Shown here: one piece after another, positions 1 through 64,000 of the stretch | Position numbering within the stretch: the first letter of the stretch is position 1 | Layout: each line of letters begins with the position of its first letter | Source of the DNA: Candidatus Magasanikiibacteriota bacterium | GTDB taxonomy: Bacteria > Patescibacteriota > Patescibacteriia > Magasanikbacterales > GWA2-37-8 | Reading direction: 5' to 3' | Length of the DNA stretch: 64,000 nt | Assembly (NCBI GenBank): GCA_016189025.1 | Contig: JACPGS010000014.1 | Location: 16,339-80,338, forward strand | Made by a program: the position numbers and the translations under genes | Notes under the pieces: generated by a model | Told to the model about the DNA's origin: nothing | Database searches by the model: none | Seen by the model: only the letters and a program-made list of their open reading frames with translations

Positions 1-658
1 AACGAATTATAGCATATGCCAATAAACCGGCAAACGGAATGGCGGAAAGAAAAACTATCGGATGTATCGCAATTCCATACGCTGGCAAAAACGCCAGGGG
101 CCCAATAATATCCAGAATAGCATAACCAATCAAAACATAACGCACCTGCACCTTGTGCAAACCAGTGGCCTGGCGATAATGGCGGATGAGGTTGACGAAA
201 AAGAAAACGAAATAGAAAAAGAAATAAACTAAAAAGATATGGTGCAAGGGGCCGGCTAAAGAATGAACCCCCCACTGATAGGTGTAGATACCGCTGATAA
301 ACTGACTAGACAACTGGCTGGCAGACAAAAAGACTAAAGCCAGGACATAACCAAGATACAACCACCGGCGCTGGCGATCAACTAATTGGCTGTAGAGTAA
401 GCCAAAGTGATACAAAAAAACCGGAATAAAAACAACACCGGCATAAATGAAACGATCCCAGCGTATTTGCGCCATTTCGGTCGTGGCATTAAACAAGAAA
501 AAGGTGCCAAACAGCCAAATCGCAATACCAACGGTGTAAAGGAAAAATAAAATCTGCAGGAGATCCTTAGGTTTTTTAAGCCAAACAAAAAATCCCAGCG
601 CCAATGCGATAACGCCGCTAACGAGGGGTAGTAATGATATTAGCGAACGGATTTCCAC
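1..658 (-). CDS. Integral membrane protein, partial: polytopic N-terminal region; the C-terminal part and stop codon lie beyond the window start. Possibly the membrane domain of a sensor.
   Basis: Own translation of the minus strand from GTG at 658 (alternative TTG at 664-676) down to position 1 gives about 219 aa with no stop. It is hydrophobic throughout (...ISLLPLVSGVIALALGFFVWL...IAIWLFGTFFLF...LIGYAILDIIGPLAF...). The ORF track did not list it, probably because its stop is off-window. The listed 382..588 ORF is a shadow frame. Confidence 0.45.
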   Translation of the reverse strand, partial: MEIRSLISLLPLVSGVIALALGFFVWLKKPKDLLQILFFLYTVGIAIWLFGTFFLFNATTEMAQIRWDRFIYAGVVFIPVFLYHFGLLYSQLVDRQRRWLYLGYVLALVFLSASQLSSQFISGIYTYQWGVHSLAGPLHHIFLVYFFFYFVFFFVNLIRHYRQATGLHKVQVRYVLIGYAILDIIGPLAFLPAYGIAIHPIVFLSAIPFAGLLAYAIIR

Positions 659-691
659 ATTCAAAATAGTCAACAATAACCGCTAATTACC

Positions 692-721
692 ATACCGAAA
701 AAACACCGCTTTGTCAACCGG
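692..721 (-). promoter_or_regulatory. Candidate sigma70-type promoter for the 1..658 membrane gene (-35 TTGACA, 18-nt spacer, -10 TATGGT, read on the minus strand).
   Basis: Reverse complement of 692-721 reads TTGACAaagcggtgttttttcggTATGGT; it sits about 30 nt upstream of the candidate start codons. Confidence 0.3.
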
Positions 722-761
722 TTTCTCATCTTCTGATAATACATGCACCCAACTAAAAATC

Positions 762-792
762 CCCCCAATCAGCTTGGAGGGATTTAAAAACT
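762..792 (-). terminator. Intrinsic terminator-like hairpin downstream of the pilin gene.
   Basis: Minus-strand reading gives aaatccc-tccaagctgattg-gggggattt followed by a T-rich run; a stem of about 7 bp lies immediately 3' of the pilin stop at 832. Confidence 0.35.
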
Positions 793-831
793 ATCCAGTA
801 ATTATTTACCCGAAACCAAACGGTGCGGAAT

Positions 832-1260
832 TTACTGCTTGCTGATGCCGGCTGGTTTAAGTTTAATCGCCCCGCTTAAACCGCTGGTGTCGCCTTCCAG
901 CGTAGCGGTAATGGTATAGTCGTTGGCGCCGCTCACCGTGTAAACGTAGGCGCCGCTCTGCGGATCGGCCGGAACTTGACCCATATACGGGTTAGCGCAG
1001 CCGGTCGCCTGGAATCCGCTGCCGTTAAGACAAGCGTAATCGCCGGCTCCCAAGGTGACATTCGTGCCTGCGGGATAAGCATTTTTGTCCGTGTAGTAAA
1101 GCTCCAGCGCAGTCTGCATCTGCTTTAAGTCGGAGAGCCGTTTGGCATCGCGCGCCTTAACGCGGGCGCTGCCGAGCGCCACCACCGCCAGAGTGGAGAG
1201 CAGGCCAATGATGGCTACTACCACAATCAGTTCAATCAAAGTAAAACCTTTCGTCTTCAT
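832..1260 (-). CDS. Type IV pilin / pseudopilin-like protein with a prepilin-type N-terminal cleavage/methylation domain.
   Basis: MKTKGFTLIELIVVVAIIGLLSTLAVVAL... is the class-III signal motif (G-FTLIE plus hydrophobic helix). The ATG at 1260 is preceded by the strong SD aggaggtga. The ORF track begins further upstream at 1305. Confidence 0.75.
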   Translation of the reverse strand: MKTKGFTLIELIVVVAIIGLLSTLAVVALGSARVKARDAKRLSDLKQMQTALELYYTDKNAYPAGTNVTLGAGDYACLNGSGFQATGCANPYMGQVPADPQSGAYVYTVSGANDYTITATLEGDTSGLSGAIKLKPAGISKQ

Positions 1261-1307
1261 ACTGTCACCTCCTTTCGTAATGTCAGATCCATATTGATCA
1301 TTCAAAC

Positions 1308-1706
1308 TTAACGTTTACCGTTTTTTGCCGCCTTCATCGCCGAGCGCACTTTGGCTACTACCTCCGAAGGCTTAAAATGTGCCTTAATTAAATAATCCGC
1401 GGCGCCCTGCTGCAGCCCCTTTTCTACGTCATCTTTCTGCCCCAGATTGGTGAGCAAAATCACCGGGATATCTTTGGTAGCCGGGTCGGCCTTCAGCCGC
1501 TCCAGCACCACAAAGCCGTCCAGTTTGGGCAGTAAAATATCCAGCAATATCGCATCCGGCTTTTTCTTTTTGGCCTCCAGCAGCCCTTTTTCTCCGTTTT
1601 CCGCCTGGCTCACCTTAAATCCTTCCATTTCAAACTTCTTCTGGTAAATTCCGGCCAAAAAAACATCGTCCTCCACCAATAAAATATGAATTTTCTTTTT
1701 TTCCAT
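1308..1706 (-). CDS. Single-domain response regulator (CheY/PilH-like receiver domain).
   Basis: HILLVEDD ... AILLDILLP (phospho-acceptor Asp) ... ILLTNLG ... DYLIKAHFKP are receiver-domain signatures. The likely start is MEKKK at 1706. The upstream extension listed by the ORF track (MSAFFYSF...) is a translation of repeat A1. Confidence 0.75.
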   Translation of the reverse strand: MEKKKIHILLVEDDVFLAGIYQKKFEMEGFKVSQAENGEKGLLEAKKKKPDAILLDILLPKLDGFVVLERLKADPATKDIPVILLTNLGQKDDVEKGLQQGAADYLIKAHFKPSEVVAKVRSAMKAAKNGKR

Positions 1707-1758
1707 ATTTGTTAAGTGCTTAGCCAATAGGACATCATCTGTCAACCATAAACTGAAA

Positions 1759-1938
1759 CTGTAGAAGAATGCTGACAATATCGTTTTTTACCTGGGCGCT
1801 ATCGCTATTGCTCTAGAATTTACTTGGTTGGTCGCGGCAGACACTCTTTGGGTGCTCTCCCGACTTAGTCGGGATGCGCGCCCAAAGACACTCGTCTGCC
1901 GCGCCCTGATGCTGACTGGATTTTTAATTCTTCTACAG
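1759..1938 (+). repeat. Interspersed repeat family A, copy 1 (about 180 bp, bounded by the 12-bp terminal inverted repeats ctgtagaagaat / attcttctacag, with a long internal hairpin).
   Basis: Near-identical copies lie at 26342-26520, 46143-46324 and 54650-54820. The core ...ggtcgctatcgctattgct...gcggcagacactctttgggtgctc-cccgacttagtcggg-atgcgcgcccaaagacactcgtctgccgcgccctgatgcta... is conserved and forms an imperfect long stem-loop. Confidence 0.8.
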
Positions 1939-1961
1939 TATCTGGCTATGAACTACTTAAA

Positions 1962-3122
1962 TCATACCACACCCCGCAAAGCCAGTCCAATCGCCACTGC
2001 CAGCCGCGGCCCTAAATCATCCAGAATCGGCTTTAACCCTTCCTGGTAAATTACCCGGCCCCAAGGGTCGCCCAGGTAGCATTTAAGGCGGAACTGCTCG
2101 GCCAGATATTCGGATAAGCCAGGCAGTTCGGCCGCGCCGCCGGTTAAAATAATCTTTTCCGGGGCGCGCCCGGCGGCGCCGCTCTCCCGCCGATACAGCA
2201 CCATCCCGTATTCAATTTCTTTCACCAAAGGCTGCAATACCGGCGCTAACAATTCAATAAATTTACTGCGATTCAGGCCGGCCGGTAGATTGGCGCCTCC
2301 CACAAATAAATCGCGCCGCAGCTGCTCTACTGCTTCTCCCTTGATGCCGAGAACGCTCTCCAGCCGGGCGGCAATCTGCCGGCCGCCCAATTCTACGCTT
2401 TGGTGGGTTACCGGCACCCCGCCCTCCACCATAAAGAAGTTGGTCCGCTCGGCGCCTAAATCCAGAAGCAACACCACTGCTTCGTCGCGCCCCACCAGCG
2501 AGCGCACCAGGGCAACGGCCTCGGTTTCGAGCGCCGCGAGTTTCAGCCCTGCCGCGGCAAACACCCGCGTATAAAAAGTTACCAGCTCCCGGGGCACGGC
2601 GTTCAACAGCACCTGCTCGGTTTTATCGGCATTCTCGGCTTTCCCCGGCGGCAGCACCTGGTAATCCAAAGTGGCCTCGGCCGCCGGGTAAGGCAAAAGT
2701 TTTTCCGCCTCGGCTTCAATTTGGGCGCGCCGGTTTTTGGGGTCACCCAGGGGAATGGTGAGCAAAGCGTGGAACACGGCAGTTACCGGCAATGATGCTA
2801 CGGCGGTTTTGGTAAGGACTTGCGCCTGCCGGCAAACCTCGCGCAGCTCCCGGCCATAGCGTTCTTCGGCTTGGGCCAGGGCGGCCGTTGCCGTGGGCAA
2901 GACTGCCGCGGCGCCGGGCGCTGCAGCGGCGGCCGGTGATTCTCCTTCGGCTTTAGCTCCCCCTGGTCGGGCTAACCGCGCCAGGGCGTGAATATCGGTC
3001 GGCGCGGCCGTATATCCGTAAGTATGGAGCACCGGACGGTTTTTAACCTTTTTTAATTCTACCACCTTTACGCCAAAGGCGCCAAAATCTACCCCCAAAA
3101 ATGATGGCGGTTTGCCGAACAT
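1962..3122 (-). CDS. pilM: Type IV pilus assembly protein PilM (actin-like ATPase fold).
   Basis: The N-terminus ...FLGVDFGAFGVKVVELKK... and C-terminus ...KIILTGGAAELPGLSEYLAEQF... are typical of PilM. The likely start is the ATG at 3122 (MFGKPP...); the ORF track extends to 3215. Confidence 0.75.
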   Translation of the reverse strand: MFGKPPSFLGVDFGAFGVKVVELKKVKNRPVLHTYGYTAAPTDIHALARLARPGGAKAEGESPAAAAAPGAAAVLPTATAALAQAEERYGRELREVCRQAQVLTKTAVASLPVTAVFHALLTIPLGDPKNRRAQIEAEAEKLLPYPAAEATLDYQVLPPGKAENADKTEQVLLNAVPRELVTFYTRVFAAAGLKLAALETEAVALVRSLVGRDEAVVLLLDLGAERTNFFMVEGGVPVTHQSVELGGRQIAARLESVLGIKGEAVEQLRRDLFVGGANLPAGLNRSKFIELLAPVLQPLVKEIEYGMVLYRRESGAAGRAPEKIILTGGAAELPGLSEYLAEQFRLKCYLGDPWGRVIYQEGLKPILDDLGPRLAVAIGLALRGVV

Positions 3123-3205
3123 ATACGGGTAGTATAGCAGAAAAGGAATGAGGCCGCCAGCGGCGCTGTTGATAAGTAAGGTAAGAGGATGGTACAATCC
3201 TGAAT

Positions 3206-4597
3206 ATGGCAACAATCAACTTCTACAACACCCTCACCCGCCAATTAGAAGAATTTAAACCCATCAAAAAGGGGCGCGCTGGCCTGTATACCTGCGGCCC
3301 CACGGTGTATAACTACGCCCACCTGGGGAACCTGCGCACTTATATTTTTGAGGATGTTTTGAAGCGGGTCTTGGTCTATAACGGCTACCGCGTCAAAAAC
3401 GTGATGAACATCACCGACGTCGGGCACTTAACGAGCGACGCTGATGAAGGCGAGGATAAAATGGAGAAGGGGGCGCGGCGGGAAGGCAAAACTGCCTGGG
3501 AAATTGCTGATTTTTACACCGCCGAGTTTTTAAAAGATTTAGCGGAATTGAATATCGGGCGGCCGGACCTGCTCCCCCGCGCTACCGAACATATTAAAGA
3601 ACAAATTACCCTGGTGAAAAAACTGGAGAAAAATGGCTTTACCTACCGTACCGTGGACGGCATTTATTTTGACACCAGTAAATTGCCGGGCTACGGCCGC
3701 CTGGCTAATCTTGCCAAGCAAAAACTGCGCGCCGGGGTGCGGGTGGACATCGGCGACAAACGCCACCCCACTGATTTTGCCCTCTGGAAATTTTCCCCGC
3801 CTTTAGAAAAACGGCAGATGGAGTGGCCGAGCCCCTGGGGCACGGGGTTCCCGGGCTGGCACCTGGAATGCTCGGCGATGAGCACCAAATACCTGGGGCA
3901 GCCGTTTGACCTCCACTGCGGCGGCATTGACCATGTGCCGGTGCACCATACCAACGAAATTGCCCAAAGCGAGGCGGCGGCGGGCAAACCGCTGGCTAAC
4001 TATTGGCTGCATGGCGAATTTTTAGTGCTACCCGGCGGCAAAATGGCCAAGTCAGCCGATAATTTTATTACTCTACGTACTCTTACCGAACGCGGCCTTC
4101 TCCCCCTGGCTTATCGCTACTTTGTCCTGCAGACCCACTACCGCAAACCGCTGACGTTTGACTGGCGGGCGCTTCGGGCCGCGCAAAACGGCCTGCAGCA
4201 TCTGTACCAGATAATTCGGGAGTGGACCGAAGAGCCGGCAATCGGCTGCGCCGAATTTGAGGCGCGGTTTCTTACGGCGGTGAATAATGATCTGAATCTG
4301 CCCGAGGCTTTGGCCATTACCTGGGAGCTGATTAAAAGCGGCTATCCGGCAAGCGCCAAAAAGAGCACCTTGTTCAAATTTGACGAGGTGCTGGGACTGG
4401 GACTCCGGGAAGTCAAAGCAGAAGCCGAGCCTCCCTTGCCGGCCGCGGTGCAGACACTGGTTAAGGAACGCGACGCGGCCCGCGCCGCCAAAGACTGGGG
4501 CAAAAGCGACGCCCTGCGCCAACGCCTGGAGCGTCTGGATTATGAAGTACGCGATACGAAAGAAGGTACGAAAGTGGTAGAAAAAAACCGAAGATAG
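3206..4597 (+). CDS. cysS: Cysteinyl-tRNA synthetase.
   Basis: Class I motifs HLGNLR (HIGH) and KMAKS (KMSKS) are present, with CysRS-type conservation throughout (...[13 protein letters not shown]...WHLECSAM...). Confidence 0.95.
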
Positions 4598-4621
4598 ATA
4601 CTCCTGCTTACGAAAACAAAA

Positions 4622-4650
4622 AAATCGCCGAGCAGGGCGATGTGTTTTAG
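4622..4650. terminator. Bidirectional intrinsic terminator between convergent cysS and pepN.
   Basis: aaaaaaatcgcc-gagcag-ggcgat-gtgtttt is a hairpin with an A-run 5' and a T-run 3'. A second GC-rich hairpin plus T-run lies at about 4700-4745. Confidence 0.5.
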
Positions 4651-4747
4651 GTAGGCTATCCCGGGGGAACGCACGAATTGTCTCGCGCGCCCCCCGGGGT
4701 ATTTTTGAATTGACGCCGGCGCGCCTCCTTTCCGCGCCGGTTTTGTT

Positions 4748-6550
4748 TCAGGCCGTGGCCGCCACGCCCAGGGCTGCATCCAGCAGGCCCTGTACCACCT
4801 TCTGCGCCACCGGATGGTAGCGGTCGCAATACTGGCCGAAACACTCCGTGGCCAGCTCCTGGAAGCCGCGATGATGGCTGGCGGCGAGCGCCCGGTAGAG
4901 GGGTTTGAGATAGGCGAGGCGCCCCACTTCGCCGAGGAACGTGCGCACGTAGGGCAGCGCCGGCTCGTAGCCGGACTCCACCGCGAGCAGGAGCCAGGCC
5001 GCCCGCACCTCGGCGCTCCGGTGCTCGCCTAGGCGCAGGCGAGCGAATTCGGAGCAGACGAAGTGGTCCACCTGCCGCTTGAACAGGTTCAGGCACAGCA
5101 CCCACTGGGCGCTGGTCCACTTCTCCCCGACGGCTCGGGTCGGGGCGTCGCGAAGGCTCAAGGCATACAACTCCGCCGTCCTGATCGCTTCGCCCGCGAT
5201 TACCGGCGCGTTCAGCGGCAACCCCTCGGACCGGTAGACCCAGTCCTCGGCGTCAACCGCCTTGGCCGCGCCGGGGAGTTCACTATCCAGAAAAGCGAGG
5301 AATTGCTCGGTGGTGAGGCTCTGGAAGCGGAAACGGGCGATGTACTTCCGAACGAACGCATCCCAGCGCTCCCGCCCGACGTGATTCTCCAGCGCCCAGA
5401 GGAACATAGCGCCCTTGTGATAGGGCACTCGCGATAACACCTCGTCCGGGTCCACGGCCGTAAGGTCGGTGACCAGACGCAGATAGCGTGACTTTCCATC
5501 GGTCGCGAACGCTGCGCAGTCGCGTTCGTACTGCTTGGCCAGGAGCGCCCGCACCAGCATCGCCTGCTCCACTCCGTATACCGCCTCCAGTATCCGCCCC
5601 TCGGCCCAGGTGGTCCAGCCCTCGTTCAGCCAGAAGTCGCGCCACCCGGCGTTGGTCACCAGGTTGCCGAACCAGGCGTGCGCCAGCTCGTGCGCCACCA
5701 CGTACACCAGCGACCGGTCGCCGGCGATGATGGCGGGGGTGATGAAGGCGAGCGTCGGGTTCTCCATGCCGCCGTAGGGGAAGCTAGGCGGCGGAACGAG
5801 CAGGCTGAACTCGCCCCAGGGGTAAGCGCCGAACAGCGCCTCACCCGCCCGAATCAGGCTCTCCACCGCGGCGAACTCCTGCGCCGCTGCCCTGACCACT
5901 GACGGCTCGGCCCACACCCGGGAGCGCAGACCGATCTCCCAGTTCTCCAGCTCGCCCACCGCGAAGGCAAAGAGATATGCCGGCACCTGGTTTTTCATCT
6001 GCCAGCGCTCCACCGCGAAGTTGCCTTCTTCACGGCGCTCCAGGCTCTGCGCCGCCATCAGGCCGCGCAGCTCCCGCGGCACCGTGAGCTCACCGGTGAA
6101 GGTGAAACGCACGCCCGGGGTGTCCTGGCAGGGCAGGAACGAGCGAGCGTTCAGGCACTGCCCCTGGCTGAACAGGAACGGGTGCTGGCGGCCCGCGGTC
6201 TGCTCCGGCGTGAGCCACTGGAGGCCGCTTGCCTCCGGCGTGGTGCGGTAGACGATGCGAACGCGGCCGTTCGCGGGCACCGTTACCGTGAGGCAAGCGC
6301 CGAGGAGCGAATCCGGCTCGTGCCGTTCAAACTGAAGCGTGCCCCCTTCTCCGTCGGTCACGGTCCGGATGGCAAGGCCGCGGGTATCCAGGTCCACCTC
6401 GCCGCCCTGGTTGAAGTGAAGCGTCGCCTGGCAAGAGAGCGTCCGCGTCGCGAAGTCAACGGCCGCCCGCCAATCAACGTGGGTCGTCTTCGGCTGACCC
6501 TTGCCGTAGTAAGAATGCGGATCTGGTCTGTCAACGAACGGTTCGCGCAA
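4748..6550 (-). CDS. pepN: M1-family zinc aminopeptidase (aminopeptidase N / LTA4-hydrolase-like).
   Basis: The zinc motif HELAHAWFGN (HEXXH) and downstream LNEGWTTW (zinc-ligand Glu) are present. The start is TTG at 6550 with SD aaaggaga. The gene is about 68-72% GC, far above its neighbours. Confidence 0.85.
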   Translation of the reverse strand: MREPFVDRPDPHSYYGKGQPKTTHVDWRAAVDFATRTLSCQATLHFNQGGEVDLDTRGLAIRTVTDGEGGTLQFERHEPDSLLGACLTVTVPANGRVRIVYRTTPEASGLQWLTPEQTAGRQHPFLFSQGQCLNARSFLPCQDTPGVRFTFTGELTVPRELRGLMAAQSLERREEGNFAVERWQMKNQVPAYLFAFAVGELENWEIGLRSRVWAEPSVVRAAAQEFAAVESLIRAGEALFGAYPWGEFSLLVPPPSFPYGGMENPTLAFITPAIIAGDRSLVYVVAHELAHAWFGNLVTNAGWRDFWLNEGWTTWAEGRILEAVYGVEQAMLVRALLAKQYERDCAAFATDGKSRYLRLVTDLTAVDPDEVLSRVPYHKGAMFLWALENHVGRERWDAFVRKYIARFRFQSLTTEQFLAFLDSELPGAAKAVDAEDWVYRSEGLPLNAPVIAGEAIRTAELYALSLRDAPTRAVGEKWTSAQWVLCLNLFKRQVDHFVCSEFARLRLGEHRSAEVRAAWLLLAVESGYEPALPYVRTFLGEVGRLAYLKPLYRALAASHHRGFQELATECFGQYCDRYHPVAQKVVQGLLDAALGVAATA

Positions 6551-6670
6551 GGTCTTCTCCTTTTTGGTTGGTAGCGTTATCAGCCATTGGTTGCGCCCCA
6601 GCGGCTGGGAATTCTTGAATTAAACTAAAATTAGCATTATTAACCCAAAAAGTCAACTCCGGCAACAAAA

Positions 6671-6705
6671 AATCGCCCCTGTTAGAGGGCGATATTTTTT
6701 ATGCT
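6671..6705. terminator. Bidirectional intrinsic terminator 3' of the corA-like gene.
   Basis: aaaaaatcgccc-ctgttaga-gggcgat-atttttt is a perfect 7-bp stem flanked by A and T runs. Confidence 0.5.
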
Positions 6706-7632
6706 TCACAACCATCCCTTCTTCTTAAATAACCCTAACATCCCGCCGGCGCCCAAAATCACCAAAGCCAAAATTATCCAGAATCCGCCGGGCCAACCCA
6801 CCAACGGCGTGCCCCGTGCCCGCACCGCCAACACGGTAGCGAGCAAAGTCAGCGGGAAAGTAAGCACGGCAATAATGGTAAGCGTCTTCATAATTTCGTT
6901 GGTGCGCATGGCAAGGAGCGACTCGCTGGTTTCGTGCAGAGCATTGATGCTCTCTTTCTGGCTCTCCAGCATCTGCCAGATTTCGCCGGCAAATTCGCGC
7001 AGGTCGTTGAGGTAATGCTGGTAGCTGCCTAAATCAAGCTCGCGCCCGGCATAACGGATTAACCGGTCCAGCACCAGCCGGTGCCCCTGCATGGTGCGGC
7101 GAAAAGTTACCGTATTGGTCTTGAGGCGCAAAATTTCCTCGGCCAGCTCGCGGGGCGGCAGCTTACGAAACAACATCCGGTCTACCCGCGTAATGTCGTC
7201 GTTGACGTGCAGGAGAATAGGAAAAATTGAATCCAGCAAACGGCTTAACAATTCCAACAGCAAGTGCGCGGCGGTGCCGGCAAAATAATTGGCGCGCGCC
7301 GTGGCCCCCTTGGCGCACTCGGCAAAAAATTCTCCCAGGGGCACCAGCTTGCCGTCGTGCACCGTAAGCAAAAATTGCCCGCTCAAGAAAAAATCAACCT
7401 CGGTAAACCCCAGCTTGCGGCTGTCGCGGTCAAACACCGGCCATTGCAGTACCAAAAAGTAGTAGCTGCCACGCTTGACGATTTTAGGGCGCTGAAAAGG
7501 CGGCAGGCTTTCTTTAATGTCGGGCTCCAGCAATCCAAAACGCTGCTGAATCTCGCGGAGCTCCTTCTCGCCCTGTTTAGTAACATTTACCCACACCACT
7601 CCGCCGTGGCTGATGTCGTGAAGATGCTTCAT
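6706..7632 (-). CDS. CorA-family divalent cation transporter-like protein (atypical; no canonical GMN motif seen).
   Basis: The N-terminal soluble domain and two C-terminal TM helices fit CorA/ZntB architecture (...VWVNVTKQGEKELREIQ...; ...TIIAVLTFPLTLLATVLA...ILALVILGAGGMLGLF). The likely start is the ATG at 7632 (MKHLHDI...). Confidence 0.55.
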   Translation of the reverse strand: MKHLHDISHGGVVWVNVTKQGEKELREIQQRFGLLEPDIKESLPPFQRPKIVKRGSYYFLVLQWPVFDRDSRKLGFTEVDFFLSGQFLLTVHDGKLVPLGEFFAECAKGATARANYFAGTAAHLLLELLSRLLDSIFPILLHVNDDITRVDRMLFRKLPPRELAEEILRLKTNTVTFRRTMQGHRLVLDRLIRYAGRELDLGSYQHYLNDLREFAGEIWQMLESQKESINALHETSESLLAMRTNEIMKTLTIIAVLTFPLTLLATVLAVRARGTPLVGWPGGFWIILALVILGAGGMLGLFKKKGWL

Positions 7633-7684
7633 ACCCCTATAGTATACCAAAAACCAGCGCCCTCTGCCATCACTCATCACTAAT

Positions 7685-7800
7685 TTAAAACCCCGACTAA
7701 GTCGGAGCTAATCCTCTGCCCGCCAGTGGCTGACGAATCGCTGACGAATAAAGGACAATGGCGGACGATGGAGTGAAATCCCCTCCCTTCGTTTCTCCAT
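7685..7800. repeat. Short intergenic repeat: a ccccgactaagtcgg hairpin plus a conserved aataaaggacaatggcggacgatggagtgaaatcccctcc module with its own hairpin (ggacgatggag...ctccatcgtcc).
   Basis: The same two modules recur at 11984-12108; a diverged version (ggacgacgaggacgatg...catcgtcc) lies at 9610-9665. All sit upstream of consecutive minus-strand genes (corA-like, helicase, sigma). The cccgact(t/a)agtcggg hairpin also forms the centre of repeat family A. Confidence 0.5.
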
Positions 7801-7844
7801 CGTCCGTACTGCTTAACGTATCCCTGGCCGTCAGCTTCCGGCCG

Positions 7845-9449
7845 TTAGCGCCGTTGGGCAGCCAGGATATCGGAAAGAGCGTAGCAAGTTACTAACTGGC
7901 CGCTGTTACCCAAAGCGCGGCGGGAACGTACCAAGCCATCATACACCTGAAGCCGAGGATTATCCCAGGCAATACCCCGCCGGCGCAGACTATTCAGGGT
8001 CAGCCAGGTTTCACCGTCAGCCTCAAACACACCATCCTCCCCGGTACAATACTCGCCCGCCAATGCCGGAACGCGGTAGCGCTCGCCGGCTCCGGCTGAA
8101 TCCAGGTAAGGAGAAGCTGCCACCCCTGCTACGTCTGTCCCCGGGCCAAGAATTATAGCGCCGGCTGGTACCTCCATGCCCGGCGGCAAAAATAAATCTG
8201 GCGCTGAAAGCGGCTGATAGGTGGTGTTCCCAAAACGGCCGTCCACCACCAATGCCACTTTGCCATTCAAGGGACGCAAGATCCGTCCCAGGGTCTGAAG
8301 GTAGCCAACATAGGTCTTAAACGGCCTCAACATCAGGCAGACTTCCGCACCTTCTACGTCCCATCCCTCGCGCAGCACGTTCACCGAAGTAAGCAGACGT
8401 AGCGCGCCGCTGGCAAAGGCCGGCAGTATCCGGTTACGCCGTTTGGTTGAGGTATCGCTCACCACACAAGCCGACGGAATGCCATTCGCATTCATCGCCT
8501 CGGCGAGCTCGCGCGCAGTGTGCTGGCTAGGGCAAGCGGCAAACACCTGGCGACTAGCCAACTGATATTGCCCGCTTTGATAGAGCCGCGCCACTGCCCG
8601 CGTAATCTGCGACCAATGCCGCCCCAAGTGCTTCGCTAGTGCCTTGCCTTGGTAATCCAGCCCGGCTTCGCCCTCTCCCACCGGCAATCCCTCCAGGGAA
8701 ACGTCTAGCGCCAGGCTACCCCAAGCAAGCGGGCAGAGCCAGCCTTCGGTAACGCCCCAGGGAATGGTCCGGCGGTCCAACCGCAGGCTGAAGTTATTCT
8801 GCGCCAAACGTCCTGGCGCAGCGTAGAGCTGCTGGCCGTTGTCCAGAGTGACCGAGACAAAGTCAGGCCGATGCAGGACAGTCAGATAGTCCGGGGTGGC
8901 GGAGAATCCAATAATCACCGCTTCGGAGAAATGGCGCAACGCCCCTTGCGCCGGCTCGCCGTATCCCCAGTGGCACTCGTCAAAAATAATCAGATGCGGC
9001 TGGAACTCCGTCGCCAGCTCGTGGGCATACCGACCCAGGCTTTCGTCGGTAGTAACCACAATGTCCGAGTGCCGGTGACCCCGCGCTGCCACCACCTGAC
9101 CCGCCGCATTGCGGATGTCCGGCAAGCTGGCCAGGAACCCTACCATCCCGCCGCTAAACTTCACCACCGCCCGCGCTGTCTGCTCCACCAACAGTTTGGT
9201 CGGCTCCACTACCAGCACACGCAATCCGGTACAGAAGCGAGCCCAGGCCGCAAACTCCACAGTTTTGCCAAGGCCCGTGGCTTGCTCCACATAGGCGCGC
9301 CGCGTACCAGAGCGGTCCTCCAACCAATCTTTGGCGTGGTGAAAAGTTTCCCACTGATAACGGCGCAGGGGGGCCGGCAGTTGGCGGTGCCACTCCCGGA
9401 GGGCCGCCAGCCGCTCCGCGAGTGCACGCCGGATATCGTCGTGCCGCAT
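7845..9449 (-). CDS. Superfamily-2 DEAD/DEAH-box helicase-like protein (restriction-enzyme Res-subunit-like fold).
   Basis: Motif I TGLGKTVEF, motif II DECHWG (DExH) and later helicase C-domain motifs are present. The ATG at 9449 has a strong SD (ccaggagga). Confidence 0.7.
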   Translation of the reverse strand: MRHDDIRRALAERLAALREWHRQLPAPLRRYQWETFHHAKDWLEDRSGTRRAYVEQATGLGKTVEFAAWARFCTGLRVLVVEPTKLLVEQTARAVVKFSGGMVGFLASLPDIRNAAGQVVAARGHRHSDIVVTTDESLGRYAHELATEFQPHLIIFDECHWGYGEPAQGALRHFSEAVIIGFSATPDYLTVLHRPDFVSVTLDNGQQLYAAPGRLAQNNFSLRLDRRTIPWGVTEGWLCPLAWGSLALDVSLEGLPVGEGEAGLDYQGKALAKHLGRHWSQITRAVARLYQSGQYQLASRQVFAACPSQHTARELAEAMNANGIPSACVVSDTSTKRRNRILPAFASGALRLLTSVNVLREGWDVEGAEVCLMLRPFKTYVGYLQTLGRILRPLNGKVALVVDGRFGNTTYQPLSAPDLFLPPGMEVPAGAIILGPGTDVAGVAASPYLDSAGAGERYRVPALAGEYCTGEDGVFEADGETWLTLNSLRRRGIAWDNPRLQVYDGLVRSRRALGNSGQLVTCYALSDILAAQRR

Positions 9450-9481
9450 GGCAGTCCTCCTGGGGGTTGGTTGTTTTGTTA

Positions 9482-9510
9482 AAAGGGCACCAATGCCCTG
9501 CCATCAATTT
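9482..9510 (-). terminator. Intrinsic terminator downstream of the sigma-factor gene.
   Basis: Minus-strand reading gives gggcattggtgccc followed by ttttaacaaaac. Confidence 0.4.
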
Positions 9511-9672
9511 ATATCTAATCGCTTAATCATTGTCAAGATAAAAAATCAACTTTGATAAGACAAACTTTGGCAATTGAGAAACGTCCCTTGCCAGCTACTA
9601 ATAAGTAACTGACAAGGGACGACGAGGACGATGCGGTTTCGTTCCCTCCCTGCTGATGCCCTCATCGTCCTG

Positions 9673-11826
9673 CTACTTTTTGGTTAGCCGGTGCTGCCGG
9701 CGCTTCTGCTTTTTGGGCTCCCTCCTTTCCGGTGGCGGCGGCAAAAAATCTGCCAGCCGCGCTTTTCCCAGCAATACCAGTACTTCCTGCACCAGGGCAG
9801 CGACTATGGCAGCAAACGACTGGCTGACTGCCCTCTGCCCCGGGGACGGCGTAACTGCCGCCCGCTTGGTTTGCCGAGCGGGGATTTTTTTGATCCGCCG
9901 CTTTTGTTTTGGTTTCCGGCGCCGCTTTGGGGGTTGCCGCTTTGGGGGGTTAAGCGATGACGGCACCGAAGCGCGACTGACTTCCGGCCGCGTCACTGCC
10001 TCGGCCGGCGCTGGTTCAGTTACTGCCGGCGTAATATCAGCACAACGCGGAGGAATATCTACCCCAGCTTCCGGCGCCATCTCCACTACGGGCACCGGCG
10101 CGGGAAACGCTTCCCTACGTGCGGAAGCAACTTCTACCGGCGCCGCCACCGCCCCGGCCGCCTCGGCGGCTTCCCCGCGCTGAAGAATAACCGCCCGCCA
10201 ACCATCCAGTTGCTTAATCCACTGCAACTGGAGTAGCTCTTGGAGCAGCGCAATAATCTCCACAATGCTGATCGCCGAAAAGTCAACCTGCATAACCAGC
10301 ACTGGCCCGCGCACCACCTGCTGCCCGCCGACTTTAACTGCCCACTTGGCCAGGGTGAGGTAGGCGCTTTCGGCAGTAGCCGGTGCCTGGCGAACGTGGC
10401 GATTCCCGTGAATCGGAGGTTTCTCTTTAATAGACAAAGCGGATGGTTCAATGGCTGCCGTGGTCGGGGGTAAGGCGGCGGTTCCCGCCCCGGCAAATTC
10501 TGCTTCCTTCGGAAGCAACGGCTCCCTGTCCGCTGCCCGAGGCCTGACCGGTGGAGGCCGCTGGGCCGGTTTTTCCGGCCGGGCGCCGAAGGTCGGAATC
10601 GGTACCGCGGGAATAACCCGGATGGTCAGCCATGGCTCGGCACCCGCAATCAGCTGGCGTTGCTGCAGCTCTACTAGCGCCCGCCGGGCTTGAGCAAGCG
10701 ACAACCCGCACCGAATCTGGAGCACCTGGAGGGGCGCTTTGATGATTCGGTGGCCCGTCGGGGTAAGCAAAAGGTGCTCGCAGAGCAGACGGAAAACGTC
10801 TTCGTAAGAAGAAACGTCGTCTGACCCGCCGGATTCCTCACCAGCTTTTCCAACGGCATCGTCTTCTCCTTCTTCCCCTGCCAACGCCTTCAGGTGTTCA
10901 ATCGCCAAGAGCAGCCGCTCAATTTCGGCCGGCGTCATTGCCACCGCCCGCCGCAGCTTAAGAAAGATCTCCACCTCCAGCTGGCGGATCCGCTCACGCG
11001 AAACATCAAGCTGGTCACCGATCTGCTGTAGAGTGAGCGGTTTAGGCAGCCCCCAACCCAGCCGACCGCGCAGTATCGTCAGTTCGTGCTCGTTTAATAC
11101 TCTGGCAATCGCCACCCGCAGGGTGTCCAGTTGTTGTTGATACTCCGCCAACAGCTCCCGGGCCATTATTTCCTGTTCCGGGCTGGCGCTGGGGTCAGGA
11201 ATCAACTCGCTAAGCAAGCGACCCGATTCCTCGCTGGATCCTGTCTCCTGGTCAAACGAATGATGGTAGCGGGAGAGAAAGCTCAAACACCGCCGCAGCA
11301 CCTTCCGGCTCAACTTGCCGACAATCACTTTTCCCTCGGCCGTGCCGTCGACCCGATGGATGAACTGAAACAGCTGTTCTTCTTCCGGCCATTGTCCGTA
11401 AAACTGGAAAAAGCTGAACCGAGCGCGGCGCACATAACGAATTTGTTCGTGGAGATAAACCGGAATCCGGTAAGGCAACTGGCTACCTCCGTTTTCAATC
11501 GCCCGCTGAATATGGTGCCGAATATACCATACCGCATAGGTGCTGAAACGAAATCCCTGCCTTGGCTCAAACCGGTGAAGCGCTTCCTCAATGCCGACTA
11601 CCCCTTCCTGGACCAGATCCAGGAGCGGCAGTCCATAACCGCGATACTTAAAGGCAACGGAAAGCGTGAGGCGAATATTGCCGTAGACCAAACGGTGATA
11701 AGTTTCCTGGTCAGCGGTCTGTTGCCAATAACTAAACAGCTGCCGGAATTCTTGCTCATCGGTGAGCGGCGGGTACTGGCGGAAACGCGCCAGGTACCAC
11801 TGCAAATCTTGCCAGTCAGTGGACAT
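9673..11826 (-). CDS. Sigma-70 family RNA polymerase sigma factor with a roughly 400-aa Pro/Ala-rich, highly basic C-terminal extension.
   Basis: Region 2 (...YGNIRLTLSVAFKYRGYGLPLLDLVQEGVVGIEEALHRFEPRQGFRFSTYAVWYIRHHIQRAIEN...) and region 4 (...LTLQQIGDQLDVSRERIRQLEVEIFLKLRR...) lie within the first about 310 aa. The remaining about 400 aa are low-complexity P/A-rich and end in KRRRKPKQKRRIKKIPARQTKR. Confidence 0.8.
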   Translation of the reverse strand: MSTDWQDLQWYLARFRQYPPLTDEQEFRQLFSYWQQTADQETYHRLVYGNIRLTLSVAFKYRGYGLPLLDLVQEGVVGIEEALHRFEPRQGFRFSTYAVWYIRHHIQRAIENGGSQLPYRIPVYLHEQIRYVRRARFSFFQFYGQWPEEEQLFQFIHRVDGTAEGKVIVGKLSRKVLRRCLSFLSRYHHSFDQETGSSEESGRLLSELIPDPSASPEQEIMARELLAEYQQQLDTLRVAIARVLNEHELTILRGRLGWGLPKPLTLQQIGDQLDVSRERIRQLEVEIFLKLRRAVAMTPAEIERLLLAIEHLKALAGEEGEDDAVGKAGEESGGSDDVSSYEDVFRLLCEHLLLTPTGHRIIKAPLQVLQIRCGLSLAQARRALVELQQRQLIAGAEPWLTIRVIPAVPIPTFGARPEKPAQRPPPVRPRAADREPLLPKEAEFAGAGTAALPPTTAAIEPSALSIKEKPPIHGNRHVRQAPATAESAYLTLAKWAVKVGGQQVVRGPVLVMQVDFSAISIVEIIALLQELLQLQWIKQLDGWRAVILQRGEAAEAAGAVAAPVEVASARREAFPAPVPVVEMAPEAGVDIPPRCADITPAVTEPAPAEAVTRPEVSRASVPSSLNPPKRQPPKRRRKPKQKRRIKKIPARQTKRAAVTPSPGQRAVSQSFAAIVAALVQEVLVLLGKARLADFLPPPPERREPKKQKRRQHRLTKK

Positions 11827-11983
11827 GGCGCATCTCCTGGTTGAGTGAGAAGGACACGATGTGAAAAGAACTAACCCCGCTTTTTCCGTGTCCTAAAAAG
11901 GCGGGGTCCGTTATTCAACGGAATGTTTCCATCGTGCCATAATCCTCCCCGCGTGTCAAAAAATGTCAAAATTAATAATTCAA

Positions 11984-12108
11984 AAACCCCGACTAAGTCG
12001 GGGCATATCAATTTTTACTTGCCCGCTTCCCGACTTAGTCGGGATTCGCGGGCTTCTAATAAAGGACAATGGCGGACGATGAAGTGAATTCCCCTCCTGT
12101 CAAGACGG
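11984..12108. repeat. Second copy of the hairpin + aataaaggacaatggcggacgatg module (see 7685-7800), with two cccgact(a/t)agtcggg hairpins.
   Basis: aaaaccccgactaagtcgggg...cccgacttagtcggga...aataaaggacaatggcggacgatgaagtgaattcccctcc lies in the divergent intergenic region upstream of the sigma-factor gene. Confidence 0.5.
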
Positions 12109-12253
12109 CTTCGGATATGATATAATATCCCCAATTCGGACGACCAACAGCTGGCTGGCAATTTTGCTGTATTTTTTGGATTCCCGCCTTCTCCCACTTA
12201 CTTCTACCAACCTTCTCGCCTACCATCCTACAAGCCTACAAGCTACCAACATT

Positions 12254-12787
12254 ATGACTGACGGGAACGAACCACGCCTAGCATCTGCTGCAGCGGAACC
12301 GCCGCGCGAACTCCTACCCCGCCCGCCGGAGCGCCCCCGCCTGCCTGACCTAAAGCCCGAAGCCGCGCCCGAGGCCACCCCTGAAACTGTCGCGGAAAAA
12401 GAAGCCGCCGCGGCTGCGGCGCCGGCCGAGGAAGCCAAACCCAAATTGCGCCTGTTGCCCCGACTGCGCAAAACCCCGCCGGCTCTGCCCAAAACCCGCG
12501 ACGAAGTAACCGTGCGCATTGAAAAAATTCTGGAGGAGGGAGTGGGCGATGCCTTTGCGCGGCTCTCGCCGGTCGCCAAGGAGGAATTCAAGCTGAAGGG
12601 CGAAGAGACCGCCCGCGCCATCCGCACCCTGCTGCAGGCCACCCACGTGAAGGTGAAAAAAATTTTCCGCCTGATTTTAGCCTGGCTGAAAATGCTCCCC
12701 GGCATCAACCGGTTCTTTTTAGAACAGGAAGCGAAGATTAAAACCGACAAAATCATCGCTTTACATCAACGACAACGTCAAAAATAG
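12254..12787 (+). CDS. Hypothetical protein with a low-complexity Pro/Ala/Glu-rich N-terminus.
   Basis: The ORF is long with no recognisable motifs; the first ATG is at 12254 (the ORF track starts at 12164 with a non-ATG codon). Confidence 0.35.
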   Translation: MTDGNEPRLASAAAEPPRELLPRPPERPRLPDLKPEAAPEATPETVAEKEAAAAAAPAEEAKPKLRLLPRLRKTPPALPKTRDEVTVRIEKILEEGVGDAFARLSPVAKEEFKLKGEETARAIRTLLQATHVKVKKIFRLILAWLKMLPGINRFFLEQEAKIKTDKIIALHQRQRQK

Positions 12788-12792
12788 AGCGT

Positions 12793-12893
12793 CAGCAGAT
12801 TCGGCAAGTCAGCAGATACAGCAGATTCAGTAGCGAATGAACTAGTTACCATTATGCTGATTAACTGAATCTGCTGATTAACTGAATCTGCTT
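12793..12893. repeat. Iteron/operator-like repeat cluster: three direct CAGCAGAT octamers, then an 18-bp tandem direct repeat (ctgattaactgaatctgc, 2 copies) that carries the inverse octamer ATCTGCTG.
   Basis: CAGCAGAT occurs at 12793, 12810 and 12819; atctgctg occurs at 12869 and 12886. The tandem repeat spans 12848-12883. The cluster lies immediately upstream of the coupling-protein-like ATPase gene. Confidence 0.5.
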
Positions 12894-12903
12894 TTAACTC
12901 TCC

Positions 12904-15483
12904 TTGCCCATGCCTCCCGACCTCGCCCCTTTCTCTCCCCCCGAAGCCATCTCTTTTGTCGCCGCTCTTTTGCAGAACCCGGCGGTGTTTTTGCTGGTCG
13001 TAGTCTGGGGCATTATTTTCGCCCTGGTCGCTTTGCTCTACCTGCTGCGGGCGTTGTTACACGCCAAAAGCCGCGCTGCCAAAGCCTTCCACAAAACCGT
13101 CCTGCTCGTCCGCGTGCCCAAGGAAAAGAAAACCGAAACCGAACAGCAGCGCTCGGCCGAGGCCGCCCTGAACCAAATCCGCGAAGAAATTGCCGTAGCC
13201 GACACCTTTTTCTCGGCCGTGGCGGGACTCAAGCGCGAGCGCGGGTTGATGAAGTGGCTGAAGGGCCGCAACGACCACTTGGCGTTTGAACTGGTGGCCA
13301 AAGCAGGCAAAATTTCTTTCTACGTGGCCGTACCGGATAAACTGCGCGGCTTTGTGGAACAGCAAATCCATGCCCAGTACCCGCACGCGGAAATTACCGA
13401 GGCGCTGGACTATAACCTGTTTACCCCCTACAGCTATATTGCAGGCAGCTACCTGTGGTGCAAATTCAAATCCGCTTTCCCTTTTAAAACCTACAAAAAA
13501 ATGGACAGCGACCCCCTGCTTGCCCTCTTGAATCCCCTCTCCAAAATCGGCGCCGACGAAGGGGCGCTGATCCAGTATGTCGTGCGCCCGGCCAGCCCCC
13601 GCTGGCGCTCCCAGGGGGTGCAGATGATCCGCGACATCAAGGAAGGCCAGAAATTTGAATATGTCGCGCGCCGGGGAGCGCTAATGCGTGAGCTGTTTAA
13701 GACTAAAAAAGCGCTCTTCCCCCAAAAACGCGACGCCGCCAAGCAGACGGCCGCGGCCGAACCCTACCGCCTGACCCAGATGGAAGAAGAAATGGTAAAA
13801 GGCATGGAAGAAAAACTCTCGCACGGCGGGCTGGAAATTACCGTTCGGGTGGTAAGCTCGGCGGGAAGCCGCGCCCGCGCCCAGTTAAACCTGGAAAACA
13901 TTATCAATGCTTTCAGCCAGTACAACATTTACCGCTACGGCAACTCGTTCGGCGCCGCCTTGCCGCGCCGGGTGGGAACGCTCATCAGCAATTCCATCTA
14001 CCGCGGGTTTGACGAGCGCCATTACCAGGTGGTCAACACCGAGGAGCTGGCGAGCCTCTGGCATCTGCCGCTGCCCGCTACGGAGACTCCCCGGATTAAC
14101 TGGCTCACGGCCCGGCGCGCGCCCCCGCCGATCAATATGGGAACGGAAGGAATTATCTTGGGGCGGGCAGTATACCGGGGAGAAGAAACTGTGGTGCGTA
14201 TGAAGCGCGCCGACCGGCGCAAACACCTTTATGTGGTCGGCAAATCCGGCAGCGGCAAATCGGTCTTTATTCAAAATCTGGCGGTGCAGGACATCCAGAA
14301 CGGCGAAGGCGTGTGCGTGGTTGACCCCCACGGCGACTTTGTGGAATATGTCCTGCAGCACATCCCTAAAGAGCGCGTGGACGATGTGGTATATTTTAAT
14401 CCGGCGGACACGGAGCGGCCGATTGGCCTGAACATGCTGGAAGCGGCTACCGAAGAACAGAAGGATTTTGTCACTCAGGAAATGGTTTCCATTTTCTACA
14501 AACTGGTAACCGACCCTAGCATGATCGGCCCGATGTTTGAGCACAACATGCGCAATGTGATGCTGACTTTAATGGCCGACCCGGAAACTCCCGGCACCAT
14601 TGTGGAAATTCCGCGGATGTTTACCGACGACGCCTTTGTGGCCAAATGGAAAAAGAAGCTGCGCGACCCGGTGGTGCTCGCTTTCTGGGAAAAAGAAATG
14701 GCCAAAACCAGCGATTTTCACAAGTCGGAAATGCTCGGCTACCTGATTTCCAAGGTGGGGCGCTTTGTGGAAAACGTAATGATGCGCAATATTATTGGAC
14801 AATCGCATTCTGGTTTTAACCTGCGCGAGATTATGGACCAGCGCAAAATTCTTTTGGTCAACCTGGCCAAAGGGCTGGTAGGAGAAATCAACTCCAACCT
14901 GCTGGGGCTGATAATCGTTTCCAAACTGCAGATGGCCGCCCTGGAGCGCGCGGCCTTGCCCGAAGAAGAACGCCACGACTTTTATCTCTACATTGACGAA
15001 TTCCAGAACTTTATTACCGAATCCATTGCCACCATTTTGTCCGAAGCCCGCAAATACCGGCTGAACCTAATTATGGCCCACCAATATATGAAGCAGCTGG
15101 AAGATAACAAGGGCAAAACCACGGTGCGCGACGCGGTGCTCGGGAACGCCGGCACCATTGTGGCTTTCCGCATCGGGCCGGAAGACGCCGAGGTGCTGCA
15201 GAAAGAGTTTGCCCCGGTGTTCGGCAGCTACGACCTCCTTAATATTGAGCAATATACTGCTTATATTAAATTGCTAATTGACAATACGGCCAGCAAGCCT
15301 TTTAATATGATGACCTACCCGCCGCTTGCCGGCAATAAAGAGCTGGCCGCCGCCATTAAAGAGCTCTGCCGCCTAAAATACGGCCGGCCGCGCGAAATTG
15401 TGGAGGCGGAAATTATGGAACGCGCCCAGCTGGGAGTGGCGGCTAAATCTTCGGAAGTAGATTTAAGCGAAGCCAGTTTATGA
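12904..15483 (+). CDS. Type IV secretion coupling-protein-like ATPase (VirD4/TraG/TraD-type AAA-like P-loop protein with an N-terminal TM anchor).
   Basis: Features are an N-terminal TM helix, Walker A VVGKSGSGKS followed by VVDPHGDF (the DPxGD motif of T4CPs), Walker B LYIDEFQNF and an ...EARKYRLNLIMAHQ... arginine-finger region. The stop overlaps the dnaX start (ATGA). Confidence 0.55.
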   Translation: MPMPPDLAPFSPPEAISFVAALLQNPAVFLLVVVWGIIFALVALLYLLRALLHAKSRAAKAFHKTVLLVRVPKEKKTETEQQRSAEAALNQIREEIAVADTFFSAVAGLKRERGLMKWLKGRNDHLAFELVAKAGKISFYVAVPDKLRGFVEQQIHAQYPHAEITEALDYNLFTPYSYIAGSYLWCKFKSAFPFKTYKKMDSDPLLALLNPLSKIGADEGALIQYVVRPASPRWRSQGVQMIRDIKEGQKFEYVARRGALMRELFKTKKALFPQKRDAAKQTAAAEPYRLTQMEEEMVKGMEEKLSHGGLEITVRVVSSAGSRARAQLNLENIINAFSQYNIYRYGNSFGAALPRRVGTLISNSIYRGFDERHYQVVNTEELASLWHLPLPATETPRINWLTARRAPPPINMGTEGIILGRAVYRGEETVVRMKRADRRKHLYVVGKSGSGKSVFIQNLAVQDIQNGEGVCVVDPHGDFVEYVLQHIPKERVDDVVYFNPADTERPIGLNMLEAATEEQKDFVTQEMVSIFYKLVTDPSMIGPMFEHNMRNVMLTLMADPETPGTIVEIPRMFTDDAFVAKWKKKLRDPVVLAFWEKEMAKTSDFHKSEMLGYLISKVGRFVENVMMRNIIGQSHSGFNLREIMDQRKILLVNLAKGLVGEINSNLLGLIIVSKLQMAALERAALPEEERHDFYLYIDEFQNFITESIATILSEARKYRLNLIMAHQYMKQLEDNKGKTTVRDAVLGNAGTIVAFRIGPEDAEVLQKEFAPVFGSYDLLNIEQYTAYIKLLIDNTASKPFNMMTYPPLAGNKELAAAIKELCRLKYGRPREIVEAEIMERAQLGVAAKSSEVDLSEASL

Positions 15484-17114
15484 CTACCTTATACCGCAAA
15501 TACCGTCCGCAAAAATTTGCTGACTTAACCGGCCAGGAAGTGGCCGTAACGACGATTACTAATCAGCTGGCGACCAACCGCGTGGCGCACGCTTATTTGT
15601 TTTCCGGTCCCCGCGGCGTGGGCAAAACCACTCTCGCGCGCCTGTTGGCCAAAGCCGTAAACTGCGAGCGCCGGAAAGCGGTGGAAGCCGAGCCTTGCAA
15701 TGCCTGTGATTCTTGTACCGCGATTACCGCCGGCAAACACTTTGACGTGGTGGAAATGGACGCCGCCTCGCATACCCAGGTGGACAATGTGCGCGAAAAT
15801 ATTATTGCCAACCTAAACGTGCCGCCTGCCCGCGGCAAATTCCGCGTATTTATTATTGACGAAGCGCACATGCTCTCGGGCAGCTCTTTCAACGCCCTGT
15901 TGAAAACCCTGGAAGAGCCGCCCGCGCATATGATCTTTATTTTGGCTACTACCGAACCAGGCAAATTCCCCGCCACGGTGGTATCGCGCTGCCAGCGCTT
16001 TCAATTTAAGCGCATTCCCGCCGCTATCATGCGGGAGCGCTTAGCGGCCCTGGCCAAGGCGGAAGGAGTGCAAGTGGAGCGCGAAGTTTTAGATCGCATT
16101 ATTAAAAAGAGCGACGGCTGCCTGCGCGATGCCGAGAGTCTGTTGGGGCAGGTATTATCCCTTAATCAAAAAAAAATCAGCGCCGCTGACGCCTCTTTAT
16201 TTTTGCCGCCGGCCAATCTGGGAGCAGTGCTGGATTACCTGGAAGCGCTGGCGCGGGGTGAGGCCGGCGCCGCGCTCCGGATAGTGGCTGATTTATTTAA
16301 CCAGGGCGCCTCGCTGGAACAATTCGGCGAAGAATTGCTGGAAACGCTGCGCCTGATTATGCTCGTCCAAATCAGACCCGATTCCCTGGAGGCCTCCGAT
16401 GGGGGGGCGGACGCAGTATCGCGTCTGCGCGCCCTGGCGCGAACCTTGCCGCTTCCGAGCCTCCCTGCCTTGATTGAATTAGCCCTAAATACCAAGGCGC
16501 GGGAGCGCCAGACCATTGCCCCCACTCTCCCCTGGGAACTGTTTGCCGCCGAGGCAGCGCTGCGGTTAACCGCCGTCGGCCCGGCCCTTAATGCTAATCG
16601 CCCTCCGCCTACGGATACCGCGCCGGTCCCGCTGGCTCCGGCTGCCCCCCTACCCAAAACCGAAGCTAAACCGGCTAAAGATACTCCTAAAAAAACTCCT
16701 GCCCCCCACCATTCTACCCAGCCGACCACCGCCATCCCGCCCGCGATCAGCTTGGAAAAAATTCAAAATCAGTGGGGGGCGGTAATTGAGCGGGTGGCAA
16801 ATTCTACTCCCTCGCTCACCGTAATTATGAAGACTTGCCAGCTGGCCCAGGTTGATGAACAAGGCTTGCATCTGACCGTGCCGTTCCGGCTGCACCAGGA
16901 AAAAATTGCTGAATTAAAAAACCGCCAAGTGCTGGAGGCGAGTTTGCGCGCCGTAACCGGAGTGGCACTAGCGGTAATCTGCCGGGTGGCTGCCAGGGGC
17001 CCCCGCCCCGCCGCGCCAGTTCCCCAGCCGGCTGCCGGCCCGGCACCCGAATCCAGCTCCCCGGCTGATCTCACTGGTTTTGCCCTGGAATTTGGGGGAG
17101 AAGTGGTGAGTTAA
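15480..17114 (+). CDS. dnaX: DNA polymerase III subunit gamma/tau.
   Basis: MTTLYRKYRPQKFADLTGQE...AYLFSGPRGVGKTT... (clamp-loader AAA+), the zinc module CNACDSC and Walker B FIIDEAHML are present. Confidence 0.9.
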   Translation: MTTLYRKYRPQKFADLTGQEVAVTTITNQLATNRVAHAYLFSGPRGVGKTTLARLLAKAVNCERRKAVEAEPCNACDSCTAITAGKHFDVVEMDAASHTQVDNVRENIIANLNVPPARGKFRVFIIDEAHMLSGSSFNALLKTLEEPPAHMIFILATTEPGKFPATVVSRCQRFQFKRIPAAIMRERLAALAKAEGVQVEREVLDRIIKKSDGCLRDAESLLGQVLSLNQKKISAADASLFLPPANLGAVLDYLEALARGEAGAALRIVADLFNQGASLEQFGEELLETLRLIMLVQIRPDSLEASDGGADAVSRLRALARTLPLPSLPALIELALNTKARERQTIAPTLPWELFAAEAALRLTAVGPALNANRPPPTDTAPVPLAPAAPLPKTEAKPAKDTPKKTPAPHHSTQPTTAIPPAISLEKIQNQWGAVIERVANSTPSLTVIMKTCQLAQVDEQGLHLTVPFRLHQEKIAELKNRQVLEASLRAVTGVALAVICRVAARGPRPAAPVPQPAAGPAPESSSPADLTGFALEFGGEVVS

Positions 17115-17115
17115 T

Positions 17116-17146
17116 ACTGTCATTCCGAACTAATGTGAGGAATCTC
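17116..17146. mobile_element. Truncated copy (one terminus only) of the CTGTCATTCC palindromic mini-element; it overlaps and supplies the start codon of the 17135 gene.
   Basis: ctgtcattccgaactaatgtgaggaatctct matches the reverse complement of the left end of the leuS copy (ctgtcattccgaacgaacgtgaggaatctctg). The ATG of MRNLFLK lies inside it. Confidence 0.45.
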
Positions 17147-17983
17147 TTTCTTAAATTATCTAAATTTCCCCCGCTCTTGATTCTTGCACTCTCGCTCCTC
17201 CCCGCCTCTGCCTTCGCCGCCACTCCCGCGCATTATCTTAATGTGCCGTTCACCCCTCAAGTGCCGGACGGCAACTGGAGTCCGCCCTGGAACAATGCTT
17301 GCGAGGAATCCAGCGTGATTATGGTGGAGCGCTATTATCTGGGAGACCAGCGGCAACGGATTCCCCCCGCCGAGGCCAAGGCGCTGATGCGGCCGCTGTT
17401 TCGCTGGGAAGACCGGGTATTCGGCGGTAATGCCGATACCAACGCCGAACGCACGGCGCGGCTGATTAATGAATACACCTCTTTTGAGGCTACCATCGTA
17501 CGTAACCCCTCTCCCGAGGCGATTGAAGCCGAACTTAATGCAGACCGGCCGGTTATTACCCTTAATTACGGCATTGCTCTTAACAATCCCCGCCACCGCT
17601 TCCGGCGCGGCGGCTCCGGCTACCACATGATGGTGCTAACCGGCTACGATCACGCCCGCAATCAATTCGCCGTGAACGACCCAGAGCTCTCCGAAGGCCT
17701 TGACTATCCTTATTCTTATGATAAGATTCTCTCTACTTTGGGCGATTTTGACCACCGCACTAAAAAAGTAAACCGCGAACTCCCTACCGTCATTTTTACC
17801 AAACCCAAAGAGTTTATCCGCGCCGCCGGCCGCCGGCGGGTATACCTGGTGCGCGAAGGACGTAAATTCCTAATCACCAGACCGAAAGTATTCACTGCCC
17901 ACCGCTGGAGCTGGCGCCTGGTGCGCGCGGTGAGCGCTGAAGAGTTGGCCGCCTTGCCTGAGGGCGAACCGATTGAGGAATAA
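17135..17983 (+). CDS. Secreted protein with a signal peptide; possibly a papain-like/C39-like cysteine peptidase fold.
   Basis: The signal peptide is MRNLFLKLSKFPPLLILALSLLPASAFAATP. Candidate catalytic residues are Cys in NNACEESSVIMVERYY, His in GYHMMVLTGYD and Asn/Asp in AVNDPE. The fold assignment is tentative. Confidence 0.4.
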   Translation: MRNLFLKLSKFPPLLILALSLLPASAFAATPAHYLNVPFTPQVPDGNWSPPWNNACEESSVIMVERYYLGDQRQRIPPAEAKALMRPLFRWEDRVFGGNADTNAERTARLINEYTSFEATIVRNPSPEAIEAELNADRPVITLNYGIALNNPRHRFRRGGSGYHMMVLTGYDHARNQFAVNDPELSEGLDYPYSYDKILSTLGDFDHRTKKVNRELPTVIFTKPKEFIRAAGRRRVYLVREGRKFLITRPKVFTAHRWSWRLVRAVSAEELAALPEGEPIEE

Positions 17984-18028
17984 ATTAAAATTATCGTGCG
18001 CTAAAAACTCTAAATTAAAAATCAACTT

Positions 18029-18099
18029 TCCGAGGTCGTCTAATGGTAGGACCCATGGCTCTGAACCATGGTATCTTGGTTCGAATCCAAGCCTCGGAG
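18029..18099 (+). tRNA. tRNA-Gln (anticodon CUG).
   Basis: Manual cloverleaf: acceptor tccgagg/cctcgga, D-arm gtct-aatggta-ggac, anticodon stem catgg/ccatg with loop cuCUGaa, T-arm cttgg-ttcgaat-ccaag, discriminator G; CCA is not encoded. Confidence 0.85.
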
Positions 18100-18216
18100 C
18101 ATACTGATCCCACCCACAACGACTTTTATTTTGGATACTACAACCCAGAGAATAAACGCATTGCCTGCTACTTCCCCGAGTAGCACAGGAGGTAAAAAAG
18201 CAGAGGTGTGGATAAG

Positions 18217-18246
18217 TTGACATTTGTATCAAGAATGGTGTATACT
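18217..18246 (+). promoter_or_regulatory. Candidate sigma70 promoter (TTGACA, 18 nt, TATACT) upstream of the NYN-domain gene.
   Basis: ttgacatttgtatcaagaatggtgtatact carries consensus -35 and near-consensus -10 elements. Confidence 0.35.
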
Positions 18247-18259
18247 TGAAACATAAAGT

Positions 18260-18304
18260 CTCCTGCGCCTACCCCTCCCGGGGTAGTGTGCAGGATTTTT
18301 GTTT
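18260..18304 (+). terminator. Intrinsic terminator-like hairpin + U-run about 15 nt downstream of the candidate promoter (attenuator-like leader, or tRNA-Gln terminator).
   Basis: tcctgc-gc-ctacccc-tcc-cggggtag-tg-tgcagga followed by tttttgtttt. Confidence 0.4.
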
Positions 18305-18328
18305 TAGGGGGCTAAAACAAGGCTTTTT

Positions 18329-18991
18329 ATGCCACAAACAGAGCGAGTTCAAATTTATACAGACGGTGGAAATTTTTATCACCTGGTTCTTAAAAAGTTG
18401 AATATCGGGGAGTTAGATTTTTCATTTGAAAAATTCAGCCATTTTTTAGCCAATGGAAGAACAGTAACTGGGAAACGTTATTATGTGGGCACGGTAAGAG
18501 AACGAGAAGGAAATTTGAGGACTAGAGAAGCGATGTCGCGGCAAACAAAATTTTTTACCGTATTACATTCAAGCCAGTGGAGTATAAATACCAGTAAGCT
18601 ACGCACGCGCTTAGAAAAAATAATAATTGATGACCGAGTAAAGGGGTATCAGGAACTTCGCAAAAAGGGAGTACACTTCATTGAGTTTGAACGAACAAGA
18701 GAAAAGGGTATCGATGTGAAGCTCGCTACTGATTTAATTGTTGGAGCAATTGATAATCAGTATGACACTGCCATCGTGGTGAGTTCTGACGCCGACCTTG
18801 TGCCGGCAATAGATTGGGTGCGTTTCCGCCAAAAAAAGAAAGTTGAATACATTGGTTTTTCCTTTCCCGCCAACTTAAAAGACGAACCAACCAAACCTCT
18901 TCAAACGATGATAAGCAAAACCGATATTCAGAGAGTGCTAACCGAGTCGGATTTACGGCCTTTTATTATAGAAAACCCTAGGCTTTTGTAA
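18329..18991 (+). CDS. NYN-domain (LabA/PIN-like) protein.
   Basis: The N-terminal ...VQIYTDGGNFYH... and central ...TAIVVSSDADLVPAIDW... fit the NYN nuclease-like fold with acidic residues in the expected positions. The gene is AT-rich (about 40% GC). Confidence 0.5.
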   Translation: MPQTERVQIYTDGGNFYHLVLKKLNIGELDFSFEKFSHFLANGRTVTGKRYYVGTVREREGNLRTREAMSRQTKFFTVLHSSQWSINTSKLRTRLEKIIIDDRVKGYQELRKKGVHFIEFERTREKGIDVKLATDLIVGAIDNQYDTAIVVSSDADLVPAIDWVRFRQKKKVEYIGFSFPANLKDEPTKPLQTMISKTDIQRVLTESDLRPFIIENPRLL

Positions 18992-19029
18992 ATAAAAACA
19001 CTTGAAATTGTATTTTTTATTTTCAGAGC

Positions 19030-19872
19030 ATGACTAAACTGATTGACGGACGCGCCCTGGCCGATAAAATCCTGGTGGATTTACGCCGGCGCGTGGCGCG
19101 CCTCGCCCGCCAGGGCATTCGTCCCCGCCTGGCGGTGATATTAGTCGGCAACGATCCGGCTTCGGTGCTTTATGTGCGCCGCAAGGGTAAAGCAGCCAAA
19201 GCCATTGGCCTGCGCTTTACTTTGGTTAAACTCCCGGCCCGCGTCCCGCGCCGTGCCCTGTTAGAAAAAATTAAAAAGCTACAAATTAAACCAGACCTCG
19301 CCGGTCTGATTGTACAACTACCCCTGCCTAAAACCCTGAATCATCCCGAGGTGCTCAACGCCATCCGGCCGGAAATTGACGTGGACTGCCTGACTGACGT
19401 TAATCTCGGCAAACTAATGCGCGGCGCGCCTGATTTTATTCCCCCTACTCCGGCAGCCATTTTAGCGATTCTGAAATCGCTACGCTGTCAACTGTTGGGG
19501 AGTAACATCACTATTGTCGGCACCGGCCTTTTAGTCGGGCGGCCGCTGGCTATGCTGTGCATGCAGGCCGGGGCGAGTGTAACTACGGTGAACAGCCGGA
19601 GCGGCGGCCTAAAGGAAAAATGCCGCGCGGCTGATATCATTATCAGCGCCGTCGGAATTCCTAACTTAATCCGGGGAAATATGGTTAAACCCAGAGCAAT
19701 TGTAATTGACGCCGGTTCGGGCCTGGTCGGAAACAAGGTCGCAGGCGACGTACACCTCCCTTCGGTCCAACGAATCGCCGCCGCCGTTACCCCCACCCCA
19801 GGCGGCGTCGGCCCCCTAACTGTCGCCAAACTGCTAGAAAATACCGTCCGGTGCGCGGAGCGGCTTTGGTAA
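19030..19872 (+). CDS. folD: Bifunctional methylenetetrahydrofolate dehydrogenase/cyclohydrolase.
   Basis: MTKLIDGRALADKI...ILVGNDPASVLYVRRKGKAA... and a Rossmann region ...TIVGTGLLVGRPLAMLC... ending ...PTPGGVGPLTVAKLLENT are present. Confidence 0.9.
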   Translation: MTKLIDGRALADKILVDLRRRVARLARQGIRPRLAVILVGNDPASVLYVRRKGKAAKAIGLRFTLVKLPARVPRRALLEKIKKLQIKPDLAGLIVQLPLPKTLNHPEVLNAIRPEIDVDCLTDVNLGKLMRGAPDFIPPTPAAILAILKSLRCQLLGSNITIVGTGLLVGRPLAMLCMQAGASVTTVNSRSGGLKEKCRAADIIISAVGIPNLIRGNMVKPRAIVIDAGSGLVGNKVAGDVHLPSVQRIAAAVTPTPGGVGPLTVAKLLENTVRCAERLW

Positions 19873-19899
19873 CTGTCTTGCTTTTTACTTTCGCTCTTT

Positions 19900-20835
19900 C
19901 TACGCTGGCCACTCCAACAACCAATTAATGCTGCTTTTATAAACCTGGATACAATACCAGTACCACTTATTTTTTCTTCCCTCATCCGCCTGGTCGAGCG
20001 CGTTAAAATAGCGTTGTCGATTACGGTACAAAAAAAGAATCGGCGGATAGCCAAAATAAAATAATATCCAATTAAATAACAACCGCCCGATGCGGCCGTT
20101 GCCATCCGTAAACGGATGAATTCGCTCAAAACGCTGATGGAAATCCGCCGCGAGAGCCAACGGGTGGCGCTGGCTGGTTTTATTGCTATTCCACCACGCC
20201 AATAACATTTTCATCTCTTGGCGTACTCGCCCCACCGGAGTAGTAGGCTTATTATTTACGATAATATCCACTTTTTTATAGCCGCTGGCAATTCCCAAAC
20301 CCCGTACCAACAACTTATGCAGCTGGATAATCTGGCGCTGGTTGAGGGTGAATTGGGTGCCGCGGATAACCGGAAAAACTTTGATTGAATTTTTTACTTC
20401 CACAATTTCTTTGCGAGCGATGGTTTTTTTAATATATTTATTCTTAACTATCGCCTTAACCTCACTTTGACTTAGCTTGCTTCCTTCAATGGCATTGGAC
20501 TCAAAAATAAATTGCACCGCGTAACGCGTCCATAATTGTCTGGTTGCAAAATGAGATAGGCCCAATAATTTATATTTGAATTGAGTCTTGAGAACTTCAA
20601 TTTTACTAATCTGTTCCCCATTAAAAATTTTCTCTAAAATAAACAACTTAGGGAGGTTGGCGATAATTAAATCCCGCTCTTTTTGTGCCAGCTTAATCCG
20701 GTAGCGGGCTAAATTGTTAGGTATATTTTTACCCAAGTAAACCTGAATTTTTTTATTTTTTTGGTCTATCCTTACCTGTTCTTCCAGGTAAAAATACCGC
20801 TTATTTCTGAAGAATTTACGACGAATGGTCGGCAT
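19900..20835 (-). CDS. fic: Fic-family protein (AMPylase-type Fic/DOC fold) with an N-terminal inhibitory motif.
   Basis: The Fic motif [14 protein letters not shown] (HxFx[DE]GNGRxxR) is present, with an upstream SNAIEG ([ST]xxxE[GN] inhibitory helix). The gene is about 35-40% GC. Confidence 0.85.
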
Positions 20836-20913
20836 ATTAGTTAGGTATATTTTTTGCCTACTTAATTATACCTGATTCAAGTAATATCAGTCAACCGCGC
20901 TGATCAAAATAAC

Positions 20914-21621
20914 TCAATCCCGCGCTAACACCAAACCCCATACCCAGCGCGCGCCGGCAGCACGCAATACCCGCGCACACTCCTGCATGGTGGCGCCGGT
21001 GGTATAAACATCATCTACTAAAATCACCGCCGGCGGTGGTGGCTTGCTCTCCATCCACACAAAAGCGCCGGCGACGTTCTGAAAACGCTCCGGCCGCGAT
21101 AGCCGCGCCTGCTGGGCCGTGGCGCGCCGGCGCGCTAAACCTGGAGTGACGGAGAGCTGCCAGCGCCGGGCGCAAAGCTCGGCAATTAAAATCGCCTGGT
21201 TAAACCCCCGCTCCCGCTCGCGCCGCCGGTAGAGCGGCACCGGCATAATCACCGGCGCCCGGCCCCCTACTGCTGCAGGAGCTGCGGGCGCCAGGGCCGG
21301 CAGCGCCCGGCTGAAAAATTCCGCTGCTTCGCGCACCAATGAATATTTCAATAAGCGTATCAGCTGGCCGACCGGTTCTTCCTCGCGATACCAAAAAAGA
21401 GCGGTGAGGCCGCTCAAGGGATGACTGACGCAATCCGGACAGGTCTGCCCGAGGGAGGTAGGCTTAGCGCAACCAGGGCAGCTAGCCGGCAACGTACTGG
21501 TTTTTAATTGACAGGGTTCGCACCACCAATTCCCTTCGGCCCGGCAGCCCACGCAAAAGCCAGGAAAAATTGCCTCCTGTAGATAAGCGGCTATAAGGCC
21601 CGGAAACTTGCTACTTGCCAC
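20914..21621 (-). CDS. comF: ComF-family protein (ComFC-like phosphoribosyltransferase with N-terminal Cys-cluster zinc finger).
   Basis: N-terminal Cys pairs (CVGCRAEG...CEPC...CPGC...CPDC) and the C-terminal PRTase motif VILVDDVYTTGATM are present. Confidence 0.75.
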   Translation of the reverse strand: MASSKFPGLIAAYLQEAIFPGFCVGCRAEGNWWCEPCQLKTSTLPASCPGCAKPTSLGQTCPDCVSHPLSGLTALFWYREEEPVGQLIRLLKYSLVREAAEFFSRALPALAPAAPAAVGGRAPVIMPVPLYRRRERERGFNQAILIAELCARRWQLSVTPGLARRRATAQQARLSRPERFQNVAGAFVWMESKPPPPAVILVDDVYTTGATMQECARVLRAAGARWVWGLVLARD

Positions 21622-22187
21622 ACGCCGGAGGATTTAGTCAGCGTCGCCTGGTAGCGGCGCTGTCCCCGTTTGATTATTCCCTGCTGTTCCCGCGTTTCCG
21701 CGACCGAGAGTTCAACTTCGGCCGCCGGCGGCTCCCAGCGGGTCAGTTCTACTACCACTACTTGAGTTTCTAGCGCGGAAAACCCTGCCGGCGCTGCCCC
21801 GGGTTTAATCTGCCGCTGCAATTTTTCCCATAAAGCGGGCGTTACCAGCGCTTCCACCTCGCGGATGTTCTGGAAATTGCCGGCGCTGGAATAAGTATAG
21901 AAACGTTCAATAAAAATGCGGGCCGCCTGGCGCGCCGCCTGCTGTTCTACCTCTTCGGGAGTAAGCTGCCGCGCCGGTGCGGCCACTGGCGTCACGCTGC
22001 CAGCCGGAGCCGCTCCCCCAGGCACCGTTGCCGCCCCTCCGGCCGGGGCCGGCGCTTCCCCCGGCGCTTCGCCACCCGTAGTAACCGAGGGCGCCGCGCG
22101 CCGGCGCACCAAGAAAAACAGGCTGATGCCCAAGATAACTAAAATTACCAAACTGATGAGGATAAAAATCCGAGCGCGGAGAGTCAT
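21591..22187 (-). CDS. Hypothetical membrane-anchored protein.
   Basis: N-terminal TM ARIFILISLVILVILGISLFFLV, then a Pro/Ala/Gly-rich linker and a globular C-terminal part; no motifs seen. Confidence 0.35.
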   Translation of the reverse strand: MTLRARIFILISLVILVILGISLFFLVRRRAAPSVTTGGEAPGEAPAPAGGAATVPGGAAPAGSVTPVAAPARQLTPEEVEQQAARQAARIFIERFYTYSSAGNFQNIREVEALVTPALWEKLQRQIKPGAAPAGFSALETQVVVVELTRWEPPAAEVELSVAETREQQGIIKRGQRRYQATLTKSSGVWQVASFRAL

Positions 22188-22233
22188 ATTTGTCTACCGA
22201 TTATACTGAGGCCATCTAAAAAATCACTTTTAA

Positions 22234-22374
22234 CTGTCATTCCGAGCGCAGTCGAGAAATCTCTCTCGACTTCGCTCGAGACTGGCTCTTAATTTAGAAA
22301 ACAAGGGATTCCTCGACTTCACTCACTCCCCCTCGGCTTTGCTCGGGGTCGTTCATTTCGCTCGGAATGACAAG
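22234..22374. mobile_element. Full-length (141 bp) copy of the palindromic mini-element with 14-bp terminal inverted repeats ctgtcattccgagcg / cgctcggaatgacag; intergenic.
   Basis: The termini are perfect inverted repeats. The internal palindrome is gtcgagaaatctctctcgac. The interior shares ...gaggaatctct... and ...ccccctcg..tgctcggggtc... with the copy inside leuS (61778-61861, opposite orientation). Confidence 0.65.
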
Positions 22375-22387
22375 GGTGGCGAGTTTT

Positions 22388-24244
22388 TCACCCCCCGTGC
22401 TCCCGCGCAAACTCGCGCTTGGCGGCTTCAATTTCCAATAACTGCTGGGGATTAGTGGTAACAATCTGATCTTCGGTGTAGGAAGCGAGTACCTTAATGG
22501 CCGCGTGCTTGGGGCCGGCAAAGAAAATCCCCTCCCCCACCCCGCTCTCCAGCAGCAGATACTTCTCGGAATCAGTCAGCAAAAACACTTTCTGCACCAA
22601 ATCAATCGCCGCCGGGGACTGCTTCATCAAGAGCTGCAAGGCCGAATTGGTAACAATGGTCTGGCCGTACTGCGACTTCAAAAAATCATTAACGTCCTGG
22701 GTAATGGTAGTTACCCCCAGGTAGTATTTGCGGCAGCGCTTCACCAGGGCATGAATAAATTTGGCCGAATCCTCGTGCTGCATCAGCCACCAGGCCTCGT
22801 CAATAATCAGCAGGCGCTTTTTGCGCTCCGAGCGCACCACGTTCCAGATATAATTGACAATGGCATAAATGGCGAGCGGACGCAATTCGTCTTCCAGGTC
22901 GCGCACGCTGAACACCACCAGCTGATTGGCAATATCCACGTTGGTCGGCGAATTGAATAGCCCGGCAAAGGTGCCGGTGGTATATTTGCTTAACTTCAAT
23001 ACCAGCTCTTCGCTCCCTTCCATCCCCTCCAGCACCTCCTGCAGATCCTGCATAATCGGCGGGGTGACGGTTTTTAAGTCCGCCTCCGGCGTAATATCTT
23101 TTTTAGCATACACCTCGCGCAGCGCCCGGTCAATTAAGGCGTCTTCCACGGTGGTAAGGCCGCCGAGCATAATGCGCAGCAGGCCCTTCACGGTAATAAT
23201 CGCCCCGCGCAGAATGTTGCCGACCGAAGCCTCCAGCCCTACCGGCCGCGGCAGATCAAAGGGATTAACCTTGCTCTCCGAAGAAAGGGAAATGCTGACA
23301 TAAGTGCCGCCCACCGCCTCGGCCAGATATTTATATTCCATTTCCGGATCAATTACAATCACGTCGGTGCCTAACATCAGGGTGCGCATAATTTCCAGCT
23401 TCACGGCATAGCTTTTGCCGGCGCCGGCGGTGGCAAACACCACCATATTGGCATTCTGCAGGGAAAACCGATCAAACAAAATCAGCGAATTATTGTGCCG
23501 GTTGATGCCGTAGAGGATGCCGTTGTCCGAGGTGAGGTCCGCGTAAATAAAGGGGAAGGAGGCTGCAATCGGGCTGGAATTCATGTTGAACGCAATCATC
23601 AGCTCGTCAATGCCGAGCGGCAGGGTGGAGGTAAACCCCTGCTCGGACTGGAACAGCACCTTGCGGCTGGTGATGAGTTTGCTGCCGAAAATGCTTTCAA
23701 TGTCCTGCGACAGCTCATCCAGTTTTTCCTTGCTCGGCGCGTACAGGGTAACGTAAAAAGCAAACTGGAAAAAGTGCTCTACCCCCTGGGTGAGGTTGTC
23801 GCGCAGCTGCTCAATGTCGCGCAAAGCGGTTTCCCGCAGGGGGTCGCGGGGCGCCCCTTTTTCCGTATCGGCGTTAATCTGGGCTTCCAGGGCGCCCACC
23901 TTTTTTTTCAGCTGTTTAAGGATCACCGCCGATTTAACCGGGTAAAAAAACATCGCGATATCCAGGGTGAGCGACAAGTTGACAATCGGCGAGCTCCAGC
24001 CGATGGAGATGTAACGGGGATAAGTAACCACAAAAACGGTGCGCACAAAAGTGGTGCCGAGCTGCACAAAGCCGGACTCAATGTTAAAAGCCGCCGGCGC
24101 CATCAGATCGCGCAGGGTTACCACTCCTTCGCGGTAGAGCTTTTCCTCTTCCAGGGTCGCGCGCTCGGCTGCCCCTCGACTCGGCTCCGCCGGCGCCGCG
24201 CTCCGCGGCCGGGTAATTTTTTCCGCTTTCGGTAAAAAAGCCAT
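22388..24244 (-). CDS. VirB4/TraC/PrgJ-like type IV secretion ATPase.
   Basis: Walker A VVFATAGAGKSYAV, ...VIDPEMEY... and Walker B RLLIIDEAWWLM are present; size and motif spacing match Gram-positive-type VirB4 homologues. Confidence 0.7.
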   Translation of the reverse strand: MAFLPKAEKITRPRSAAPAEPSRGAAERATLEEEKLYREGVVTLRDLMAPAAFNIESGFVQLGTTFVRTVFVVTYPRYISIGWSSPIVNLSLTLDIAMFFYPVKSAVILKQLKKKVGALEAQINADTEKGAPRDPLRETALRDIEQLRDNLTQGVEHFFQFAFYVTLYAPSKEKLDELSQDIESIFGSKLITSRKVLFQSEQGFTSTLPLGIDELMIAFNMNSSPIAASFPFIYADLTSDNGILYGINRHNNSLILFDRFSLQNANMVVFATAGAGKSYAVKLEIMRTLMLGTDVIVIDPEMEYKYLAEAVGGTYVSISLSSESKVNPFDLPRPVGLEASVGNILRGAIITVKGLLRIMLGGLTTVEDALIDRALREVYAKKDITPEADLKTVTPPIMQDLQEVLEGMEGSEELVLKLSKYTTGTFAGLFNSPTNVDIANQLVVFSVRDLEDELRPLAIYAIVNYIWNVVRSERKKRLLIIDEAWWLMQHEDSAKFIHALVKRCRKYYLGVTTITQDVNDFLKSQYGQTIVTNSALQLLMKQSPAAIDLVQKVFLLTDSEKYLLLESGVGEGIFFAGPKHAAIKVLASYTEDQIVTTNPQQLLEIEAAKREFAREHGG

Positions 24245-24248
24245 ACAA

Positions 24249-24935
24249 TCAACTGATTTCCACTTCCATTTTATCTAAGGGCGGCAAAGTTTCCGTTAAG
24301 GCAATATCCGGATTAAAGGTGGAATAAAACAGCTCAACGAGCGACTGGGTGTCCAGCCGGACGATTGACAAACCCATGGCTCCGAGCCCGGACTCAATCT
24401 GGCGCAGGCGCAAGTCCAGCTCATACTTGCGCTTCTGGAATCTTTCCTCTTTCAGCCGCACTGTCAGCGCCGGGTGGAACAGCTCGCCGAGGCGCGACCA
24501 AAAACTTTTTTTCCGGTTGGAGAGCGGATCGTAGGGCACCACTACGTAGAAATGCTTGCTCATAATGGCGCCGAGCTCCACCAGCTCCCCGACAAACGAC
24601 CGGTAGTCGGCCATCTGGGCGCGCAACAGCTCGTTAGTCTGCTCCCGTTCGCGGGTCCTTAACATCTCCAGATAGGGGGCAATGTTCAGGCGCCGCGACT
24701 GAATGGCAATCTGCAGGGGGTGGTCCAGGGAATTCAAAAACGAAACATAGGCGGCAATAATGGCGTTCTGCTCCTCTTCGTTTTTCAGGGCAAAGTTGAT
24801 GCTGGAAACCAGCAAAACCGCCCGCAGGGTGCCGTCTTTCAGCACCACTGTATCCTGCTTGATTTCCGCAATCGGCAGGTGATACTGCGCCGGGGTCAGC
24901 CGTGATTTTTTTTTGGCTGCTTTTTTGTTTTTCAT
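24249..24935 (-). CDS. Hypothetical protein in the T4SS-like operon.
   Basis: Its start overlaps the PrgI-like stop and its stop lies 5 nt from the VirB4-like start, indicating translational coupling; no motifs seen. Confidence 0.35.
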   Translation of the reverse strand: MKNKKAAKKKSRLTPAQYHLPIAEIKQDTVVLKDGTLRAVLLVSSINFALKNEEEQNAIIAAYVSFLNSLDHPLQIAIQSRRLNIAPYLEMLRTREREQTNELLRAQMADYRSFVGELVELGAIMSKHFYVVVPYDPLSNRKKSFWSRLGELFHPALTVRLKEERFQKRKYELDLRLRQIESGLGAMGLSIVRLDTQSLVELFYSTFNPDIALTETLPPLDKMEVEIS

Positions 24936-25360
24936 AATTCTTCCGGATGATAATAGCCGCCGGTATTGACCAGGAGCGACAAATCGCGCAGGCGGTTGTA
25001 AGAAATGCGCTTCACCGGCTTGGCGGCCTCGGGCGGCGACGGCTCGGTTATCTGCAAGCTCTTAATTTCATCGGTGGTATAGCGGCGGCACCACACCCGC
25101 CGGCTCGGCCGCCGCAGGGTCTGAATAATGTTGAGCAAAAAATAATGGAAGGGCTGCCCGTTAATTTTAACAAATGCCAGCGTTAATGCCAAGCCGCCGA
25201 TAATAGCAAGCAGCACCACAAACAGGGCGGTGTCCGCCAGCTTAAAGGCCACAAACAAAATCAGCCCGGCGACCAACAGAATAATAAACTGGCGGGTGGT
25301 AATCGGCCCGAAAATTTTATCTTCTACGTCAATGAATTGGGGGACGGTGAATTGATTCAT
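24932..25360 (-). CDS. PrgI-family small membrane protein (VirB3-like T4SS component).
   Basis: MNQFTVPQFIDVEDKIFGPITTRQFIILLVAGLILFVAF... is the characteristic PrgI N-terminus with two TM helices. Confidence 0.6.
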   Translation of the reverse strand: MNQFTVPQFIDVEDKIFGPITTRQFIILLVAGLILFVAFKLADTALFVVLLAIIGGLALTLAFVKINGQPFHYFLLNIIQTLRRPSRRVWCRRYTTDEIKSLQITEPSPPEAAKPVKRISYNRLRDLSLLVNTGGYYHPEEL

Positions 25361-25362
25361 AC

Positions 25363-26334
25363 CTACAGTCCTACGCGATACGCCATCTCGGCCAGCGCCG
25401 CCACCTCGGCGCCCGAGAGCTGATTATTTCCCGCGGTAAATTCCGCCAGTTTCCGGCGTTCATTCAACGCGGAGGCTGTGGTAGCGAGATAATTCTGGTA
25501 GAGCGGACTACCCCGCCAGGACTGCCGGCCCAATAGCCACAGCAGCACCGACTCGGAGCGCAAACGGGCAAATTTATCGGCAATCGCCCCGGCCGCGGCC
25601 GGCGGGTCGGCCGCTAGGCGCCGGAAGTCCGTTATCGTCAGCGCCCCTAATTCTTCCACCGGCCCCACGGTAATTTTCGGGGCCACCACGTCGGTAATTA
25701 CCGGGCGCTCGCGGCGGGATAGCTGGAAAGCCGGCGGCGCTGCCGCGATTTCCGCGCCAGGCCGGGGCGCGGCCGGTGGCGGCGGAGCAGAAACCGAAAC
25801 CGCTGCGGCCCGGCGCGGCAAAGCAGCGCGCGGGGGAACATTGCGGTTTACCAACACCGGAACATTGGTCGCCGCGGGCTGGCGCAGTTCGGCTAACCGC
25901 TCGTCGTTGCCGCGCGCCAACACTTCGCGCGCCTGGGTAGGCGCTAGCCCCACGCCGCCTTGCGGCGCCGGCCGCACCAGAATAGCCAGGGTCTGCTCCG
26001 GTGTGCGTACGTCTTTTAAAAAAAGCTGCACCGCGCTGCGCAGGCGGTTAGCCGCATTGCCCGCCACGGTAAACGAAAGCGATTTAACAATCTTCTCAAT
26101 AATCTGCTCCCGCCCCGGGCTACGGCGCGGCCCGGCTCCCCCCGGCTCGGCTTCTTCCAACAGCGGCGGCTCGTCGCCGCGGCCGGCCGCCGGCAAGACT
26201 GGCGCTGGCTTAAGTGCTGGTTGGTCCGGTAATACTTTATCTTTCACCGCGGCGCGAATAAGCACCGCCCCGAGCGGCCGGCGCTCAAACGTGCCATCAG
26301 CTTTTTTTACCAATACGGTCAATTCTTCGGCCAT
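25363..26334 (-). CDS. Hypothetical Pro/Ala-rich protein, first gene of the T4SS-like sub-operon.
   Basis: The ATG at 26334 is immediately preceded by repeat A2; sequence is low complexity in the middle. Confidence 0.35.
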   Translation of the reverse strand: MAEELTVLVKKADGTFERRPLGAVLIRAAVKDKVLPDQPALKPAPVLPAAGRGDEPPLLEEAEPGGAGPRRSPGREQIIEKIVKSLSFTVAGNAANRLRSAVQLFLKDVRTPEQTLAILVRPAPQGGVGLAPTQAREVLARGNDERLAELRQPAATNVPVLVNRNVPPRAALPRRAAAVSVSAPPPPAAPRPGAEIAAAPPAFQLSRRERPVITDVVAPKITVGPVEELGALTITDFRRLAADPPAAAGAIADKFARLRSESVLLWLLGRQSWRGSPLYQNYLATTASALNERRKLAEFTAGNNQLSGAEVAALAEMAYRVGL

Positions 26335-26341
26335 AATGCAA

Positions 26342-26520
26342 CTGTAGAATAATGTTGACGATAATCGTTATCCGCCTGGTCGCTATCGCTATTGCTAAAA
26401 CTCACTTGGTTGGTCGCGGCAGACACTCTTTGGGTGCTCCCCCGACTTTAGATCGGGGTGCGCGCCCAAAGACACTCGTCTGCCGCGCCCTGATGCTAAC
26501 TAGTTATTTTTATTCTTCTC
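26342..26520 (+). repeat. Interspersed repeat family A, copy 2.
   Basis: See 1759-1938; this copy has left TIR ctgtagaataat and right attcttctcc. Confidence 0.8.
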
Positions 26521-26532
26521 CAATATCATAAT

Positions 26533-27534
26533 TTACACTAATGTCCCCGCCCGCAGGCGCAACACAATCTGAATCGCCTCGCGCAGCCACCCGGCAAAGG
26601 CATCGCGCCCCACCTGATCGCGGTAAATGCCGCCGGCAAACTCTTCCAGCCGGAAAGCATCAGCACCTTTGCCCCGGGTGGCTGCCTCGGCCTCTTTAAT
26701 TAATTCAATTAGCGGCCGGGCGCGGGCGCCGGCGGTGTCCACCGCCACCAGTTCTTTATTTTCTCCCAGCATCTTCACCAGCGCCGGGGCCGGCGCCCGG
26801 GCCGCCGCGTCGGGAATTACCAGCGCTACCTGCAGCCGCTCCCGCACCGGCACGCCGCAGGCAATCGCCTGCCAAAAATAATGCGTTAATAATAATTGCT
26901 GGTCGGGAGGGCGCAGATGCGGAAAATAGCGCCAGGCGGCCTGCAGAGTAAGCGCATAAAGCAGCGCCCCGCTCCAGTCGGCCAGCTGCCCCCACCCGCC
27001 GCCGCTCGCGGCCTGCTGTTCCAAGCCGCCCAACAACTGCGGCACCATCAACTCCATTTCCCCACCCTGGAGCACTGCCCGCAAAGTATGGGCAAACACC
27101 GCGTCGTTATAATACTCGATGCCCTCTTCTTCAAACAATATCTGCCGCAGCTCCTCCGGAGTATACGGGGTCAGATCAGTGCGCAACCCCAGCGCCGCAT
27201 GCACTAACATCACCTCCAGCGCCAGGGCGTCGCGCATTTCCTGGCTGGTAGGGTCAGCAATAAAATCGCGCAGCAGCGGCGCCTCAATCAGCCGAATAGT
27301 CTGCTCGTCGGCCGGCCAGTAAGCCGAGTTAACATCGTGCGCGCTCCAGCGCTGGTAAATCGGCTCCAGATATTGCCAAAGCCTGGTCGCCGCCGCGGGG
27401 GCGGTAGCCAGCAGCCGCTCGCGGCCCACAATCAGCTCGCGCCAGACCCGGTCCACCTCGGCGTTGCTTTGGGTAAACCACGCCACCAGCATTAGGTCAA
27501 AAGAAGAGGGCATAAGAAAAAGAATTATCATCAA
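26533..27534 (-). CDS. Hypothetical protein; paralogue of the 28221..29720 protein.
   Basis: A shared block ...AAWRYFPHL...LLLTHYFWQAIACGVPVRERLQVAL... corresponds to ...AAWFDFKIL...LCQHLIWRAISLGVPVETLLKEKLAE... in the 499-aa protein. Confidence 0.4.
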   Translation of the reverse strand: MMIILFLMPSSFDLMLVAWFTQSNAEVDRVWRELIVGRERLLATAPAAATRLWQYLEPIYQRWSAHDVNSAYWPADEQTIRLIEAPLLRDFIADPTSQEMRDALALEVMLVHAALGLRTDLTPYTPEELRQILFEEEGIEYYNDAVFAHTLRAVLQGGEMELMVPQLLGGLEQQAASGGGWGQLADWSGALLYALTLQAAWRYFPHLRPPDQQLLLTHYFWQAIACGVPVRERLQVALVIPDAAARAPAPALVKMLGENKELVAVDTAGARARPLIELIKEAEAATRGKGADAFRLEEFAGGIYRDQVGRDAFAGWLREAIQIVLRLRAGTLV

Positions 27535-27689
27535 CTGCCCGTTGCCAAAGACGGGCTTTGTCTTAAGGAATTAAGTCATTCCTGAATCTTTCACTATCTA
27601 TATCCACAGGTCTCTACTTGACAAAAAATCGTATCTATAATATATTATAGCCAGATCACGATGGGTAGGGCATGCTTAGGGTTCCGTCC

Positions 27690-28055
27690 TTAAGTAGACC
27701 CCCCAGCTCCGCCCAACCAGGCGGAGTTTTTATTTCCCTTATATTCCAACAATCTCTTAAGATCGTTAATAAAGGTAAATAATCCGGGTGCCGGCAATGC
27801 ATAACGAAGGAGTTTAGAATAACGAAATTTATTGGGCACTATCAAGCGCTGTAACTTATTTTGTCTAAACAGATATTTCACCAGACAGCCGAAATCTCCA
27901 TCCCCGGTAACTAATACGGCCTGCTGGTAGTTGCTAAAATCGATCATTGCCTGCAAAACGAGCTCGGCATCCACGTTACCTTTCACCTGATCGCCATCAA
28001 ATCTGATAATCGGCTTAAATACTAAAAAGGCATAGTTACCCAACGTCTTTTGCAT
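27690..28055 (-). CDS. NYN-domain-like protein (possibly a truncated or degenerate C-terminal portion).
   Basis: ...QAVLVTGDGDFGCLVKYL... is the conserved NYN/LabA C-terminal motif; the canonical N-terminal Asp region is not evident. The first ATG is at 28055. Confidence 0.35.
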   Translation of the reverse strand: MQKTLGNYAFLVFKPIIRFDGDQVKGNVDAELVLQAMIDFSNYQQAVLVTGDGDFGCLVKYLFRQNKLQRLIVPNKFRYSKLLRYALPAPGLFTFINDLKRLLEYKGNKNSAWLGGAGGST

Positions 28056-28060
28056 AAAAA

Positions 28061-28220
28061 TCTTTCCCTTTCTCTCCCCGTTCCGTTTTACCAATCTCCC
28101 TGCCTTAACTCGCCTACCCCCCTATCGTCCTGTTTTCCTACTATCCTAAACCTTTCGCCTGTTACCTTTCTCCTTTTCACCGCAACACCTGTTCGTTCCA
28201 GTGGCATCTACAAATCCGAA
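28061..28220 (+). repeat. Roughly 160-nt homopyrimidine (C/T) tract on the plus strand, purine-rich on the coding strand of the flanking minus genes.
   Basis: tctttccctttctctccccgttccgttttaccaatctccctgccttaactcgcctacccccctatcgtcctgttttcctactatcctaaacctttcgcctgttacctttctccttttcacc... has almost no G; it is intergenic between 28221..29720 and 27690..28055. Confidence 0.6.
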
Positions 28221-29720
28221 TCACCATGCTTTAGGTATTTCTTTCCGCAGTTTCCAGATGCGCCCTGGTTCATCAAAATAAATTAATGGACTATAAGGTA
28301 AATCATAAACGTCATCATAAATCTCATTCAGGGCTAGGACGCGCGATAAATAAGGTTCTTTCTGCCAGGATACCGACTCAAAGGCAAGAACCAATTCAAT
28401 TTTTAAGCGCGTTGGCCGTTGCAACAATTTAAAATACTCCTTGACCCGGTCTTTTTCCACTGCCGTCAAATCACGCTGCATCAGCGCTTTCCAGTCATAC
28501 GGTTCCCGACGCCCACCTTCCTCGGTAAGAAAACCGCGGTAATCAATCAGATCGCATTCTCGCAAATGCAAATAAATATCAAGAATTCTTTCTAAATACC
28601 TTCGCGCCTCAGCTGGCCAACCGTGCCCGGTCATTACCTTTTTGACATATGATTGTTGACTGGTAGGATCAAGATCCTTGTCCTTGGCTTGAGACAAATA
28701 TGCTTGTAAAAAAGCCGAAATTGTCATCGTTTGCGAACCGCTGAAAAAAATTACTTCATCATTCTTTAATAAATTTTCAGCGAAGAGACCAGAAAAATAT
28801 ACATACTGATTAGCTTGCGGCTCTTCCGCCAGCTTCTCTTTAAGCAGGGTCTCTACTGGAACACCCAGAGAAATAGCTCGCCAAATTAAGTGCTGGCACA
28901 ATCGCTCCTGAAATTCTCCATTAAGAATTTTAAAATCAAACCAAGCGGCATAGACCAACGCCAAGAACAACAAACGATTAAACCTGGTACCGAGCAAGCG
29001 CTGACCAAAGGACTGACTGCTAAACCAGGAGATGGCCAAATCTCGTACCTCGCCATCCCGGCCGATCACCGCTTGACCCACAAAGCGCAATATCGCTGCC
29101 CACCACTCCCACAATTCATCTTTTTGCAGCATTACCCCCTGTAAAAATTTCTCCTTAAACTCCGTAAATAGAGCGAAAGCACCAGGCGGAGTGTAATACA
29201 ACAACATTGCCGCAAAATGGGAAAAATACAATTTAAAAGCTTGGTATTGAGCGGCGAGATTACGCAGCTGTTCCAAGGCTGTGGGCTGGTCGGCGGCCGA
29301 TAATCCAGATAAAACCCGTAACAGATAGTTTTCACCGACCTGATTCAGTTCAAGTAGCCCTACCGTGCCGACCCACTCCGTGGGATAGCCTTCTGACCCG
29401 ATTGGACTAAGGGCAAATTTTTTTTCTACTACAAATTCCCGCCAATCAGCCAGGACAATGCGGAGCGAATCAATTCTTTCGAAATCAATACTATCCACTA
29501 CAGCGTAGAAAAAGGCCGCATCAATTTCAAGATCAACACCCTTCTGCTCAATACTATCCCACTGCGGATCTTCATTCAAAAAAGATAACCAGTGCCAGGC
29601 GGTATTCTCTTCCCATTCACCCAAGACTGCCGCCCGCGCACTAGCCATAGTGCCGCGCAGGGTGATTCTCTTTTTATTCCACCCCTCTTTATTAAACGGG
29701 GTAGTGAAGGCGGGTAGCAT
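28221..29720 (-). CDS. Hypothetical protein; paralogue of 26533..27534.
   Basis: See the paralogy block above; no catalytic motifs recognised. Confidence 0.4.
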   Translation of the reverse strand: MLPAFTTPFNKEGWNKKRITLRGTMASARAAVLGEWEENTAWHWLSFLNEDPQWDSIEQKGVDLEIDAAFFYAVVDSIDFERIDSLRIVLADWREFVVEKKFALSPIGSEGYPTEWVGTVGLLELNQVGENYLLRVLSGLSAADQPTALEQLRNLAAQYQAFKLYFSHFAAMLLYYTPPGAFALFTEFKEKFLQGVMLQKDELWEWWAAILRFVGQAVIGRDGEVRDLAISWFSSQSFGQRLLGTRFNRLLFLALVYAAWFDFKILNGEFQERLCQHLIWRAISLGVPVETLLKEKLAEEPQANQYVYFSGLFAENLLKNDEVIFFSGSQTMTISAFLQAYLSQAKDKDLDPTSQQSYVKKVMTGHGWPAEARRYLERILDIYLHLRECDLIDYRGFLTEEGGRREPYDWKALMQRDLTAVEKDRVKEYFKLLQRPTRLKIELVLAFESVSWQKEPYLSRVLALNEIYDDVYDLPYSPLIYFDEPGRIWKLRKEIPKAW

Positions 29721-29738
29721 AATCTAAAATATAAAAAA

Positions 29739-32700
29739 CTATATCTCGTGAGCGGCAAATTGCTCTTCAATTTCCCGCGCGCCTTTTTCCGGCTTAGGCA
29801 AGGCTGACATTACCTGCGATAATATCACTTCTTTATATTCCCGATCTTCATCCATAAATTCTGTAATCGCCCGGCTATCAGCCTCGTATGCCTCACGGGT
29901 TGCGCCACGATACTTATTTATCCAACTAATCAGTTCTCGCAGGTGGCCAATTTTAGTGCCATCTCCCATCATTAAATTTAATTTGCCGTTCATCGCATCG
30001 GCAAAATTGACGCCAGAATGTTTGGCGAGCAGCGTCATTAAAATCTGGGGCGCCTCCTGTAGGGCCACGGCCCAATCACGCGCGATATCTTTCATGGCTA
30101 TCTGTACTGCCTGCGGACCGTAATGACCGTACTTTTTGCTGGTTAAATCGGAAAACGCATCGCCTACCAACAGACGGCCGTCCTTTTTGCGCGCCTTTTC
30201 CGTAGCTGACAATTTCAGCAGTAAATTTTGGTTGCGCGGGTCCATCCGTTCAATCATAATCTGGCTATTAATGCCGGAAAAAATGGTTCGCATCGCTTCC
30301 GGCACAAAGTGGCTGGCGGTGCCCCAATCTTCATCCATATGGGCCACGCTGTGAATTTTGAGCTTACCCATGCGGTGGGAAGAATCTAGTTTGGCAAATT
30401 CTCCCATCATAAAGCCCATGGCGTTCTTGTACAACTGGCCGCGCGCGAAGCCTTCCTTCATGTCAAAATAGGTATGGCCGCCGTCATCGGCGTGCATGGT
30501 GGCAATAGCCAAATTTTTAAAATCGGTAAGCATTTCAGTCTGATCGGAAAAATCTCTGATGCTTTTAATAAATTTATCTTTAGCCGCAGCGCCTTCCTTG
30601 GCAAATCTCTCGCCAAACGCTTTGACTTCGTTAACCACCCGATCAGTTGCCAAACCAAACTCTTGGCCTAGTTCAACGAGCCCCAGCTCGGTGGCCATCG
30701 CAGTGTAATCCTTCCCGGCTTCCGTGCCCTGCTGAATTTTTTCAGCCAGATCCTGCGCCGCTTCCGAGTAGTCCATTGTCTGGCCGGTGGTCTGTTGAGT
30801 TCGCTCTTGGTGCATTAGCACCGCATTTTCCGACAGCATCAGCTTAGAATCTCCCGCAAACCCCATCAGACGGTGCAGATCATTAGTGGAAAGCCCGGAT
30901 GATTCGCTTTTGACGATTCGAATGCTGCCGTCGCTTTGACGCTCCCCCCACCCCAAATCGTCAACAAAAGCTTGTTCCAGGGCTACGGCTTCGTCGCGGG
31001 CTTTACCGGTGTACTTGCCTTGCTGGTTTTCTCGAATCACGTTATGAATGCGGGCGAGCAAATCATCCGACCACCCGTTGGTAGTAAGATACTTGATATT
31101 GGCCATTAGTTGAGCTTCTAAATCCTTATCGCCTTTGCCTGCCTTTTTCAAGGCGGCGATATGCTTTAACGAACCGATCGCCATAGTTACCGCCTGCTCG
31201 CGCTCCACCCCCTGAAATTGCTCCATGCGCTTCTTGACCCAATTTTTAAAAGCCGAGGTGGGCGTAGACAAACCATATTTTTCGGTAGTCCAAGAGCTTT
31301 CTGCATAATCCTTAGCAGCGGTTTTCTGAATGCCGGTAATGTCTTTATGATAATCCTCCAGCACTTCGGCCAAGGCACCGAGCGCGCCCACGGCCACTGG
31401 CCCTTCGGCTCGTAAATTACGCACCACGGCTTCTACTTTCATGCCTTTCTTAACCGCTTCGAGCGCCTCCCTCATTTTTTCTGCGCCATTCTCAAATATC
31501 TTACCCAGCTTGGCTTGTTTGATTTTTTCCACAAAACTCTTGGCGGCTTTTTCTGCCACTTCGGACAACTGTAATTGGTCAAGCATAGCGCCGAAGGCCG
31601 GTAGCTCAAAGCCAGCCTCTTCCAATTCAGATTCAGCTTGTTTTAGGGTTTGCCCGGAAACCTGCGCGCGCAATTTGCTCTGCCACCAGCGTGCCCCGGA
31701 CGTTACCGTCGACTGTTGTAGCTGTTCCCGACGCGCCTGCCGATCTGCCTCGGCTGCCTGATACGCAGGTACTGCTTTCTCCTTAGCTACTTTCTGTTTA
31801 TAGTCATCAGTCTCAAACCGCTCCTTGGTCTGTTTAACGCCAACCACTTCTTCCGCTCGGCTAATGATTTGTGCCTTGCGACGATTGTGCTCATCAATAA
31901 TATCTTGCACCGTTTTCTCACGCCTCTGTAACTCATCGGCAATAGCCCGCATCGCCCATTCTTCAGAGCTTACCGGCAGTGCTGCCTCTTCTTTTTCTAA
32001 ATCTTCAATGTCTTTCTGTAAATCACCGGCATTTTTAATCGGCCGTCCGGCTTGTTCCGCTTCCAGAGCGAAGGCGGCTTTAGCCTGTGCTTGTTTTAAT
32101 CGTTTTGTCAGTATTGCTTTATTTTCGGCAGTAATGCTCGGATCCGCTAGTGCGGCTTCCCAACCAACAATATCAGTTTTGATTTCAGCTAAATTCTGAA
32201 CCGGCGTGCCAGTCGCGTCCTGCGCTTGCACTTTTAGTAACTCCTCTTGCCGTTTTTCTAACTTTGTTCTAAGCTGGTCACGTCTTTGATACGTTTCATC
32301 TTTAAGAAGCGACGTGTGAGCCTGTTCTAGGCCACGCTTAAATTCAGCTATTTCCTGCTGTGGCCTGGCCAGTGCGGCTTTCTGCTCCTTATCCAGTTGA
32401 GCAAGCGACGTAATTCCAGGCGCCGCCTCGGTGCCAGCTAAAATACGCTCCAAACGCCCCTGTGCTTCTTGCAAACCTTGCTGGGCCTCCCGTTCAGTAT
32501 CAGTCAGACTTTCCTCATCCAATTGCGCCAGTTGCTGTCTGATATTTTCAAGTTCGGCCTTGCCTTCATCAATCAACTGCTGTCGGACAGCGCTCTCTAA
32601 ATCTTTAATATCTTCCTTGACCGTTTCTTGAAGCATCTCCTGTTCCTTAGAGTGCGCCACCGCTAATGACTGTGCGCCGGTTTCGGTAGTAACTGTTGCT

Positions 32701-35105
32701 GTCTTAAGGGCCTCGTCTTTAGCCTCCTCTTTACGTCTTTCATCTTCAGTAGTTAGTGCCCTGGTACGCGCTTCAATAGCAGCCAACTCGGCCAACTCGT
32801 CCTGCCCATGATCCCCCCGATAAAACTCTGTCTCCGCCTCCTTCTTCGCCTCCTTGGCCCGCTCTTCGGCCAGGTGCTCTTCTTTTTCCGCTTCCACCCG
32901 CTCTTTTAGGGTCTTGGCGCCGGCTGTGGTATCCCCAAGGTAAGCGGCTTTTTCGCCGGCTTCCACTGTTTTGAACTGGGCCGCAGCGGTGGCCGCCATT
33001 TCCCGCTGGGCAGTGGTTTCGGCCACGGCCGCCTTTTCGCTGCCCACCGCCAGCTTCACCTTGGCCTCGCCTTCCAAGCGGGCCAGGTTCTGCTTATTGC
33101 GCTCGGCCTGCAACAGATGCTTTTGAATCAAATCCGCCTGGGTCTGCCCCGACTGTTCCACCTTTTTATAGCCAAACCCCTGCCTTTCATACTGCACGCG
33201 TTCGCCCTGCGCCACCCAGGCCCGGCCGATAGACTGAAACTGCTCAGTTTTGGCGGCGCTGCGTTTTTTCTCCTGATCGGCAATTCCCTGCTCCATGCGA
33301 TCCACCGCGTCCACGTCTTCGCCGGCGCCGTATAACTTACCCTGCAACCAGTATTTAGGCACGCCGCGCACCCGGGCGCGCATAATTTCGGCGCGGCGAT
33401 CGGCAAAATTTTTGTTCTTCTCGGCAATTTTTTCGGACTGAATTTCTTTCATGTACCGGCTGTTGGCGCGCTGCAGCAGCACCCCCAGCACCCCACCCTT
33501 AGCCCAGGCGGTTTTCATAGACGCCTCCACCATTTCTTTTTCAAAACCCACGGTCTGCCACCCTTCCGCGTCCGCCACATCCAAACCGACGATGCGCCGA
33601 CTCCCGTCAGCATTCTCCTGAATTCTAGATTTAATCCGCTCTTCCGGAGTCAGCGCCTCGGCGCGGGCGCCCTCCAGCTGGCCGGCGACATATGTTTTTG
33701 CCCGCTTGGCCCAGCTGGGGAAAGGCGTAACGCGGGCGCCCACCTTGGCGAGCCCAATACCGGCTTTTTGCGTAATGCCCTTGCCGCCCTCGTACAGCCA
33801 GCGGCCAAGAGCGTATCCGGAAGCAATGGTCGCCACTTTCTTGCCAAAACTCGCGACGCCGGTTAAGGCCGAGCCGCTGGAGCCCCCGATTTCCGAGGCG
33901 ACTTTGGCGCCGGCAATCAGCATGCCGATGGCAATGGCAAAATTGGCGATGTTGTTCCAGCCCATAGCGTCGCTGATACCCACGCGCTGGCCGCCTAATT
34001 GATCAATCGCGGCAATTTCGCCGGTTTTAATTTTTGAGGTTTCCGGAATGTCGGAATAATATGCCAGCTCCTCGGCCGGGGTGCGCTGGGCACTGCCCAC
34101 GGTAACAAACGACAACCAGATAAAAAACATTAAGACCGGGCCCGTAACCAGGCGGTCGCCGAGCTCGCGCCACCATTTGCCGGCAAAGCTGGCGGTGGTA
34201 GGCAGCACCGAGAGCACAAAAGCAAAGGGCGAGAGCACGATTAATACCCATAGGCCGATGAGGCGGGCGACCAGAATAAACAAATAAATTCCCATTACTG
34301 CCATGGCCATGCCGGCAAACACCACGGCGCCGAGGCTCGCCGTAAAGATGCCGGGCGAGGCTAATTGCGCCGGCTGGGCCGCGTTGTGGAGCTTAACGAT
34401 TTTTTCCAGGTTAAAAGCATTAATGAGGTTGCCGCCGGCGGTGGCCACCACGCCGTTAACGAAAGTGGTCATTACCAGCTGGGAAATGTCTATCAGGACG
34501 CCGATAATCAGCCGGCTGAAGTTGACGAGAATGGCGGCAATGGCAAACTTGGCAATCATTTTTTTCCACTCGTACTGCTCTATGCCGAGGATGGTGCCGA
34601 AGGCCATTAAGAGCAGCACCAATACAAAAAACATGTTGGTGATATCGCGCACCATTACCCAGCCGACATTAACCGCCGTGGCGTCCAGGTACCCGTTGTA
34701 GGCGGCAATTTCAATAATGAAAGTGAGGATGAAAAGAGTGAGTTTGATGAAAAAAGTGGCGACGGTCAAGAGAATTGAAGCAAACAGCCCGGTCCACCAG
34801 TCCCAGGTAAAAATCATGCCGGTAGACCAAAAATTGAACGAACCCGGGTTATCGCCCAGATTGCCGCCGCCTTGTTCCACGATATTAGTACCACCCTGAG
34901 CAGCATTCTTGGTGGCAATATCTAGGGCGCTCTTGGAAGCCCTGGCATCAAAGTCGGAATTGTCAGGAAGGTTTCCTACTGCCAAAACAGGCACGACAAT
35001 CAGTAACGCTACGACCGTAGTGATCGTCACTAACACCGCCCGCCGTTTGGCGAAAAACTTACGTAGAGCGTGGAACGTGGAACGCATAAGCCGATTGCTG
35101 ATCAC
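29739..35105 (-). CDS. Giant (1788 aa) polytopic membrane protein with a roughly 600-aa coiled-coil region; candidate VirB6/TrbL-like channel component fused to a long extracellular or periplasmic extension.
   Basis: Residues about 1-450 contain more than 8 hydrophobic helices (FASILLTVATFFIKLTLFILTFIIEIAAY..., VLVLLLMAFGTILGI..., AMAVMGIYLFILVARLIGLWVLIVLSPFAFVLSVL...). Residues about 560-1150 are E/K/A/Q-rich with heptad-like periodicity. A large globular C-terminal region follows. Confidence 0.6.
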   Translation of the reverse strand: MISNRLMRSTFHALRKFFAKRRAVLVTITTVVALLIVVPVLAVGNLPDNSDFDARASKSALDIATKNAAQGGTNIVEQGGGNLGDNPGSFNFWSTGMIFTWDWWTGLFASILLTVATFFIKLTLFILTFIIEIAAYNGYLDATAVNVGWVMVRDITNMFFVLVLLLMAFGTILGIEQYEWKKMIAKFAIAAILVNFSRLIIGVLIDISQLVMTTFVNGVVATAGGNLINAFNLEKIVKLHNAAQPAQLASPGIFTASLGAVVFAGMAMAVMGIYLFILVARLIGLWVLIVLSPFAFVLSVLPTTASFAGKWWRELGDRLVTGPVLMFFIWLSFVTVGSAQRTPAEELAYYSDIPETSKIKTGEIAAIDQLGGQRVGISDAMGWNNIANFAIAIGMLIAGAKVASEIGGSSGSALTGVASFGKKVATIASGYALGRWLYEGGKGITQKAGIGLAKVGARVTPFPSWAKRAKTYVAGQLEGARAEALTPEERIKSRIQENADGSRRIVGLDVADAEGWQTVGFEKEMVEASMKTAWAKGGVLGVLLQRANSRYMKEIQSEKIAEKNKNFADRRAEIMRARVRGVPKYWLQGKLYGAGEDVDAVDRMEQGIADQEKKRSAAKTEQFQSIGRAWVAQGERVQYERQGFGYKKVEQSGQTQADLIQKHLLQAERNKQNLARLEGEAKVKLAVGSEKAAVAETTAQREMAATAAAQFKTVEAGEKAAYLGDTTAGAKTLKERVEAEKEEHLAEERAKEAKKEAETEFYRGDHGQDELAELAAIEARTRALTTEDERRKEEAKDEALKTATVTTETGAQSLAVAHSKEQEMLQETVKEDIKDLESAVRQQLIDEGKAELENIRQQLAQLDEESLTDTEREAQQGLQEAQGRLERILAGTEAAPGITSLAQLDKEQKAALARPQQEIAEFKRGLEQAHTSLLKDETYQRRDQLRTKLEKRQEELLKVQAQDATGTPVQNLAEIKTDIVGWEAALADPSITAENKAILTKRLKQAQAKAAFALEAEQAGRPIKNAGDLQKDIEDLEKEEAALPVSSEEWAMRAIADELQRREKTVQDIIDEHNRRKAQIISRAEEVVGVKQTKERFETDDYKQKVAKEKAVPAYQAAEADRQARREQLQQSTVTSGARWWQSKLRAQVSGQTLKQAESELEEAGFELPAFGAMLDQLQLSEVAEKAAKSFVEKIKQAKLGKIFENGAEKMREALEAVKKGMKVEAVVRNLRAEGPVAVGALGALAEVLEDYHKDITGIQKTAAKDYAESSWTTEKYGLSTPTSAFKNWVKKRMEQFQGVEREQAVTMAIGSLKHIAALKKAGKGDKDLEAQLMANIKYLTTNGWSDDLLARIHNVIRENQQGKYTGKARDEAVALEQAFVDDLGWGERQSDGSIRIVKSESSGLSTNDLHRLMGFAGDSKLMLSENAVLMHQERTQQTTGQTMDYSEAAQDLAEKIQQGTEAGKDYTAMATELGLVELGQEFGLATDRVVNEVKAFGERFAKEGAAAKDKFIKSIRDFSDQTEMLTDFKNLAIATMHADDGGHTYFDMKEGFARGQLYKNAMGFMMGEFAKLDSSHRMGKLKIHSVAHMDEDWGTASHFVPEAMRTIFSGINSQIMIERMDPRNQNLLLKLSATEKARKKDGRLLVGDAFSDLTSKKYGHYGPQAVQIAMKDIARDWAVALQEAPQILMTLLAKHSGVNFADAMNGKLNLMMGDGTKIGHLRELISWINKYRGATREAYEADSRAITEFMDEDREYKEVILSQVMSALPKPEKGAREIEEQFAAHEI

Positions 35106-35139
35106 TGACTCTGCTGATTTCTGAATCTGCTGTTCACCC

Positions 35140-38100
35140 TCACTGGCTCGGGGCGACGATTACATTGCCCTGGAACGTGGTCCAGGCGCCCGAAGTGGGC
35201 GAATTATCCTGGCACTCCTCTCGGTAACAGCCCAGGTTGCGGCCCGCGGAATCGGTGCGGCCGCAATTGCCGTTGCACCAGCCCCAGTTGTCGGTTAACT
35301 GCACCCGGGGGCGATAGATGCAGCAGCCGCCCGGCAACCCGGCGGCCCGGCAGCGGCTGTCGTTCGGCAGCCAGTTAAGGTTGCCGGCGTCCGCCGCACA
35401 CTGGTAAACATGCTCAAACTGGAAAAAGGCGTTGTCGCAGGTAGCGCCTTCCTGGCGGTCAAAAGTCGGCGCCTGGCCGGCCTCCACGCACCAGCGGGCC
35501 GGGCCGCAGGAACCGTTTAGTTGCGTGCAGCTCTGCCCGCCGACCGTGCAGCGCAGGCCCGAGGAGCAGGTGGGCGTCGGTTGATTGGGTAGCGGAGGGC
35601 AGGCCTGGTCCGTGGTACAGACATCGCCTTTCTGGCCGTTGATATCGCAATACTTGGTGGACGGCACGCTGCAGGGCGTACGCGGTCGGTTTGAATCGTT
35701 GTCAAAAAACGGGCAATCGGAATTGTCGCTCGCGGTACACGCAATGCTCCGGTCGTCGCGGCAGCGGCCTTCGGTTTCCCTGATACTGCACTGGTAGTGC
35801 TGCAGCTGGCCCTGACAATCAGCATCCGCTGAACAGGTGCGGCCGTTTACCGCCGGATCGCCCTGGCAGACGCGGGCGCCTTGCCGGCAGATATCCTCAA
35901 TTTTCCCGCGCTGATTGCGGTACTGACCGGCGTAGCGGATAACGCGGCCGTCGCCCCAGTCCACGGCCACGCCGCGCAAGGGCATTTGGTTGGAATCAGC
36001 CGCCCCAAAAAAGCGCAGCACGGCGGTGCGGTTGGCGGCGCCGGAAATTTTGGCGGTGCTGGTAACGCCGTTAACCGTAAACACATCGCGGCTGGTGGGC
36101 CCTTCAAAACAATCGTCCGCGGCATCGCACCGGAACGGCGCCCATAACTGGGGCCGCTGCGGGGCGACGCCCACTGTATTACCATCATGCAGGTCGCCGG
36201 TGGCCGTATAATCGTAGACAAAGTCGGCAAACAGACTGCCCGCGGTCGCAATCCGCTCATCAGTAACTTGGTAGCCGGTATAACCAGAGGCAGTGGAGGC
36301 AGGCGTTAGGTCAAAACGGAAAATGCGTTTGACCGCGGCAAAAATCTGGCCTAGATTATTGCGGCCTTCCGGCGCCAGGTATTCTCCGGCCGCAGTCTTA
36401 ACAGTAACCAGCTTGCCTTGCTGTTCTTCGCTGCGGGTACAGATGCGGGAGCCGGCGGCGTCGGCACAACTGTAGGGCGCGCCAATGGAGGCCTGCGGGT
36501 CGAGAATCCAGTAGCGGCATTCTTCCAGTCCCCCCGAAGGGCAGCGGCAGGTGGCCGGCAGATTAGTGCGCTCCACCAGACCGCTGCAAGGGCGCCCCAC
36601 CTGCCCCGCTTCCGAGGGCAACGAGAAAGGCGTCAGAATTACCGGGCTCGCCAGCCCCTCGGGAGAATTGGCGTCCAGGCTGCCAAACGGGCTAAACGGC
36701 GTATTCACATTATAGTTAAGGTTGGTTTTACCGGCGCTGGAAGTAAATCTTAAAGCCTGAATAGGGAACTGGCGTAATTTATTCCAAAGGCGATTCGTCC
36801 AGGGCGCGGTTTCGGGTGCGGCATAATCCACCTTGGCTTCGGCAATCGCCCGGCACCATTCGCGCAAATGAAAAGTAACTTTATAATCAATCCCGCCGCT
36901 GTCCGGAGAATCATCGCAAAAAGAGAAGTCGTAGCCGAGAAAAGCCCGCGTTTCAAGGTCAAAACGCACCTTAATGGCATGCCAATTGCCGTTGCCGCGA
37001 TTAGCGCCGGGACAGCTGCTGCTCTGCCAGGGGTCGCCGATAATCCGGGTAAAAATATTGCCGCTTAAATCACCGCACCGGCCGCCCGCCAAAGGAAAGC
37101 ATACCTGGCCGTCTTCCTTAACATAGGTGTCGGCGGTATTGCCTTGCACCAGCTGACTGCCGTACATCAGCACCAGCTGGTGGGACTGGCCCAGGAAGCG
37201 CCCAGCCACGGCGTAACCTAACTGCCAATCCCCATCTTCCTTGTTTTTCGGCTTTACTTTATAACTGGCCTGCTGGGTAGCCGGATCATTGGGCCAGATT
37301 TCAAAAATCGTGCCTGGCGCCGGATCTTCCGGGCCCGAACTTACCACCTGGAAAGTGATTTTTTCAATATCGGTCTGGATAATTTTCGCTTCTTCGGTGC
37401 TGCTGTCCGGCGGCAGGGGATTAACGGCAAACTGATTGGTAGAAATAGACAAGTGAGGGCGCGTCACAAAACTATGGCCGCCTTGCGCGTCCGCGCCGCC
37501 GCTGCTGTTGAGGCAATAAAAAGTGCCGCCGCGCTCCGGATTCTGGTAGCCGGCCTCGGCATGCTGGTTGTTGATATCCAGAGCGCCCTGCAGGGTATCC
37601 ACCGGCCACCAGGTAAGGCAGGGGTGAGTTTTAGGATCATTATTCAGCGGGCGGCTTTGGTCGTACTCCAGGCAATACCCGCGCCAGCCGATGCGCTTGT
37701 CTTCGCGGGTTAAGCGCTGGCAGGTGCCGTCCGGCGTGGCGCCGGGCCGCGGCGCGCAGTCCGCGTTAGTAGCGCAAACTTTGCCGGCCTGGGTGCCGCC
37801 TTCGCACAAAGCCGGCGGCACGCCCTTGGGTCCGGGGAGGGTAGCGCCGGCGCGGGGCAAGGGATTGGCGCTGTTAGGAGCGCGATAATTCCAGAATTTA
37901 GTGGTGAGGTCGCCGTACTGAACCCGGGTATAATCGCATTCACAAGCCAAAGCAGTGGGACCAGCAGCAGACGGGCCGGATTCCTGGCAGCGCTTGACGC
38001 CGTTGAACAGGGGCGCGTCAACCAGCGACAGCGTATTGGGGAACGGCGCATCTTCTTCCGGATAAGCGCGGCAGGTCAGGCGTTCCGCTGCTGCGGTATT

Positions 38101-41100
38101 GTCCCTGGCAGGGGCGATACACACGCCATTGGTACAGACGCCCGACCCGTCGGCTCCGCAGGGAGCGCCGTCTGGATTGCAGCTGTAAACTGCCGGGCCA
38201 GCGGTGGTCGGCACCCGTCTCACCAGCCGCCAGTCGGCCGGGGCGCTGGGGGGCGCGATATTCATCTGCCAGAGCTCTTCGGGAGGCGGCAGCCCCAAAA
38301 GCGAATATCCAGAATATTCCTGATTCCGCCAGCCTACCCCGCGTTTAACATAATCGGCGACAGTTAAGGCCGGGGTAGCGCCTTTGTTCTCCACCCAGTT
38401 GCCGCAATTAGTGAGGTCGCCCGGCTCGGTCGCCGGCGCCGCGGTATTGCAACGCCCTACTTCGTCGCATACTTCCCGCCAACGGGAAGTGGTCTGATCC
38501 CACACCCGGTGCGAGGAGCGGCACTGCAGCCACTCGCCGCATTCGCGGTCAGGCGCTACTTTAATGATGATGTTGGCATCGTTCTTGTTGCTGGCTGGCT
38601 CGGGCGGAACTAGCCGGCCGTCGTTGCGGTCGGATTTGCGGTAACTCGCCGCCGTATTCCACAGCTTGGCGGGGTTCGCTGTTTCGTCAAACAGGGCGCA
38701 GCCGTTTTTCAGACTCACTTCGCCGCTGCAGTCGTTTTTGTTGACCTTGTCGTTATTAAGGAAGTACCAGGGCCGGTTATTGTCGTTGCGGTCCACAAAT
38801 TCGCTACAGCCGGCTTCGGCCGCCGGACATTCGCCGACAAACCCGGCGTAAGTATTAACGTCGCCGGCCGACCACAAGCCATAGGAGCCGTCGGCCAAAG
38901 TATAATTGGGGTAACACGCGCGATCTTGGTTACACTTGTTGCCGGCGCCGCAGGCGGCATCGCTCGCGCAAATCTTAGTGGCATCGTTATCGCAGACCTT
39001 AACCCCGCTCCAGTACCAGCCGGCGCGGATGCCCTTATCCGGTACCGCCGGGCGATAAGCGCAAATCCGGTTGCCCTGCACGGCCGGATCTTTGGCATAA
39101 GTAGTGCCGCCCCTGGCGTCCAAGAGCGCGCTGCACCCCACCGCTTCGCTTTGGCAGAGCGCTTCGCGGTAGAGGGCAGGGTCGTTCTTAATCAGCGTGT
39201 CCTCAAACTGCGTGCCCGCTGCCGCCGGCACTAGAGCGCCAGCCGCGGTACAGCCGCGATCCGGCTCGCGGCAGATGGTTTCCTGATTATTTACCAGATA
39301 CCACGGCGTGGTGCTGGGCGTATCCGCGGGCAGATATACCGAGGAGGGGGTTAGTTGCGGACGCACCGCGGCGCCATTAATTTCTCCTTGGGCAGTTAAA
39401 ATGCCGGGCTCTACATCGCGCACGTCTACATAACAGCCCGGCTCCCCGGCCGGCACGGCGCAGGTGACCGGCGTGCGGCCGTCCGGGGCCGCCAGATCGC
39501 GGCCGTTAATGGTCAGCTTAAGAGTGCCGGGGCCGTTGCCTGGCAACCAGACGCGATACACCTGCGGGCCCTGGTCGGCTTCCGTCACCCGCCCGCCGGT
39601 CAGGGTGTTATAAGTATCCAAAACCGCAGTGCAGCCGATGGCCGCCTCGCGGCAGAGGAAGCTAAAATTAGTGAGGTTTTCGCTGCGGCCGTCCGCCGCC
39701 GTGTAGGCGCGACAGCCAAGAGCCTCGCCGGGCAGATTATCTTCCGGGTGAGAATCGCAGGCCGCCGGGATAGTGAGGGAATTTTTTAAGCGATAAAGAT
39801 AATCGCTCACTTCGGTGAGCTGGACATTGTCAATAAAGAACTGGCCGGGCGAAGCGGGATTAAAGAAAAGATACGCGCTGGTGGTGGCGCCGGTAAAAAT
39901 AACCGGGCCGTAGCGATAATACTGCCAGGCGTCGCCTAACCCGCGGCTCTCTAGAGTGGTATCAAAATTGCCGTCCGCATCCACCAGACGCACCGAGAGA
40001 TTCCCCCCGCTGCCTTTGGCCCAAAAGGTGAGGGTATAGCTTTCGCCCAGGCGCAGCGCTTCGCTATCAGTCAGACGGCGAATCAGCACCCCGCCGGCGC
40101 CGGAGACGGTAAGCGACTGTTCGTTGGCATGGGTGGATTCGGACGACAGCGCATAATTGGTGGCGCCGGCCGGCGCGCTCCAGGCCGGCAGATCCGCGGT
40201 GGTAGTAACGCCTTCAAAGGTATCGGTAAAAATCTGGCGCACGCGGTTGCCGCGCGGCCCCTTGTACTCGCGGCAGGATTCGGCCGCGGCGCTGCAGCTG
40301 GCGCTCGCGCCGGCGTTAGTCAAGACGCCGCCGGGCAGCCCGCGGTAATAGCAAAAGCCGTCGCGATATTCGCCGCCGCTGTAACACAATTCGCACCGGC
40401 CGCTCGCTAGCTCCCATTTGCCGCTTTCCGCCGCACACTCGGCAGCGCCAAACTCGCACCGCCCGTTATTCCACCGGCCGTGGCGGAGCGTGCAGGCCGC
40501 TTGGGTAGCCGCCCCGCTGACCAGCGCGGTGTACAGCTCCGGCGCGTCCAGCCGGTAATCGGTGCAGGAATTGGATACGGGAATAGTTTGGGCGAGCAGG
40601 CGATAATAAACCCGGCCTTGGTCATCGTTAAACTGCCGGCAATCTGCGTCCGCCTGTCCTGCTTGGTAGAGAGCCGCCGTGCATTTTTGCTCAAACCCAG
40701 CTAGTTCCTCTAGGGTGCGATAGAAATACTTGGGACCACCGCTGCCATCCGTTGCCAGAGTGTAAACGCGCAACTGGAATCCGGCTTGGGCGGTACCTTC
40801 AAACACCGTAAAATTCTTTTCTTTAGTTTTGGGGGTAGCGGGGTCCGGCAGCTGGCAAGGACGCAGCCTGGTAAAGTATTCCACCTGTTCAGCGCGACCC
40901 TCACTGACATTAGTAAAGGCGCGGCAGCCTTTTTCTTCGGCGCGGCACTCTTTGGCCAGATCCGGAATTAAATACGCCAGCGGCTCCCCGGCCGAATAAT
41001 CGCTTTCGGTTTCGCGATAAGCGTCATACCCCACGCACTGCGCCTCACAGCGGTCGCCGCTCACCACCTTGCCCGGAATCCGCTCGCCGGTTTCTTTGGC

Positions 41101-43305
41101 GGTGTACACCGCACAGCCCACTTCGTCGGGAATACAGGCCGGCGCATACTGCCCGCAGGCAGCCGGGGCGCCCGCGGCCAGGCGGTTCAAATCCGCCGGA
41201 TTTTCCGGCCACTGAATACCCGGGGCGGTGCGGTCAGCATCATAGCACCCCAGGTAATCGGGCGCTTTGCGCAAATTCAGCAAATCTCCGGCCGGGTCAG
41301 CGGCGGCCACAAACGCGGTGCAGCCCGCGGAGCGAGCGCCGCAGGTGGAAGCGGCCGGCAATTTAGCGTTAAAGTACACCGCATCCGAAGCAAAACCCAA
41401 AGCAGCGTCCGGCGTACTAGGCAGCTGCCACTTGCCGCTCGCATCCTGGCGCAGGCTGTAAGCGCGGCAGCCGACTGCCGCTTCGCTGCAGGAGCGGGTA
41501 TCCAGGGTGCGGGAGAGATAAGAAACTTCTTTCCCGCCTGACTGATAAGTCTGGCAGGTGCGATTTTCCGCCCGGCAGGTATCGGCATTAAATTTCCAGG
41601 CATTCTTCTCCCGCGCGCAATAGGCAAAAGTAGCGCAGGTTTTGTTATCCGGGGCATAAGCCACGCAGGTAGAGAGGTCGGCGCATTCGGTGAGGCGGGT
41701 CGGCACATCGCGCCCCAGATGCAGGGCCCCCGGCCCCAGGGCATTGCAGCGCGCCGGCGGCGCCTTGATTACCCAATCCGGATCAATCAGATGGCAATAG
41801 GGGAAGCGCGCCGGGTCGGGGCGCACGCCGGTAATCTCCCCGGCCGGATTGCGGATAAAGTCGCAGTCATTAAAGCCTTTCACTACGTCGCCCAAAATCC
41901 AGGGGCGATCCGGGTTGCTGTTCGCGGCGGCAATCTCAAAGCCCAGGGGCAGTATCCGCGCCTGGCGCAATACTTTAATGTTGCTGTAACAATAAGCATT
42001 CTGGCAGAATTGTTTTAAGTCGGCGTTCTCGGTCACCCGGCTCCCGGGAATCAGTTTGCGGTCAGCGTGCAGCCAGCCGCGCGCCAAGGCCGAAGCAACG
42101 GTAACGGTTTCACCGCCCGCCGCGTTCTGTAGCGCCAGCAAAAGGTCGTTGTCGGCGCGGCAGTTATAGGTGCCGCTCCCCTCGCAGTTGCCGAGCTCGG
42201 CAATTAAATCATAGCTTTCTTTGGCGCCAAGCTCCACTGCCAGAAATGAGCTGAATAATTCCTGGGCCGCGCGCCGGCCTCCCACGGCCCCGCCGGCTTC
42301 AAATTGCTGGGCAGCAGCCCCGGCGCCGAGACAATTTTGGCTGCCGTCGCGGCAGCCGCTGCCAAAGGGCAGAATACCCTTTTCCTGGTAATTTTTTACC
42401 ATCGTAGAAACCAGGGTATTCAGGAAAATTCCCAACACATTGGGAATGACCCTGATTTCGCCGGAAGTAAGGAGCGCCCGCACCTGCTCTTCGTCGCTTT
42501 CGCCTTGTTTGCTGGGGATGATGTTTTCAAATCCTTTTTGAATTAGCGCCGCCGGATTGGTAATCTGGTTGGAGATCAACGTGGTCTTAGCTAAAAAGCC
42601 TTTGCCTTCCTCGCGCTGCTTATCGGCCCCGGCCACTTTATTGCGAATCAGCTGATCAATTTTTTGGGTAGTTTTTAAATGAATGCCAAAATCGGTCTGG
42701 GATAATTCCAGATTGGCGCTGAATCTTTCGGCCAGCGATTCTTCGCTGTATTTGCTCCGCCAGGCATCGCCGCTAAACCACTCGCTGGTAAACTGCGAAA
42801 AACTGCACTTGCCTTTGAGCGGCGATCCCGGCTCGGCGCCGGGGACATCTTCAAAACCGGTGCGCAAACCAATGCGCAGCGCCAGATTAACCTTAACATC
42901 AGGAATCTGGCAGATATTTTCCACGCCAAACGCACTCCCTAGCTGTTCAATGCCGGCCCCCAGGGCGTCATCACCCACCTGCTTCAGATAATCGCCAAAT
43001 CCTTTAGTGAAAGCGAGCGGGCTTTGGCCCTTGCCCCCCGCGGCCAGCCACACGGCCGAGTCATAAGCGAATTTGCGCAGGGCATAAGCCACCACCCGGC
43101 TGGTGGCGGTGAGCACCGCGGCCTTCAAGCCGGCATAAATCTGATTGATGATCTTATTGGTGGTATCGGGAATGCTGCCGGTGATAAAAGCCGGCAAGCC
43201 TTGCGCCTGCGCCGGCGCCGGAATAAGCAGGGTGCCGGCGAGCGAAGTGGCAGCCAGCAATACCGCCAAAAGCCCGAGACTGAATTTTTGCCAGGGTTTA
43301 GGCAT
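35140..43305 (-). CDS. Giant (2721 aa) secreted cysteine-rich surface protein with a lectin/CBM-like beta-sandwich segment.
   Basis: The signal peptide MPKPWQKFSLGLLAVLLAATSLAGTLLIPAPAQAQG and many Cys clusters throughout are present. The segment ...LTFWAKGSGGNLSVRLVDADGNFD...FFNPASPGQFFIDNVQLTEV resembles carbohydrate-binding beta-sandwich modules. The gene is about 65% GC. Confidence 0.65.
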   Translation of the reverse strand: MPKPWQKFSLGLLAVLLAATSLAGTLLIPAPAQAQGLPAFITGSIPDTTNKIINQIYAGLKAAVLTATSRVVAYALRKFAYDSAVWLAAGGKGQSPLAFTKGFGDYLKQVGDDALGAGIEQLGSAFGVENICQIPDVKVNLALRIGLRTGFEDVPGAEPGSPLKGKCSFSQFTSEWFSGDAWRSKYSEESLAERFSANLELSQTDFGIHLKTTQKIDQLIRNKVAGADKQREEGKGFLAKTTLISNQITNPAALIQKGFENIIPSKQGESDEEQVRALLTSGEIRVIPNVLGIFLNTLVSTMVKNYQEKGILPFGSGCRDGSQNCLGAGAAAQQFEAGGAVGGRRAAQELFSSFLAVELGAKESYDLIAELGNCEGSGTYNCRADNDLLLALQNAAGGETVTVASALARGWLHADRKLIPGSRVTENADLKQFCQNAYCYSNIKVLRQARILPLGFEIAAANSNPDRPWILGDVVKGFNDCDFIRNPAGEITGVRPDPARFPYCHLIDPDWVIKAPPARCNALGPGALHLGRDVPTRLTECADLSTCVAYAPDNKTCATFAYCAREKNAWKFNADTCRAENRTCQTYQSGGKEVSYLSRTLDTRSCSEAAVGCRAYSLRQDASGKWQLPSTPDAALGFASDAVYFNAKLPAASTCGARSAGCTAFVAAADPAGDLLNLRKAPDYLGCYDADRTAPGIQWPENPADLNRLAAGAPAACGQYAPACIPDEVGCAVYTAKETGERIPGKVVSGDRCEAQCVGYDAYRETESDYSAGEPLAYLIPDLAKECRAEEKGCRAFTNVSEGRAEQVEYFTRLRPCQLPDPATPKTKEKNFTVFEGTAQAGFQLRVYTLATDGSGGPKYFYRTLEELAGFEQKCTAALYQAGQADADCRQFNDDQGRVYYRLLAQTIPVSNSCTDYRLDAPELYTALVSGAATQAACTLRHGRWNNGRCEFGAAECAAESGKWELASGRCELCYSGGEYRDGFCYYRGLPGGVLTNAGASASCSAAAESCREYKGPRGNRVRQIFTDTFEGVTTTADLPAWSAPAGATNYALSSESTHANEQSLTVSGAGGVLIRRLTDSEALRLGESYTLTFWAKGSGGNLSVRLVDADGNFDTTLESRGLGDAWQYYRYGPVIFTGATTSAYLFFNPASPGQFFIDNVQLTEVSDYLYRLKNSLTIPAACDSHPEDNLPGEALGCRAYTAADGRSENLTNFSFLCREAAIGCTAVLDTYNTLTGGRVTEADQGPQVYRVWLPGNGPGTLKLTINGRDLAAPDGRTPVTCAVPAGEPGCYVDVRDVEPGILTAQGEINGAAVRPQLTPSSVYLPADTPSTTPWYLVNNQETICREPDRGCTAAGALVPAAAGTQFEDTLIKNDPALYREALCQSEAVGCSALLDARGGTTYAKDPAVQGNRICAYRPAVPDKGIRAGWYWSGVKVCDNDATKICASDAACGAGNKCNQDRACYPNYTLADGSYGLWSAGDVNTYAGFVGECPAAEAGCSEFVDRNDNNRPWYFLNNDKVNKNDCSGEVSLKNGCALFDETANPAKLWNTAASYRKSDRNDGRLVPPEPASNKNDANIIIKVAPDRECGEWLQCRSSHRVWDQTTSRWREVCDEVGRCNTAAPATEPGDLTNCGNWVENKGATPALTVADYVKRGVGWRNQEYSGYSLLGLPPPEELWQMNIAPPSAPADWRLVRRVPTTAGPAVYSCNPDGAPCGADGSGVCTNGVCIAPARDNTAAAERLTCRAYPEEDAPFPNTLSLVDAPLFNGVKRCQESGPSAAGPTALACECDYTRVQYGDLTTKFWNYRAPNSANPLPRAGATLPGPKGVPPALCEGGTQAGKVCATNADCAPRPGATPDGTCQRLTREDKRIGWRGYCLEYDQSRPLNNDPKTHPCLTWWPVDTLQGALDINNQHAEAGYQNPERGGTFYCLNSSGGADAQGGHSFVTRPHLSISTNQFAVNPLPPDSSTEEAKIIQTDIEKITFQVVSSGPEDPAPGTIFEIWPNDPATQQASYKVKPKNKEDGDWQLGYAVAGRFLGQSHQLVLMYGSQLVQGNTADTYVKEDGQVCFPLAGGRCGDLSGNIFTRIIGDPWQSSSCPGANRGNGNWHAIKVRFDLETRAFLGYDFSFCDDSPDSGGIDYKVTFHLREWCRAIAEAKVDYAAPETAPWTNRLWNKLRQFPIQALRFTSSAGKTNLNYNVNTPFSPFGSLDANSPEGLASPVILTPFSLPSEAGQVGRPCSGLVERTNLPATCRCPSGGLEECRYWILDPQASIGAPYSCADAAGSRICTRSEEQQGKLVTVKTAAGEYLAPEGRNNLGQIFAAVKRIFRFDLTPASTASGYTGYQVTDERIATAGSLFADFVYDYTATGDLHDGNTVGVAPQRPQLWAPFRCDAADDCFEGPTSRDVFTVNGVTSTAKISGAANRTAVLRFFGAADSNQMPLRGVAVDWGDGRVIRYAGQYRNQRGKIEDICRQGARVCQGDPAVNGRTCSADADCQGQLQHYQCSIRETEGRCRDDRSIACTASDNSDCPFFDNDSNRPRTPCSVPSTKYCDINGQKGDVCTTDQACPPLPNQPTPTCSSGLRCTVGGQSCTQLNGSCGPARWCVEAGQAPTFDRQEGATCDNAFFQFEHVYQCAADAGNLNWLPNDSRCRAAGLPGGCCIYRPRVQLTDNWGWCNGNCGRTDSAGRNLGCYREECQDNSPTSGAWTTFQGNVIVAPSQ

Positions 43306-43310
43306 AAATT

Positions 43311-43958
43311 TTACCGCCGGGTTGCGGGAGCGATCAGGGCGGGCAGATTCGCAAAGGGACTACTCGTGCTCATCAGTTCTCTAACCAGGGCAATGAGCGT
43401 CGCATCATCCACCTGATTTAATACTTCCTCGCTGGTGCCGGTTTCGCGCAGCAGCTGGCGCAGCGCCTTGGGGTCGGCGAGCAGCGCCGCCAAATCCAGG
43501 GACGGCGCGGCAAGGGCCGCCGCTCCTCCCGGCAGAATATTTTCCGCCGTGGCAGTGGCGCTAGCGCGCGGCACTGCGCCGCCGCTGACCACTAGATTGG
43601 AACAGTCTTGACCCCTAGGGCACAGCGGCAACCCTTGGGCCACTACCTCCGCATCGGAGAATCCATAGCTGAACGTGTCGTAAAGATAAGGACTGGTGCC
43701 GTAAACATACAATTCTTCAAAATCAGACAAGGTATCGCGATCCGTATCCCGAAAGCGCAGGGCATCGGTGCTTTGTACCGAGTGGCGCACCGTTGCCGGC
43801 ACGTCGTTGGTTAAGGCAAACGGCGCGTACATGGTATTGCGAATCTGCAGCGCGCCCAGCCCCACGGTAAAAATCGCAAAAACGCTAAGCAGAACGACGC
43901 CGATTTGCCGTTCGCGGGAAATGGTGGCCGGACGTTCTGCTTCCATGAAATATAACAA
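43311..43958 (-). CDS. Hypothetical membrane-anchored protein with an EF-hand-like calcium-binding loop.
   Basis: TM helix IGVVLLSVFAIFTVGLGALQI and the loop DTDRDTLSDFEE (D-x-D-x-D-x-x-x-D-x-x-E pattern). It is the first gene of the operon that continues into the two giant genes. Confidence 0.4.
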   Translation of the reverse strand: MLYFMEAERPATISRERQIGVVLLSVFAIFTVGLGALQIRNTMYAPFALTNDVPATVRHSVQSTDALRFRDTDRDTLSDFEELYVYGTSPYLYDTFSYGFSDAEVVAQGLPLCPRGQDCSNLVVSGGAVPRASATATAENILPGGAAALAAPSLDLAALLADPKALRQLLRETGTSEEVLNQVDDATLIALVRELMSTSSPFANLPALIAPATRR

Positions 43959-44018
43959 AATGAATGCCTAACTCGCGGCCGGTAGTTATTCTGGAGTATA
44001 GCATAAAAAACCGAAAAA

Positions 44019-44045
44019 GACAAGAAATGGAAAATCTTTTCCATC
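44019..44045 (-). terminator. Intrinsic terminator downstream of rsmA.
   Basis: aaatggaaaa-tc-ttttccattt is a 10-bp perfect palindrome followed (minus orientation) by a T-rich run. Confidence 0.4.
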
Positions 44046-44062
44046 TTTATCATTAAAACCTC

Positions 44063-44965
44063 TTAACCAAGCAAAATTTTCGTTAATTCTTCCCACTGCG
44101 CCACGGACAATTCCTGGGCCCGCACGGTCGGCGGCAACGACCAGGTGCCAAAAATACGCCCTAATTCAGTCTGTTGCCCCTTTCCCGCTACTGCCGCCAG
44201 ATTCTTAATCAGCAGCTTGCGACGATTACTAAACCCGGCCTTTACTACTCTAAAAAACTCCCGAGCAAACTTTTTCTTTACTCCGTTCTCCCCCTCGGCT
44301 TGGCTCGGGGTAAACTTTTTACTTTTTACTTTCACCTTCAATATCGCTGAATCAACCTTGGGCTCCGGCCAAAACGCCTGCCGCGGCACTAAAGCGATAA
44401 TCTCCGGCGCCGCATAATACTGCACCGCTACTGAAAGCAGCGACATCTCTCCTGGTCTGGCGCAGATCCGCTCCGCCACCTCGCGCTGCACCATCAGCAC
44501 CATTAACTGCGGCGGGTGCGACGCCTCTAAAAACGCCCGGATGAGCGCCGAGGTAATCTGATAGGGCAAATTAGCCACTACTTTATACTGCTGGCTGATT
44601 GCTGAATCTGCTGCCTGCCCTGAGCCTGCCGAATGGGATTGCTGAATCTCCCGCAACGCATTCCCCCAGACAATCTCTAAATTCTTCTGTTGCTTTAATT
44701 GCTCCTCCCAATACGGCTGCAACTTCTTTTCAATCTCCAACGCCACCACCCGACCGACGCGCGGGGAAAGCGCCAGAGTAAGTGCGCCAAACCCCGGTCC
44801 GATTTCTACTATCGTATCATCCGGTTTCAATTCCGCCGCCGCGAACATTTTTTCTAAAGGAGCAGGGTCAATCAAAAAATTCTGGCCGTATTTTGCGGTG
44901 GGCTTAAGGTGATACCGTTGACAAAGGGACTGAAGATAATTGAGATTAAACAAATCATGATACAT
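44063..44965 (-). CDS. rsmA: 16S rRNA (adenine1518/1519-N6)-dimethyltransferase.
   Basis: ...KYGQNFLIDPAPLEKMF...DTIVEIGPGFGALTLAL... (SAM-binding motif I) and conserved KsgA regions are present. Confidence 0.9.
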   Translation of the reverse strand: MYHDLFNLNYLQSLCQRYHLKPTAKYGQNFLIDPAPLEKMFAAAELKPDDTIVEIGPGFGALTLALSPRVGRVVALEIEKKLQPYWEEQLKQQKNLEIVWGNALREIQQSHSAGSGQAADSAISQQYKVVANLPYQITSALIRAFLEASHPPQLMVLMVQREVAERICARPGEMSLLSVAVQYYAAPEIIALVPRQAFWPEPKVDSAILKVKVKSKKFTPSQAEGENGVKKKFAREFFRVVKAGFSNRRKLLIKNLAAVAGKGQQTELGRIFGTWSLPPTVRAQELSVAQWEELTKILLG

Positions 44966-44975
44966 AGAGGAATCT

Positions 44976-46133
44976 CTACCGGTCTCCCGCCAACTCTGTC
45001 TTTAACCCCGCCGCCGTATAATGGTTGCGCGAATTCCATAACAGCCACCCGGCGTCGCTTACCTTTTCTACGGCATCAATCTGGGCGCGGATTTTTTTGG
45101 CGTCGTATACGGCGCCGAGGTTAAACGCCTGCAGCCAGGGGCGCACCCGGGCGCGCTTATCAGCAAACTTCGGCAATCCCAGCTTAAGGCCATAGGCGAT
45201 GACTTTCGCCGGCGCCGCGGCCGGATTCTTTAACCCCAAGTGCCCGCGCGGGTAATGCGAGGGGTACATCATCGGCGAAATATAATCCACGTGGGGGGCG
45301 GCATCCGCAATCCGCTGGCCGATGTTGAGGTCATTCTGGCCGGCGGCTTCCATGGTCAAACCAAACAAATCCAGCGATATCCAGGCGGGCTCTTGCCCCA
45401 ACTCTTCCCCCAGATACTGATAAAATTTAGCCATCACTTGCGCCCGCGACTGATTGCCGTTGGTATATTTTACTAAGCGGATGTTGCCATCCGAGGGAAA
45501 ACGGATATAATCAAAATTTATCTCATCAAACCCCAAGCTAATCGCCTCTTTAGCAATCGCTAAATTATATTCCCACACTTCGCGCCGCGTCGGGTCTACC
45601 CAGGTCAAACCTTTATAATCGCGCCACCGCCCCCCGCGCTTGCTTTTAATCGCCCACTCCGGCCGGCGCCCGGCTAAAACCGGATCCTGGAACACTACCT
45701 GGCGCGCCATTACATACACGCCCGCCTGGTGTAATTGGGTAATGATAGACGACAAATCGGAGAGAATCGGTTTTTTTGTTTTAAGCTGGTTCACCAGGGG
45801 CACGGCGCTGTCGTACAACACATAGCCGGTATAGTCTTTAATGTCAATCACCACGGCATTGAGCTCGGTTCGCTGAATCAGGCGGAGGATTGCCCGGAGT
45901 TTATCCGGACTGGCAGCCGAATAGGCAGTTAAGTATATGCCTTTCACGGTTTGAGCCGGCGGCTTCTCGCGCGCCGCCAGAGGAAGAGCCGACGGCACCG
46001 TAACCGTCGCCGGCGTACTGGTAGAAACGATTTCCGTCTCCGCCTGCGCCCACTGGTCGGATATACTCCCGGCTGCGCCGAGACTAATAACTAAGAAACA
46101 GACCAAATTAAAAACTGAATGCTGACGAAACAT
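44976..46133 (-). CDS. Putative secreted glycoside-hydrolase-like protein (GHL10/DUF187-type TIM-barrel).
   Basis: A signal peptide and the block ...VKGIYLTAYSAASPDKLRAILRLIQRTELNAVVIDIKDYTGYVLY...GVYVMARQVVFQD are typical of the family-10-like 'glycosyl hydrolase-like' lipoproteins. The likely ATG is at 46133 (MFRQHS...); the ORF track start at 46163 is encoded by repeat A3. Confidence 0.5.
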   Translation of the reverse strand: MFRQHSVFNLVCFLVISLGAAGSISDQWAQAETEIVSTSTPATVTVPSALPLAAREKPPAQTVKGIYLTAYSAASPDKLRAILRLIQRTELNAVVIDIKDYTGYVLYDSAVPLVNQLKTKKPILSDLSSIITQLHQAGVYVMARQVVFQDPVLAGRRPEWAIKSKRGGRWRDYKGLTWVDPTRREVWEYNLAIAKEAISLGFDEINFDYIRFPSDGNIRLVKYTNGNQSRAQVMAKFYQYLGEELGQEPAWISLDLFGLTMEAAGQNDLNIGQRIADAAPHVDYISPMMYPSHYPRGHLGLKNPAAAPAKVIAYGLKLGLPKFADKRARVRPWLQAFNLGAVYDAKKIRAQIDAVEKVSDAGWLLWNSRNHYTAAGLKTELAGDR

Positions 46134-46142
46134 ATTTTGAAA

Positions 46143-46324
46143 CTGTAGAAGAATGCCGAACATAATCGTTATCCGCCTGGTCGCTATCGCTATTGCTAAA
46201 ATTAGCCTGGTTAGTCGCGGCAGACACTCTTTGGGTGCTCTCCCGACTTGAGATCGGGATGCGCGCCCAAAGACACTCGTCTGCCGCGCCCTGATGCTAA
46301 CTGGTTTTTTTAATTCTTCTCCAG
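46143..46324 (+). repeat. Interspersed repeat family A, copy 3.
   Basis: TIRs are ctgtagaagaat / attcttctccag (11/12); the core is identical to the other copies. Confidence 0.8.
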
Positions 46325-46341
46325 TCTCATTTTTAGCCTGG

Positions 46342-46953
46342 CTAAATCTGCTCCACTTTTACTTCTCCTTGTCTGATTACTTTTAATATTCCCCCTACCA
46401 CGCTCACGACTGTCGTGGGCAGGCGCCGCGGCAATTTGCCATAGTCTAAAATAATGTCTGGCTGCTCGCGGCGCTCCTTAAACTGTCGGATTACTTCTGC
46501 CGAATCGTATAAATCACCCTGGTCAGCCAGATTCGCCGACGTTGCCACCAGCGGCCGCCCCAATTTTCCGGTCAGCGATTGCAGCAACGGATGGGCAGTT
46601 ACGCGGATCGCCAGGGTGTTATCTTTGGCAACTACACCCCTCGCCAAATCTTTCTCCTTTTTCTCTTTTGCCTTTCCCACTACCGTTACCGCCCCTGGCC
46701 AATACTTGGCGGCAATTTTTTCAAGAAGATCATTCCAGACTACATATTCTTTCGCCATAGCCACCGAAGACACAACCACGAGCAAGGGCTTTTCGCTTAG
46801 CCGGCCTTTGATTTTGAAGATCTTGTCTACGGCTAGTTGGTTGGTAGCATCGCACCCCAGGCCATAAGAAGTTTCGGTGGGGAAGACGATGGTTTTACCA
46901 CTGCGTAATTCAATAAACACTTCGGAAAGATTGCCGGCGGTAAAAATTTTCAT
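46342..46953 (-). CDS. tsaC: L-threonylcarbamoyladenylate synthase (YrdC/TsaC type).
   Basis: ...TIVFPTETSYGLGCDATNQ...KIKGRLSEKPLLVVV... are YrdC-fold signature blocks. Confidence 0.85.
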   Translation of the reverse strand: MKIFTAGNLSEVFIELRSGKTIVFPTETSYGLGCDATNQLAVDKIFKIKGRLSEKPLLVVVSSVAMAKEYVVWNDLLEKIAAKYWPGAVTVVGKAKEKKEKDLARGVVAKDNTLAIRVTAHPLLQSLTGKLGRPLVATSANLADQGDLYDSAEVIRQFKERREQPDIILDYGKLPRRLPTTVVSVVGGILKVIRQGEVKVEQI

Positions 46954-46997
46954 ATCTCTCCGAGCGAGAGTAATCTAAAAATCTATCTGAATCCTAA

Positions 46998-48071
46998 TCA
47001 TTCCTTAATCCACTTTAGATACGCTTCACTCAGCGGCAACAATTCACCCTCCAGCACGCTTTCCGGATCAGTTGCTTTATAGTCAGTGCGATGATCATTC
47101 ACCAGATGATACGGGTGGAGCACATACGAGCGGATCTGATTGCCCCACTCGGCGGATTTATATTCGCCGCGGAGTTCCTGGCGCTCTTTCGCTTGTCTTT
47201 CTTCCTCCAACCGATGTAACTTAGCTTTCAAAATTTTCATCGCCGTCTCTTTATTCTGCGTTTGCGAGCGTTCGTTTTGGCAAGAAACCGTTATGCCGGT
47301 GGGAATGTGCACAATACGGACGGCGGAATAAGTAGTGTTGACGCTCTGCCCGCCTTTGCCGCCGGACATAAACGTATCAACCCGCAGGTCTTCCGGCTTA
47401 ATTTCAATCTTAATCTCTTCGCCCAATTCGGGCAGCACTTCTACCAAGGCGAATGAGGTGTGGCGCATTTTTTCCGCATCAAAAGGCGAGATGCGCACCA
47501 GCCGATGCACGCCGTGCTCGGATTTTAAGTAGCCATAGGCATACCGCCCCTTAACTTCAAACATTACCGACTTGTAACCAGCCTCGGCCCCGCGCGATTC
47601 GTCCAGGAGGCGCGTAGTCCACCCCTGTTTTTCGCAGAAACGAAAAATCATGCGCAACAGCATTTCTGCCCAGTCCTGGGCCTCGGTGCCGCCGCTGCCG
47701 GCGTGAATAGCCACCAGGGCATTGGTCTGGTCATACGGGCCGTTGAGCAAGAGATAAAACTCGTAATTATTATACTCTTTTTCTAGCGCGGCGGTTGCTC
47801 TGGCAATCTCCGCGGCCAAAGATTCGTCGCTGGTCTGCGCTAGCTCAATCAAATCACCTGTTTTATTTTCCAGCGCCTGCCATTTGGCGACTTCCTTTTT
47901 AATGTCTTCGTAATCCTGCGCCACTGTTTTGGCTTCCTCCGGCTGGGACCAAAAATCCGGCCGGTTCATTTCGGCCTCCAGGCGCGCCATTTTCTGCTTT
48001 AGTTCATCAATTTTAAGCAAACGCTCGGTATCTTGAATTTTGGCTTGCAGAGTTTGTAGGCGAACGAGCAT
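46998..48071 (-). CDS. prfB: Peptide chain release factor 2, encoded without a programmed +1 frameshift.
   Basis: The GGQ motif (GGKGGQSVNTTYSAVRIVHIPTGI) and the SPF tripeptide (RISPFDA) are specific for RF2. The 357-aa frame is uninterrupted from Met1. Confidence 0.9.
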   Translation of the reverse strand: MLVRLQTLQAKIQDTERLLKIDELKQKMARLEAEMNRPDFWSQPEEAKTVAQDYEDIKKEVAKWQALENKTGDLIELAQTSDESLAAEIARATAALEKEYNNYEFYLLLNGPYDQTNALVAIHAGSGGTEAQDWAEMLLRMIFRFCEKQGWTTRLLDESRGAEAGYKSVMFEVKGRYAYGYLKSEHGVHRLVRISPFDAEKMRHTSFALVEVLPELGEEIKIEIKPEDLRVDTFMSGGKGGQSVNTTYSAVRIVHIPTGITVSCQNERSQTQNKETAMKILKAKLHRLEEERQAKERQELRGEYKSAEWGNQIRSYVLHPYHLVNDHRTDYKATDPESVLEGELLPLSEAYLKWIKE

Positions 48072-48075
48072 AGCG

Positions 48076-48576
48076 CTAAAATATCTTATCCGCCCCGACC
48101 GTTACTAACAAAGTGATCAAACCAGAAATCAGCACTCCGGCGAGTACATACGGCCAGGCTTTGCGAAAAGGAATGCCGAAGACAAAAGCCGCCAGCGCCC
48201 CGGTCCAGGCCCCGGTCAGCGGCAAAGGAATGCCGATAAATATCATCAGGCCGATGAGGCCATATTTCTGATAATCACCGCTGAATTTGGCCTGCGCCCG
48301 GGCGAGCGCCCGGGCCCAGTGCTTGCCGAGGAGCCAGCCGGATTTAGTTTCTACATACCGATGGAAGCGGTCGGCGAATAACAAAATAATCAGCGGTGGG
48401 ATGAGGTTGCCGAGCACCGCCCAGAAAAACGCTTCCCACAGCGGCAGCTTAAATCCTAATACCGCCACCGGCAACGCCAGCCGCAGTTCCCCCACCGGCA
48501 TCATCGCCATCAGCAGGGTCGCGAGTTCGGGCGGGAATTGTGAAAAAAAATTTACGATGGCACTGGTCATAACCAT
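48076..48576 (-). CDS. Small polytopic membrane protein (COG2426-like).
   Basis: Four predicted TM helices; no catalytic motifs seen. Confidence 0.4.
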   Translation of the reverse strand: MVMTSAIVNFFSQFPPELATLLMAMMPVGELRLALPVAVLGFKLPLWEAFFWAVLGNLIPPLIILLFADRFHRYVETKSGWLLGKHWARALARAQAKFSGDYQKYGLIGLMIFIGIPLPLTGAWTGALAAFVFGIPFRKAWPYVLAGVLISGLITLLVTVGADKIF

Positions 48577-48691
48577 CTCATTCTACTCTATTTAACTTAC
48601 CTTGACAACTAAAAAGACGCCCCTATAGCGGGACGTCTTTTTCATTACAATAATCCGTGTAATCCTCACTGGCAATCCGCGTAATCTATAT

Positions 48692-50515
<1,824 letters not shown>

Positions 50516-50521
50516 ATGGAT

Positions 50522-50809
50522 TTACTCCATCACCGCTAAAATTTTATCGTGCGGCAGAATTTTGTATTCTACCTCGTCTTTGCCTTTACCGACCTTGACC
50601 TCCTCGCCGCCCCACTTTTCAAATACCACGCGGTCACCCGTCTTCAGGCCGAGCTTTTTGAGCTCCTCGCCCCCGCCGAGCGCCATAATGGTGCCCCAGG
50701 CCTTCTTTTCTTTGTCCACCGTATCCGGCAGCACAATGCCGGAGGCGGTAACCTCCTCTTCCCGATCGGGCTTGATGAGCGCCCGATCACCCAGTGGTTT
50801 GATGTTCAT
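50522..50809 (-). CDS. groS: Co-chaperonin GroES (10 kDa).
   Basis: MNIKPLGDRALIKPDREEEVTASGIVLPDT... is present. The ATG at 50809 is preferred over the track's TTG at 50815. Confidence 0.95.
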   Translation of the reverse strand: MNIKPLGDRALIKPDREEEVTASGIVLPDTVDKEKKAWGTIMALGGGEELKKLGLKTGDRVVFEKWGGEEVKVGKGKDEVEYKILPHDKILAVME

Positions 50810-50845
50810 AACCAAGGCTAAAAATAAACTTAATTAAATTAAGTA

Positions 50846-50964
50846 GGACTTACGCGTTTGGATGCAATGCAAGGAAAAAGCGAGGAGCGGAATAAGCTGT
50901 ATACAGATATACAGCGTTGAGCACCGGAGCATATGAGCACGCAGTGCGCCAAACGCGTAAGTCC
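50846..50964. repeat. Large structured element in the groESL 5' UTR: 16-bp perfect inverted repeat ggacttacgcgtttgg / ccaaacgcgtaagtcc around about 87 nt containing a ctgtatacag palindrome.
   Basis: It lies between the CIRCE operator and the groES start, so it would be part of the leader transcript. Confidence 0.5.
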
Positions 50965-50985
50965 TGTTAAGTAAATCCAGGGCTA

Positions 50986-51012
50986 TTATCACTCATAATC
51001 GCCGAGTGATAA
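50986..51012. promoter_or_regulatory. CIRCE operator (HrcA binding site) of groESL.
   Basis: TTATCACTC-ataatcgcc-GAGTGATAA matches the CIRCE consensus TTAGCACTC-N9-GAGTGCTAA with one substitution per arm and perfect dyad symmetry. Confidence 0.8.
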
Positions 51013-51023
51013 TAGCAGGTGGC

Positions 51024-51052
51024 ATTGTAACCACAAACAAAAAAACTGTCAA
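51024..51052 (-). promoter_or_regulatory. groESL sigma70 promoter (TTGACA, 17 nt, TACAAT) immediately upstream of CIRCE.
   Basis: Minus-strand reading gives TTGACAgtttttttgtttgtggtTACAATgccacctgcta followed directly by the CIRCE dyad. Confidence 0.55.
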
Positions 51053-51150
51053 CCCCGTACCAAACCAAAGGCTGTGGATAAAAAAACAGGGCGACGGTGC
51101 CCCACTGAATTAATATCTACTACCCAAATTCAGTTATTTTTGGTACGGGG

Positions 51151-52440
51151 TCAAGAGACAGCTTCCGGGTAGTTATCCACAACTATCGATAACCCCAAAA
51201 TTGCCCACCCCAACATCTGCCCGGCGTATAAACTCCACCAAAAATGGTCAAAAAAGGCACTAAGCATAACAACAGCAACTACCGGCAAGAAAAACTTGTT
51301 TTGCCGCCAGATATATTTTAAGAAATAAAATATCATCAAGATTAAGATTAAGAAACCAACCAGGCCAACTTCGGCGAGCGCTAGCAAATACGAATTATGT
51401 ACCGGCTGATATTGCCAGGCCGGCAACCGCGGATTTTGCTGATACTGCGCGGCGGTATAAATTCCCGGCCCCACTCCCCAAAGGGGACTGCGTGTTATCA
51501 TCTGCCCGGCAGCCGCCCACTGACTGCGACGTTCCGTAAATGATTTTGCTTCCAGACGGGAAGCAGCAGAAAAGCGAGCGGAAAATAAGGGCGGAAAAAT
51601 AAGCAATAAAGCAATGATAAGCAGAAAAGAGTAAAGTAATGATTTAGCGAGGAGCGGGTAAAAACGTTTCCTCGTCGCTATTACCGTGACGATAATCCCG
51701 CCGACTGCCGCCAGCCAGGCACCGCGGGAAAAAGAAAAAATTAACCCGGAAAGAATTATCAGCTGGCCGGCCGCGACCCAATATCGCGCCCTACCCCGCA
51801 GCAGCGGATAGGTGAGAAAACCAATCACCCAGGCTACGGCCAGATAGCCCCCCAAAATGTTGGGCGACCCGAATGCGCCGTAAGCGCGCAGCCAACGCTC
51901 GCCGCCGGCTTCAATTACAAAGTCGCCTAGCTGGGAGGGAGCGTGCGCCGCGAGCCCCAGCCATTTATTCGCGATCACCGTTTGAGTAAAAAATTGCCCC
52001 ACCGCCAACAGCCCCTGTCCCGCTCCGCCCAGCCAAAAAGCTAAACCGGCTGCCCGGGAATCGTTGACATAAATTTTAAGCAAAGCTACCGCCGCTGCCC
52101 CCTCGATTACCCAACTGACCCACTGCGCGGTAACCGCGGGCAAGGGACTAGTGAGGATAGCGGTGAGTAAAAAAATAAGCCCCAGACCAAATAAAACAAG
52201 AGTGCGCCGGCGCCGGGAGCGCGCCGGCGCGTCAACGGTTTGACGCCAGATTCGCTCGCGCCAAGCTGACACTAGAGCAAGCAGAATCGCTAACCCCAAC
52301 AGCAATTCCGTAGCGTAAATGGACAGCGTACCATATTCCCACGCGCCGCCGTTGAGAGAGCCAGGCTGATAAATAAACCGGGTCTGCCAGGGGAGCAGAA
52401 ATAAAAATAATAATAATAACCAGCTGATTATTTTCTTCAT
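51151..52440 (-). CDS. O-antigen ligase/polymerase-family (Wzy_C-like) polytopic membrane protein.
   Basis: About 10 TM helices and the N-terminal ...LLPWQTRFIY... typical of this family are present. The ATG is at 52440. Confidence 0.5.
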   Translation of the reverse strand: MKKIISWLLLLFLFLLPWQTRFIYQPGSLNGGAWEYGTLSIYATELLLGLAILLALVSAWRERIWRQTVDAPARSRRRRTLVLFGLGLIFLLTAILTSPLPAVTAQWVSWVIEGAAAVALLKIYVNDSRAAGLAFWLGGAGQGLLAVGQFFTQTVIANKWLGLAAHAPSQLGDFVIEAGGERWLRAYGAFGSPNILGGYLAVAWVIGFLTYPLLRGRARYWVAAGQLIILSGLIFSFSRGAWLAAVGGIIVTVIATRKRFYPLLAKSLLYSFLLIIALLLIFPPLFSARFSAASRLEAKSFTERRSQWAAAGQMITRSPLWGVGPGIYTAAQYQQNPRLPAWQYQPVHNSYLLALAEVGLVGFLILILMIFYFLKYIWRQNKFFLPVVAVVMLSAFFDHFWWSLYAGQMLGWAILGLSIVVDNYPEAVS

Positions 52441-52450
52441 ACCAATAACG

Positions 52451-53368
52451 CTAATTGTCTTGGCGAAAATATACAATCTTGGCGCGCCATTGCTGCCGGT
52501 AACGCTCCCGGCTGTCGTTCAGGTGGAATTTAAGCGCGCCCGGGGCAATCACCACGCTGTGGTCAGGGGAGTTGGCGCGCTGCTTAATTTCCGGCAACAG
52601 CCAATGCCATTGAATAAATCGGGTCAGGCGTTCGGCCCAATCATCCCTTTTACCGCCCGACGGCCTTAATTCTGATTGAATAGGCGGCGTTGGCCGCTCA
52701 ATATTAGGCAAATAACTTCGGGTCCACCGGTTAACGGCAATCAGCTGATCGTAATAATGGTGCGGATCATAAAGCGGCAACATCTGATGCAGCCAGTAAG
52801 CAAAATGAATATCGTCATCCGCCACCCGGAGGGGCGCTAAATCAAGCTGATTAGCCGCCACAAAAAAACACAAACAAATCCGGTCGCGGCGCTCTCTGCC
52901 ATACACCCGCCAGCCTAATAATCGCAATAAGGCGTTAGCAAAAAACCGCGCCAGCCAAAGGCGGCCCGGCGCGGTGATAATAAAGAAGTCAAGGTCGCTC
53001 TCTGGCGCCGCATTCTCGGCCGCCACCGAGCTGGAAAGGAATACGGCCCGGATAAAGGGAAGCCGGCCGACAAGGCGAGCCGCCTGGCTAGCGCGTTGGC
53101 GCTTTTGCTCGCTTACTAGCCCCCTCGCGCGGCGCTCTTCTATCAACAAACCCCGGCCCGCTAAATAATGGAATCCGAATTTTTCTGCTACCGTGCCCCC
53201 GGTCTTCAGCCGGTTTAGCGCCGCCGCAAATGCAGCGGCTGCCCCCGACGGCGCCTGCCATAAATAGCGCCACAGCTCCTCTTTAGTGAGGGGAAAATCA
53301 AGTAAATCAAAATAAGCAAGCGTTTCGCTGATAGATTGTTCCAGCGTGCGCACACATTTAGAGCTCAT
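52451..53368 (-). CDS. Hypothetical protein, possibly with a nucleotidyltransferase fold.
   Basis: ...SDLDFFIITAPGRLWLARF... resembles the hG[GS]...[DE]h[DE]h nucleotidyltransferase motif; the assignment is weak. Confidence 0.3.
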   Translation of the reverse strand: MSSKCVRTLEQSISETLAYFDLLDFPLTKEELWRYLWQAPSGAAAAFAAALNRLKTGGTVAEKFGFHYLAGRGLLIEERRARGLVSEQKRQRASQAARLVGRLPFIRAVFLSSSVAAENAAPESDLDFFIITAPGRLWLARFFANALLRLLGWRVYGRERRDRICLCFFVAANQLDLAPLRVADDDIHFAYWLHQMLPLYDPHHYYDQLIAVNRWTRSYLPNIERPTPPIQSELRPSGGKRDDWAERLTRFIQWHWLLPEIKQRANSPDHSVVIAPGALKFHLNDSRERYRQQWRAKIVYFRQDN

Positions 53369-53519
53369 TTCAAAACCTGCTTTCGCAAGCGAGCCGTTTG
53401 ATTTTCGTAGCGAGGCGAAGCGGCGGAGGCGGAAACGTATTGGAAATACGTTGAAGCCGAGCCGCTAGCCACAGCCGAAAATCAAACGGGGTAGCCGAAA
53501 TGAGGTTTTGAAATGAGCT
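53362..53519. repeat. Nested palindromic element exactly filling the intergenic gap (outer 17-bp inverted repeat agctcatttcaaaacct / aggttttgaaatgagct; inner cgtttgattttcg / cgaaaatcaaacg; central aacgtatt..aatacgtt).
   Basis: The left arm overlaps the ATG of the 52451..53368 gene and the right arm ends 2 nt before the stop of the 53521..53826 gene. Confidence 0.55.
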
Positions 53520-53520
53520 C

Positions 53521-53826
53521 TTACTGCTTGGTCGTTGGCATCACCCCGCTAAGGGCGGTCTGCCGGCCTGGCAAGGCGGAACGCTCCTCCGCCGCCGCCC
53601 GCTCCCCTCCCACGGCATCCTCTACGATCAAGGCTTCCGGCGTAAAACGTTTTACTTGCGAGGGCGCCACGCGATAATTAATCCGCGCGCTCCAGCGCGA
53701 CCCGATGCTGTAAGCACCAATGCTGCTAGTGCCAAAATCAACTTCCACATCTTTCACTACTCCTAAACGGATTCCCGATTCGGTCAATGCCGGCAAACCC
53801 AGCAGTTGTCTAGCGGAAGAACGCAT
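53521..53826 (-). CDS. Small PRC-barrel-like hypothetical protein.
   Basis: ...GIRLGVVKDVEVDFGTSSIGAYSI...LIVEDAV... is weakly PRC-barrel-like; it is adjacent to yidC. Confidence 0.3.
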   Translation of the reverse strand: MRSSARQLLGLPALTESGIRLGVVKDVEVDFGTSSIGAYSIGSRWSARINYRVAPSQVKRFTPEALIVEDAVGGERAAAEERSALPGRQTALSGVMPTTKQ

Positions 53827-53838
53827 ATTGCTACTAGC

Positions 53839-54618
53839 TTACTTCTTCACTATTTCTCCCTCCACCACTCCGCCGGCAGCAATAGCCGTGGCGGGTGCCA
53901 TCGGAACCTGCCGCTGCAAAATCATCTGCTGCAGCGCCATCAGCACCGTGGACAGGAACCAATACCAGGTCAGCCCGGCCTGCAGGCTAAAGCCGATTAC
54001 CACCGTCAGGACGGGAAAGACGTAGAGCATCTGCTTGTTCATCATCGCGGCCATCCCTTCGTCGCGCCCGCCCTTGCCGGCCTCCGGCGGCGGCGCTTTA
54101 CGGATGAGACTTTTGGCCTGCCAAAACTGGGCAATACCGGCGAGCACCGCCAATACCGCATTGGGTTTGCCCATATCAATCCACCCTAAAGAAACCGAAT
54201 TAATCGTGCCGGGGTTGGCCACCAACGGATAAAGGTTTTGCGCGATGTTGGCCGAGCCCAGGCCGTCGCGCAACACCAGATATAAGGCAATCAGAATGGG
54301 AAACTGAATCAGCATCGGCAGACAGGAGGTGACCGGATTCACCCGATGCGTTTTATACATCTCCATAATCGCCGCGGTCTGCTGCTGCTTGTCGTCGGCA
54401 TACTTCTTTTTAATCTCTTCCAGTTTGGGCTGCAATTCCTGCAGGGAACGCTGGGCTTTAATGGATGAGCTGGTTAAGGGGTAGAGCACCAGCCGGACGA
54501 TGACGGTAATAATCAGAATGACAATGCCAACATCGTGCCCGGGCACGATGTTGTAGAGCGCTACAAACCCATTAAAAATCGGCTGATACAACCCGGCGTA
54601 AAACAACGCTTTGAACAT
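53839..54618 (-). CDS. yidC: Membrane protein insertase YidC (short, Gram-positive/Oxa1-like form).
   Basis: ...GIVILIITVIVRLVLYPLT...KLQPKLEEIKKKY...MLIQFPILIALY... are conserved YidC TM1/C1/TM2 signatures. Confidence 0.85.
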   Translation of the reverse strand: MFKALFYAGLYQPIFNGFVALYNIVPGHDVGIVILIITVIVRLVLYPLTSSSIKAQRSLQELQPKLEEIKKKYADDKQQQTAAIMEMYKTHRVNPVTSCLPMLIQFPILIALYLVLRDGLGSANIAQNLYPLVANPGTINSVSLGWIDMGKPNAVLAVLAGIAQFWQAKSLIRKAPPPEAGKGGRDEGMAAMMNKQMLYVFPVLTVVIGFSLQAGLTWYWFLSTVLMALQQMILQRQVPMAPATAIAAGGVVEGEIVKK

Positions 54619-54649
54619 AATAATCCAAATTAAGATTAGACTATACGCA

Positions 54650-54820
54650 GAATGATGGTGACATTGTTATCCGCCAGGGCGCTATCGCTATTGCTAAAAC
54701 TCACTTGGTTGGTCGCGGCAGACACTCTTTGGGTGCTCCCCCGATTTAATCGGGGTGCGCGCCCAAAGACACTCGTCTGCCGCTCCCTAATGCTAACTGG
54801 TTTTTTCGATTATTCTACAG
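54650..54820 (+). repeat. Interspersed repeat family A, copy 4 (left terminus diverged or truncated).
   Basis: The core ...ttatccgccagggcgctatcgctattgctaaaactcacttggttggtcgcggcagacactctttgggtgctcccccgatttaatcggggtgcgcgcccaaagacactcgtctgccgc... and right TIR attattctacag are present. Confidence 0.75.
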
Positions 54821-54826
54821 TCTTAA

Positions 54827-56101
54827 CTATTCTGCCGACGGAGTTGGCGTCTGGTCGTTAGTTAACTCTCCCGCCTCCTCTGCCGCCGGGACCGCTTCTG
54901 CCGCCTGATCCGTTTCTGCCGCGGGTGCTGCGGCGCCGGCCGCGGCCTCGGGCAGAGGTTCGCCTCCCCCTTCCTGGCGCACGTTTAACCGCCAGCCGGT
55001 CAGCTCGGAAGCTAACCGTACATTCTGGCCGCTACGGCCGATTGCCAGGGAATATTGGTCCGGCGCCACGGTAACCACCGCAGTCTGGGCGCCGGAATCC
55101 AGCTCCACGCGGAAGACCTTGGCTGGCGATAAGGCATGGCTGATGAAATCTGCCGGATTATCGCTGTATTGGATAATGTCAATTTTTTCGCCGCCTAACT
55201 GATCAATGATGGTGTTAATCCGGCTGCCCCGCTGCCCGATGCAGGAACCGATCGGATCAATGGCCGAGTCGGTGGCCGCCACTGCCACTTTGCTGCGCCA
55301 GCCGGCCTCGCGGGCAATGCCTTTCACCTCCACTTTGCCGCCCCCGATTTCCGGAATCTCCTGCCGGAAAATTTCCCGGACCATTCCCGCGTGCCGGCGC
55401 GACAGAATTATCTCGGGGCCGCGCACCGTCATGGTGACCGACACTACATAAAACTTCAGCCGCGCTCCGGGGCGATAGCGTTCGCTTTCCACCTGCTCTT
55501 CCCCCGGCATAATGCCGGTGATTTTACCCAAATCCACCAAGACCTTGCGCGCTTCGGCTCGTTGCACCGTACCCACAATCAGCTGCCCCTCGTGATTCTT
55601 AAAATCATCAAATACTAAACCGCGCTCCGCCTCGCGGATTTTCTGGATGATCACCTGCTTGGCGGTCTGCGCCGCCATGCGGCCGAATTCGTGGGGGATC
55701 TTTAATTCCATTTCCAACACCTCGCCGATTTGCGCGTCACTTTTAATCTCTCGCGCCGGCGTTAACATCATTTCCAACTTCGGATTAAACCGCGGCAAAT
55801 CAGCGGTCTCCTCCTCGGTCAGCTCGCGCCCTTCCTCGCGCGCCTTCTCGCGCCGCGTCGCCAGCTCTTCTTGGGCTTTTTCCAACGCTTCTTCGGGAAT
55901 ATCCGCTACCACGGTCTTAATGTCCCAGGCCTGCATGTCGCCGGTTTCCGGATCAAATTTTACCTTGATGTTCTGCTGCTTATTGCCAAAATCCTTGCGG
56001 TATGCCGCGGCCAAGGCTGATTCCACGGTTTCCATCACTGTTTCGTAGGCAATGCCTTTTTCATCGCACAGGGCCTGGATTGCTTTAGTGATTTCTGACA
56101 T
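54827..56101 (-). CDS. nusA: Transcription termination/antitermination factor NusA.
   Basis: MSEITKAIQALCDEKGI... is followed by S1 and tandem KH regions (...GSRINTIIDQLGGEKIDII...), with a C-terminal acidic/Ala-rich tail. Confidence 0.9.
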   Translation of the reverse strand: MSEITKAIQALCDEKGIAYETVMETVESALAAAYRKDFGNKQQNIKVKFDPETGDMQAWDIKTVVADIPEEALEKAQEELATRREKAREEGRELTEEETADLPRFNPKLEMMLTPAREIKSDAQIGEVLEMELKIPHEFGRMAAQTAKQVIIQKIREAERGLVFDDFKNHEGQLIVGTVQRAEARKVLVDLGKITGIMPGEEQVESERYRPGARLKFYVVSVTMTVRGPEIILSRRHAGMVREIFRQEIPEIGGGKVEVKGIAREAGWRSKVAVAATDSAIDPIGSCIGQRGSRINTIIDQLGGEKIDIIQYSDNPADFISHALSPAKVFRVELDSGAQTAVVTVAPDQYSLAIGRSGQNVRLASELTGWRLNVRQEGGGEPLPEAAAGAAAPAAETDQAAEAVPAAEEAGELTNDQTPTPSAE

Positions 56102-56198
56102 AAAATAAATCCTTGATAATTATACAATAAAAAGCACTCTTTAGTAAGTGCTCTATTGTCAATAGTATAGCAAACCTTTCCGGTCAATGTCAAGTCCG

Positions 56199-57080
56199 TT
56201 ATTTTATTGTAATATCCCCGCTGGTGTCAGTCCGCAATACTACAATGCCGGAGCGCTCCAGGCGCCGCAACACCCGCCGCGACGGATGCCCATAACGATT
56301 TTGTTTGCCGGCTGAAATAACTGCCTGGCGCGGGCGCACGGCCGCCAGCCACTCGGCGCTGGTAGAGCTGCCGCTGCCGTGATGGCCGACTTTCAAAACG
56401 TCGGAGCGCAGAGCCGGGCAACCCGCCGCGCAATATTTAGCAATCAACGCCTGCTCCAGCGGCACTTCGGCATCGCCCGTAAACAAAAACGACTGGCCGT
56501 GCCGCGCCAGCCGGAAAACGATGGAATAATTATTATTGTCATCTTCCTTTACCGCCAGCTTCAGGGTCGGGTCCGGAGAAATAAACTCCAGAGTATTATC
56601 GGCAATCTGCCAAACGGTCGGGCTGGCCATCACGATTACCGCGGCGCCTTCGGCTTTCACGGCGTTATCCCATTCCCGCCAATAGGGATCATAAGATTTC
56701 TGCCGACCGTTGACGATGATGCGCTTTACCTGGTAGCGCCGCAGCACGTCCACGCAGCCGCCGTAGTGATCCAAGTCCGGATGCGTTGCCACCAGGTAAT
56801 CAATCGTGCGGTCAAGCCAGGGCAAAGTAGCCCCTAATTTGCTTAAAATTTTCCGATCCGGCCCGCAGTCCACCAGCATCTTGGCGCCGTTGCCAAAACG
56901 GATAAGCGCCGCGTCCCCCTGGCCGATGTCAAAGAAATGGACGGCGAAAGTCTGATTCCACGCCTTACTCCAGCGATAATAAAACAGTCCGCCGGCAGCA
57001 ATAAATACTAAGCTAATCAGCAGTAAGCCAATAACCTTTCGGTACTTCCTGAATAATTCGGCAAGAACTTTAACTACCAC
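56199..57080 (-). CDS. ComEC-type metallo-beta-lactamase domain protein (stand-alone C-terminal nuclease-like domain of ComEC/Rec2).
   Basis: A TM anchor, then ...VHFFDIGQGDAALIRFGNGAKMLVDCG...HPDLDHYGG... (MBL HxHxDH motif) are present. Confidence 0.7.
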   Translation of the reverse strand: MVVKVLAELFRKYRKVIGLLLISLVFIAAGGLFYYRWSKAWNQTFAVHFFDIGQGDAALIRFGNGAKMLVDCGPDRKILSKLGATLPWLDRTIDYLVATHPDLDHYGGCVDVLRRYQVKRIIVNGRQKSYDPYWREWDNAVKAEGAAVIVMASPTVWQIADNTLEFISPDPTLKLAVKEDDNNNYSIVFRLARHGQSFLFTGDAEVPLEQALIAKYCAAGCPALRSDVLKVGHHGSGSSTSAEWLAAVRPRQAVISAGKQNRYGHPSRRVLRRLERSGIVVLRTDTSGDITIK

Positions 57081-57128
57081 AATGAGACTGTACGAAGAGC
57101 ATAAAAACCAGCTAGCATCAGGGCGCGG

Positions 57129-57782
57129 CTACTTTCGCGCCACTAATATCTGATTCACCCAGGTATCGCGTTCGTGAATAAACACTTCTTCGGCAATCGT
57201 AAACGCCAAAGCCAATAGCGCTTTCCGCACTGCTTCGGGGCGGTGGTAATAGGATTTAATTACGATCGAGCCGTGCCGTGATTTGAGGGGCGGCGGTTCT
57301 TTTTGGTTAATGTTGGTAACTACCAAAATCCCTTCGGGTTTAAGCACGCGGTACACTTCGTCAAAAAAGCCGGCGGGATTTTTCAGATGCACCAATAAAA
57401 AAGTCGCCACCACAATATCAAACACCTCGCTCTCAAATGGCAGGGTTTCCGCATCAGTCACCTCGGTAGCTACAAACCGGTTGGCGGCCTGGCATTTTTT
57501 TACCAAAATTTTCAGCATCTCTTCGGAAATATCCGCGGCCGTTACCCGGGCGCCCAGGCGCGCCAGCGGCAAAGAGATTCTGCCGGTGCCGGCGCCGATG
57601 TCCAGCACGCGCTTGCCGTTAACGCCGCCGAGGAGCGGTAGGAGCTTGCCCTGCTCAAAACTGTTCAGGTACTTCTCGCGGGCATCATAAAAAGGCGCCG
57701 CCAGATTATAGCCGGCTACCGCAGAAAACGTTGCGCTTGGGTTAATCGCCGCTTTGCCTGATTTTTTAAGAAACTTTTTCAT
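57129..57782 (-). CDS. Class I SAM-dependent methyltransferase.
   Basis: Motif I VLDIGAGTGRISLPLA and post-I acidic ...VTAADISEEML are present. Confidence 0.75.
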   Translation of the reverse strand: MKKFLKKSGKAAINPSATFSAVAGYNLAAPFYDAREKYLNSFEQGKLLPLLGGVNGKRVLDIGAGTGRISLPLARLGARVTAADISEEMLKILVKKCQAANRFVATEVTDAETLPFESEVFDIVVATFLLVHLKNPAGFFDEVYRVLKPEGILVVTNINQKEPPPLKSRHGSIVIKSYYHRPEAVRKALLALAFTIAEEVFIHERDTWVNQILVARK

Positions 57783-57841
57783 AATGGCTGATGGGCTCGT
57801 ATTAAAAAAGGGGTGGTCTCCCCCTTAAAAATATCACTAAT

Positions 57842-59596
57842 TCATTTTCTCGTCGCCGGATGGCCATAACGATAAACTACCACAATCCCCGCTCCATAAG
57901 CAAGGACGGTAGCCCACAGGGGAATGCTTAACTCGGCCGCGGCGCCGCGCCAAGCACCGAACCACGCAATCACACCCAGCACATATTTAAGGCCGAGCGC
58001 AGTGGTTGCCGCGGCTAACTGCCCCGCAGGAAAAAACAACCAACTGATGCTGGCGGCTAACGCCCCTCCCAGCATCAGCCAGGGAATAGTCCAGAGCACT
58101 AAAATATTAACCAGCGGCGCTACCAAAGAAAAGCGCCCAAACTGATACAGGATGAGCGGAGTGGTGGCAATGATCGCGGATAGGGTAGAGAGGAGCGACT
58201 CACGCAAAAACGCCAGCCGGTCACCCCGAGCGAGGCCGTTTAACAGACGGCCGAGCGAAGCAATCCCCCATCTTACCGCTGACGTAATTGATCCGGAACG
58301 CCGGGGGACCGCTACCTCATCCCCCGCCGCTCTGCGCTCAAGGATCTTCGCGATGACGCTCTGGAGAATGGGCGACACATAGACTAACCCCATGGTGGAA
58401 AGAAAAGATAGCTGGAACCCGGCATCCCACAGCACGACATAAGGATTATTCAGCGTCATGAGAGCCGCGGCCAAAGCCAGGGCATTGCCCATCCGCGACA
58501 AGCGCCCCAGATGCTGGCCGATGAGCACCAGACTACCCATAATTGCCGCCCGAACTACCGAGGCCGAAGCGCCGGTAAACACCACAAAAAGCGCTAACAT
58601 CAAGAGCACCAGCCAAAACGCCTGGCGCCGCCACAGGCCGATACTGATGAAGGCGCTCATCAGTATGGTTGCAATAATCGTAACATTGTAACCGGAAACC
58701 GCAATAATATGGGTAAGGCCGGTGCGATTAAAGTTCTCCATTACTTCTGGGGGAAGTCCGCTCCGGCTGCCGTAAAGAAGTCCCGCCACCAGACTACTCT
58801 CCGGCTCGGGCCATAATTGGTCAATCTGACTGCGGACTTCAGACTTCAGCCAGAGGATTTTTTTCATTGGCAGTGCTCCTAGGCGCCAATTGTCATCCCC
58901 GTGTAGGCGGGGATCCAGATTCTGGATTCCCACTTCCGTGGGAATGACAGGGTGTACCTTCGGCCTCTCGCACCCTGCCCACACCCCGCCGAGCGCCAGA
59001 TATTTGTCGTAACGAAACGAACTGTCGGCCCGGCGCTCCGGTTTCTGCAACTGGCATTCAAGGCTCAACCAATCGCCATAATTATACTGGGGATACAAAC
59101 GAGTCTTGATAATTATTTTACCGCCCACTGCTTTCATGCCAACCGAAGAAGTAATAGACTCCCTCCCTGTCATTCCCGCGAAAGCGGGAATCCAGTCGGG
59201 GATGACAATCATAGACACGCTAACCACATACCTCGCCTCGCTAATCCGAACATCCGGCTCCTCGCTTATCCGGCCGACTAAAGTAACGCGTCTGCCGTTA
59301 TATGAACACAAGTTGTGTTCATCAGTACAGTCGGGAATCGTAATCAATAATCGCCACACGCCCAGCAGAACAAAAAACGTGCTCAAGCCGGCAAAACGAA
59401 TGGCCGGCCGGCGCCAAACCATTATTACCGCGACCAATAGAAAAAACAGCGCCCCGTAGACTGTTAAAGTCGCGCTCGGCTTACTCGGAAAATCTCCGGC
59501 CGAGGCAGCCGTGGCGCCGATAATAAAACAAAAACAAAACGCCAAAAACGTTTTGCTTTTTGAATTGAGGAACTGAAGAAATTTATCCGACCACAT
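57842..59596 (-). CDS. comEC: ComEC/Rec2 competence channel protein (membrane domains), carrying two in-frame mini-element insertions.
   Basis: The N-terminal DUF4131-like region and polytopic 'Competence' domain are present (...GLTHIIAVSGYNVTIIATILMSAF...). The peptide segments SMIVIPDWIPAFAGMTGRE and HPVIPTEVGIQNLDPRLHGDDN are encoded by palindromic elements. Confidence 0.8.
   Translation of the reverse strand: MWSDKFLQFLNSKSKTFLAFCFCFIIGATAASAGDFPSKPSATLTVYGALFFLLVAVIMVWRRPAIRFAGLSTFFVLLGVWRLLITIPDCTDEHNLCSYNGRRVTLVGRISEEPDVRISEARYVVSVSMIVIPDWIPAFAGMTGRESITSSVGMKAVGGKIIIKTRLYPQYNYGDWLSLECQLQKPERRADSSFRYDKYLALGGVWAGCERPKVHPVIPTEVGIQNLDPRLHGDDNWRLGALPMKKILWLKSEVRSQIDQLWPEPESSLVAGLLYGSRSGLPPEVMENFNRTGLTHIIAVSGYNVTIIATILMSAFISIGLWRRQAFWLVLLMLALFVVFTGASASVVRAAIMGSLVLIGQHLGRLSRMGNALALAAALMTLNNPYVVLWDAGFQLSFLSTMGLVYVSPILQSVIAKILERRAAGDEVAVPRRSGSITSAVRWGIASLGRLLNGLARGDRLAFLRESLLSTLSAIIATTPLILYQFGRFSLVAPLVNILVLWTIPWLMLGGALAASISWLFFPAGQLAAATTALGLKYVLGVIAWFGAWRGAAAELSIPLWATVLAYGAGIVVVYRYGHPATRK
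58891..58950. mobile_element. Palindromic mini-element (60 bp, subtype II) inserted in-frame within comEC.
   Basis: tgtcatcccc-gtgtaggc-ggggat-ccagattctgg-attccc-acttccgt-gggaatgaca has terminal inverted repeats, two arm hairpins and a central ccag..ctgg palindrome. It is translated in comEC as VIPTEVGIQNLDPRLHGDD. Confidence 0.65.
59167..59208. mobile_element. Palindromic mini-element half-copy (42 bp) inserted in-frame within comEC.
   Basis: ctgtcattccc-gcgaaagc-gggaat-ccagtc-ggggatgacaat is translated as IVIPDWIPAFAGMTG. Confidence 0.65.
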
Positions 59597-59643
59597 ACGA
59601 GGAGCGCCCCAGTCACTCCCCGTTTGACCAGCGGTCTGATGTT

Positions 59644-60276
59644 TTAAATTTCTCTGCTTTTACCGTCCTCCAGCATCATCCATTCTATGCCCGCTTGTTT
59701 AAATTCCCGCTCGGCGTGCGTATAGTAAGGATTGGCTGGCTTCAAAAAAGCGTCATGGGTTGGGAATATTACCTGGGGTTTTACCTGCAAACCGTAATCA
59801 AGCATATCAGCAAGTTTCATCCAGGGCGCCGCAATCGGACAGGCCAAAATGTCTACCGCGATGTTTGGCACATTCAAAGCATCGCCCGGATGAAACAAAC
59901 GACCGGCAATCAAGTATCCGGTATTATCTACCACCGGCAAAGTAGAGTAAATAAAGGCATGTTTTTCGCCGACCCCTTCAATTTTTACTCCCGCTACTTC
60001 GCTCACCTGTTTATTCCCCAAATTCTGATAAGCCACCCCCGCTTCTGCCAGCTTCTTTCCCACTCCCGCATTAGTATAAATGATACAGTTTGGATTAGAT
60101 AGCAATAATTTCTTGATATTCTCAATACCAAGATGATCTTGATGTTCATGAGTAACCAAAATAGCGTCCAAATTAGTAAGTTCGGGAATGGTTGACCAAA
60201 CGCCCGGGTCAATCAGAATCCGTGCCCTGCCTTCTTCAACCAACAGGCAGGAGTGGCCGAATTTGGTGATGCGCAT
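59644..60276 (-). CDS. MBL-fold metallo-hydrolase.
   Basis: ...ILVTHEHQDHLG... (HxHxDH) is present. The ATG at 60276 (MRITKFGHSCLLVEEG...) is preferred over the track start at 60324. Confidence 0.7.
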   Translation of the reverse strand: MRITKFGHSCLLVEEGRARILIDPGVWSTIPELTNLDAILVTHEHQDHLGIENIKKLLLSNPNCIIYTNAGVGKKLAEAGVAYQNLGNKQVSEVAGVKIEGVGEKHAFIYSTLPVVDNTGYLIAGRLFHPGDALNVPNIAVDILACPIAAPWMKLADMLDYGLQVKPQVIFPTHDAFLKPANPYYTHAEREFKQAGIEWMMLEDGKSREI

Positions 60277-60281
60277 ACTTG

Positions 60282-60893
60282 CTAGATTAGTGCCAGTTTG
60301 GTTTGATATAGTATCTTTCGACAAGTTGAACGATCTCCCTGATGACAGATCGCTAAGGTATTTGCCTTAAACCGAACCGGGAGTTTGTCTGTCTTCGCAA
60401 ATGAAGTTCGCAAAGTAAGGTGCGGATCGAACTTTTTAAAGCTTGCCGCCTGCAAAAAATTTTGTAACCAACGCGGGGTAATGGGATCGAAATATTCACC
60501 GCGTTTCTTAAAATACACTGCGGGAGTAGCTCGCTGGTGAGTGAAGGGACGAAGCTGCGCAATAATTTTTTCATGTAATTTCTGTAAAGCGGCGGTTTTC
60601 TTTGCTTTGAACTGAAACATTCTGCCACTGCCAACCATCACTGAGCGCAAATCTGTTAAAGTGATAAGCACAGACTTAAATTGTTCAGCGACTTCACCTA
60701 ATACTTGCCGCGCTTTGGGCATATCCTTCTCTGCCAATACACACATAAATAACGACAGATGTGGTAAATTATCCTTTACGTTCAACGAAAAAGGACGCTT
60801 TTGACGACCAGCAAACTCTTGACTAATTTGAATGCACTTATCACGTATTTCTTTTGGCGGCAAAAGCACTACGTCAATAGCAAAATACTTCAT
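60282..60893 (-). CDS. 2H-phosphoesterase superfamily protein (LigT / 2'-5' RNA ligase-like).
   Basis: Two H-x-[ST]-x motifs are present at the expected spacing: ...NLPHLSLFM... and ...DPHLTLRTSF... Confidence 0.6.
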   Translation of the reverse strand: MKYFAIDVVLLPPKEIRDKCIQISQEFAGRQKRPFSLNVKDNLPHLSLFMCVLAEKDMPKARQVLGEVAEQFKSVLITLTDLRSVMVGSGRMFQFKAKKTAALQKLHEKIIAQLRPFTHQRATPAVYFKKRGEYFDPITPRWLQNFLQAASFKKFDPHLTLRTSFAKTDKLPVRFKANTLAICHQGDRSTCRKILYQTKLALI

Positions 60894-60905
60894 AATCCGT
60901 TCGAA

Positions 60906-63900
60906 TCAAACTACAATGCTCACCAACCTTCCCTTTACATAAATTATTTTCTTCGGCGCTTTTCCTTCCAGCCATTTTTGCACCCGATCGTCCGATAAGG
61001 CATTCCTCTTTATTATCTCTTCATCCAAATTCGTGCCGACCTGCTGTCGAGCGCGGACTTTACCATTTACTTGTATAACTATTGTCATCCTTTCCTCATA
61101 CAGATTCTTCTCATCTACGATCGGCCACTTTTCGGATGCTAAACTTCCATTATTTTCAAAAAATGGTTCGCTGTTCCATAATTCATCAGCAATATGCGGT
61201 GCAAATGGTGAAAGAAGCTTTAAGAATATTTTCCAAACTCCTCTTGAGATAACAGAATTAGATGATATTTCGTTAATAAATTCCATCATTTTAGCAATTG
61301 CTGTATTGAATTTCATTTCATCAATATCTGTGGTTATTTTTCGAATTAGCTTATGCACTAATTTTAATTGGTCATCAAAAATCCAACCGTCCTCTCCTTC
61401 TCTGTCGAATTTATTATTATTCTGTATTGCCCACACTTTTTCTAAAAACCTCTTCACTCCTTTCACCCCATTGGTATCCCACGCCACCGGCTGGTCAAAC
61501 GGCCCCATAAACATAATGTACATCCGCAACGCGTCCGCGCCGTACTGCTCTACCATTTCATCGGGGTTGACGACGTTGCCGCGGCTCTTGCTCATTTTTT
61601 CTCCGTCTGGACCCAGGATCAGACCGTGGCTGGTGCGTTTTTTGTACGGCTCGCGCGTGGGCACCAGGCCAAGGTCGTAGAGAAACTGATTCCAGAAGCG
61701 GGAATACAATAAGTGCAATACAGTATGCTCCATACCGCCGTTGTACCAATCCACGCCACCACCAGTACTGTCATCCTGACCCCGAGCAGGAGCGAGGGGG
61801 AAGGATCTCTGTCCGTTTGGCGATTGGGACAGAGATTCCTCACGTTCGTTCGGAATGACAGTATTGCGACCCATCCAGTACTCTAACTTCTTCATTGAGG
61901 CAAACTCTTTATTATTATGCGGATCGCAGTAGCGCAAAAAGTACCAGCTGGACCCGGCCCAGTTCGGCATCGTATCGGTTTCGCGCCGCGCCGGGCCGCC
62001 GCAGCGCGGGCAGGTGGTTTTTACCCATTCCGTCATTGCCGCCAGAGGCGACTCGCCGGTATCGGTGGGCTGATATTTGGCTACTTTGGGGAGCTCTAAA
62101 GGTAGTTTATCTTCGGGTAGCGGGATCCAACCGGAATTAAAAGATTGAACGTCGGGAAATTCATCAAGAATTTCCGGCAATTCCAGAATTCCAGCGCGTT
62201 CGTTAAAGTGGCCCTTATTCTTAAAAATTTTCACCTTTGCCCTCAGTGGGGAGTAATTATCTGTAACTGACAGCGGAACGAACGGGTCGTCCTCTGATAA
62301 ATATATAATGGTTTCCTTCGCCAGGTTTCTAACTTTATCCAAGCTCTGGTTAGCCGCATTAAATTTTTTAATACACTCAATACTCTCCTCGTCGCATCCG
62401 GCATCCCGCAAATTTTTCCAATTAATCGCTTCTTGCCTGTCGCCCGTCGGGCTGATTAGAATTAACCTTTCAATTTGGGCGCTGTGCTTTAGCACAAACT
62501 GACAGGCCGCTGGCCCGCCTAAGCTGTGCCCAACCACAATCAAACTTTCGTCTTTCCCGATAGGCAAATCTGCCAAGGTTTTTAACCACTTATCGAGCGA
62601 CGGATGAACATTGTTTGGTAAATTCGGAGCCAAAACTTCATAACCTCTCTTTTTCATTTCTTTACGAAACCAGGGAATCCAGTTCTCTTCGCTGTATCCG
62701 TAAATTCCATGAATGTATAAAATTTTTGGTTTTCTCTGCGCACAATTCTCGCAATACACCAGCGGTATCGGCTCGCCCCAATAACGTTGGCGACTAAACA
62801 CCCAATCCCGCAATTTATAATTCACCTGCCGCTTGCCTATGCCCTGCTCCTCCAGCCAGGCAATCATTTTGGCTTTGGCTTCTGGCGTTGAGAGGCCGGT
62901 GAGAAAATCGGAATTAATGCTGATACCATCGGGAGTGTACGCCTGCCCCCCATGGTTAAACCAGTTCCAAATAAACGGGCCGTCAACTACATTAATAAAA
63001 TTACCGACCTCCTCTGGTTCAATCCAGACTGGAGTGTGTTTTTCCATTTCTGCCGCCGACACTGTATCCTGTTCATCAGAATTTAATTCAAAATGCAATA
63101 CTCTGATTTCGGCATAACGATTTTCATCTTTATGCGCAGCGTGATACTCGGTATGCACTTCTAAACCAAGATCTTTGACAAAACGCAAATTACGATAGCC
63201 GGTTTCTTCCTTAATCTCGCGCTCGGCCGATACCACGGGGTCTTCTCCCGCCTCTGTCCCGCCAATAATAAAAGTGCGGGGTTCGCGTCCTTCCCACATC
63301 GCTCCTTTCCATTGCAGCATTAAAATCTTGCCGTCGCTCTTACGACGCACAATGGCATGTACGGTTTGGCGACGCTTAGTCTTTTTTCCCGGCTGGGGAG
63401 GGTGAACCGGCTCGATAAAATGAGCGGCAACGACCTGCTTGATTGGCAGATGGTATTTACTAGCAAATTCCCAATCCCGCTGGTCGTGCGCCGGCACCGC
63501 CATAATCGCGCCGGTGCCGTAGCTCGCGAGCACATAGTCCGCGATCCACACCGGGATGGCTTCGTTATTTACCGGATTGATAGCTTTGATGCCTTTCAGC
63601 TCCACGCCGGTTTTCTCGCGGCCTTCGGCGGTGCGTTCTTGTTCGGTTTTTTTATTAACCTGTTCAAGATAGGCGCCTACTTCGGCGGCATTCAAAATTC
63701 TGGATTTCAACCGCTTCACCAACTCGTGTTCGGGCGCGAGCACCATGTACGTCGCGCCGAAGAGGGTATCGGGGCGGGTGGTAAAGACTTCGACTATCAT
63801 CCCCGACTGGATTCCCGCTGGCGCGGGAATGACAGAGAAACGGACAACCGCGCCCTCGCTCCGGCCAATCCAATTCTCCTGTTGCACCCGCGCTTGGGGA

Positions 63901-64000
63901 ATGTAGTCAACTTCTTTCAAACCGGCGAGGAGCTTGTCGGCATACTTTGTAATCGCCAGCATCCATTGTTCTTTATTGCGCTTTTCCACCGGCGCATAGC
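60906..64000 (-). CDS. leuS: Leucyl-tRNA synthetase, 5'-partial (N-terminus with HIGH motif beyond window end). It carries two embedded foreign domains (Nudix; alpha/beta-hydrolase) and two mini-element-derived peptide inserts.
   Basis: It aligns with bacterial LeuRS: ...QENWIGRSEG..VVRF...TTRPDT (CP1 editing start)...GTGAIMAVPAHDQRDWEFASKY...VNYKLRDWVFSRQRYWGEPIP...GMEHTVLHLLYSRFW...KMSKSRGN (KMSKS)...C-terminal anticodon-binding and Leu-specific domains ...VIQVNGKVRA... Confidence 0.9.
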   Translation of the reverse strand, partial: YAPVEKRNKEQWMLAITKYADKLLAGLKEVDYIPQARVQQENWIGRSEGAVVRFSVIPAPAGIQSGMIVEVFTTRPDTLFGATYMVLAPEHELVKRLKSRILNAAEVGAYLEQVNKKTEQERTAEGREKTGVELKGIKAINPVNNEAIPVWIADYVLASYGTGAIMAVPAHDQRDWEFASKYHLPIKQVVAAHFIEPVHPPQPGKKTKRRQTVHAIVRRKSDGKILMLQWKGAMWEGREPRTFIIGGTEAGEDPVVSAEREIKEETGYRNLRFVKDLGLEVHTEYHAAHKDENRYAEIRVLHFELNSDEQDTVSAAEMEKHTPVWIEPEEVGNFINVVDGPFIWNWFNHGGQAYTPDGISINSDFLTGLSTPEAKAKMIAWLEEQGIGKRQVNYKLRDWVFSRQRYWGEPIPLVYCENCAQRKPKILYIHGIYGYSEENWIPWFRKEMKKRGYEVLAPNLPNNVHPSLDKWLKTLADLPIGKDESLIVVGHSLGGPAACQFVLKHSAQIERLILISPTGDRQEAINWKNLRDAGCDEESIECIKKFNAANQSLDKVRNLAKETIIYLSEDDPFVPLSVTDNYSPLRAKVKIFKNKGHFNERAGILELPEILDEFPDVQSFNSGWIPLPEDKLPLELPKVAKYQPTDTGESPLAAMTEWVKTTCPRCGGPARRETDTMPNWAGSSWYFLRYCDPHNNKEFASMKKLEYWMGRNTVIPNEREESLSQSPNGQRSFPLAPARGQDDSTGGGVDWYNGGMEHTVLHLLYSRFWNQFLYDLGLVPTREPYKKRTSHGLILGPDGEKMSKSRGNVVNPDEMVEQYGADALRMYIMFMGPFDQPVAWDTNGVKGVKRFLEKVWAIQNNNKFDREGEDGWIFDDQLKLVHKLIRKITTDIDEMKFNTAIAKMMEFINEISSNSVISRGVWKIFLKLLSPFAPHIADELWNSEPFFENNGSLASEKWPIVDEKNLYEERMTIVIQVNGKVRARQQVGTNLDEEIIKRNALSDDRVQKWLEGKAPKKIIYVKGRLVSIVV
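61778..61861. mobile_element. Palindromic mini-element (84 bp, subtype I) inserted in-frame in leuS.
   Basis: ctgtcatcc...ggatctctgtcc-gtttggcgattg-ggacagagattcc...tcggaatgacag has an internal 10-bp perfect inverted repeat. It is translated as ...TVIPNEREESLSQSPNGQRSFPLAPARGQDDS..., an insert between conserved LeuRS YWMGRN and GGVDWYNGGMEH with no counterpart in E. coli LeuRS. Confidence 0.65.
62154..62729 (-). other. Embedded alpha/beta-hydrolase (serine hydrolase, RBBP9/YdeN-like) domain inserted in the LeuRS catalytic core.
   Basis: About 190 aa lie between the conserved LeuRS blocks RQRYWGEPIPLV and PTDTGESP...TEWVKTT. E. coli LeuRS has about 15 aa here. The nucleophile elbow VVGHSLGG (G-H-S-x-G), ...KILYIHGIYGYSE... 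and later Asp/His candidates (SEDDPF, KGHFNE) are present. The segment is about 40% GC. Confidence 0.7.
62946..63395 (-). other. Embedded Nudix hydrolase domain inserted near the C-terminal end of the LeuRS CP1 editing domain.
   Basis: The Nudix box GGTEAGEDPVVSAEREIKEETGY (G-x5-E-x7-R-E-U-x-E-E-x-G-U) lies within about 150 extra residues between conserved LeuRS blocks FASKYHLPIK and GIGKRQVNYKLRDW. Confidence 0.75.
63798..63836. mobile_element. Palindromic mini-element half-copy (39 bp, subtype II) inserted in-frame in leuS.
   Basis: tcatcccc-gactgg-attccc-gctggcgc-gggaatgacag is translated as VIPAPAGIQSGM between the conserved VVRF and IVEVFTTRPDT of LeuRS. Confidence 0.65.

Follow-up and report, generated by a model that had tools for sequence, protein, structure and literature searches.

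The question raised by this locus is whether a short repeat that stands beside minus-strand genes in one orientation serves those genes, or whether it is mobile DNA that has spread between them. A preliminary description of the 64-kb stretch analysed here (the window), which belongs to a MAG of Candidatus Magasanikbacteria (CPR), had reported four copies of a novel repeat (family A). The host is an uncultured groundwater bacterium. We found four full copies and one truncated copy in the window. The full copies, 177-184 bp in length, were recovered where they had been reported (the core 21-mer occurs four times versus zero expected; nhmmer E-values, 1e-63 to 1e-68), and they lie 8-25 kb apart, or about one per 16 kb. 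Pairwise identity over the whole length is 86-91%; the identity of more than 90% previously given was for the core, and the central hairpin is nearly 100% identical among the full copies. No frame is conserved among the copies and a loop indel shifts the reading frame, indicating that family A is without coding capacity. We give chance similarity or an assembly artefact a negligible probability, as no point speaks for either, zero matches are expected by chance, and the gene-element junctions were reproduced in independent Logan assemblies of several runs.

All four full copies are intergenic, as first described, and lie on the plus strand. Copy 1 (1758..1939, 182 bp) is located between the stop codon of pilM (1962) and the start of a response-regulator gene (1706). 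Copy 2 (26341..26524, 184 bp) lies 8-12 nt past the stop codon of an unknown gene (26533-27534), and 6 nt separate it from the ATG (26334) of the gene that opens a PrgI/TraC-like/VirB4-like cluster. Copy 3 (46142..46325, 184 bp) separates the stop codon of yrdC/sua5 (46342) from the start of a DUF4015 glycosyl-hydrolase-like gene (46133), and copy 4 (54645..54821, 177 bp) separates the stop codon of nusA (54827) from the start of yidC (54618). The truncated copy (57081..57129, minus strand, 49 bp; nhmmer E=6.7e-6) retains the right arm only, namely the hairpin base, T-run and TIR, and constitutes the entire spacer from a methyltransferase stop codon to the GTG start of an MBL-fold gene. Three over-extended N-termini had been attributed to translation of the repeat, of which only two were visible (1308..1778 and 44976..46163).

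The TIR pair ACTGTAGAAGAAT/ATTCTTCTACAGT spans 13 bp and is perfect in copy 1, and most other ends carry one or two mismatches. The 12-bp TIRs described earlier were found and slightly extended, except at the left end of copy 4, which is too degenerate to be found at <=2 mismatches. End-to-end comparison placed the left TIR of copy 3 (ACTGTAGAAGAAT) at 46142..46154 and its right TIR (ATTCTTCTCCAGT) at 46313..46325 (plus strand); further, the likeness of both ends of this copy runs ~4-5 nt outward (TGAAA.../...TCTCA). The left flanks are alike among copies (TGAAA, TGCAA and TTAGA), and GTAG occurs inside each end of the element, within the TIR and ~70 nt from the hairpin. No consistent target-site duplication was evident at the four full copies upon inspection of the sequence. 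Possible 3-nt flank matches at copy 2 (TAA) and copy 3 (TTT) are in AT-rich flanks, and there were none at copies 1 and 4.

The element is asymmetric, as it consists of a TIR, a left arm of ~55 nt, an extended hairpin of ~98 nt, a U-tract and a TIR. The long imperfect hairpin noted previously was borne out by folding (z-score of about -7.7 on either strand), and 98% of cells across the copies were paired compared with about 40% in slid controls. In copy 3, folding and alignment placed the extended hairpin at 46207..46304 (plus strand); its nearly invariant core (46216-46288) is composed of 10 + 11 + 7 bp stems with internal loops, and its apex stem is CCCGA...TCGGG. Alignment of the copies further revealed an invariant unpaired block in the left arm (CGCTATCGCTATTG; 46182..46195 in copy 3, plus strand) and a T-run directly 3' of the hairpin (46305..46311 in copy 3, plus strand), with 5-7 T in all four full copies. 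Variable columns numbered 2/67 in the 67-nt hairpin core and 38/112 in the arms (p=2e-7), and conservation of the TIRs was likewise below that of the core. A purely neutral relic would lack such a large excess of conservation in the core over the arms and TIRs. The near-invariant core and the variable arms and TIRs imply that the hairpin itself is under selection, and to this extent the functional intuition of the preliminary description survives. The proposed test for covariation of the hairpin detected only two compensatory pairs, which was not significant (36/500 shuffles).

On the plus strand, the hairpin folds with -54 to -57 kcal/mol, and 0-2 nt separate its end from the 5-7 U in all four copies. 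A stable hairpin followed by a U-tract, as in Rho-independent terminators, was present on the plus strand only, and the outer 9-bp helix, in which 5/9 pairs are G.U, can pair on this strand only. The stem is unusually long for a terminator, its base is weak and G.U-rich, and a simple terminator scan did not call the hairpin and U-tract. Intrinsic terminators are in use in this genome. The predicted structure looks like an intrinsic terminator on the plus strand that faces against the adjacent genes. Further, a stand-alone hairpin (GCCCGCTTCCCGACTTAGTCGGGATTCGCGGGC; 12021..12053, plus strand) has an 18-nt apex (TCCCGACTTAGTCGGGAT) in common with the family A core (nhmmer E=0.011; covariance model E=0.66), and judging from this likeness it appears to be a palindromic unit related to family A. 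The 15-18-nt palindromic unit of the core occurs alone at 7691, 11988 and 12029.

The genes adjoining the copies are all co-directional on the minus strand, on which about 80% of the genes in the window are located. GC skew is uniform across the window, and orientation with respect to transcription is confounded with orientation with respect to replication. The full copies lie about 6-52 nt from the downstream start codon, consistent with the reported position directly 5' of minus-strand genes, but the stop codon of the upstream gene is as near (about 5-23 nt). The constant orientation is true of the full copies (4/4, two-sided p=0.125) but not of the reversed fragment, which had been missed (4/5 with the fragment, p=0.375). 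The orientation bias could reflect chance or selection against polarity, and it is not evidence for a promoter or 5'-UTR function. The earlier step from constant orientation to a function not expected of a passive MITE was therefore not upheld, as there are four full copies among predominantly minus-strand genes, one fragment is reversed, and a consensus promoter scan found no conserved sigma-70-type promoter in family A. Further, the strand-specific hairpin and U-tract are antisense to the genes, which fits a filter for tolerated orientation at least as well as a 5'-UTR.

When 80 related loci (1.3 Mb) were searched by nhmmer and with a covariance model, no copy of family A was found. The family was also absent from GTDB genomes, IMG/VR, plasmids, phages and Rfam, and a scan of JGI metagenomes returned only three chance matches, all without the element, in agreement with the novelty claimed at the outset. 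In the Rfam scan only a tRNA scored in the window; no family reached its gathering threshold on the element, and the best sub-threshold match was mir-55 (16 bits versus a threshold of 53, E=1.1). The NusA encoded at this locus matches MBI2444047.1 at 100% identity, and no other match exceeds 77%, indicating that the host is without close relatives. The nusA-yidC spacer measures 208 nt here; in 49 relatives its median length is 54 nt, with many at 3-23 nt and most at 3-55 nt. The yrdC-DUF4015 spacer is also 208 nt here, versus 8-32 nt in seven relatives. Taken together, the two junctions mostly measure 3-30 nt in relatives. These orthologous short junctions are without the family A element, and the difference in length indicates that family A was inserted. 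In the relatives, other palindromic elements were found in these orthologous spacers. At all four sites, Logan short-read contigs of several samples terminate within the element, suggesting a multi-copy repeat and, as anticipated earlier, a probably high density in the genome. No empty-site allele was found among the Logan contigs of any sample, and the search for a cognate transposase detected no transposase, Y1 domain or RAYT in the 64-kb window.

On balance, we consider it probable that family A is a lineage-specific, non-coding and non-autonomous interspersed palindromic repeat, MITE-like and small-mosaic-like with a REP-like central hairpin, which has spread in one Candidatus Magasanikbacteria genome by insertion into very short spacers that separate co-directional genes. 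Like MITEs, it is shorter than ~500 bp and non-coding, possesses TIRs, and is dispersed at sites that are short in relatives. The family is previously undescribed, yet its behavior is that of the small, mobile, non-coding repeats found in many bacteria. Before insertion, the neighboring minus-strand genes were probably co-transcribed. Only the orientation in which the terminator-like face is turned against the genes would avoid polarity, and selection, or chance with n=4, would leave the full copies in one orientation; the sole reversed copy would owe its survival to the loss of its hairpin. Sense transcripts across copies in the tolerated orientation would read through and bear a long, near-perfect hairpin between cistrons; this hairpin may serve as a substrate of double-strand-specific RNases or stabilise 3' ends, in the manner of ERIC and Correia elements. 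Most likely, the hairpin is the feature recognised by a mobilising enzyme acting in trans or by a host factor. Terminator-like and operon-embedded repeats have precedents (PMC3049150). Several observations stand against this explanation, namely the lack of an evident target-site duplication, of a transposase or RAYT in the window and of an empty-site allele in the Logan samples. A core that is more conserved than the TIRs is the reverse of a classical DDE-type MITE and stands against the MITE reading. Regarding polarity, the helix beside the U-tract is G.U-rich and weak, and the orientation argument concerns four to five copies.

The same asymmetry might be expected if family A were a multi-copy plus-strand sRNA gene with a weak extended -10 promoter in the left-arm block (TGCTAAAAT in copy 3), which we regard as unlikely. 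Transcription would start at the hairpin base and stop at the U-tract, yielding a hairpin RNA of ~100 nt in antisense orientation to the neighbors, and the TIRs would be a trace of how the gene was duplicated. The restriction of the extended hairpin and U-tract to the plus strand, the position of the block upstream of the core (together the best-conserved parts) and a slightly more stable plus-strand fold in three of the four copies agree with such a gene, as do the -10-like hexamers TAGAAT, TAAAAT and TAAAAC aligned about 5-8 nt before the hairpin base. However, the consensus scan found no conserved promoter, the critical last -10 position is C in two copies, and copy 1 has lost the TG spacing. 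Further, Rfam yielded no match and relatives no homologue, the copies sit exactly at insertion sites in tight junctions, and the decay of a reversed copy is what is typically seen in mobile DNA. A cis role for the downstream minus-strand gene, as an outward promoter or structured 5'-UTR, was the idea of the preliminary description and seems to us more doubtful still. In its promoter version, the TIR end TACAGT/TATAGT would act as a -10 box situated 6-8 nt upstream of the start codon of a leaderless mRNA, and an outward-reading TACAGT indeed precedes the starts at copies 2 and 3 by 6 and 8 nt, respectively, and that at the fragment by 6 nt. Many genes in the window are without a Shine-Dalgarno sequence, and the full copies share a single polarity with respect to the downstream genes, but both TIRs read outward identically and a TIR promoter would therefore not explain the orientation bias. 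Neither a -35 nor a TG motif is present, the promoter scan finds nothing, and the TIR lies 52 nt (copy 1) and 21 nt (copy 4) from the start codon. The equally near upstream stop codons are as expected from insertion into spacers of 10-30 nt, and the downstream genes are functionally unrelated.

As unlikely as the sRNA gene is an HUH-type single-strand DNA element (Y1 transposase/RAYT), like a REPIN or an IS200/IS605-derived palindrome, in which the hairpin would be the recognition structure, target duplication would be lacking and orientation would follow replication rather than transcription. The much stronger conservation of the core than of the TIRs, the lack of target duplication, the similar left flanks with GTAG within each end, the shared orientation of full copies on one replichore in which GC skew is uniform, and the solitary palindromic units all conform to this model. 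Nevertheless, clear 13-bp TIRs are no feature of IS200/IS605 elements, GTAG is not beside the hairpin, unlike in REPs, no Y1 transposase is encoded in the window, and the reversed fragment is on the same replichore. The RAYT-mobilised REP/REPIN class itself calls for a 20-40-nt palindrome with a conserved GTAG directly before it and for a RAYT gene flanked by REPs; family A does not match this class, given the distance of GTAG from the hairpin and the lack of a Y1/RAYT domain in the window. An integron attC site was also rejected, since the motifs are in reverse order (GTTGGT on the 5' side, GCTAAC on the 3' side) and deviate from the consensus RYYYAAC...GTTRRRY; the wide spacing of the copies, with no cassette array, also contradicts it. 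A broader proposal, which we entertain tentatively and rate as unlikely, is that the ~100-nt hairpin, U-tract and invariant block form a functional unit for the host or a novel enzyme. This unit might be a CPR-lineage multi-copy sRNA or antisense-transcription insulator, or a hairpin recognised by a single-strand mobilisation system not yet described, in which strand choice sets orientation.

In the literature that could be searched, we saw no account of MITE- or REP-like repeats in the very small, streamlined genomes of CPR/Patescibacteria. The presence of family A in once-tight operon junctions shows that streamlined genomes still tolerate selfish or co-opted DNA, and the other palindromic families in the same spacers of relatives point in this direction as well. 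In practice, the element breaks short-read assemblies and falsely extends N-termini in gene calls. Core conservation together with a strand-specific terminator-like face provides a concrete, testable case of transcription polarity filtering the orientation of a mobile repeat.

Among known repeats, the Correia elements of Neisseria (CREE/NEMIS) are, like family A, TIR-bounded, non-coding and intergenic, measure ~100-160 bp and form long hairpins. They are frequently transcribed together with adjacent genes, RNase III can cleave them, and promoters can arise from their ends (summarised in PMC3049150). Their TIRs are 26 bp long and their target duplication is TA. In contrast, family A has 13-bp TIRs, no duplication seen, no sequence similarity to Correia elements and a CPR host, and its center rather than its TIRs is best conserved. 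ERIC/IRU is also an imperfect palindrome with a strongly conserved central inverted repeat, is found in transcribed intergenic regions and has orientation-dependent effects on mRNA (PMC3049150). However, ERIC is 127 bp long, occurs in Enterobacteria, shares no sequence similarity with family A and is without a U-tract or terminator-like face. REP/BIME and REPIN share with family A a short conserved palindromic unit (TCCCGACTTAGTCGGGA in family A) that is found singly as well as within larger mosaics, a hairpin conserved above its surroundings, and a GTAG near the ends; family A differs in its true TIRs, its length of ~180 bp, a GTAG away from the hairpin and the lack of a RAYT in the window. 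SPRITE is likewise interspersed, with a long stem and then a U-rich tract, and the limits of what transcription tolerates shape where it occurs (PMC3049150). SPRITE lies mostly at 3' ends between convergent genes and faces the gene, whereas family A is placed between co-directional genes and turns its terminator-like face antisense to them. Further, in contrast to SPRITE, the TIRs of family A pair, as in BOX and RUP.

The repeat of four copies put forward in the preliminary description was confirmed. Family A, a palindromic repeat of about 180 bp with the end sequence TGAAACTGTAGAAGAAT and the hairpin unit TCCCGACTTAGTCGGGA, is represented by four full copies of 177-184 bp, which are 86-91% identical in pairwise comparisons. 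The invariant 21-mer GGCAGACACTCTTTGGGTGCT occurred four times in the window (0 expected), always on the + strand, and the copies were recovered by their own profile with E = 1e-63 to 1e-68. All four copies are in + orientation, and the genes flanking them are on the minus strand throughout. Copy 1 (~1758-1939) lies between pilM upstream and a response regulator gene downstream, copy 2 (~26341-26524) between an uncharacterised gene (26533-27534) and the first gene of a PrgI/TraC-like/VirB4-like cluster, copy 3 (~46142-46325) between yrdC and DUF4015, and copy 4 (~54645-54821) between nusA and yidC. Further, a repeat search detected a 49-bp fragment at 57081-57129, reversed relative to the full copies and made up of right arm, T-run and right terminal inverted repeat (TIR), which wholly occupies the spacer between the methyltransferase gene and the MBL-fold gene.

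The inverted-repeat ends and the long hairpin described previously were also found. The ends, ACTGTAGAAGAAT and ATTCTTCTACAGT, match perfectly in copy 1; most of the other ends have 1-2 mismatches, and copy 4 is more degenerate at its left end. The likeness of the left and right ends extends 4-5 nt past the TIR. The hairpin folds on either strand (z-score ~ -7.7). A coding role for family A was rejected because the copies have no conserved reading frame in common: they are put out of frame by a 2-nt loop indel, and their stop codons differ. For the response-regulator gene (1308-1778) and the DUF4015 gene (44976-46163), taking the longest ORF places the start within the repeat (MSAFFYSF... and MFGILLQFQN...); the true starts are likely the ATGs at 1706 and 46133, and automatic annotation of this genome may contain repeat-derived N-terminal extensions. 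Copy 1 is also adjoined by a type IV pilin-like gene (832-1305), whose match to the ComP DNA-uptake-sequence receptor domain is weak and sub-threshold (25.7 vs 27.3 bits).

The element is asymmetric and comprises, from left to right, the left TIR, a left arm of ~55 nt with the invariant block CGCTATCGCTATTG, the hairpin core, a short right arm that includes 5-7 consecutive T, and the right TIR. An identity as an integron attC site was rejected, since the GTT-type and AAC-type motifs are in the wrong order for one. The core consists of stems of 10, 11 and 7 bp with internal loops and an apical CCCGA...TCGGG stem. On the + strand only, the hairpin is lengthened by an extra 9-bp helix with five G.U pairs, which would be A.C mismatches on the other strand, and the hairpin so extended ends 0-2 nt ahead of the T-run. 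This extended hairpin was the minimum-energy fold of the nascent + strand RNA in 4/4 copies (-54 to -57 kcal/mol), and the difference in folding energy between strands was just -0.9 to +5.6 kcal/mol, too small to favour either strand. The extended hairpin and the T-run have the architecture of an intrinsic terminator, unusually long and with a weak base. The terminator-like structure points against the neighbouring genes and has no minus-strand counterpart. Ordinary hairpin-plus-T terminators are used by this organism and are also present in its relatives.

Conservation is concentrated in the hairpin. In the alignment, 38/112 columns of the arms and TIRs were variable, compared with 2/67 columns of the core stems (Fisher p=2e-7), and both variable core-stem columns belong to one compensatory T-A/C-G pair. 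Judged from this alignment, the core is constrained in sequence, beyond pairing alone, and is more conserved than the TIRs. The pattern points to the hairpin as the part that a mobilising enzyme or the host would recognise. Covariation analysis, which had been proposed as a check of the hairpin, detected little beyond that pair: there were two compensatory pairs in all, and the observed score was reached in 36/500 shuffles. With four near-identical copies the signal is too sparse, and an RNA structure is therefore neither confirmed nor refuted by it.

The 18-nt apex of the core, TCCCGACTTAGTCGGGAT, also stands alone at 12021-12053, and the hairpins at 11988-12002 and 7691-7707, each followed by a minus-strand T-run, are closely related to it. 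These occurrences suggest a REP-like unit used in several contexts, so that family A would resemble a mosaic element. The two related hairpins belong to an intergenic two-copy repeat (7687-7810 and 11983-12097), whose copies share the 40-mer AATAAAGGACAATGGCGGACGATGRAGTGAAWTCCCCTCC at 95% identity and each have a terminator-like CCCGACTAAGTCGGG hairpin with TTTT after it on the minus strand. The 7691-7707 hairpin ends about 10 nt ahead of the corA GTG start, and the 11983-12097 copy is located upstream of a sigma-70 gene of 717 aa.

We compared the gene junctions with those of relatives. The order comEC-methyltransferase-MBL-nusA-yidC is kept in relatives. The nusA-yidC spacer is 208 nt here, compared with a median of 54 nt and often 3-23 nt in relatives, and the yrdC-DUF4015 spacer is 208 nt here, compared with 8-32 nt in 7 relatives. 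When the element was subtracted, about 25-30 nt remained at both junctions. On this comparison of spacers, family A at these junctions is an insertion. The longer nusA-yidC spacers of relatives (L010, L025, L028 and L030) hold other, unrelated palindromic elements with ends of the TGTCATYCCGAG...GGAATGACA type. Similar elements also lie in the window, so small palindromic repeats have entered the short spacers of this clade repeatedly.

The elements filling the spacers of these four loci have ends like those of other palindromic families of the window, which are of the TGTCATTCC...GGAATGACA type (17113-17150, 22233-22267 and 61828-61865; 58922-58952, 59164-59210 and 63792-63838). Several of the latter lie within long reading frames, those of comEC (57842-59596) and of the ORF at 60906-63989, and are read through in frame, for example as ...IPAFAGMTG... 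and ...VIPTEVGIQ.... A CCCGACTTAGTCGGG palindrome is also recurrent in the window. In a 35-nt direct repeat (20707-20741 and 20831-20865; 74% identical, 124 nt apart), one unit is at the 5' end of the gene at 19900-20835, which encodes a Fic domain, and the other is just upstream; a 31-nt inverted repeat (53355-53385 and 53496-53526; 87% complementary, 110 nt apart) flanks the spacer between the gene at 52451-53368 and a PRC-barrel gene (53521-53826). Type IV secretion/conjugation-like genes, including a coupling-protein-like ATPase, a VirB4/TraG-type P-loop ATPase, a TraC-like gene and a PrgI gene, occupy 12904-15483 and 22388-26334. Upstream of the conjugation-like cluster, with three smaller genes between, are two giant minus-strand ORFs (1788 and 2721 aa; 29739-43305), and a Fic gene and two NYN-domain genes lie near the cluster. 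The whole may form an integrated conjugative region or a competence-related one.

MBI2444047.1, encoded on an 84-kb contig of a Candidatus Magasanikbacteria MAG, is identical to the NusA of the window, and the next-best NusA among 5.8 billion proteins was 77% identical. Exact look-ups of the genes adjoining the copies returned only short Logan contigs, from runs within SRR12113385-SRR12113433. All of these contigs end inside the family A element, as would be expected of a multi-copy repeat, and therefore no empty-site allele was seen among them. In an exact-pattern scan, the invariant core 19-mer was absent from GTDB species genomes, and its three matches in JGI metagenomes were chance matches, all without the element. 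IMG/VR contained no match to the 19-mer or to either hairpin arm, and no family A match was found by blastn against plasmids or phages. The Rfam scan proposed in the preliminary description gave no match, even at permissive thresholds. Further, a protein database queried with the longest ORF of family A for spurious ORF calls in other copies yielded no candidates, and neither nhmmer nor a hairpin covariance model detected diverged or structural homologues in 80 nusA-surrounding loci of Magasanikbacteria and other Patescibacteria (1.3 Mb).

A constant orientation directly 5' of minus-strand genes had been taken as a sign of function. The same orientation was indeed found in the full copies (4/4, two-sided p = 0.125), but not in family A overall when the reversed fragment was included (4/5, p = 0.375), and chance may explain why the full copies point the same way. 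The position 5' of genes is half of the pattern: each copy lies ~6-52 nt ahead of a start codon and equally near, ~5-23 nt, past a stop codon, because all flanking genes share the minus strand, which carries ~80% of the window's genes; GC skew in the window is uniformly negative. The functional inference is unsupported by the present evidence. An outward promoter or 5'-UTR, as then envisaged, is very doubtful; the TIRs read outward identically at both ends, and therefore this reading cannot account for the orientation bias. A gene for a hairpin sRNA on the + strand is unlikely; a consensus scan of the element detected neither a conserved sigma-70-type promoter nor a terminator, the terminator-like feature being revealed only by folding the nascent + strand. 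It is similarly improbable that family A is a single-strand, HUH-type element with an orientation set by replication.

On the best-supported reading, which is somewhat more likely than not, family A is a palindromic repeat of MITE/REP type, lineage-specific and non-autonomous, that inserted into tight co-directional gene junctions. The common orientation could also reflect a filter: in co-transcribed arrays, such an insertion would avoid polarity only with the terminator-like face antisense. The lone reversed copy has lost the hairpin, which agrees with this filter (n=1). With the element in the tolerated orientation, a sense transcript would read through it and carry a long duplex between cistrons. 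For ERIC and Correia elements, such duplexes offer an analogy for processing or for stabilisation of upstream RNA (PMC3049150), and the duplex of family A might likewise be processed or stabilise the upstream RNA. Family A is a new family within a well-known kind of bacterial repeat, notable for its streamlined CPR host and for an unusually conserved, strand-asymmetric hairpin core. It differs from a classical decaying MITE, since its core outlasts the TIRs in conservation.

Follow-up and report, generated by a model that had tools for sequence, protein, structure and literature searches.

The window analysed here, a stretch of 64,000 nucleotides, contains at 35140..43305 on the minus strand a gene for a secreted, disulfide-rich protein of 2721 aa (about 300 kDa), which is a conserved orthologue across uncultured Magasanikbacteria and some sister Patescibacteria. 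The family comprised 113 full-length homologues and 1305 cluster representatives at E ≤ 1e-3. Those at E ≤ 1e-30 (1050) were all about 2500–3300 aa long and aligned in the same register. With clusters defined at 50% identity, the family spans more than 1000 of them, and no literature on it was found.

This Sec-exported protein, apparently locked by disulfide bonds, may well be the rigid outward arm used by the Patescibacterial T4SS for contact or adhesion, a reading in which we place middling confidence and whose T4SS part is suggested by gene order and synteny. Given its conservation and its usual adjacency to T4SS genes, the protein is a candidate for the outer, host-touching part of this system. 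The giant gene takes 8.2 kb of a genome that, as is general in Patescibacteria, probably measures about 1 Mb; this, together with the number of clusters and the linkage to a VirB6-like gene in most genomes, makes it a concrete, testable host-contact candidate. Even if the T4SS link were only inherited synteny, this would still be a large, wholly unannotated family worth naming.

Reading frame and base composition

The giant gene starts with ATG and its frame is unbroken, a single ORF whose product is 100% identical to a deposited NCBI hypothetical protein (HYV42_02205) from a Candidatus Magasanikbacteria MAG. The other ORFs inside its interval, found on both strands, are 102–155 aa long; as the giant gene recurs in more than 1000 clusters, the best interpretation is that they are its shadow ORFs, in agreement with the original prediction.

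The same prediction had set the gene apart by a GC content of about 65%, far above that of its neighbours. The measured value was 60.5%, with 1-kb windows between 0.55 and 0.64, and 6 of the 42 other ORFs in the window were richer in GC; the composition of the giant gene thus fits the local distribution. Genes of about 40% GC do occur (27690-29720, 18329-18991 and 19900-20835), but these are the outliers and not the giant gene. GC3 was 0.685, within one standard deviation of the mean of the neighbours (0.615 ± 0.092). From the amino-acid composition and the codon usage of the neighbours a GC content of 0.585 was predicted, the pooled value being 0.546, and amino-acid composition explained two thirds of the GC excess. 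This excess is located in codon position 2 (0.528), because the protein is rich in Ala, Gly, Pro, Cys and Arg. Horizontal acquisition of a gene foreign in composition, which the earlier GC argument implied, would agree with the difference between 60.5% in the gene and 54.6% in the whole window, but not with the ordinary GC3, the GC-richer ORFs or the contribution of amino-acid composition, and the syntenic slot of the gene is shared by orthologues in at least 77 species. Foreign origin was rejected on the codon-position analysis, the composition-expected GC and this conserved slot, and it is considered extremely improbable. The GC content of the giant gene is ordinary, not anomalous.

Cysteine pattern and domain content

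The protein begins with a signal peptide at aa 1-35 (43201..43305; MPKPWQKF, a hydrophobic core, then PAPAQA followed by Q), which is its sole hydrophobic segment. The basic n-region, the hydrophobic core and the PAxAQ site are kept across the family, and secretion is well supported by this conserved Sec signal peptide.

Rather than the hundreds of cysteines initially announced, the giant protein has 120 (4.4%). Their recurring short spacings were confirmed, with 30 adjacent gaps of 6-7 residues (C-x5/6-C) compared with 8.3 ± 2.7 in 5000 shuffles, among which the highest count was 21. Cys is the most conserved residue of the family (mean conservation 0.80), and 89 of the 120 are more than 80% conserved. 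Homologues contained from 88 to 166 Cys, in an even number in 103 of 106 cases (p = 5e-27), and variable Cys were gained and lost pairwise. Therefore, essentially all Cys appear to be disulfide-paired, and the earlier description of the protein as disulfide-stabilised is well supported; from conservation and parity, the fold is predicted to be locked by about 60 disulfide bonds. A gene for a disulfide-forming enzyme was not found within the 64-kb window, and a DsbA-like gene lay near the locus only in L168, being absent from the window and the other loci. With 45-80 predicted disulfide bonds per chain, the family would stand out among bacteria for its extreme use of disulfides. Since these minimal cells come from largely anoxic groundwater habitats, the question is raised of how oxidative folding is done.

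Comparison of 20 segments of the protein with each other, profile against profile, gave similarities of up to 80% probability over only 12-50 columns. The hypothesis of tandem repeats was rejected, as a short hairpin motif was recovered and no repeated domains. The recurring unit is a hairpin of 12-25 residues (C-x5-GC-x-A-Y). In its short recurrent Cys spacings, in the conservation of Cys above all other residues and in their pairwise gain and loss, the protein resembles eukaryote-style ectodomains of the EGF, TNFR or furin type, but no profile or fold match to these was obtained, and the hairpin is set in unique sequence instead of a tandem domain array.

After the signal peptide, an N-terminal low-Cys region (aa 36-360, 42226..43200) shows conservation of 0.35-0.5 and the conserved motifs RKxAYDSAVWLASGGKGQ and KGILPFG. 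AF2 predicted long helices here with pLDDT below 50, confidence being poor for aa 30-360, and no Pfam or PDB match was found for aa 36-360. The following alpha/beta domain (aa 364-530, 41716..42216) contains the most conserved blocks of the protein (LPLGFEIAA, FCHLIDPNW) and is its most confidently folded part, with pLDDT of 73-93; Foldseek against PDB gave no match with E < 0.2. Cys-rich region 1 (aa 531-1020, 40246..41715) carries the recurring disulfide-hairpin motif, C-x5-GC-x-[AE]-[YF], at aa 606, 655, 724, 787 and 1004, with invariant Cys. The AF2 model of aa 30-1020 had a pLDDT of 60.7 and a best Foldseek match to PDB at E = 0.23. In addition, a search with the N-terminal domain alone against a database of 5.8 billion proteins returned three fragments and no new architectures.

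A predicted beta-sandwich of the CBM_4_9 type was located at aa ~1025-1160 (39826..40233; FWAKGSGGNLSV...FFIDNVQLTEV) by Pfam and family-profile matches. The CBM- or lectin-like signature proposed for this stretch was borne out in that FWAKG...FFIDNV gives a match of the CBM_4_9 type (PF02018). Of 18 family members, 13 matched (E ≤ 0.01, best 1e-6), but the giant protein itself scored 23.3 bits (E = 9e-5), below the gathering threshold of 25.9 bits. When searched singly against PDB sequences the giant protein had no match, and the family profile matched CBMs only, namely the solved CBM4/16/22 structures 2zex, 1gui and 3jxs at E of about 4e-6, from an endoglucanase, a laminarinase and a xylanase. 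The match to CBM family 4/9 covers about 135 aa; unlike the usual modules of that family, this one makes up 5% of its protein and has no recognisable glycoside hydrolase attached.

CBM4/9 modules usually accompany glycoside hydrolases, and the structures matched belong to such enzymes. A secreted carbohydrate-active or wall-degrading enzyme would then use the CBM to target host polysaccharide, with catalysis in aa 364-530 or in another Pfam-dark part. The conservation and confident folding of aa 364-530 agree with such an activity, as do the scarcity of VirB1-type hydrolases, mostly missing near virB4 in Patescibacteria (PMC12102498), and the link of Omnitrophota giant genes to wall degradation (bioRxiv 10.1101/2023.11.21.568195). 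Nevertheless, none of the 18 members examined with Pfam has a hydrolase family, the model matches no enzyme fold and no obvious catalytic motif was identified, which makes an enzyme improbable.

Cys-rich region 2 (aa 1180-1931, 37513..39768) contains further C-x5-GC hairpins, at aa 1218, 1345, 1384, 1493 and 1526, and small knotted modules; none of 18 members has a Pfam domain there. The variable beta-rich region (aa 1935-2400, 36106..37503) shows the lowest conservation in the family (identity 0.15-0.24, occupancy 0.5-0.7) and consists mostly of beta strands in the AF2 model, with weak, non-significant structure matches to jelly rolls and lectins. The C-terminal region (aa 2401-2721, 35143..36105) combines lineage-specific Cys-knot inserts at aa 2473-2606 with the motif FFAxADxNQMPLRxxxVDWGDG, the conserved motif CCxFxPxVQVxDNWGWCNG and the tail [FW]xGx[IV]I[VL]AP, and conservation across the family extends to the extreme C-terminus. 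The AF2 model of aa 1900-2721 (pLDDT 72.2, pTM 0.72) gave non-significant matches, against PDB at best E = 6e-3 with a probability of 0.11 (GH16 and legume-lectin jelly rolls) and against BFVD at best 8.5e-3. By eye, the VDWGDG...VQVxDNWGW motifs resemble PKD, a lead only, because Pfam gives no support. LPxTG was absent from the last 60 aa of all 106 family members, and the giant protein has no C-terminal TM or hydrophobic segment.

Apart from the CBM, no match for the family was obtained in Pfam (18 members), NCBIfam (0 families) or PDB, and Pfam at E ≤ 1 on sub-regions of the protein and on neighbour genes gave nothing useful. Neither a known adhesin domain nor an anchor motif nor homology to a T4SS subunit was found in the giant protein; profile homology to catalogued subunits (VirB1-B11, PrgA-L, Trs, CD41x) was sought in NCBIfam, Pfam and PDB. 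In the 18 members, Pfam detected no polymer-adhesin domain (GbpC/antigen I/II-like). RTX and Big repeats were likewise absent from these members; with a Sec signal present and no tandem array, the protein does not show the features of RTX/T1SS giant adhesins.

Linkage to T4SS genes

Directly downstream, 34 nt from the stop of the giant gene and also on the minus strand, starts the gene of a VirB6-like polytopic membrane protein (29739..35105) with multiple predicted TM segments in a TM domain at aa ~20-440 and a Cys-free coiled-coil extension of about 1300 aa. It has a weak CD3337/EF1877 match, and its homologues carry PF19590 (TrbL_3). On the same strand follow two conserved genes without a family match, of 323 and 333 aa (25363..27534), and those of a PrgI/VirB3-like protein (24932..25360; PF12666, E = 2.4e-12), a TrsD/TraC-like protein corresponding to a stand-alone VirB4 N-terminal part (24249..24935; NCBIfam TrsD, E = 7e-8; PF26593 in orthologues) and a VirB4-type T4SS ATPase (22388..24244; NF045971, 343.9 bits for a cutoff of 325; Pfam P-loop_TraG). 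The distal end (20914..22187, minus strand) encodes ComF and a single-TM protein of 198 aa, as profile and TM searches showed. A VirD4/T4CP-like coupling protein is encoded 7 kb beyond the VirB4 gene on the plus strand (12904..15483; Pfam T4SS-DNA_transf and TrwB_AAD_bind). The cluster headed by the VirB6-like gene, with PrgI, TrsD, VirB4 and ComF, is of the monoderm type (MPF-FATA-like). Where VirB6-like loci extend far enough, almost all have a homologue of the 323-aa gene immediately upstream of PrgI. In the literature, comF is common in T4SS loci of class ABY1 (PMC12102498), and that survey describes most Patescibacterial T4SS clusters as lacking a relaxase. The one species tested, a Southlakia, needs its T4SS for epibiotic growth, and the role of the system in Patescibacteria is described as completely unknown (PMC12102498, PMC11665869, PMC12857230).

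On the other side, the gene of a small partner of about 211-215 aa with one TM helix (43311..43958, minus strand) has its stop codon 5 nt before the ATG of the giant gene. Its sequence shows a thrombospondin-type-3-like acidic motif (DTDRDTLSDFEE), a Cys pair and an Ala/Leu-rich tail, and orthologues gave a faint TSP3_bac match. The 5-nt and 34-nt gaps contain no terminator-like site. The spacing fits an operon, in which the giant gene appears to share a transcript with the gene of the small partner and, in the majority of genomes, also with that of the VirB6-like channel subunit.

The linkage was determined in both directions. Among 56 species loci, 30 have the VirB6-like gene no more than 3 kb downstream of the giant gene; five further cases, slightly farther away or with a split ORF, bring this to about 35 (~62%). 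Conversely, the giant gene was present in 36 of 48 metagenome loci with a VirB6-like homologue (75%), directly upstream in 33. The two were apart in about 19-21 of the 56 forward loci and 12 of the 48 reverse loci. The same gene order was kept in distant relatives at 24-28% identity (L086, L168). Two more distant VirB6-like loci (L169, L170) have no homologous giant gene; therefore, the arrangement is not shared by all Patescibacteria.

Sua5, DUF4015 and KsgA make up a housekeeping neighbourhood with strong synteny in the clade, so the adjacency of the giant gene to T4SS genes could be inherited and not functional. KsgA has been reported near virB4 in many Patescibacteria (PMC12102498). The giant protein might then be a general envelope or surface-layer scaffold of Magasanikbacteria, for example a structural protein associated with the wall or S-layer, or a protective coat, and its place beside the T4SS genes would reflect inherited synteny around ksgA. 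Its most constant neighbours are not T4SS genes but KsgA (in 76 of 85 loci) and the single-TM partner (directly upstream in 77 of 85). L004 and L087 retain the giant gene with no T4SS genes beside it, T4SS clusters lack it upstream in the 12 reverse loci, and its lineage-wide conservation is like that of a housekeeping surface component. On the other hand, the two-way linkage survives in the distant relatives, even though the order of most other genes differs there, and SLH and other wall-binding domains were absent from 18 members (Pfam). Rapid evolution in a third of the protein is also more in line with partner recognition than with a uniform scaffold. Such a scaffold is possible, although less probable than a contact arm.

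Adjacency to T4SS genes could also indicate cargo, a toxin or an effector delivered by this system, or a polymorphic-toxin-like protein, for which the variable aa 1935-2400 and the lineage-specific inserts would form the variable C-terminal part. However, the signal peptide is a classical Sec one, so exit would be by Sec and not via cytoplasmic T4SS entry, and 300 kDa with 60 disulfides is implausible for a translocation substrate. Polymorphic toxins vary at the extreme C-terminus, which is conserved here, Rhs/YD matches were absent from 18 members, and no toxin/immunity gene pattern was seen, the downstream gene being VirB6-like. Delivery as an effector is thus very unlikely.

Possible roles at the cell surface

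A surface adhesin for host contact, as originally proposed, is plausible, with the CBM-type domain and the conserved T4SS linkage as indirect support. The giant protein would be exported by Sec, folded oxidatively and retained at the cell surface, held by the upstream membrane partner and/or the T4SS membrane complex, to serve as a rigid outward arm of the T4SS. The CBM4/9-type and other beta-sandwich modules may bind envelope glycans of the host or partner cell, and the fast-diverging C-terminal third could set partner specificity. The protein would thereby supply the contact function given by PrgB-type adhesins or pili in other T4SSs.

PrgB-type adhesins are Cys-poor. A close parallel is PrgB (aggregation substance) of pCF10, also a large secreted surface protein whose gene lies in one transcription unit with a monoderm MPF-FATA-type T4SS. 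In pCF10, PrgH, PrgI and PrgJ correspond to VirB6, VirB3 and VirB4, and the proposed role of the surface protein is cell-cell contact via envelope-polymer binding (PMC12857230). In contrast, the giant protein has no sequence or domain homology to PrgB and lacks both a polymer-adhesin domain and an LPxTG sortase anchor. It is twice as large, with about 60 predicted disulfides, and the T4SS here is chromosomal. A survey of T4SSs in Patescibacteria found no PrgB homologue or adhesin (PMC12102498).

Beyond an adhesin, the giant protein, anchored by the small membrane partner, could be the extracellular conduit or stalk of the monoderm T4SS, which we regard as unlikely. The rigid, disulfide-braced stalk would let the VirB6 channel span both wall and S-layer and reach the envelope of a host cell, and Magasanikbacteria might exchange DNA, nucleotides or proteins with the host through or along it. 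If true, this would be a structural T4SS component without counterpart in any described system.

Omnitrophota giant proteins offer another comparison, being very large and secreted, from ultra-small and probably host-dependent bacteria, and encoded beside a secretion or pilus apparatus (bioRxiv 10.1101/2023.11.21.568195). They belong to another lineage, however, with a T2SS/T4P-like apparatus; they are an order of magnitude larger, with recognisable domains and no Cys-rich architecture, and no homology to them was found. Finally, the VirB6-like neighbour, polytopic with a very long hydrophilic extension, resembles the extended VirB6 paralogues of Rickettsiales and other extended VirB6 proteins (PMC12857230, PMC7648143), although its extension is a Cys-free coiled coil and its system of the monoderm type; this likeness concerns the neighbour and not the giant protein.

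Reading frame and domain anatomy

The giant gene (35140-43305, minus strand) is one ORF of 2721 codons starting with ATG, and its product is 100% identical to the NCBI entry HYV42_02205, a 'hypothetical protein' from a Candidatus Magasanikbacteria MAG. Since the ORF is uninterrupted and an identical protein had been deposited, the gene has been called independently and its frame is unbroken. The giant ORF of the original prediction is thus real and not a pseudogene, and the 102-155-aa ORFs overlapping it on both strands are shadow ORFs, as proposed there for the antisense ones. The predicted signal peptide (aa 1-35) is also confirmed, being of the typical Sec type (MPKPWQKF, a hydrophobic core and PAPAQA). 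It is the only hydrophobic segment of the protein, and relatives keep it as KK-hydrophobic-PAxAQ.

It is followed by a low-Cys region (aa 36-360) with the strongly conserved motifs RKxAYDSAVWLASGGKGQ and KGILPFG, for which long helices are predicted at pLDDT <50, and by an alpha/beta domain (aa 364-530) with the highest conservation and the best prediction in the protein (pLDDT 73-93). A Cys-rich beta region with putative disulfide hairpins (aa 531-1020) precedes a CBM4/9-type module (aa ~1025-1160), a second Cys-rich region (aa 1180-1931) and a fast-evolving beta-rich region (aa 1935-2400, identity 0.15-0.24). In the C-terminal region (aa 2401-2721), the motifs FFAxADxNQMPLR-VDWGDG and CCxFxPxVQVxDNWGWCNG are conserved, the Cys-knot inserts are lineage-specific, and the conserved tail reads [FW]xGx[IV]I[VL]AP. 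This tail occupies the last ~10 residues family-wide (35143-35190, minus strand) with no TM segment after it, and we know of no sorting signal that resembles it. An LPxTG motif was found in 0 of 106 family members, and the C-terminus of the giant protein lacks a membrane segment. When 20 segments were compared profile against profile, no tandem domain array emerged; a short hairpin motif alone recurs.

The FWAKG...FFIDNV stretch, originally taken as a CBM/lectin-like beta-sandwich, scored 23.3 bits against Pfam CBM_4_9, just below the threshold of 25.9. This sub-threshold match is backed by its presence in 13 of 18 homologues and by matches of the family profile to solved CBMs of endoglucanase, laminarinase and xylanase (E ~4e-6), and the module is probably real. 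With ~135 aa, it is the only part of the protein that probably belongs to a known family; in the 18 members tested, no other Pfam, NCBIfam or PDB family was matched. That the protein is a secreted hydrolase of glycans or walls, not recognised as such and directed to its target by this CBM, is improbable.

Cysteine pairing and base composition

The giant protein has 120 Cys (4.4%), not the hundreds originally stated, while the recurring short spacings hold: gaps of 6-7 residues between adjacent Cys number 30, against 8.3±2.7 (maximum 21) in 5000 shuffles, and the motif C-x5-GC-x-[AE]-[YF] is present at least ten times. Across 106 aligned sequences, no residue is better conserved than Cys (mean identity 0.80, with Tyr next at 0.60, then Trp at 0.55), and 89 of the 120 are kept in >80% of members. 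Mature chains carry 88 to 166 Cys, an even number in 103 of the 106 proteins (binomial p=5e-27), and variable Cys are gained or lost in pairs (e.g., 318/325, 938/971, 2240/2263, 2652/2661, 2677/2698 and 2681/2693). Since counts are even and changes pairwise, the proposed disulfide stabilisation is supported by sequence statistics; their simplest reading is that essentially all Cys would be disulfide-bonded, with about 60 bonds in the giant protein. As judged from its sequence, the protein is Sec-exported with its Cys paired. In the Parcubacteria MAG PKTK01 of a distant relative, a DsbA/Thioredoxin_4 gene (locus L168, 18989-19729) lies downstream of the giant gene, among type IV secretion genes, which fits a need for oxidative folding. 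No DsbA-like homologue was found by tblastn in the window, nor in the remaining loci.

The GC content of the giant gene was measured as 60.5%, lower than the ~65% first reported, and 6 of the 42 other ORFs of the window exceed it. GC3 is 0.685 versus 0.615±0.092 in the other ORFs. The protein's amino acids, if encoded with the codon usage seen in the rest of the window's ORFs, would give 58.5%, the pooled background being 54.6%. The excess sits at codon position 2 (0.528), reflecting a protein rich in Ala, Gly, Pro, Arg and Cys. The claimed GC contrast is therefore not meaningful: the composition matches the local distribution, and the compositional claim fails by the refutation test set in the original prediction. 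A foreign origin of the gene is refuted, its probability being negligible.

The true compositional outliers are low-GC genes (~40-45%) at 27690-29720 (minus), 18329-18991 (plus), 19900-20835 (minus) and 59644-60893 (minus), which may be recent insertions. They comprise an NYN fragment and a 499-aa ORF inside a cluster of type IV secretion system (T4SS) genes, a second NYN gene adjoining tRNA-Gln (18029-18100), and a Fic gene along with two small ORFs. A 48-aa motif is common to the 499-aa ORF and a 333-aa gene of the cluster.

The neighbouring T4SS cluster

The giant gene is the second in a tight minus-strand gene series leading into the T4SS cluster, a context overlooked in the original prediction. 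Directly upstream, the gene of a small membrane protein, the partner (43311-43958, minus strand), has its stop codon 5 nt ahead of the giant ATG; the product (~215 aa) combines a single TM helix with a thrombospondin-type-3-like acidic motif, a Cys pair and a tail rich in Ala and Leu. Downstream, the gene of a 1788-aa protein (29739-35105, minus strand) starts 34 nt past the stop of the giant gene, and this gap contains no terminator-like site. The protein is putatively VirB6-like, as suggested by a weak CD3337/EF1877 match and by PF19590 (TrbL_3) in its homologues. Its N-terminal 440 aa are polytopic with several predicted TM segments, the remaining ~1300 aa are a charged coiled-coil extension, and it contains zero Cys. 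Its orthologues have only 589-1074 aa; with its long extension, it is reminiscent of 'extended VirB6' proteins from Rickettsiales.

Two conserved genes without assigned family lie between the VirB6-like gene and PrgI/VirB3 (PF12666, E=2e-12). VirB4 is encoded in two parts (22388-24935, minus strand), a TrsD/TraC-like protein of 228 aa and an ATPase of 618 aa (NF045971, 343.9 bits, over its cutoff), and is followed by a 198-aa single-TM protein and ComF. A VirD4/T4CP-like coupling protein (12904-15483, plus strand) is found 7 kb past VirB4, and a type IV pilin and PilM (832-1305 and 1962-3215, minus strand) at the window's left end. The cluster matches the published Patescibacterial T4SS, which is MPF-FATA-like, chromosomal and usually without a relaxase, with a VirB4 generally split, TrsD and PrgI adjoining VirB4, KsgA often close, and comF in class ABY1 loci (PMC12102498). 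No PrgB-like adhesin was detected for these systems, and the giant gene is not mentioned (PMC12102498).

Family, linkage and proposed role

A word-indexed search gave 113 homologues, nearly all of 2500-3150 aa and alignable full-length at 30-45% identity; those with names are Magasanikbacteria or 'Patescibacteria group'. An exhaustive HMMER scan with aa 364-1563 returned 1305 cluster representatives at 50% identity, 1050 of them at E<=1e-30. The top 150 have about 2500-3300 aa, with a shorter minority (~1400-2350 aa), and most whole-length matches share register. At least 250 loci were found with one genome per GTDB species. The protein, conserved lineage-wide in sequence and length and carrying one carbohydrate-binding-type module by homology, represents a large, dark family that is entirely unannotated. 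It falls in no catalogued T4SS subunit, S-layer/SLH, RTX or polymorphic-toxin family. Many species-representative MAGs with a Magasanikbacteria-type locus (L006-L085) are titled 'uncultured Gammaproteobacteria bacterium', which looks like a placeholder or wrong label.

In 77 of 85 loci the partner immediately precedes the giant gene, and KsgA is present in 76; most of the missing cases are explained by absent upstream sequence. A DUF4015 putative glycosyl hydrolase (44976-46163, minus strand) belongs to the conserved Sua5-DUF4015-KsgA-partner-giant series in 53 of the 85. In the forward direction, 56 species loci reach 2.5 kb or more past the giant ORF. The VirB6-like TM domain starts within 3 kb in 30 of them; in 5 more it is slightly farther or the giant ORF is split, and in 2 it is upstream. 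In the reverse direction, a metagenome scan with the VirB6-like TM alignment gave 270 relatives. Of the 48 loci examined that had 3 kb or more of upstream sequence, 36 carry the giant gene, which lies immediately upstream in the same orientation in 33 and downstream in 3; p323 (a 323-aa cluster gene), PrgI, TrsD and VirB4 come next in nearly all loci reaching that far. Gene order is kept around two distant relatives, one of 3533 aa (L086; 26% identity, with 23% of the query aligned) and one of 2560 aa and 78 Cys in the 'Parcubacteria' MAG (L168; 24-28% identity). The giant gene is thus preferentially linked, in operon-like fashion, to the membrane partner and the VirB6-like gene. It was not upstream at 12 of the 48 T4SS loci, no T4SS genes were found within 10 kb at L004 and L087, and no homologue was found at the more remote VirB6-like loci L169 and L170. 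That the protein is an envelope scaffold, its T4SS adjacency being inherited synteny, is a rather doubtful alternative.

The giant protein is best classed as a putative giant surface protein linked to a secretion system, and the adhesin originally proposed is partly supported and sharpened by this linkage. With gene order as the basis of the functional link, we give about an even chance to the reading that it would remain on the cell surface and make contact as the outward-pointing arm of the T4SS; its N-terminal two thirds, which are conserved, would be the rigid scaffold, and partner specificity would come from the variable third at the C-terminus. The family is a testable candidate for the extracellular part of an essential-type Patescibacterial T4SS. 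A cargo or toxin of the T4SS is very improbable, since the Sec signal, size, disulfides and conserved C-terminus speak against it. The closest working likeness to the proposed contact arm is PrgB, among the Gram-positive T4SS surface adhesins replacing pili (PMC12857230), although the protein shares with that family its operon location and no other membership feature. Omnitrophota giant secreted proteins, also beside secretion-system clusters, are a loose parallel (bioRxiv 10.1101/2023.11.21.568195).

Elsewhere in the window, a sigma-70-like protein (9673-11826, minus strand) is unusually long (717 aa), and a Peptidase_C39_2-like protein (17135-17983, plus strand) adjoins DnaX. Leucyl-tRNA synthetase (60906-63989, minus strand) has two insertions between the editing domain and the catalytic/anticodon-binding parts, a NUDIX domain at aa 206-328 and, at aa 424-609, a domain of the serine-hydrolase/alpha-beta-hydrolase type; the L086 relative is a plain 784-aa enzyme.

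Follow-up and report, generated by a model that had tools for sequence, protein, structure and literature searches.

In-frame hairpin elements of the CGTC-REP/dRS3/NTS family in the leuS and comEC genes of a member of the Patescibacteria

A 64,000-nt stretch of DNA from a Candidatus Magasanikiibacteriota bacterium (GCA_016189025.1, JACPGS010000014.1:16339-80338; hereafter the window) carries small palindromic elements inside the reading frames of leuS and comEC, where they encode additional peptide segments. Sequence comparison places these elements in the known, catalogued and widespread CGTC-REP/dRS3/NTS family, which includes the Rickettsia palindromic elements RPE-6 and RPE-4. We think it probable that they are non-autonomous hairpin elements of this CGTC-REP/dRS3/NTS-SRM type which have been dispersed, and which survive in frame in permissive loops of the host proteins.

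The sequence CTGTCATTCC has six exact matches on the two strands of the window, where 100 dinucleotide shuffles gave 0.02 on average, and GTCATTCC gives nine matches, compared with about 1.9 expected from base composition. The dRS3 core, ATTCCC-N8-GGGAAT, has four exact matches (58926, 59172, 63811 and 42428) where 0.00 are expected. Two matches, at 27575 and 21425, appear fortuitous. The six copies listed by the sequence-only reading, two of them intergenic and four in leuS or comEC, are all present where it had placed them, save that the left end of one leuS copy, its CTGTCAT terminus, lies at 61768 and not at 61778, a difference of 10 nt. What had been described as one family divides into two related subtypes: a short one, with an 8-bp stem closed by a 4-nt loop and followed by a CCAG tail, and a long one, which is made of three hairpins and falls in a size class of 90-141 nt. 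All four short arms have the form GTC-AT..AT-C, and the head is TGTC throughout. Like MITEs, the elements are small, have terminal inverted repeats, lack coding capacity and occur in multiple copies. Folding as single-stranded DNA gives z = -4.7 for 58889-58952 and -4.2 for 22232-22376; the other copies range from -2.6 to -3.0, except for the truncated copy at 17117 and a decayed copy in comEC, whose folds are not significant.

Outside the two host genes, a long-type copy of 141 bp (22234-22374, no strand assigned; z = -4.19) with 14-bp terminal stems lies between the ORFs 21591-22187 and 22388-24244. A truncated long-type left arm (17117 to ∼17150, + strand) lies immediately behind the stop codon that ends ORF 15480-17114, extends over the GTG start of ORF 17135-17983, and aligns with the long leuS copy, including four upstream bases (AATA-CTGTCAT). 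The only conserved feature of the element flanks is a Y before TGTCAT; at 61768-61861 there is TA on both sides, itself part of the palindrome, and no target-site duplication can be read.

The leuS gene (60906-64000, - strand; assigned by translation, Pfam and 120 Patescibacteria homologues) is cut at its N-terminus by the end of the window. Pfam also recognises NUDIX and Ser_hydrolase domain insertions in this gene. Its first element, of the short type (63796-63836, - strand; z = -2.96), has a GTC...GAC core, the form in which we give the corrected coordinates of intragenic copies, of 38 nt at 63796-63833. It consists of one NTS/CGTC-1 hairpin, GTCATTCCCGC-GCCA-GCGGGAATCCAG on the coding strand, with the dRS3 core at 63811-63830, plus an 11-nt inverted terminal remnant; its left end has decayed to ATCAT. 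It encodes VIPAPAGIQSGM (aa 56-67 of the fragment) in what the orthologue alignment shows to be a hypervariable loop preceding TTRPDT, modelled by AlphaFold as the tip of a β-hairpin with pLDDT < 50 at aa 62-64. The second element is a long-type, three-hairpin palindrome (61768-61861, - strand; core 61770-61859, 90 nt, 30 codons) encoding VIPNEREESLSQSPNGQRSFPLAPARGQDD (aa 714-743), which AlphaFold models as coil, with pLDDT 25-36 over aa 710-754.

The neighbouring comEC gene (57842-59596, - strand; DUF4131 and Competence domains, from translation and Pfam) was introduced by the sequence-only reading as essential along with leuS, a status that is not established for comEC. Its product matches a protein from a Candidatus Magasanikbacteria MAG at 100% identity. 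The short-type element at site A (59167-59208, + strand; core 59169-59206, 38 nt; z = -2.6) has its NTS hairpin on the + strand, which is non-coding for comEC, and an 11-nt inverted terminal. The coding strand reads VIPDWIPAFAGMT here (aa 131-143), in a coil with pLDDT < 50 at aa 135-151. Site B is a short-type dimer (58890-58950, no strand assigned; core 58892-58948, 57 nt, 19 codons; z = -4.73) in which two hairpins with their heads outward form a three-way structure in the DNA fold; it encodes VIPTEVGIQNLDPRLHGDD (aa 217-235), with pLDDT < 50 at aa 221-237. To these we add site C (58220-58357, - strand), missing from the earlier list, where 138 nt of the form GTCATCGCGAAG...CTCGGGGTGAC encode VIAKILERR...LARGD (aa 414-459). 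This is probably a decayed in-frame long-type copy, an assignment that is tentative because the palindrome has lost its significance (z = -1.4). A third host gene is probably represented by a candidate solo hairpin, GTCATTCCCAA-TGTG-TTGGGAAT (42427-42450, - strand), which matches the dRS3 pattern, reads in frame as VIPNVLGIF, and lies inside a giant ORF of 2721 aa (35140-43305); when extended, the hairpin has z = -4.34.

Are these segments insertions, or could they be ancient parts of the proteins? Both ORFs remain open through the four intragenic copies first described, each of which keeps the frame, and the peptides that had been quoted for them are those that leuS and comEC encode. The conserved blocks of LeuRS and ComEC continue in frame on either side, and the claim that the extra peptides fall between blocks contiguous in the canonical proteins is borne out by the orthologues, most of which are without the segments. 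The second leuS insert is missing in 17 of 18 orthologues, and the others occupy variable loops in which many orthologues have nothing. The same loops also hold different elements in different lineages: at comEC site A there are long-type elements in two orthologues (P0122 and P0123) and unrelated inserts in two, the rest being short or empty; at site B other members of the superfamily are found in seven orthologues and about half are empty; and at site C elements of the form VI[PA]...[RN]D or ..MT are found in at least 10. Moreover, one DNA palindrome yields the same peptides in both of its orientations, and in several frames. These comparisons indicate that the segments are insertions and largely refute the proposal that they are ancestral. 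That proposal, together with its variant that they are chimeras assembled at repeats, would draw on the MAG origin of the sequence and on the second leuS insert, which has a homologue at the same site in one orthologue (P0009). The leuS-comEC gene order is kept on related contigs, however, and we regard either form as extremely improbable. Orthologues as close as P0009 have no second leuS insert, so that either ancestry with loss or re-insertion would account for the pattern at this site. The best matches are 54% identical for LeuRS (BLASTP; 57% in the alignment) and 49% for ComEC, and the databases contain no near-identical strain in which a site is empty.

It is likewise very improbable that an intron- or intein-like process removes the segments and leaves canonical proteins. 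At 38-141 nt the elements are not large enough to be inteins or introns of group I or II, none has an Rfam match at E ≤ 1, and the preservation of frame and of 3n length would be needless if they were spliced out; in addition, R. conorii proteins with N-terminal RPE-1 are reported to be expressed in vivo. Surviving copies would be translated, and the AlphaFold models, which show low-confidence coil or the tip of a β-hairpin at the insertion sites, imply that they should add floppy surface loops.

The assignment to a known family rests on several features of the hairpins. CGTC-1 repeats have a CGTC or TGTC head, an 8-bp stem starting with AT, a 4-nt loop and an unpaired CCA tail, and occur mostly as dimers (Di Nocera et al. 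2013, PMC3733652). At 59168 the window has TGTC-ATTCCCGC-GAAA-GCGGGAAT-CCAG, with equivalent arms at 63836 (-), 58950 (-) and 58891 (+), and the dimer 58890-58950; dimers with variable spacers are a further likeness. The short arms differ from the published NTS consensus, CGTCATTCCCGCGMAVGCGGGAATCYRG, at one or two positions, and 59168-59195 at one only (5' T for C). Taking as the NTS/SRM definition either this consensus with at most one mismatch or the SRM pattern HGTCWYN(0-2)YYVSBRHN(0-5)WNVSBRGN(0-2)RNCYNB, we find pattern matches at 58891-58918 and 59168-59195 (shuffles, 0.34 ± 0.55), while the arms at 63836 and 58950 depart from the pattern in the loop only. The predicted single-stranded folds carry GTC 5' and C 3' of the palindrome, and the short arms retain the nucleotides on which cutting (GTC) and binding (3' C) depend. 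The resemblance to Rickettsia elements, proposed earlier as an analogy, is probably homology, since the short type belongs to the CGTC-1 REPs, which are equated with dRS3 and with R. conorii RPE-6, CGTC-4 corresponding to RPE-4; this equivalence is taken from PMC3733652 and not from an alignment of our own. As with RPE-6 and RPE-4 (Ogata et al. 2002, via PMC3733652), palindromic repeats persist here as in-frame peptides in functional housekeeping proteins, at structurally permissive sites, but in a different host phylum. The window peptides match no curated RPE protein model in NCBIfam, nor do control peptides from a Rickettsia endosymbiont. In the latter organism we found an identical hairpin dimer in frame in IleRS. 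The long type resembles RPE-1 of Rickettsia (∼150 bp; Ogata et al. 2000) in size class, in-frame state, predicted surface site and the lack of a recognisable internal transposase, a likeness of general description, and differs from it in having SRM-like arms and a traceable relative that includes a GIY-YIG gene.

That relative is found on two related contigs. On one (L354) the order is leuS, arm, a 99-aa GIY-YIG ORF, inverted arm, comEC, and the left arm is identical to that of the second leuS element of the window at 31 of 34 positions; on the other (L307) a MITE adjoins an arm-GIY-YIG-arm unit. Both ORFs have the Pfam domain PF01541 and similarity to Ssn-like ORFs found beside NTS. By these sequence features the units are an autonomous-looking partner sharing the long-type termini, the GIY-YIG protein being a putative transposase, and the long type is a MITE-like deletion derivative, as judged from the near-identity of its arms to those flanking the GIY-YIG gene. 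The arrangement recalls the 'IS-like' NTS-ssnA-NTS unit (Chenal et al. 2025, PMC11893778), in that inverted arms flank a single-domain GIY-YIG gene of ∼100 aa. It differs in that the arms are a long-type variant, with a 9-position stem and tandem G.A mismatches, instead of canonical NTS, and in that the window has gene-less derivatives only.

SsnA cuts the NTS hairpin as single-stranded DNA, but it is documented only as a nuclease modulating transformation (Chenal et al. 2025), and transposition activity has been shown for no Ssn. The elements, though real and in frame, might then have been moved by another enzyme, such as a Y1 transposase of the RAYT/IS200-IS605 type or an IS110-family recombinase, or have spread only by recombination between copies. 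The 2013 report of CGTC REPs without a dedicated transposase would fit this, as would the fact that a phage recombinase is known to act on dRS3. The 64-kb window has no ssn homologue, a departure from the published NTS systems, and of 120 long-type loci in metagenomes only 2 adjoin a GIY-YIG gene, as do no more than a handful of NTS loci. We nevertheless consider such a route quite unlikely, given the arm-GIY-YIG-arm units just described, the published presence of SRMs around 71% of ssn homologues (on both sides in 42%), and the position of the Ssn cut immediately beyond the head of the hairpin, where the element ends. GTAG REP/RAYT elements were rejected as an identity, since the heads are TGTC and no Y1 transposase was associated with any locus inspected. 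Those elements, and the PATEs derived from IS200/IS605, share with ours hairpins acted on as single-stranded DNA, dimers and no obvious target duplication; they differ in head (TGTC/CGTC here) and in their associated protein, which is a Y1 (HUH) enzyme and not a GIY-YIG nuclease.

On the reading that we favour, the arm consists of [C/T]GTC and a stem starting with AT, which folds back across a short loop onto the return stem and is followed by a C(CA) tail; as single-stranded DNA it would be the motif that the Ssn family of small single-domain GIY-YIG nucleases binds and cuts. A pair of inverted arms with their heads outward would make a MITE-like unit, the short type being a single arm or dimer, and loss of ssn from an arm-ssn-arm unit would give the long type, leaving a central hairpin (TCTCTGTCC..GGACAGAGA). 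Copies may have scattered through a Magasanikbacteria genome of very high coding density, so that many insertions would strike genes. Survivors would be those with 3n length, one of the five stop-free frames and a permissive surface loop, tolerated as disordered extensions of LeuRS and ComEC, and permissive loops would be struck repeatedly.

The hairpin itself appears to be under selection, since compensatory stem variants occur in the window (ATTCCCGC/GCGGGAAT, ATTCCCAC/GTGGGAAT and ATCCCCG/CGGGGAT), as they do across 120 genomes, and fold z reaches -4.7. The leuS insert shared by the window and a related contig (L121) conserves the hairpin-forming parts while its middle has diverged, and such conservation within a disordered loop is a hint of selection or gene conversion, as opposed to pure neutrality. 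This, with the retention of the binding and cutting nucleotides in all short arms, could mean that the copies are kept, as cis Ssn sites that tune leuS/comEC recombination, for example by marking imported homologous single-stranded DNA for cleavage, or as structured mRNA elements. Neisseria NTS that flank genes lower transformation in an SsnA-dependent manner, and one host gene here encodes the DNA-uptake channel. Retention for such a function is possible though unlikely: the host proteins are unrelated, some copies have decayed (comEC site C), arms would also be conserved by concerted evolution among copies, and only 28 of 100 metagenome long-type copies lie within long ORFs, against 57% of random positions, a depletion expected for mildly deleterious insertions. 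Neutral survival of insertions seems the better account.

How much of this is new? Copies of CGTC and GTAG REPs within aaRS, TruB and UvrA genes had been published for several phyla by 2013 (PMC3733652), and the in-frame copies that we find in other phyla, in IleRS, UvrA, TruB, Tgt and a DNA methylase, agree with that report, so that the novelty claimed by the sequence-only reading holds only narrowly, for the CPR as host. ERIC, QMITE1 and Anabaena MITEs (PMC10969869) are also small inverted-repeat elements that sometimes form in-frame fusions, but do so sporadically, whereas the elements described here, like those of Rickettsia, are frequently in frame and return to the same loops. On the related CPR contigs L121 and L122, elements lie inside TsaD, LeuRS, ComEC, Fpg and hypothetical ORFs, with one intergenic (L122). 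Three aspects are new: the Patescibacteria (CPR) as host, covered by neither the CGTC-REP nor the NTS paper for a family whose distribution crosses phyla; the high intragenic density, most copies in the window and these two contigs being within genes, in loops colonised repeatedly by different subfamilies; and the three-hairpin long type, related to the arms around a GIY-YIG gene. What the window shows is a known phenomenon in a new host.

Every copy of the palindromic element that the sequence-only reading had listed is present, at the coordinates it gave except for the long copy in leuS, which starts at 61768 (CTGTCAT) and not at 61778. The peptides it quoted are exactly those encoded by the two host ORFs, and both frames stay open. 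Conceptual translation and Pfam place comEC at 57842-59596 and leuS from 60906 to beyond 64000, both on the minus strand. The source is a genome of the Patescibacteria: the ComEC has a counterpart with 100% identity in a MAG of Candidatus Magasanikbacteria, and the closest relatives of the LeuRS, from Magasanikbacteria, Uhrbacteria and Paceibacteria, share 54% identity with it by BLASTP (57% over aligned columns).

The elements fall into two subtypes, of which the short one consists of the hairpin TGTC-ATTCCCGC-NNNN-GCGGGAAT-CCAG, present as a heads-outward dimer at 58890-58950 and as a single hairpin to which the final 11 nt of an inverted arm are joined at 59167-59208 and, in the opposite orientation, at 63796-63836. 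The long type combines arms TGTCATTCCGAAC-GAAC-GTGAGGAATCTC with a central hairpin TCTCTGTCC..GGACAGAGA, and is found at 22234-22374, at 61768-61861 and, truncated, at 17117-17150. Within the genes, the GTC..GAC cores measure 57 nt (58892-58948) and 38 nt (59169-59206) in comEC, and 90 nt (61770-61859) and 38 nt (63796-63833) in leuS; predicted peptide strings of the inserts include VIPNEREESLSQ.., VIPTEVGIQNLDPR.. and WIPAFAGMT. The motif CTGTCATTCC has six exact matches in the window, where 100 shuffles preserving dinucleotide content average 0.02, and the stricter palindrome ATTCCC-N8-GGGAAT has four, against none in any shuffle. For GTCATTCC there are nine occurrences where composition predicts about 1.9; two similar matches, at 27575 and 21425, were judged to be due to chance. 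Folded as ssDNA, the two largest copies reach z = -4.7 and -4.2 relative to shuffles and three others z = -2.6 to -3.0, and the truncated copy is not clearly set apart from its shuffles. Rfam, searched at gathering thresholds over the whole window and at E <= 1 over both element regions, returned only a tRNA-Gln and nothing on the elements.

A candidate solo hairpin at 42427-42450, GTCATTCCCAATGTGTTGGGAAT, is of the dRS3 type (GTCATTCCCAA-TGTG-TTGGGAAT; z = -4.3 for the extended hairpin) and reads in frame as VIPNVLGIF within a 2721-aa ORF (35140-43305, minus), beside which lies a second giant ORF on the same strand (29739-35105, 1788 aa). The truncated long-type arm begins directly past the stop codon of the upstream gene; ORF 17135-17983, which has a signal-peptide-like N-terminus, takes its GTG start codon and its initial residues, VRNLF, from this arm. 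Other inverted repeats, unrelated to the elements, lie at 26427-26472 and 54726-54769, at 53355-53526, at 1747-1950 and 46138-46329, and at 12792-12892; among them are two intergenic hairpins with identical 17-nt arms (TCTTTGGGTGCTCCCCC / GGGTGCGCGCCCAAAGA), one pair of 31-nt arms spaced 110 nt apart, and TGAAACTGTAGAAGAAT arms common to two loci.

Are the extra peptide segments insertions, or ancestral parts of the proteins? Alignment with 18 LeuRS and 20 ComEC orthologues (45-63% identity) indicates that they are insertions. Of the 18 LeuRS orthologues, 17 lack the 30-residue leuS segment that lies here between YW(M) and VDWYNGGMEH, and the short leuS segment occupies a hypervariable position directly before TTRPDT, where several orthologues have a minimal loop and others unrelated inserts. 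The loops that carry two of the comEC segments (sites A and B) are short or empty in about half or more of the 20 orthologues. Some ComEC orthologues fill these loops with different members of the same element superfamily: the position taken by the short type in the window is filled by long-type peptides (VIPSEARADEESLSQTTNGQRSL..) in P0122 and P0123, and P0141 has ..LDPRFRGDDNW at site B. A third comEC loop (site C, aa 414-459; DNA 58220-58357), GTCATCGCGAAG...CTCGGGGTGAC, comprises 138 nt or 46 codons reading VIAKILERR...LARGD and is probably a decayed element copy; in at least 10 orthologues this loop holds VI[PA]...[RN]D or ..MT elements. Empty sites, which the sequence-only reading had proposed to look for, take the form of short or empty loops in many orthologues of both proteins, and its proposal that the inserts lie in loops agrees with AlphaFold models built on these alignments, which place them in predicted coil or at a β-hairpin tip. 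The long leuS insert is modelled as coil (aa 710-754, pLDDT 25-36), the short one as the tip of a β-hairpin that leads into the editing domain, and the inserts at comEC sites A and B as coil with pLDDT below 50. The same hot-spot loops in LeuRS and ComEC orthologues also hold other repeat-derived peptides (NFQFPISNF..SNDKI, TNPKSQTNSKSQ, SPTRGETERGVSF), so that several unrelated small repeat families seem to colonise proteins of the Candidate Phyla Radiation (CPR).

The long leuS insert is common to the window and the orthologue P0009, at the identical site and with the same extra flanking residues. Between the two, the arm and hairpin parts are conserved and the middle has diverged; the conserved arms would also fit a less likely, rival explanation in which the hairpins are selected, for example as sites for Ssn, small GIY-YIG nucleases, acting on imported ssDNA. 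Orthologues as close as P0009 in the flanks lack the insert, and flank identities around this site (84% for P0009, 83% for P0001, 82% for P0002) do not discriminate ancestry from re-insertion. An ancestral insertion that was later lost precisely, a site-specific re-insertion and concerted evolution are all compatible with this pattern and cannot be separated.

The short arms of the window agree with two published definitions, that of the CGTC REPs (2013) and that of the NTS/SRM hairpins (2025). CGTC REPs have a CGTC or TGTC head, an 8-bp stem starting from AT, a 4-nt loop and a CCA tail, and are mostly dimers; CGTC-1 was equated with Neisseria dRS3 and the Rickettsia palindromic element (RPE) RPE-6 of R. 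conorii, and CGTC-4 with RPE-4, intragenic copies were catalogued in tRNA synthetase, truB, uvrA and other genes from several phyla, and no dedicated transposase was known in 2013 (Di Nocera et al. 2013, PMC3733652). The 28-nt NTS, which contains dRS3, is an ssDNA hairpin bound by SsnA, a 94-aa GIY-YIG nuclease that cuts a few nucleotides upstream of it; related motifs (SRM) flank ssn genes across bacteria, with an IS-like order NTS-ssnA-NTS, and hundreds of copies are present in Rickettsia, Wolbachia, Neisseria and Sphingomonas (Chenal et al. 2025, PMC11893778). The arm at 59168 has a single mismatch to NTS, and the SRM regular expression finds two formal matches in the window against 0.34 expected, the remaining arms failing in the loop only.

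When one genome per species was scanned with the 27-nt hairpin, the matches listed included Proteobacteria (Neisseria and a Rickettsia endosymbiont among them), Chloroflexi, Planctomycetes, Nitrospirae, Desulfobacterota, several CPR lineages and one Nanoarchaeota MAG. Among these matches the usual form is a heads-outward dimer with a 10-100 bp spacer, and compensatory variants of the stems are common. At high-GC loci a simple ORF-spanning test gives many spurious ORFs, and in-frame dimers were accepted only where Pfam confirmed the host. They lie in IleRS, both in a Rickettsia endosymbiont and in a Sphingomonadales MAG, in UvrA and TruB, in Tgt from Parcubacteria and in a DNA methylase from Nanoarchaeota, and reproduce the picture of Di Nocera et al. 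2013. On the equivalences given in that paper, the likeness to RPEs, earlier put forward as an analogy, is one of homology. Since earlier publications already cover the family as well as its spread across phyla and its in-frame insertion, the novelty that had been claimed is restricted to the host group; what this analysis adds is the density in CPR, the recurrently colonised loops and a nuclease-bearing relative between leuS and comEC. At the peptide level, the NCBIfam RPE models matched neither the insert peptides nor Rickettsia control peptides, which makes this comparison uninformative, and literature searches for peptide strings (VIPAKAGIQ, AFAGMT, RGNDG and others) gave collagen-type noise only. 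A profile of eight long-type insert peptides, with just 31 positions, gave seven weak matches, all unrelated repeat proteins, among 1.84 billion representative proteins, and is no measure of prevalence. The NTS hairpin is also present on 120 or more viral or prophage contigs (IMG/VR loci L123-L242), several of which (L123, L148, L186, L211, L212) carry an Ssn-like GIY-YIG gene, and contigs of this kind may have carried the hairpin between phyla; no viral contig matched the pattern of the long-type arm.

In CPR relatives the elements lie mostly within genes. All copies on the P0009 contig (L121) are inside TsaD (two) and LeuRS (three), and those on the P0127 contig (L122) occupy Fpg, LeuRS, ComEC (three) and hypothetical ORFs, apart from a single intergenic copy. 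In metagenomes, 28 of 100 evaluable copies among the listed matches to the long-type left arm fall inside ORFs (of 200 aa or more, with 50 aa or more to either side of the copy), against 57% of random positions on the same contigs; long-type copies are thus about two-fold depleted in genes, yet far from excluded. Literature searches for MITEs or palindromes in CPR found nothing relevant. On L122 (1917-2294), a bAvd / 23S_rRNA_IVP-family gene adjoins thioredoxin upstream of leuS; genes of this family are often linked to diversity-generating retroelements.

On L354, a related CPR contig, an arm-GIY-YIG-arm unit (196-590) lies exactly between the two host genes, in the order leuS 3' end, TGTCATCCCGAACGAATGTGAGGGATCTCTGTCC, a 99-aa single-domain GIY-YIG ORF, GGACAGAGATTCCTCGCTATGCTCGGAATGACA, comEC. 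Its left arm matches the leuS copy of the window at 31 of 34 positions and shows a compensatory T-A to C-G change, and on L307 a gene-less copy adjoins another such unit. These units are probably the autonomous form of the element, and the long type is accordingly a deletion derivative, whose central hairpin is the junction remaining after loss of the nuclease gene. No ssn gene was found in the 64-kb window by tblastn or by a two-sequence HMM run on all ORFs of at least 50 aa. Elsewhere on L354 (2040-2107), ComEC ends in a short-type dimer (SFPRKRESSGGQSSGSPFSRG*), whose ATGAC supplies the stop codon.

With membership of the CGTC-REP/NTS-SRM family, the in-frame state, absence from most orthologues, predicted loop sites and a GIY-YIG-bearing relative with the same arms established, we infer that an Ssn-type nuclease dispersed the elements through its action on hairpins in ssDNA. 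The Ssn cut site just outside the hairpin head would correspond to the element border. The genome has little intergenic space, so many insertions would land in genes, and only copies that are 3n long, stop-free and in permissive loops would survive. Five of the six arm reading frames are open; the sixth reads GAA-TGA. A wider joint reading, which we consider possible but rather doubtful, is that the enzymes so long missing for mobilisation of the entire CGTC-REP / dRS3 / RPE-6/-4 superfamily are Ssn-type single-domain GIY-YIG nucleases, that in Patescibacteria loop insertions in essential proteins (LeuRS, TsaD, ComEC, Fpg) arise repeatedly, and to a major extent, from the gene-less derivatives, with specific loops re-colonised by different subfamilies, and that arms stay intact in genes because they still serve for recognition as ssDNA, for instance when DNA enters through ComEC.

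The window LeuRS also contains two entire foreign domains (62162-63371 of leuS 60906-64000, minus): a NUDIX domain after the editing domain (fragment aa 209-331) and a Ser_hydrolase/alpha-beta hydrolase with a GHSLGG motif directly after PIPLVYCENC (fragment aa 426-612). AlphaFold predicts confident folds for both (pLDDT about 90). One or both are present in most of the best 120 Patescibacteria LeuRS homologues; some have HAD, methyltransferase, DUF559 or Ham1 domains, added or replacing one insertion, and per-domain identities form a mosaic. A literature search on NUDIX or hydrolase insertions in LeuRS found no paper, and these domains may be more novel than the palindromic elements.

Finally, how RPE-like palindromes move, and their frequent in-frame state in housekeeping genes, have been a question since 2000. 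The window and related contigs provide a compact test system, with gene-less elements in leuS and comEC and a GIY-YIG unit with near-identical arms between these genes, so that mobilisation by Ssn can be tested directly. In-frame insertion is seen in the CPR too, where intergenic space is scarce, and the loops that are occupied again and again chart, in a natural way, where LeuRS, ComEC and TsaD permit insertions. If the elements are mere passengers, the practical lesson is one for annotation: VIP..GIQ, ..RGND and ..AGMT peptides in proteins of the CPR stem from repeats and should be masked when these proteins are aligned or used for phylogenies. If the joint reading is true, the in-frame copies would be more than tolerated junk and would actively link a mobile element with the evolution of proteins.
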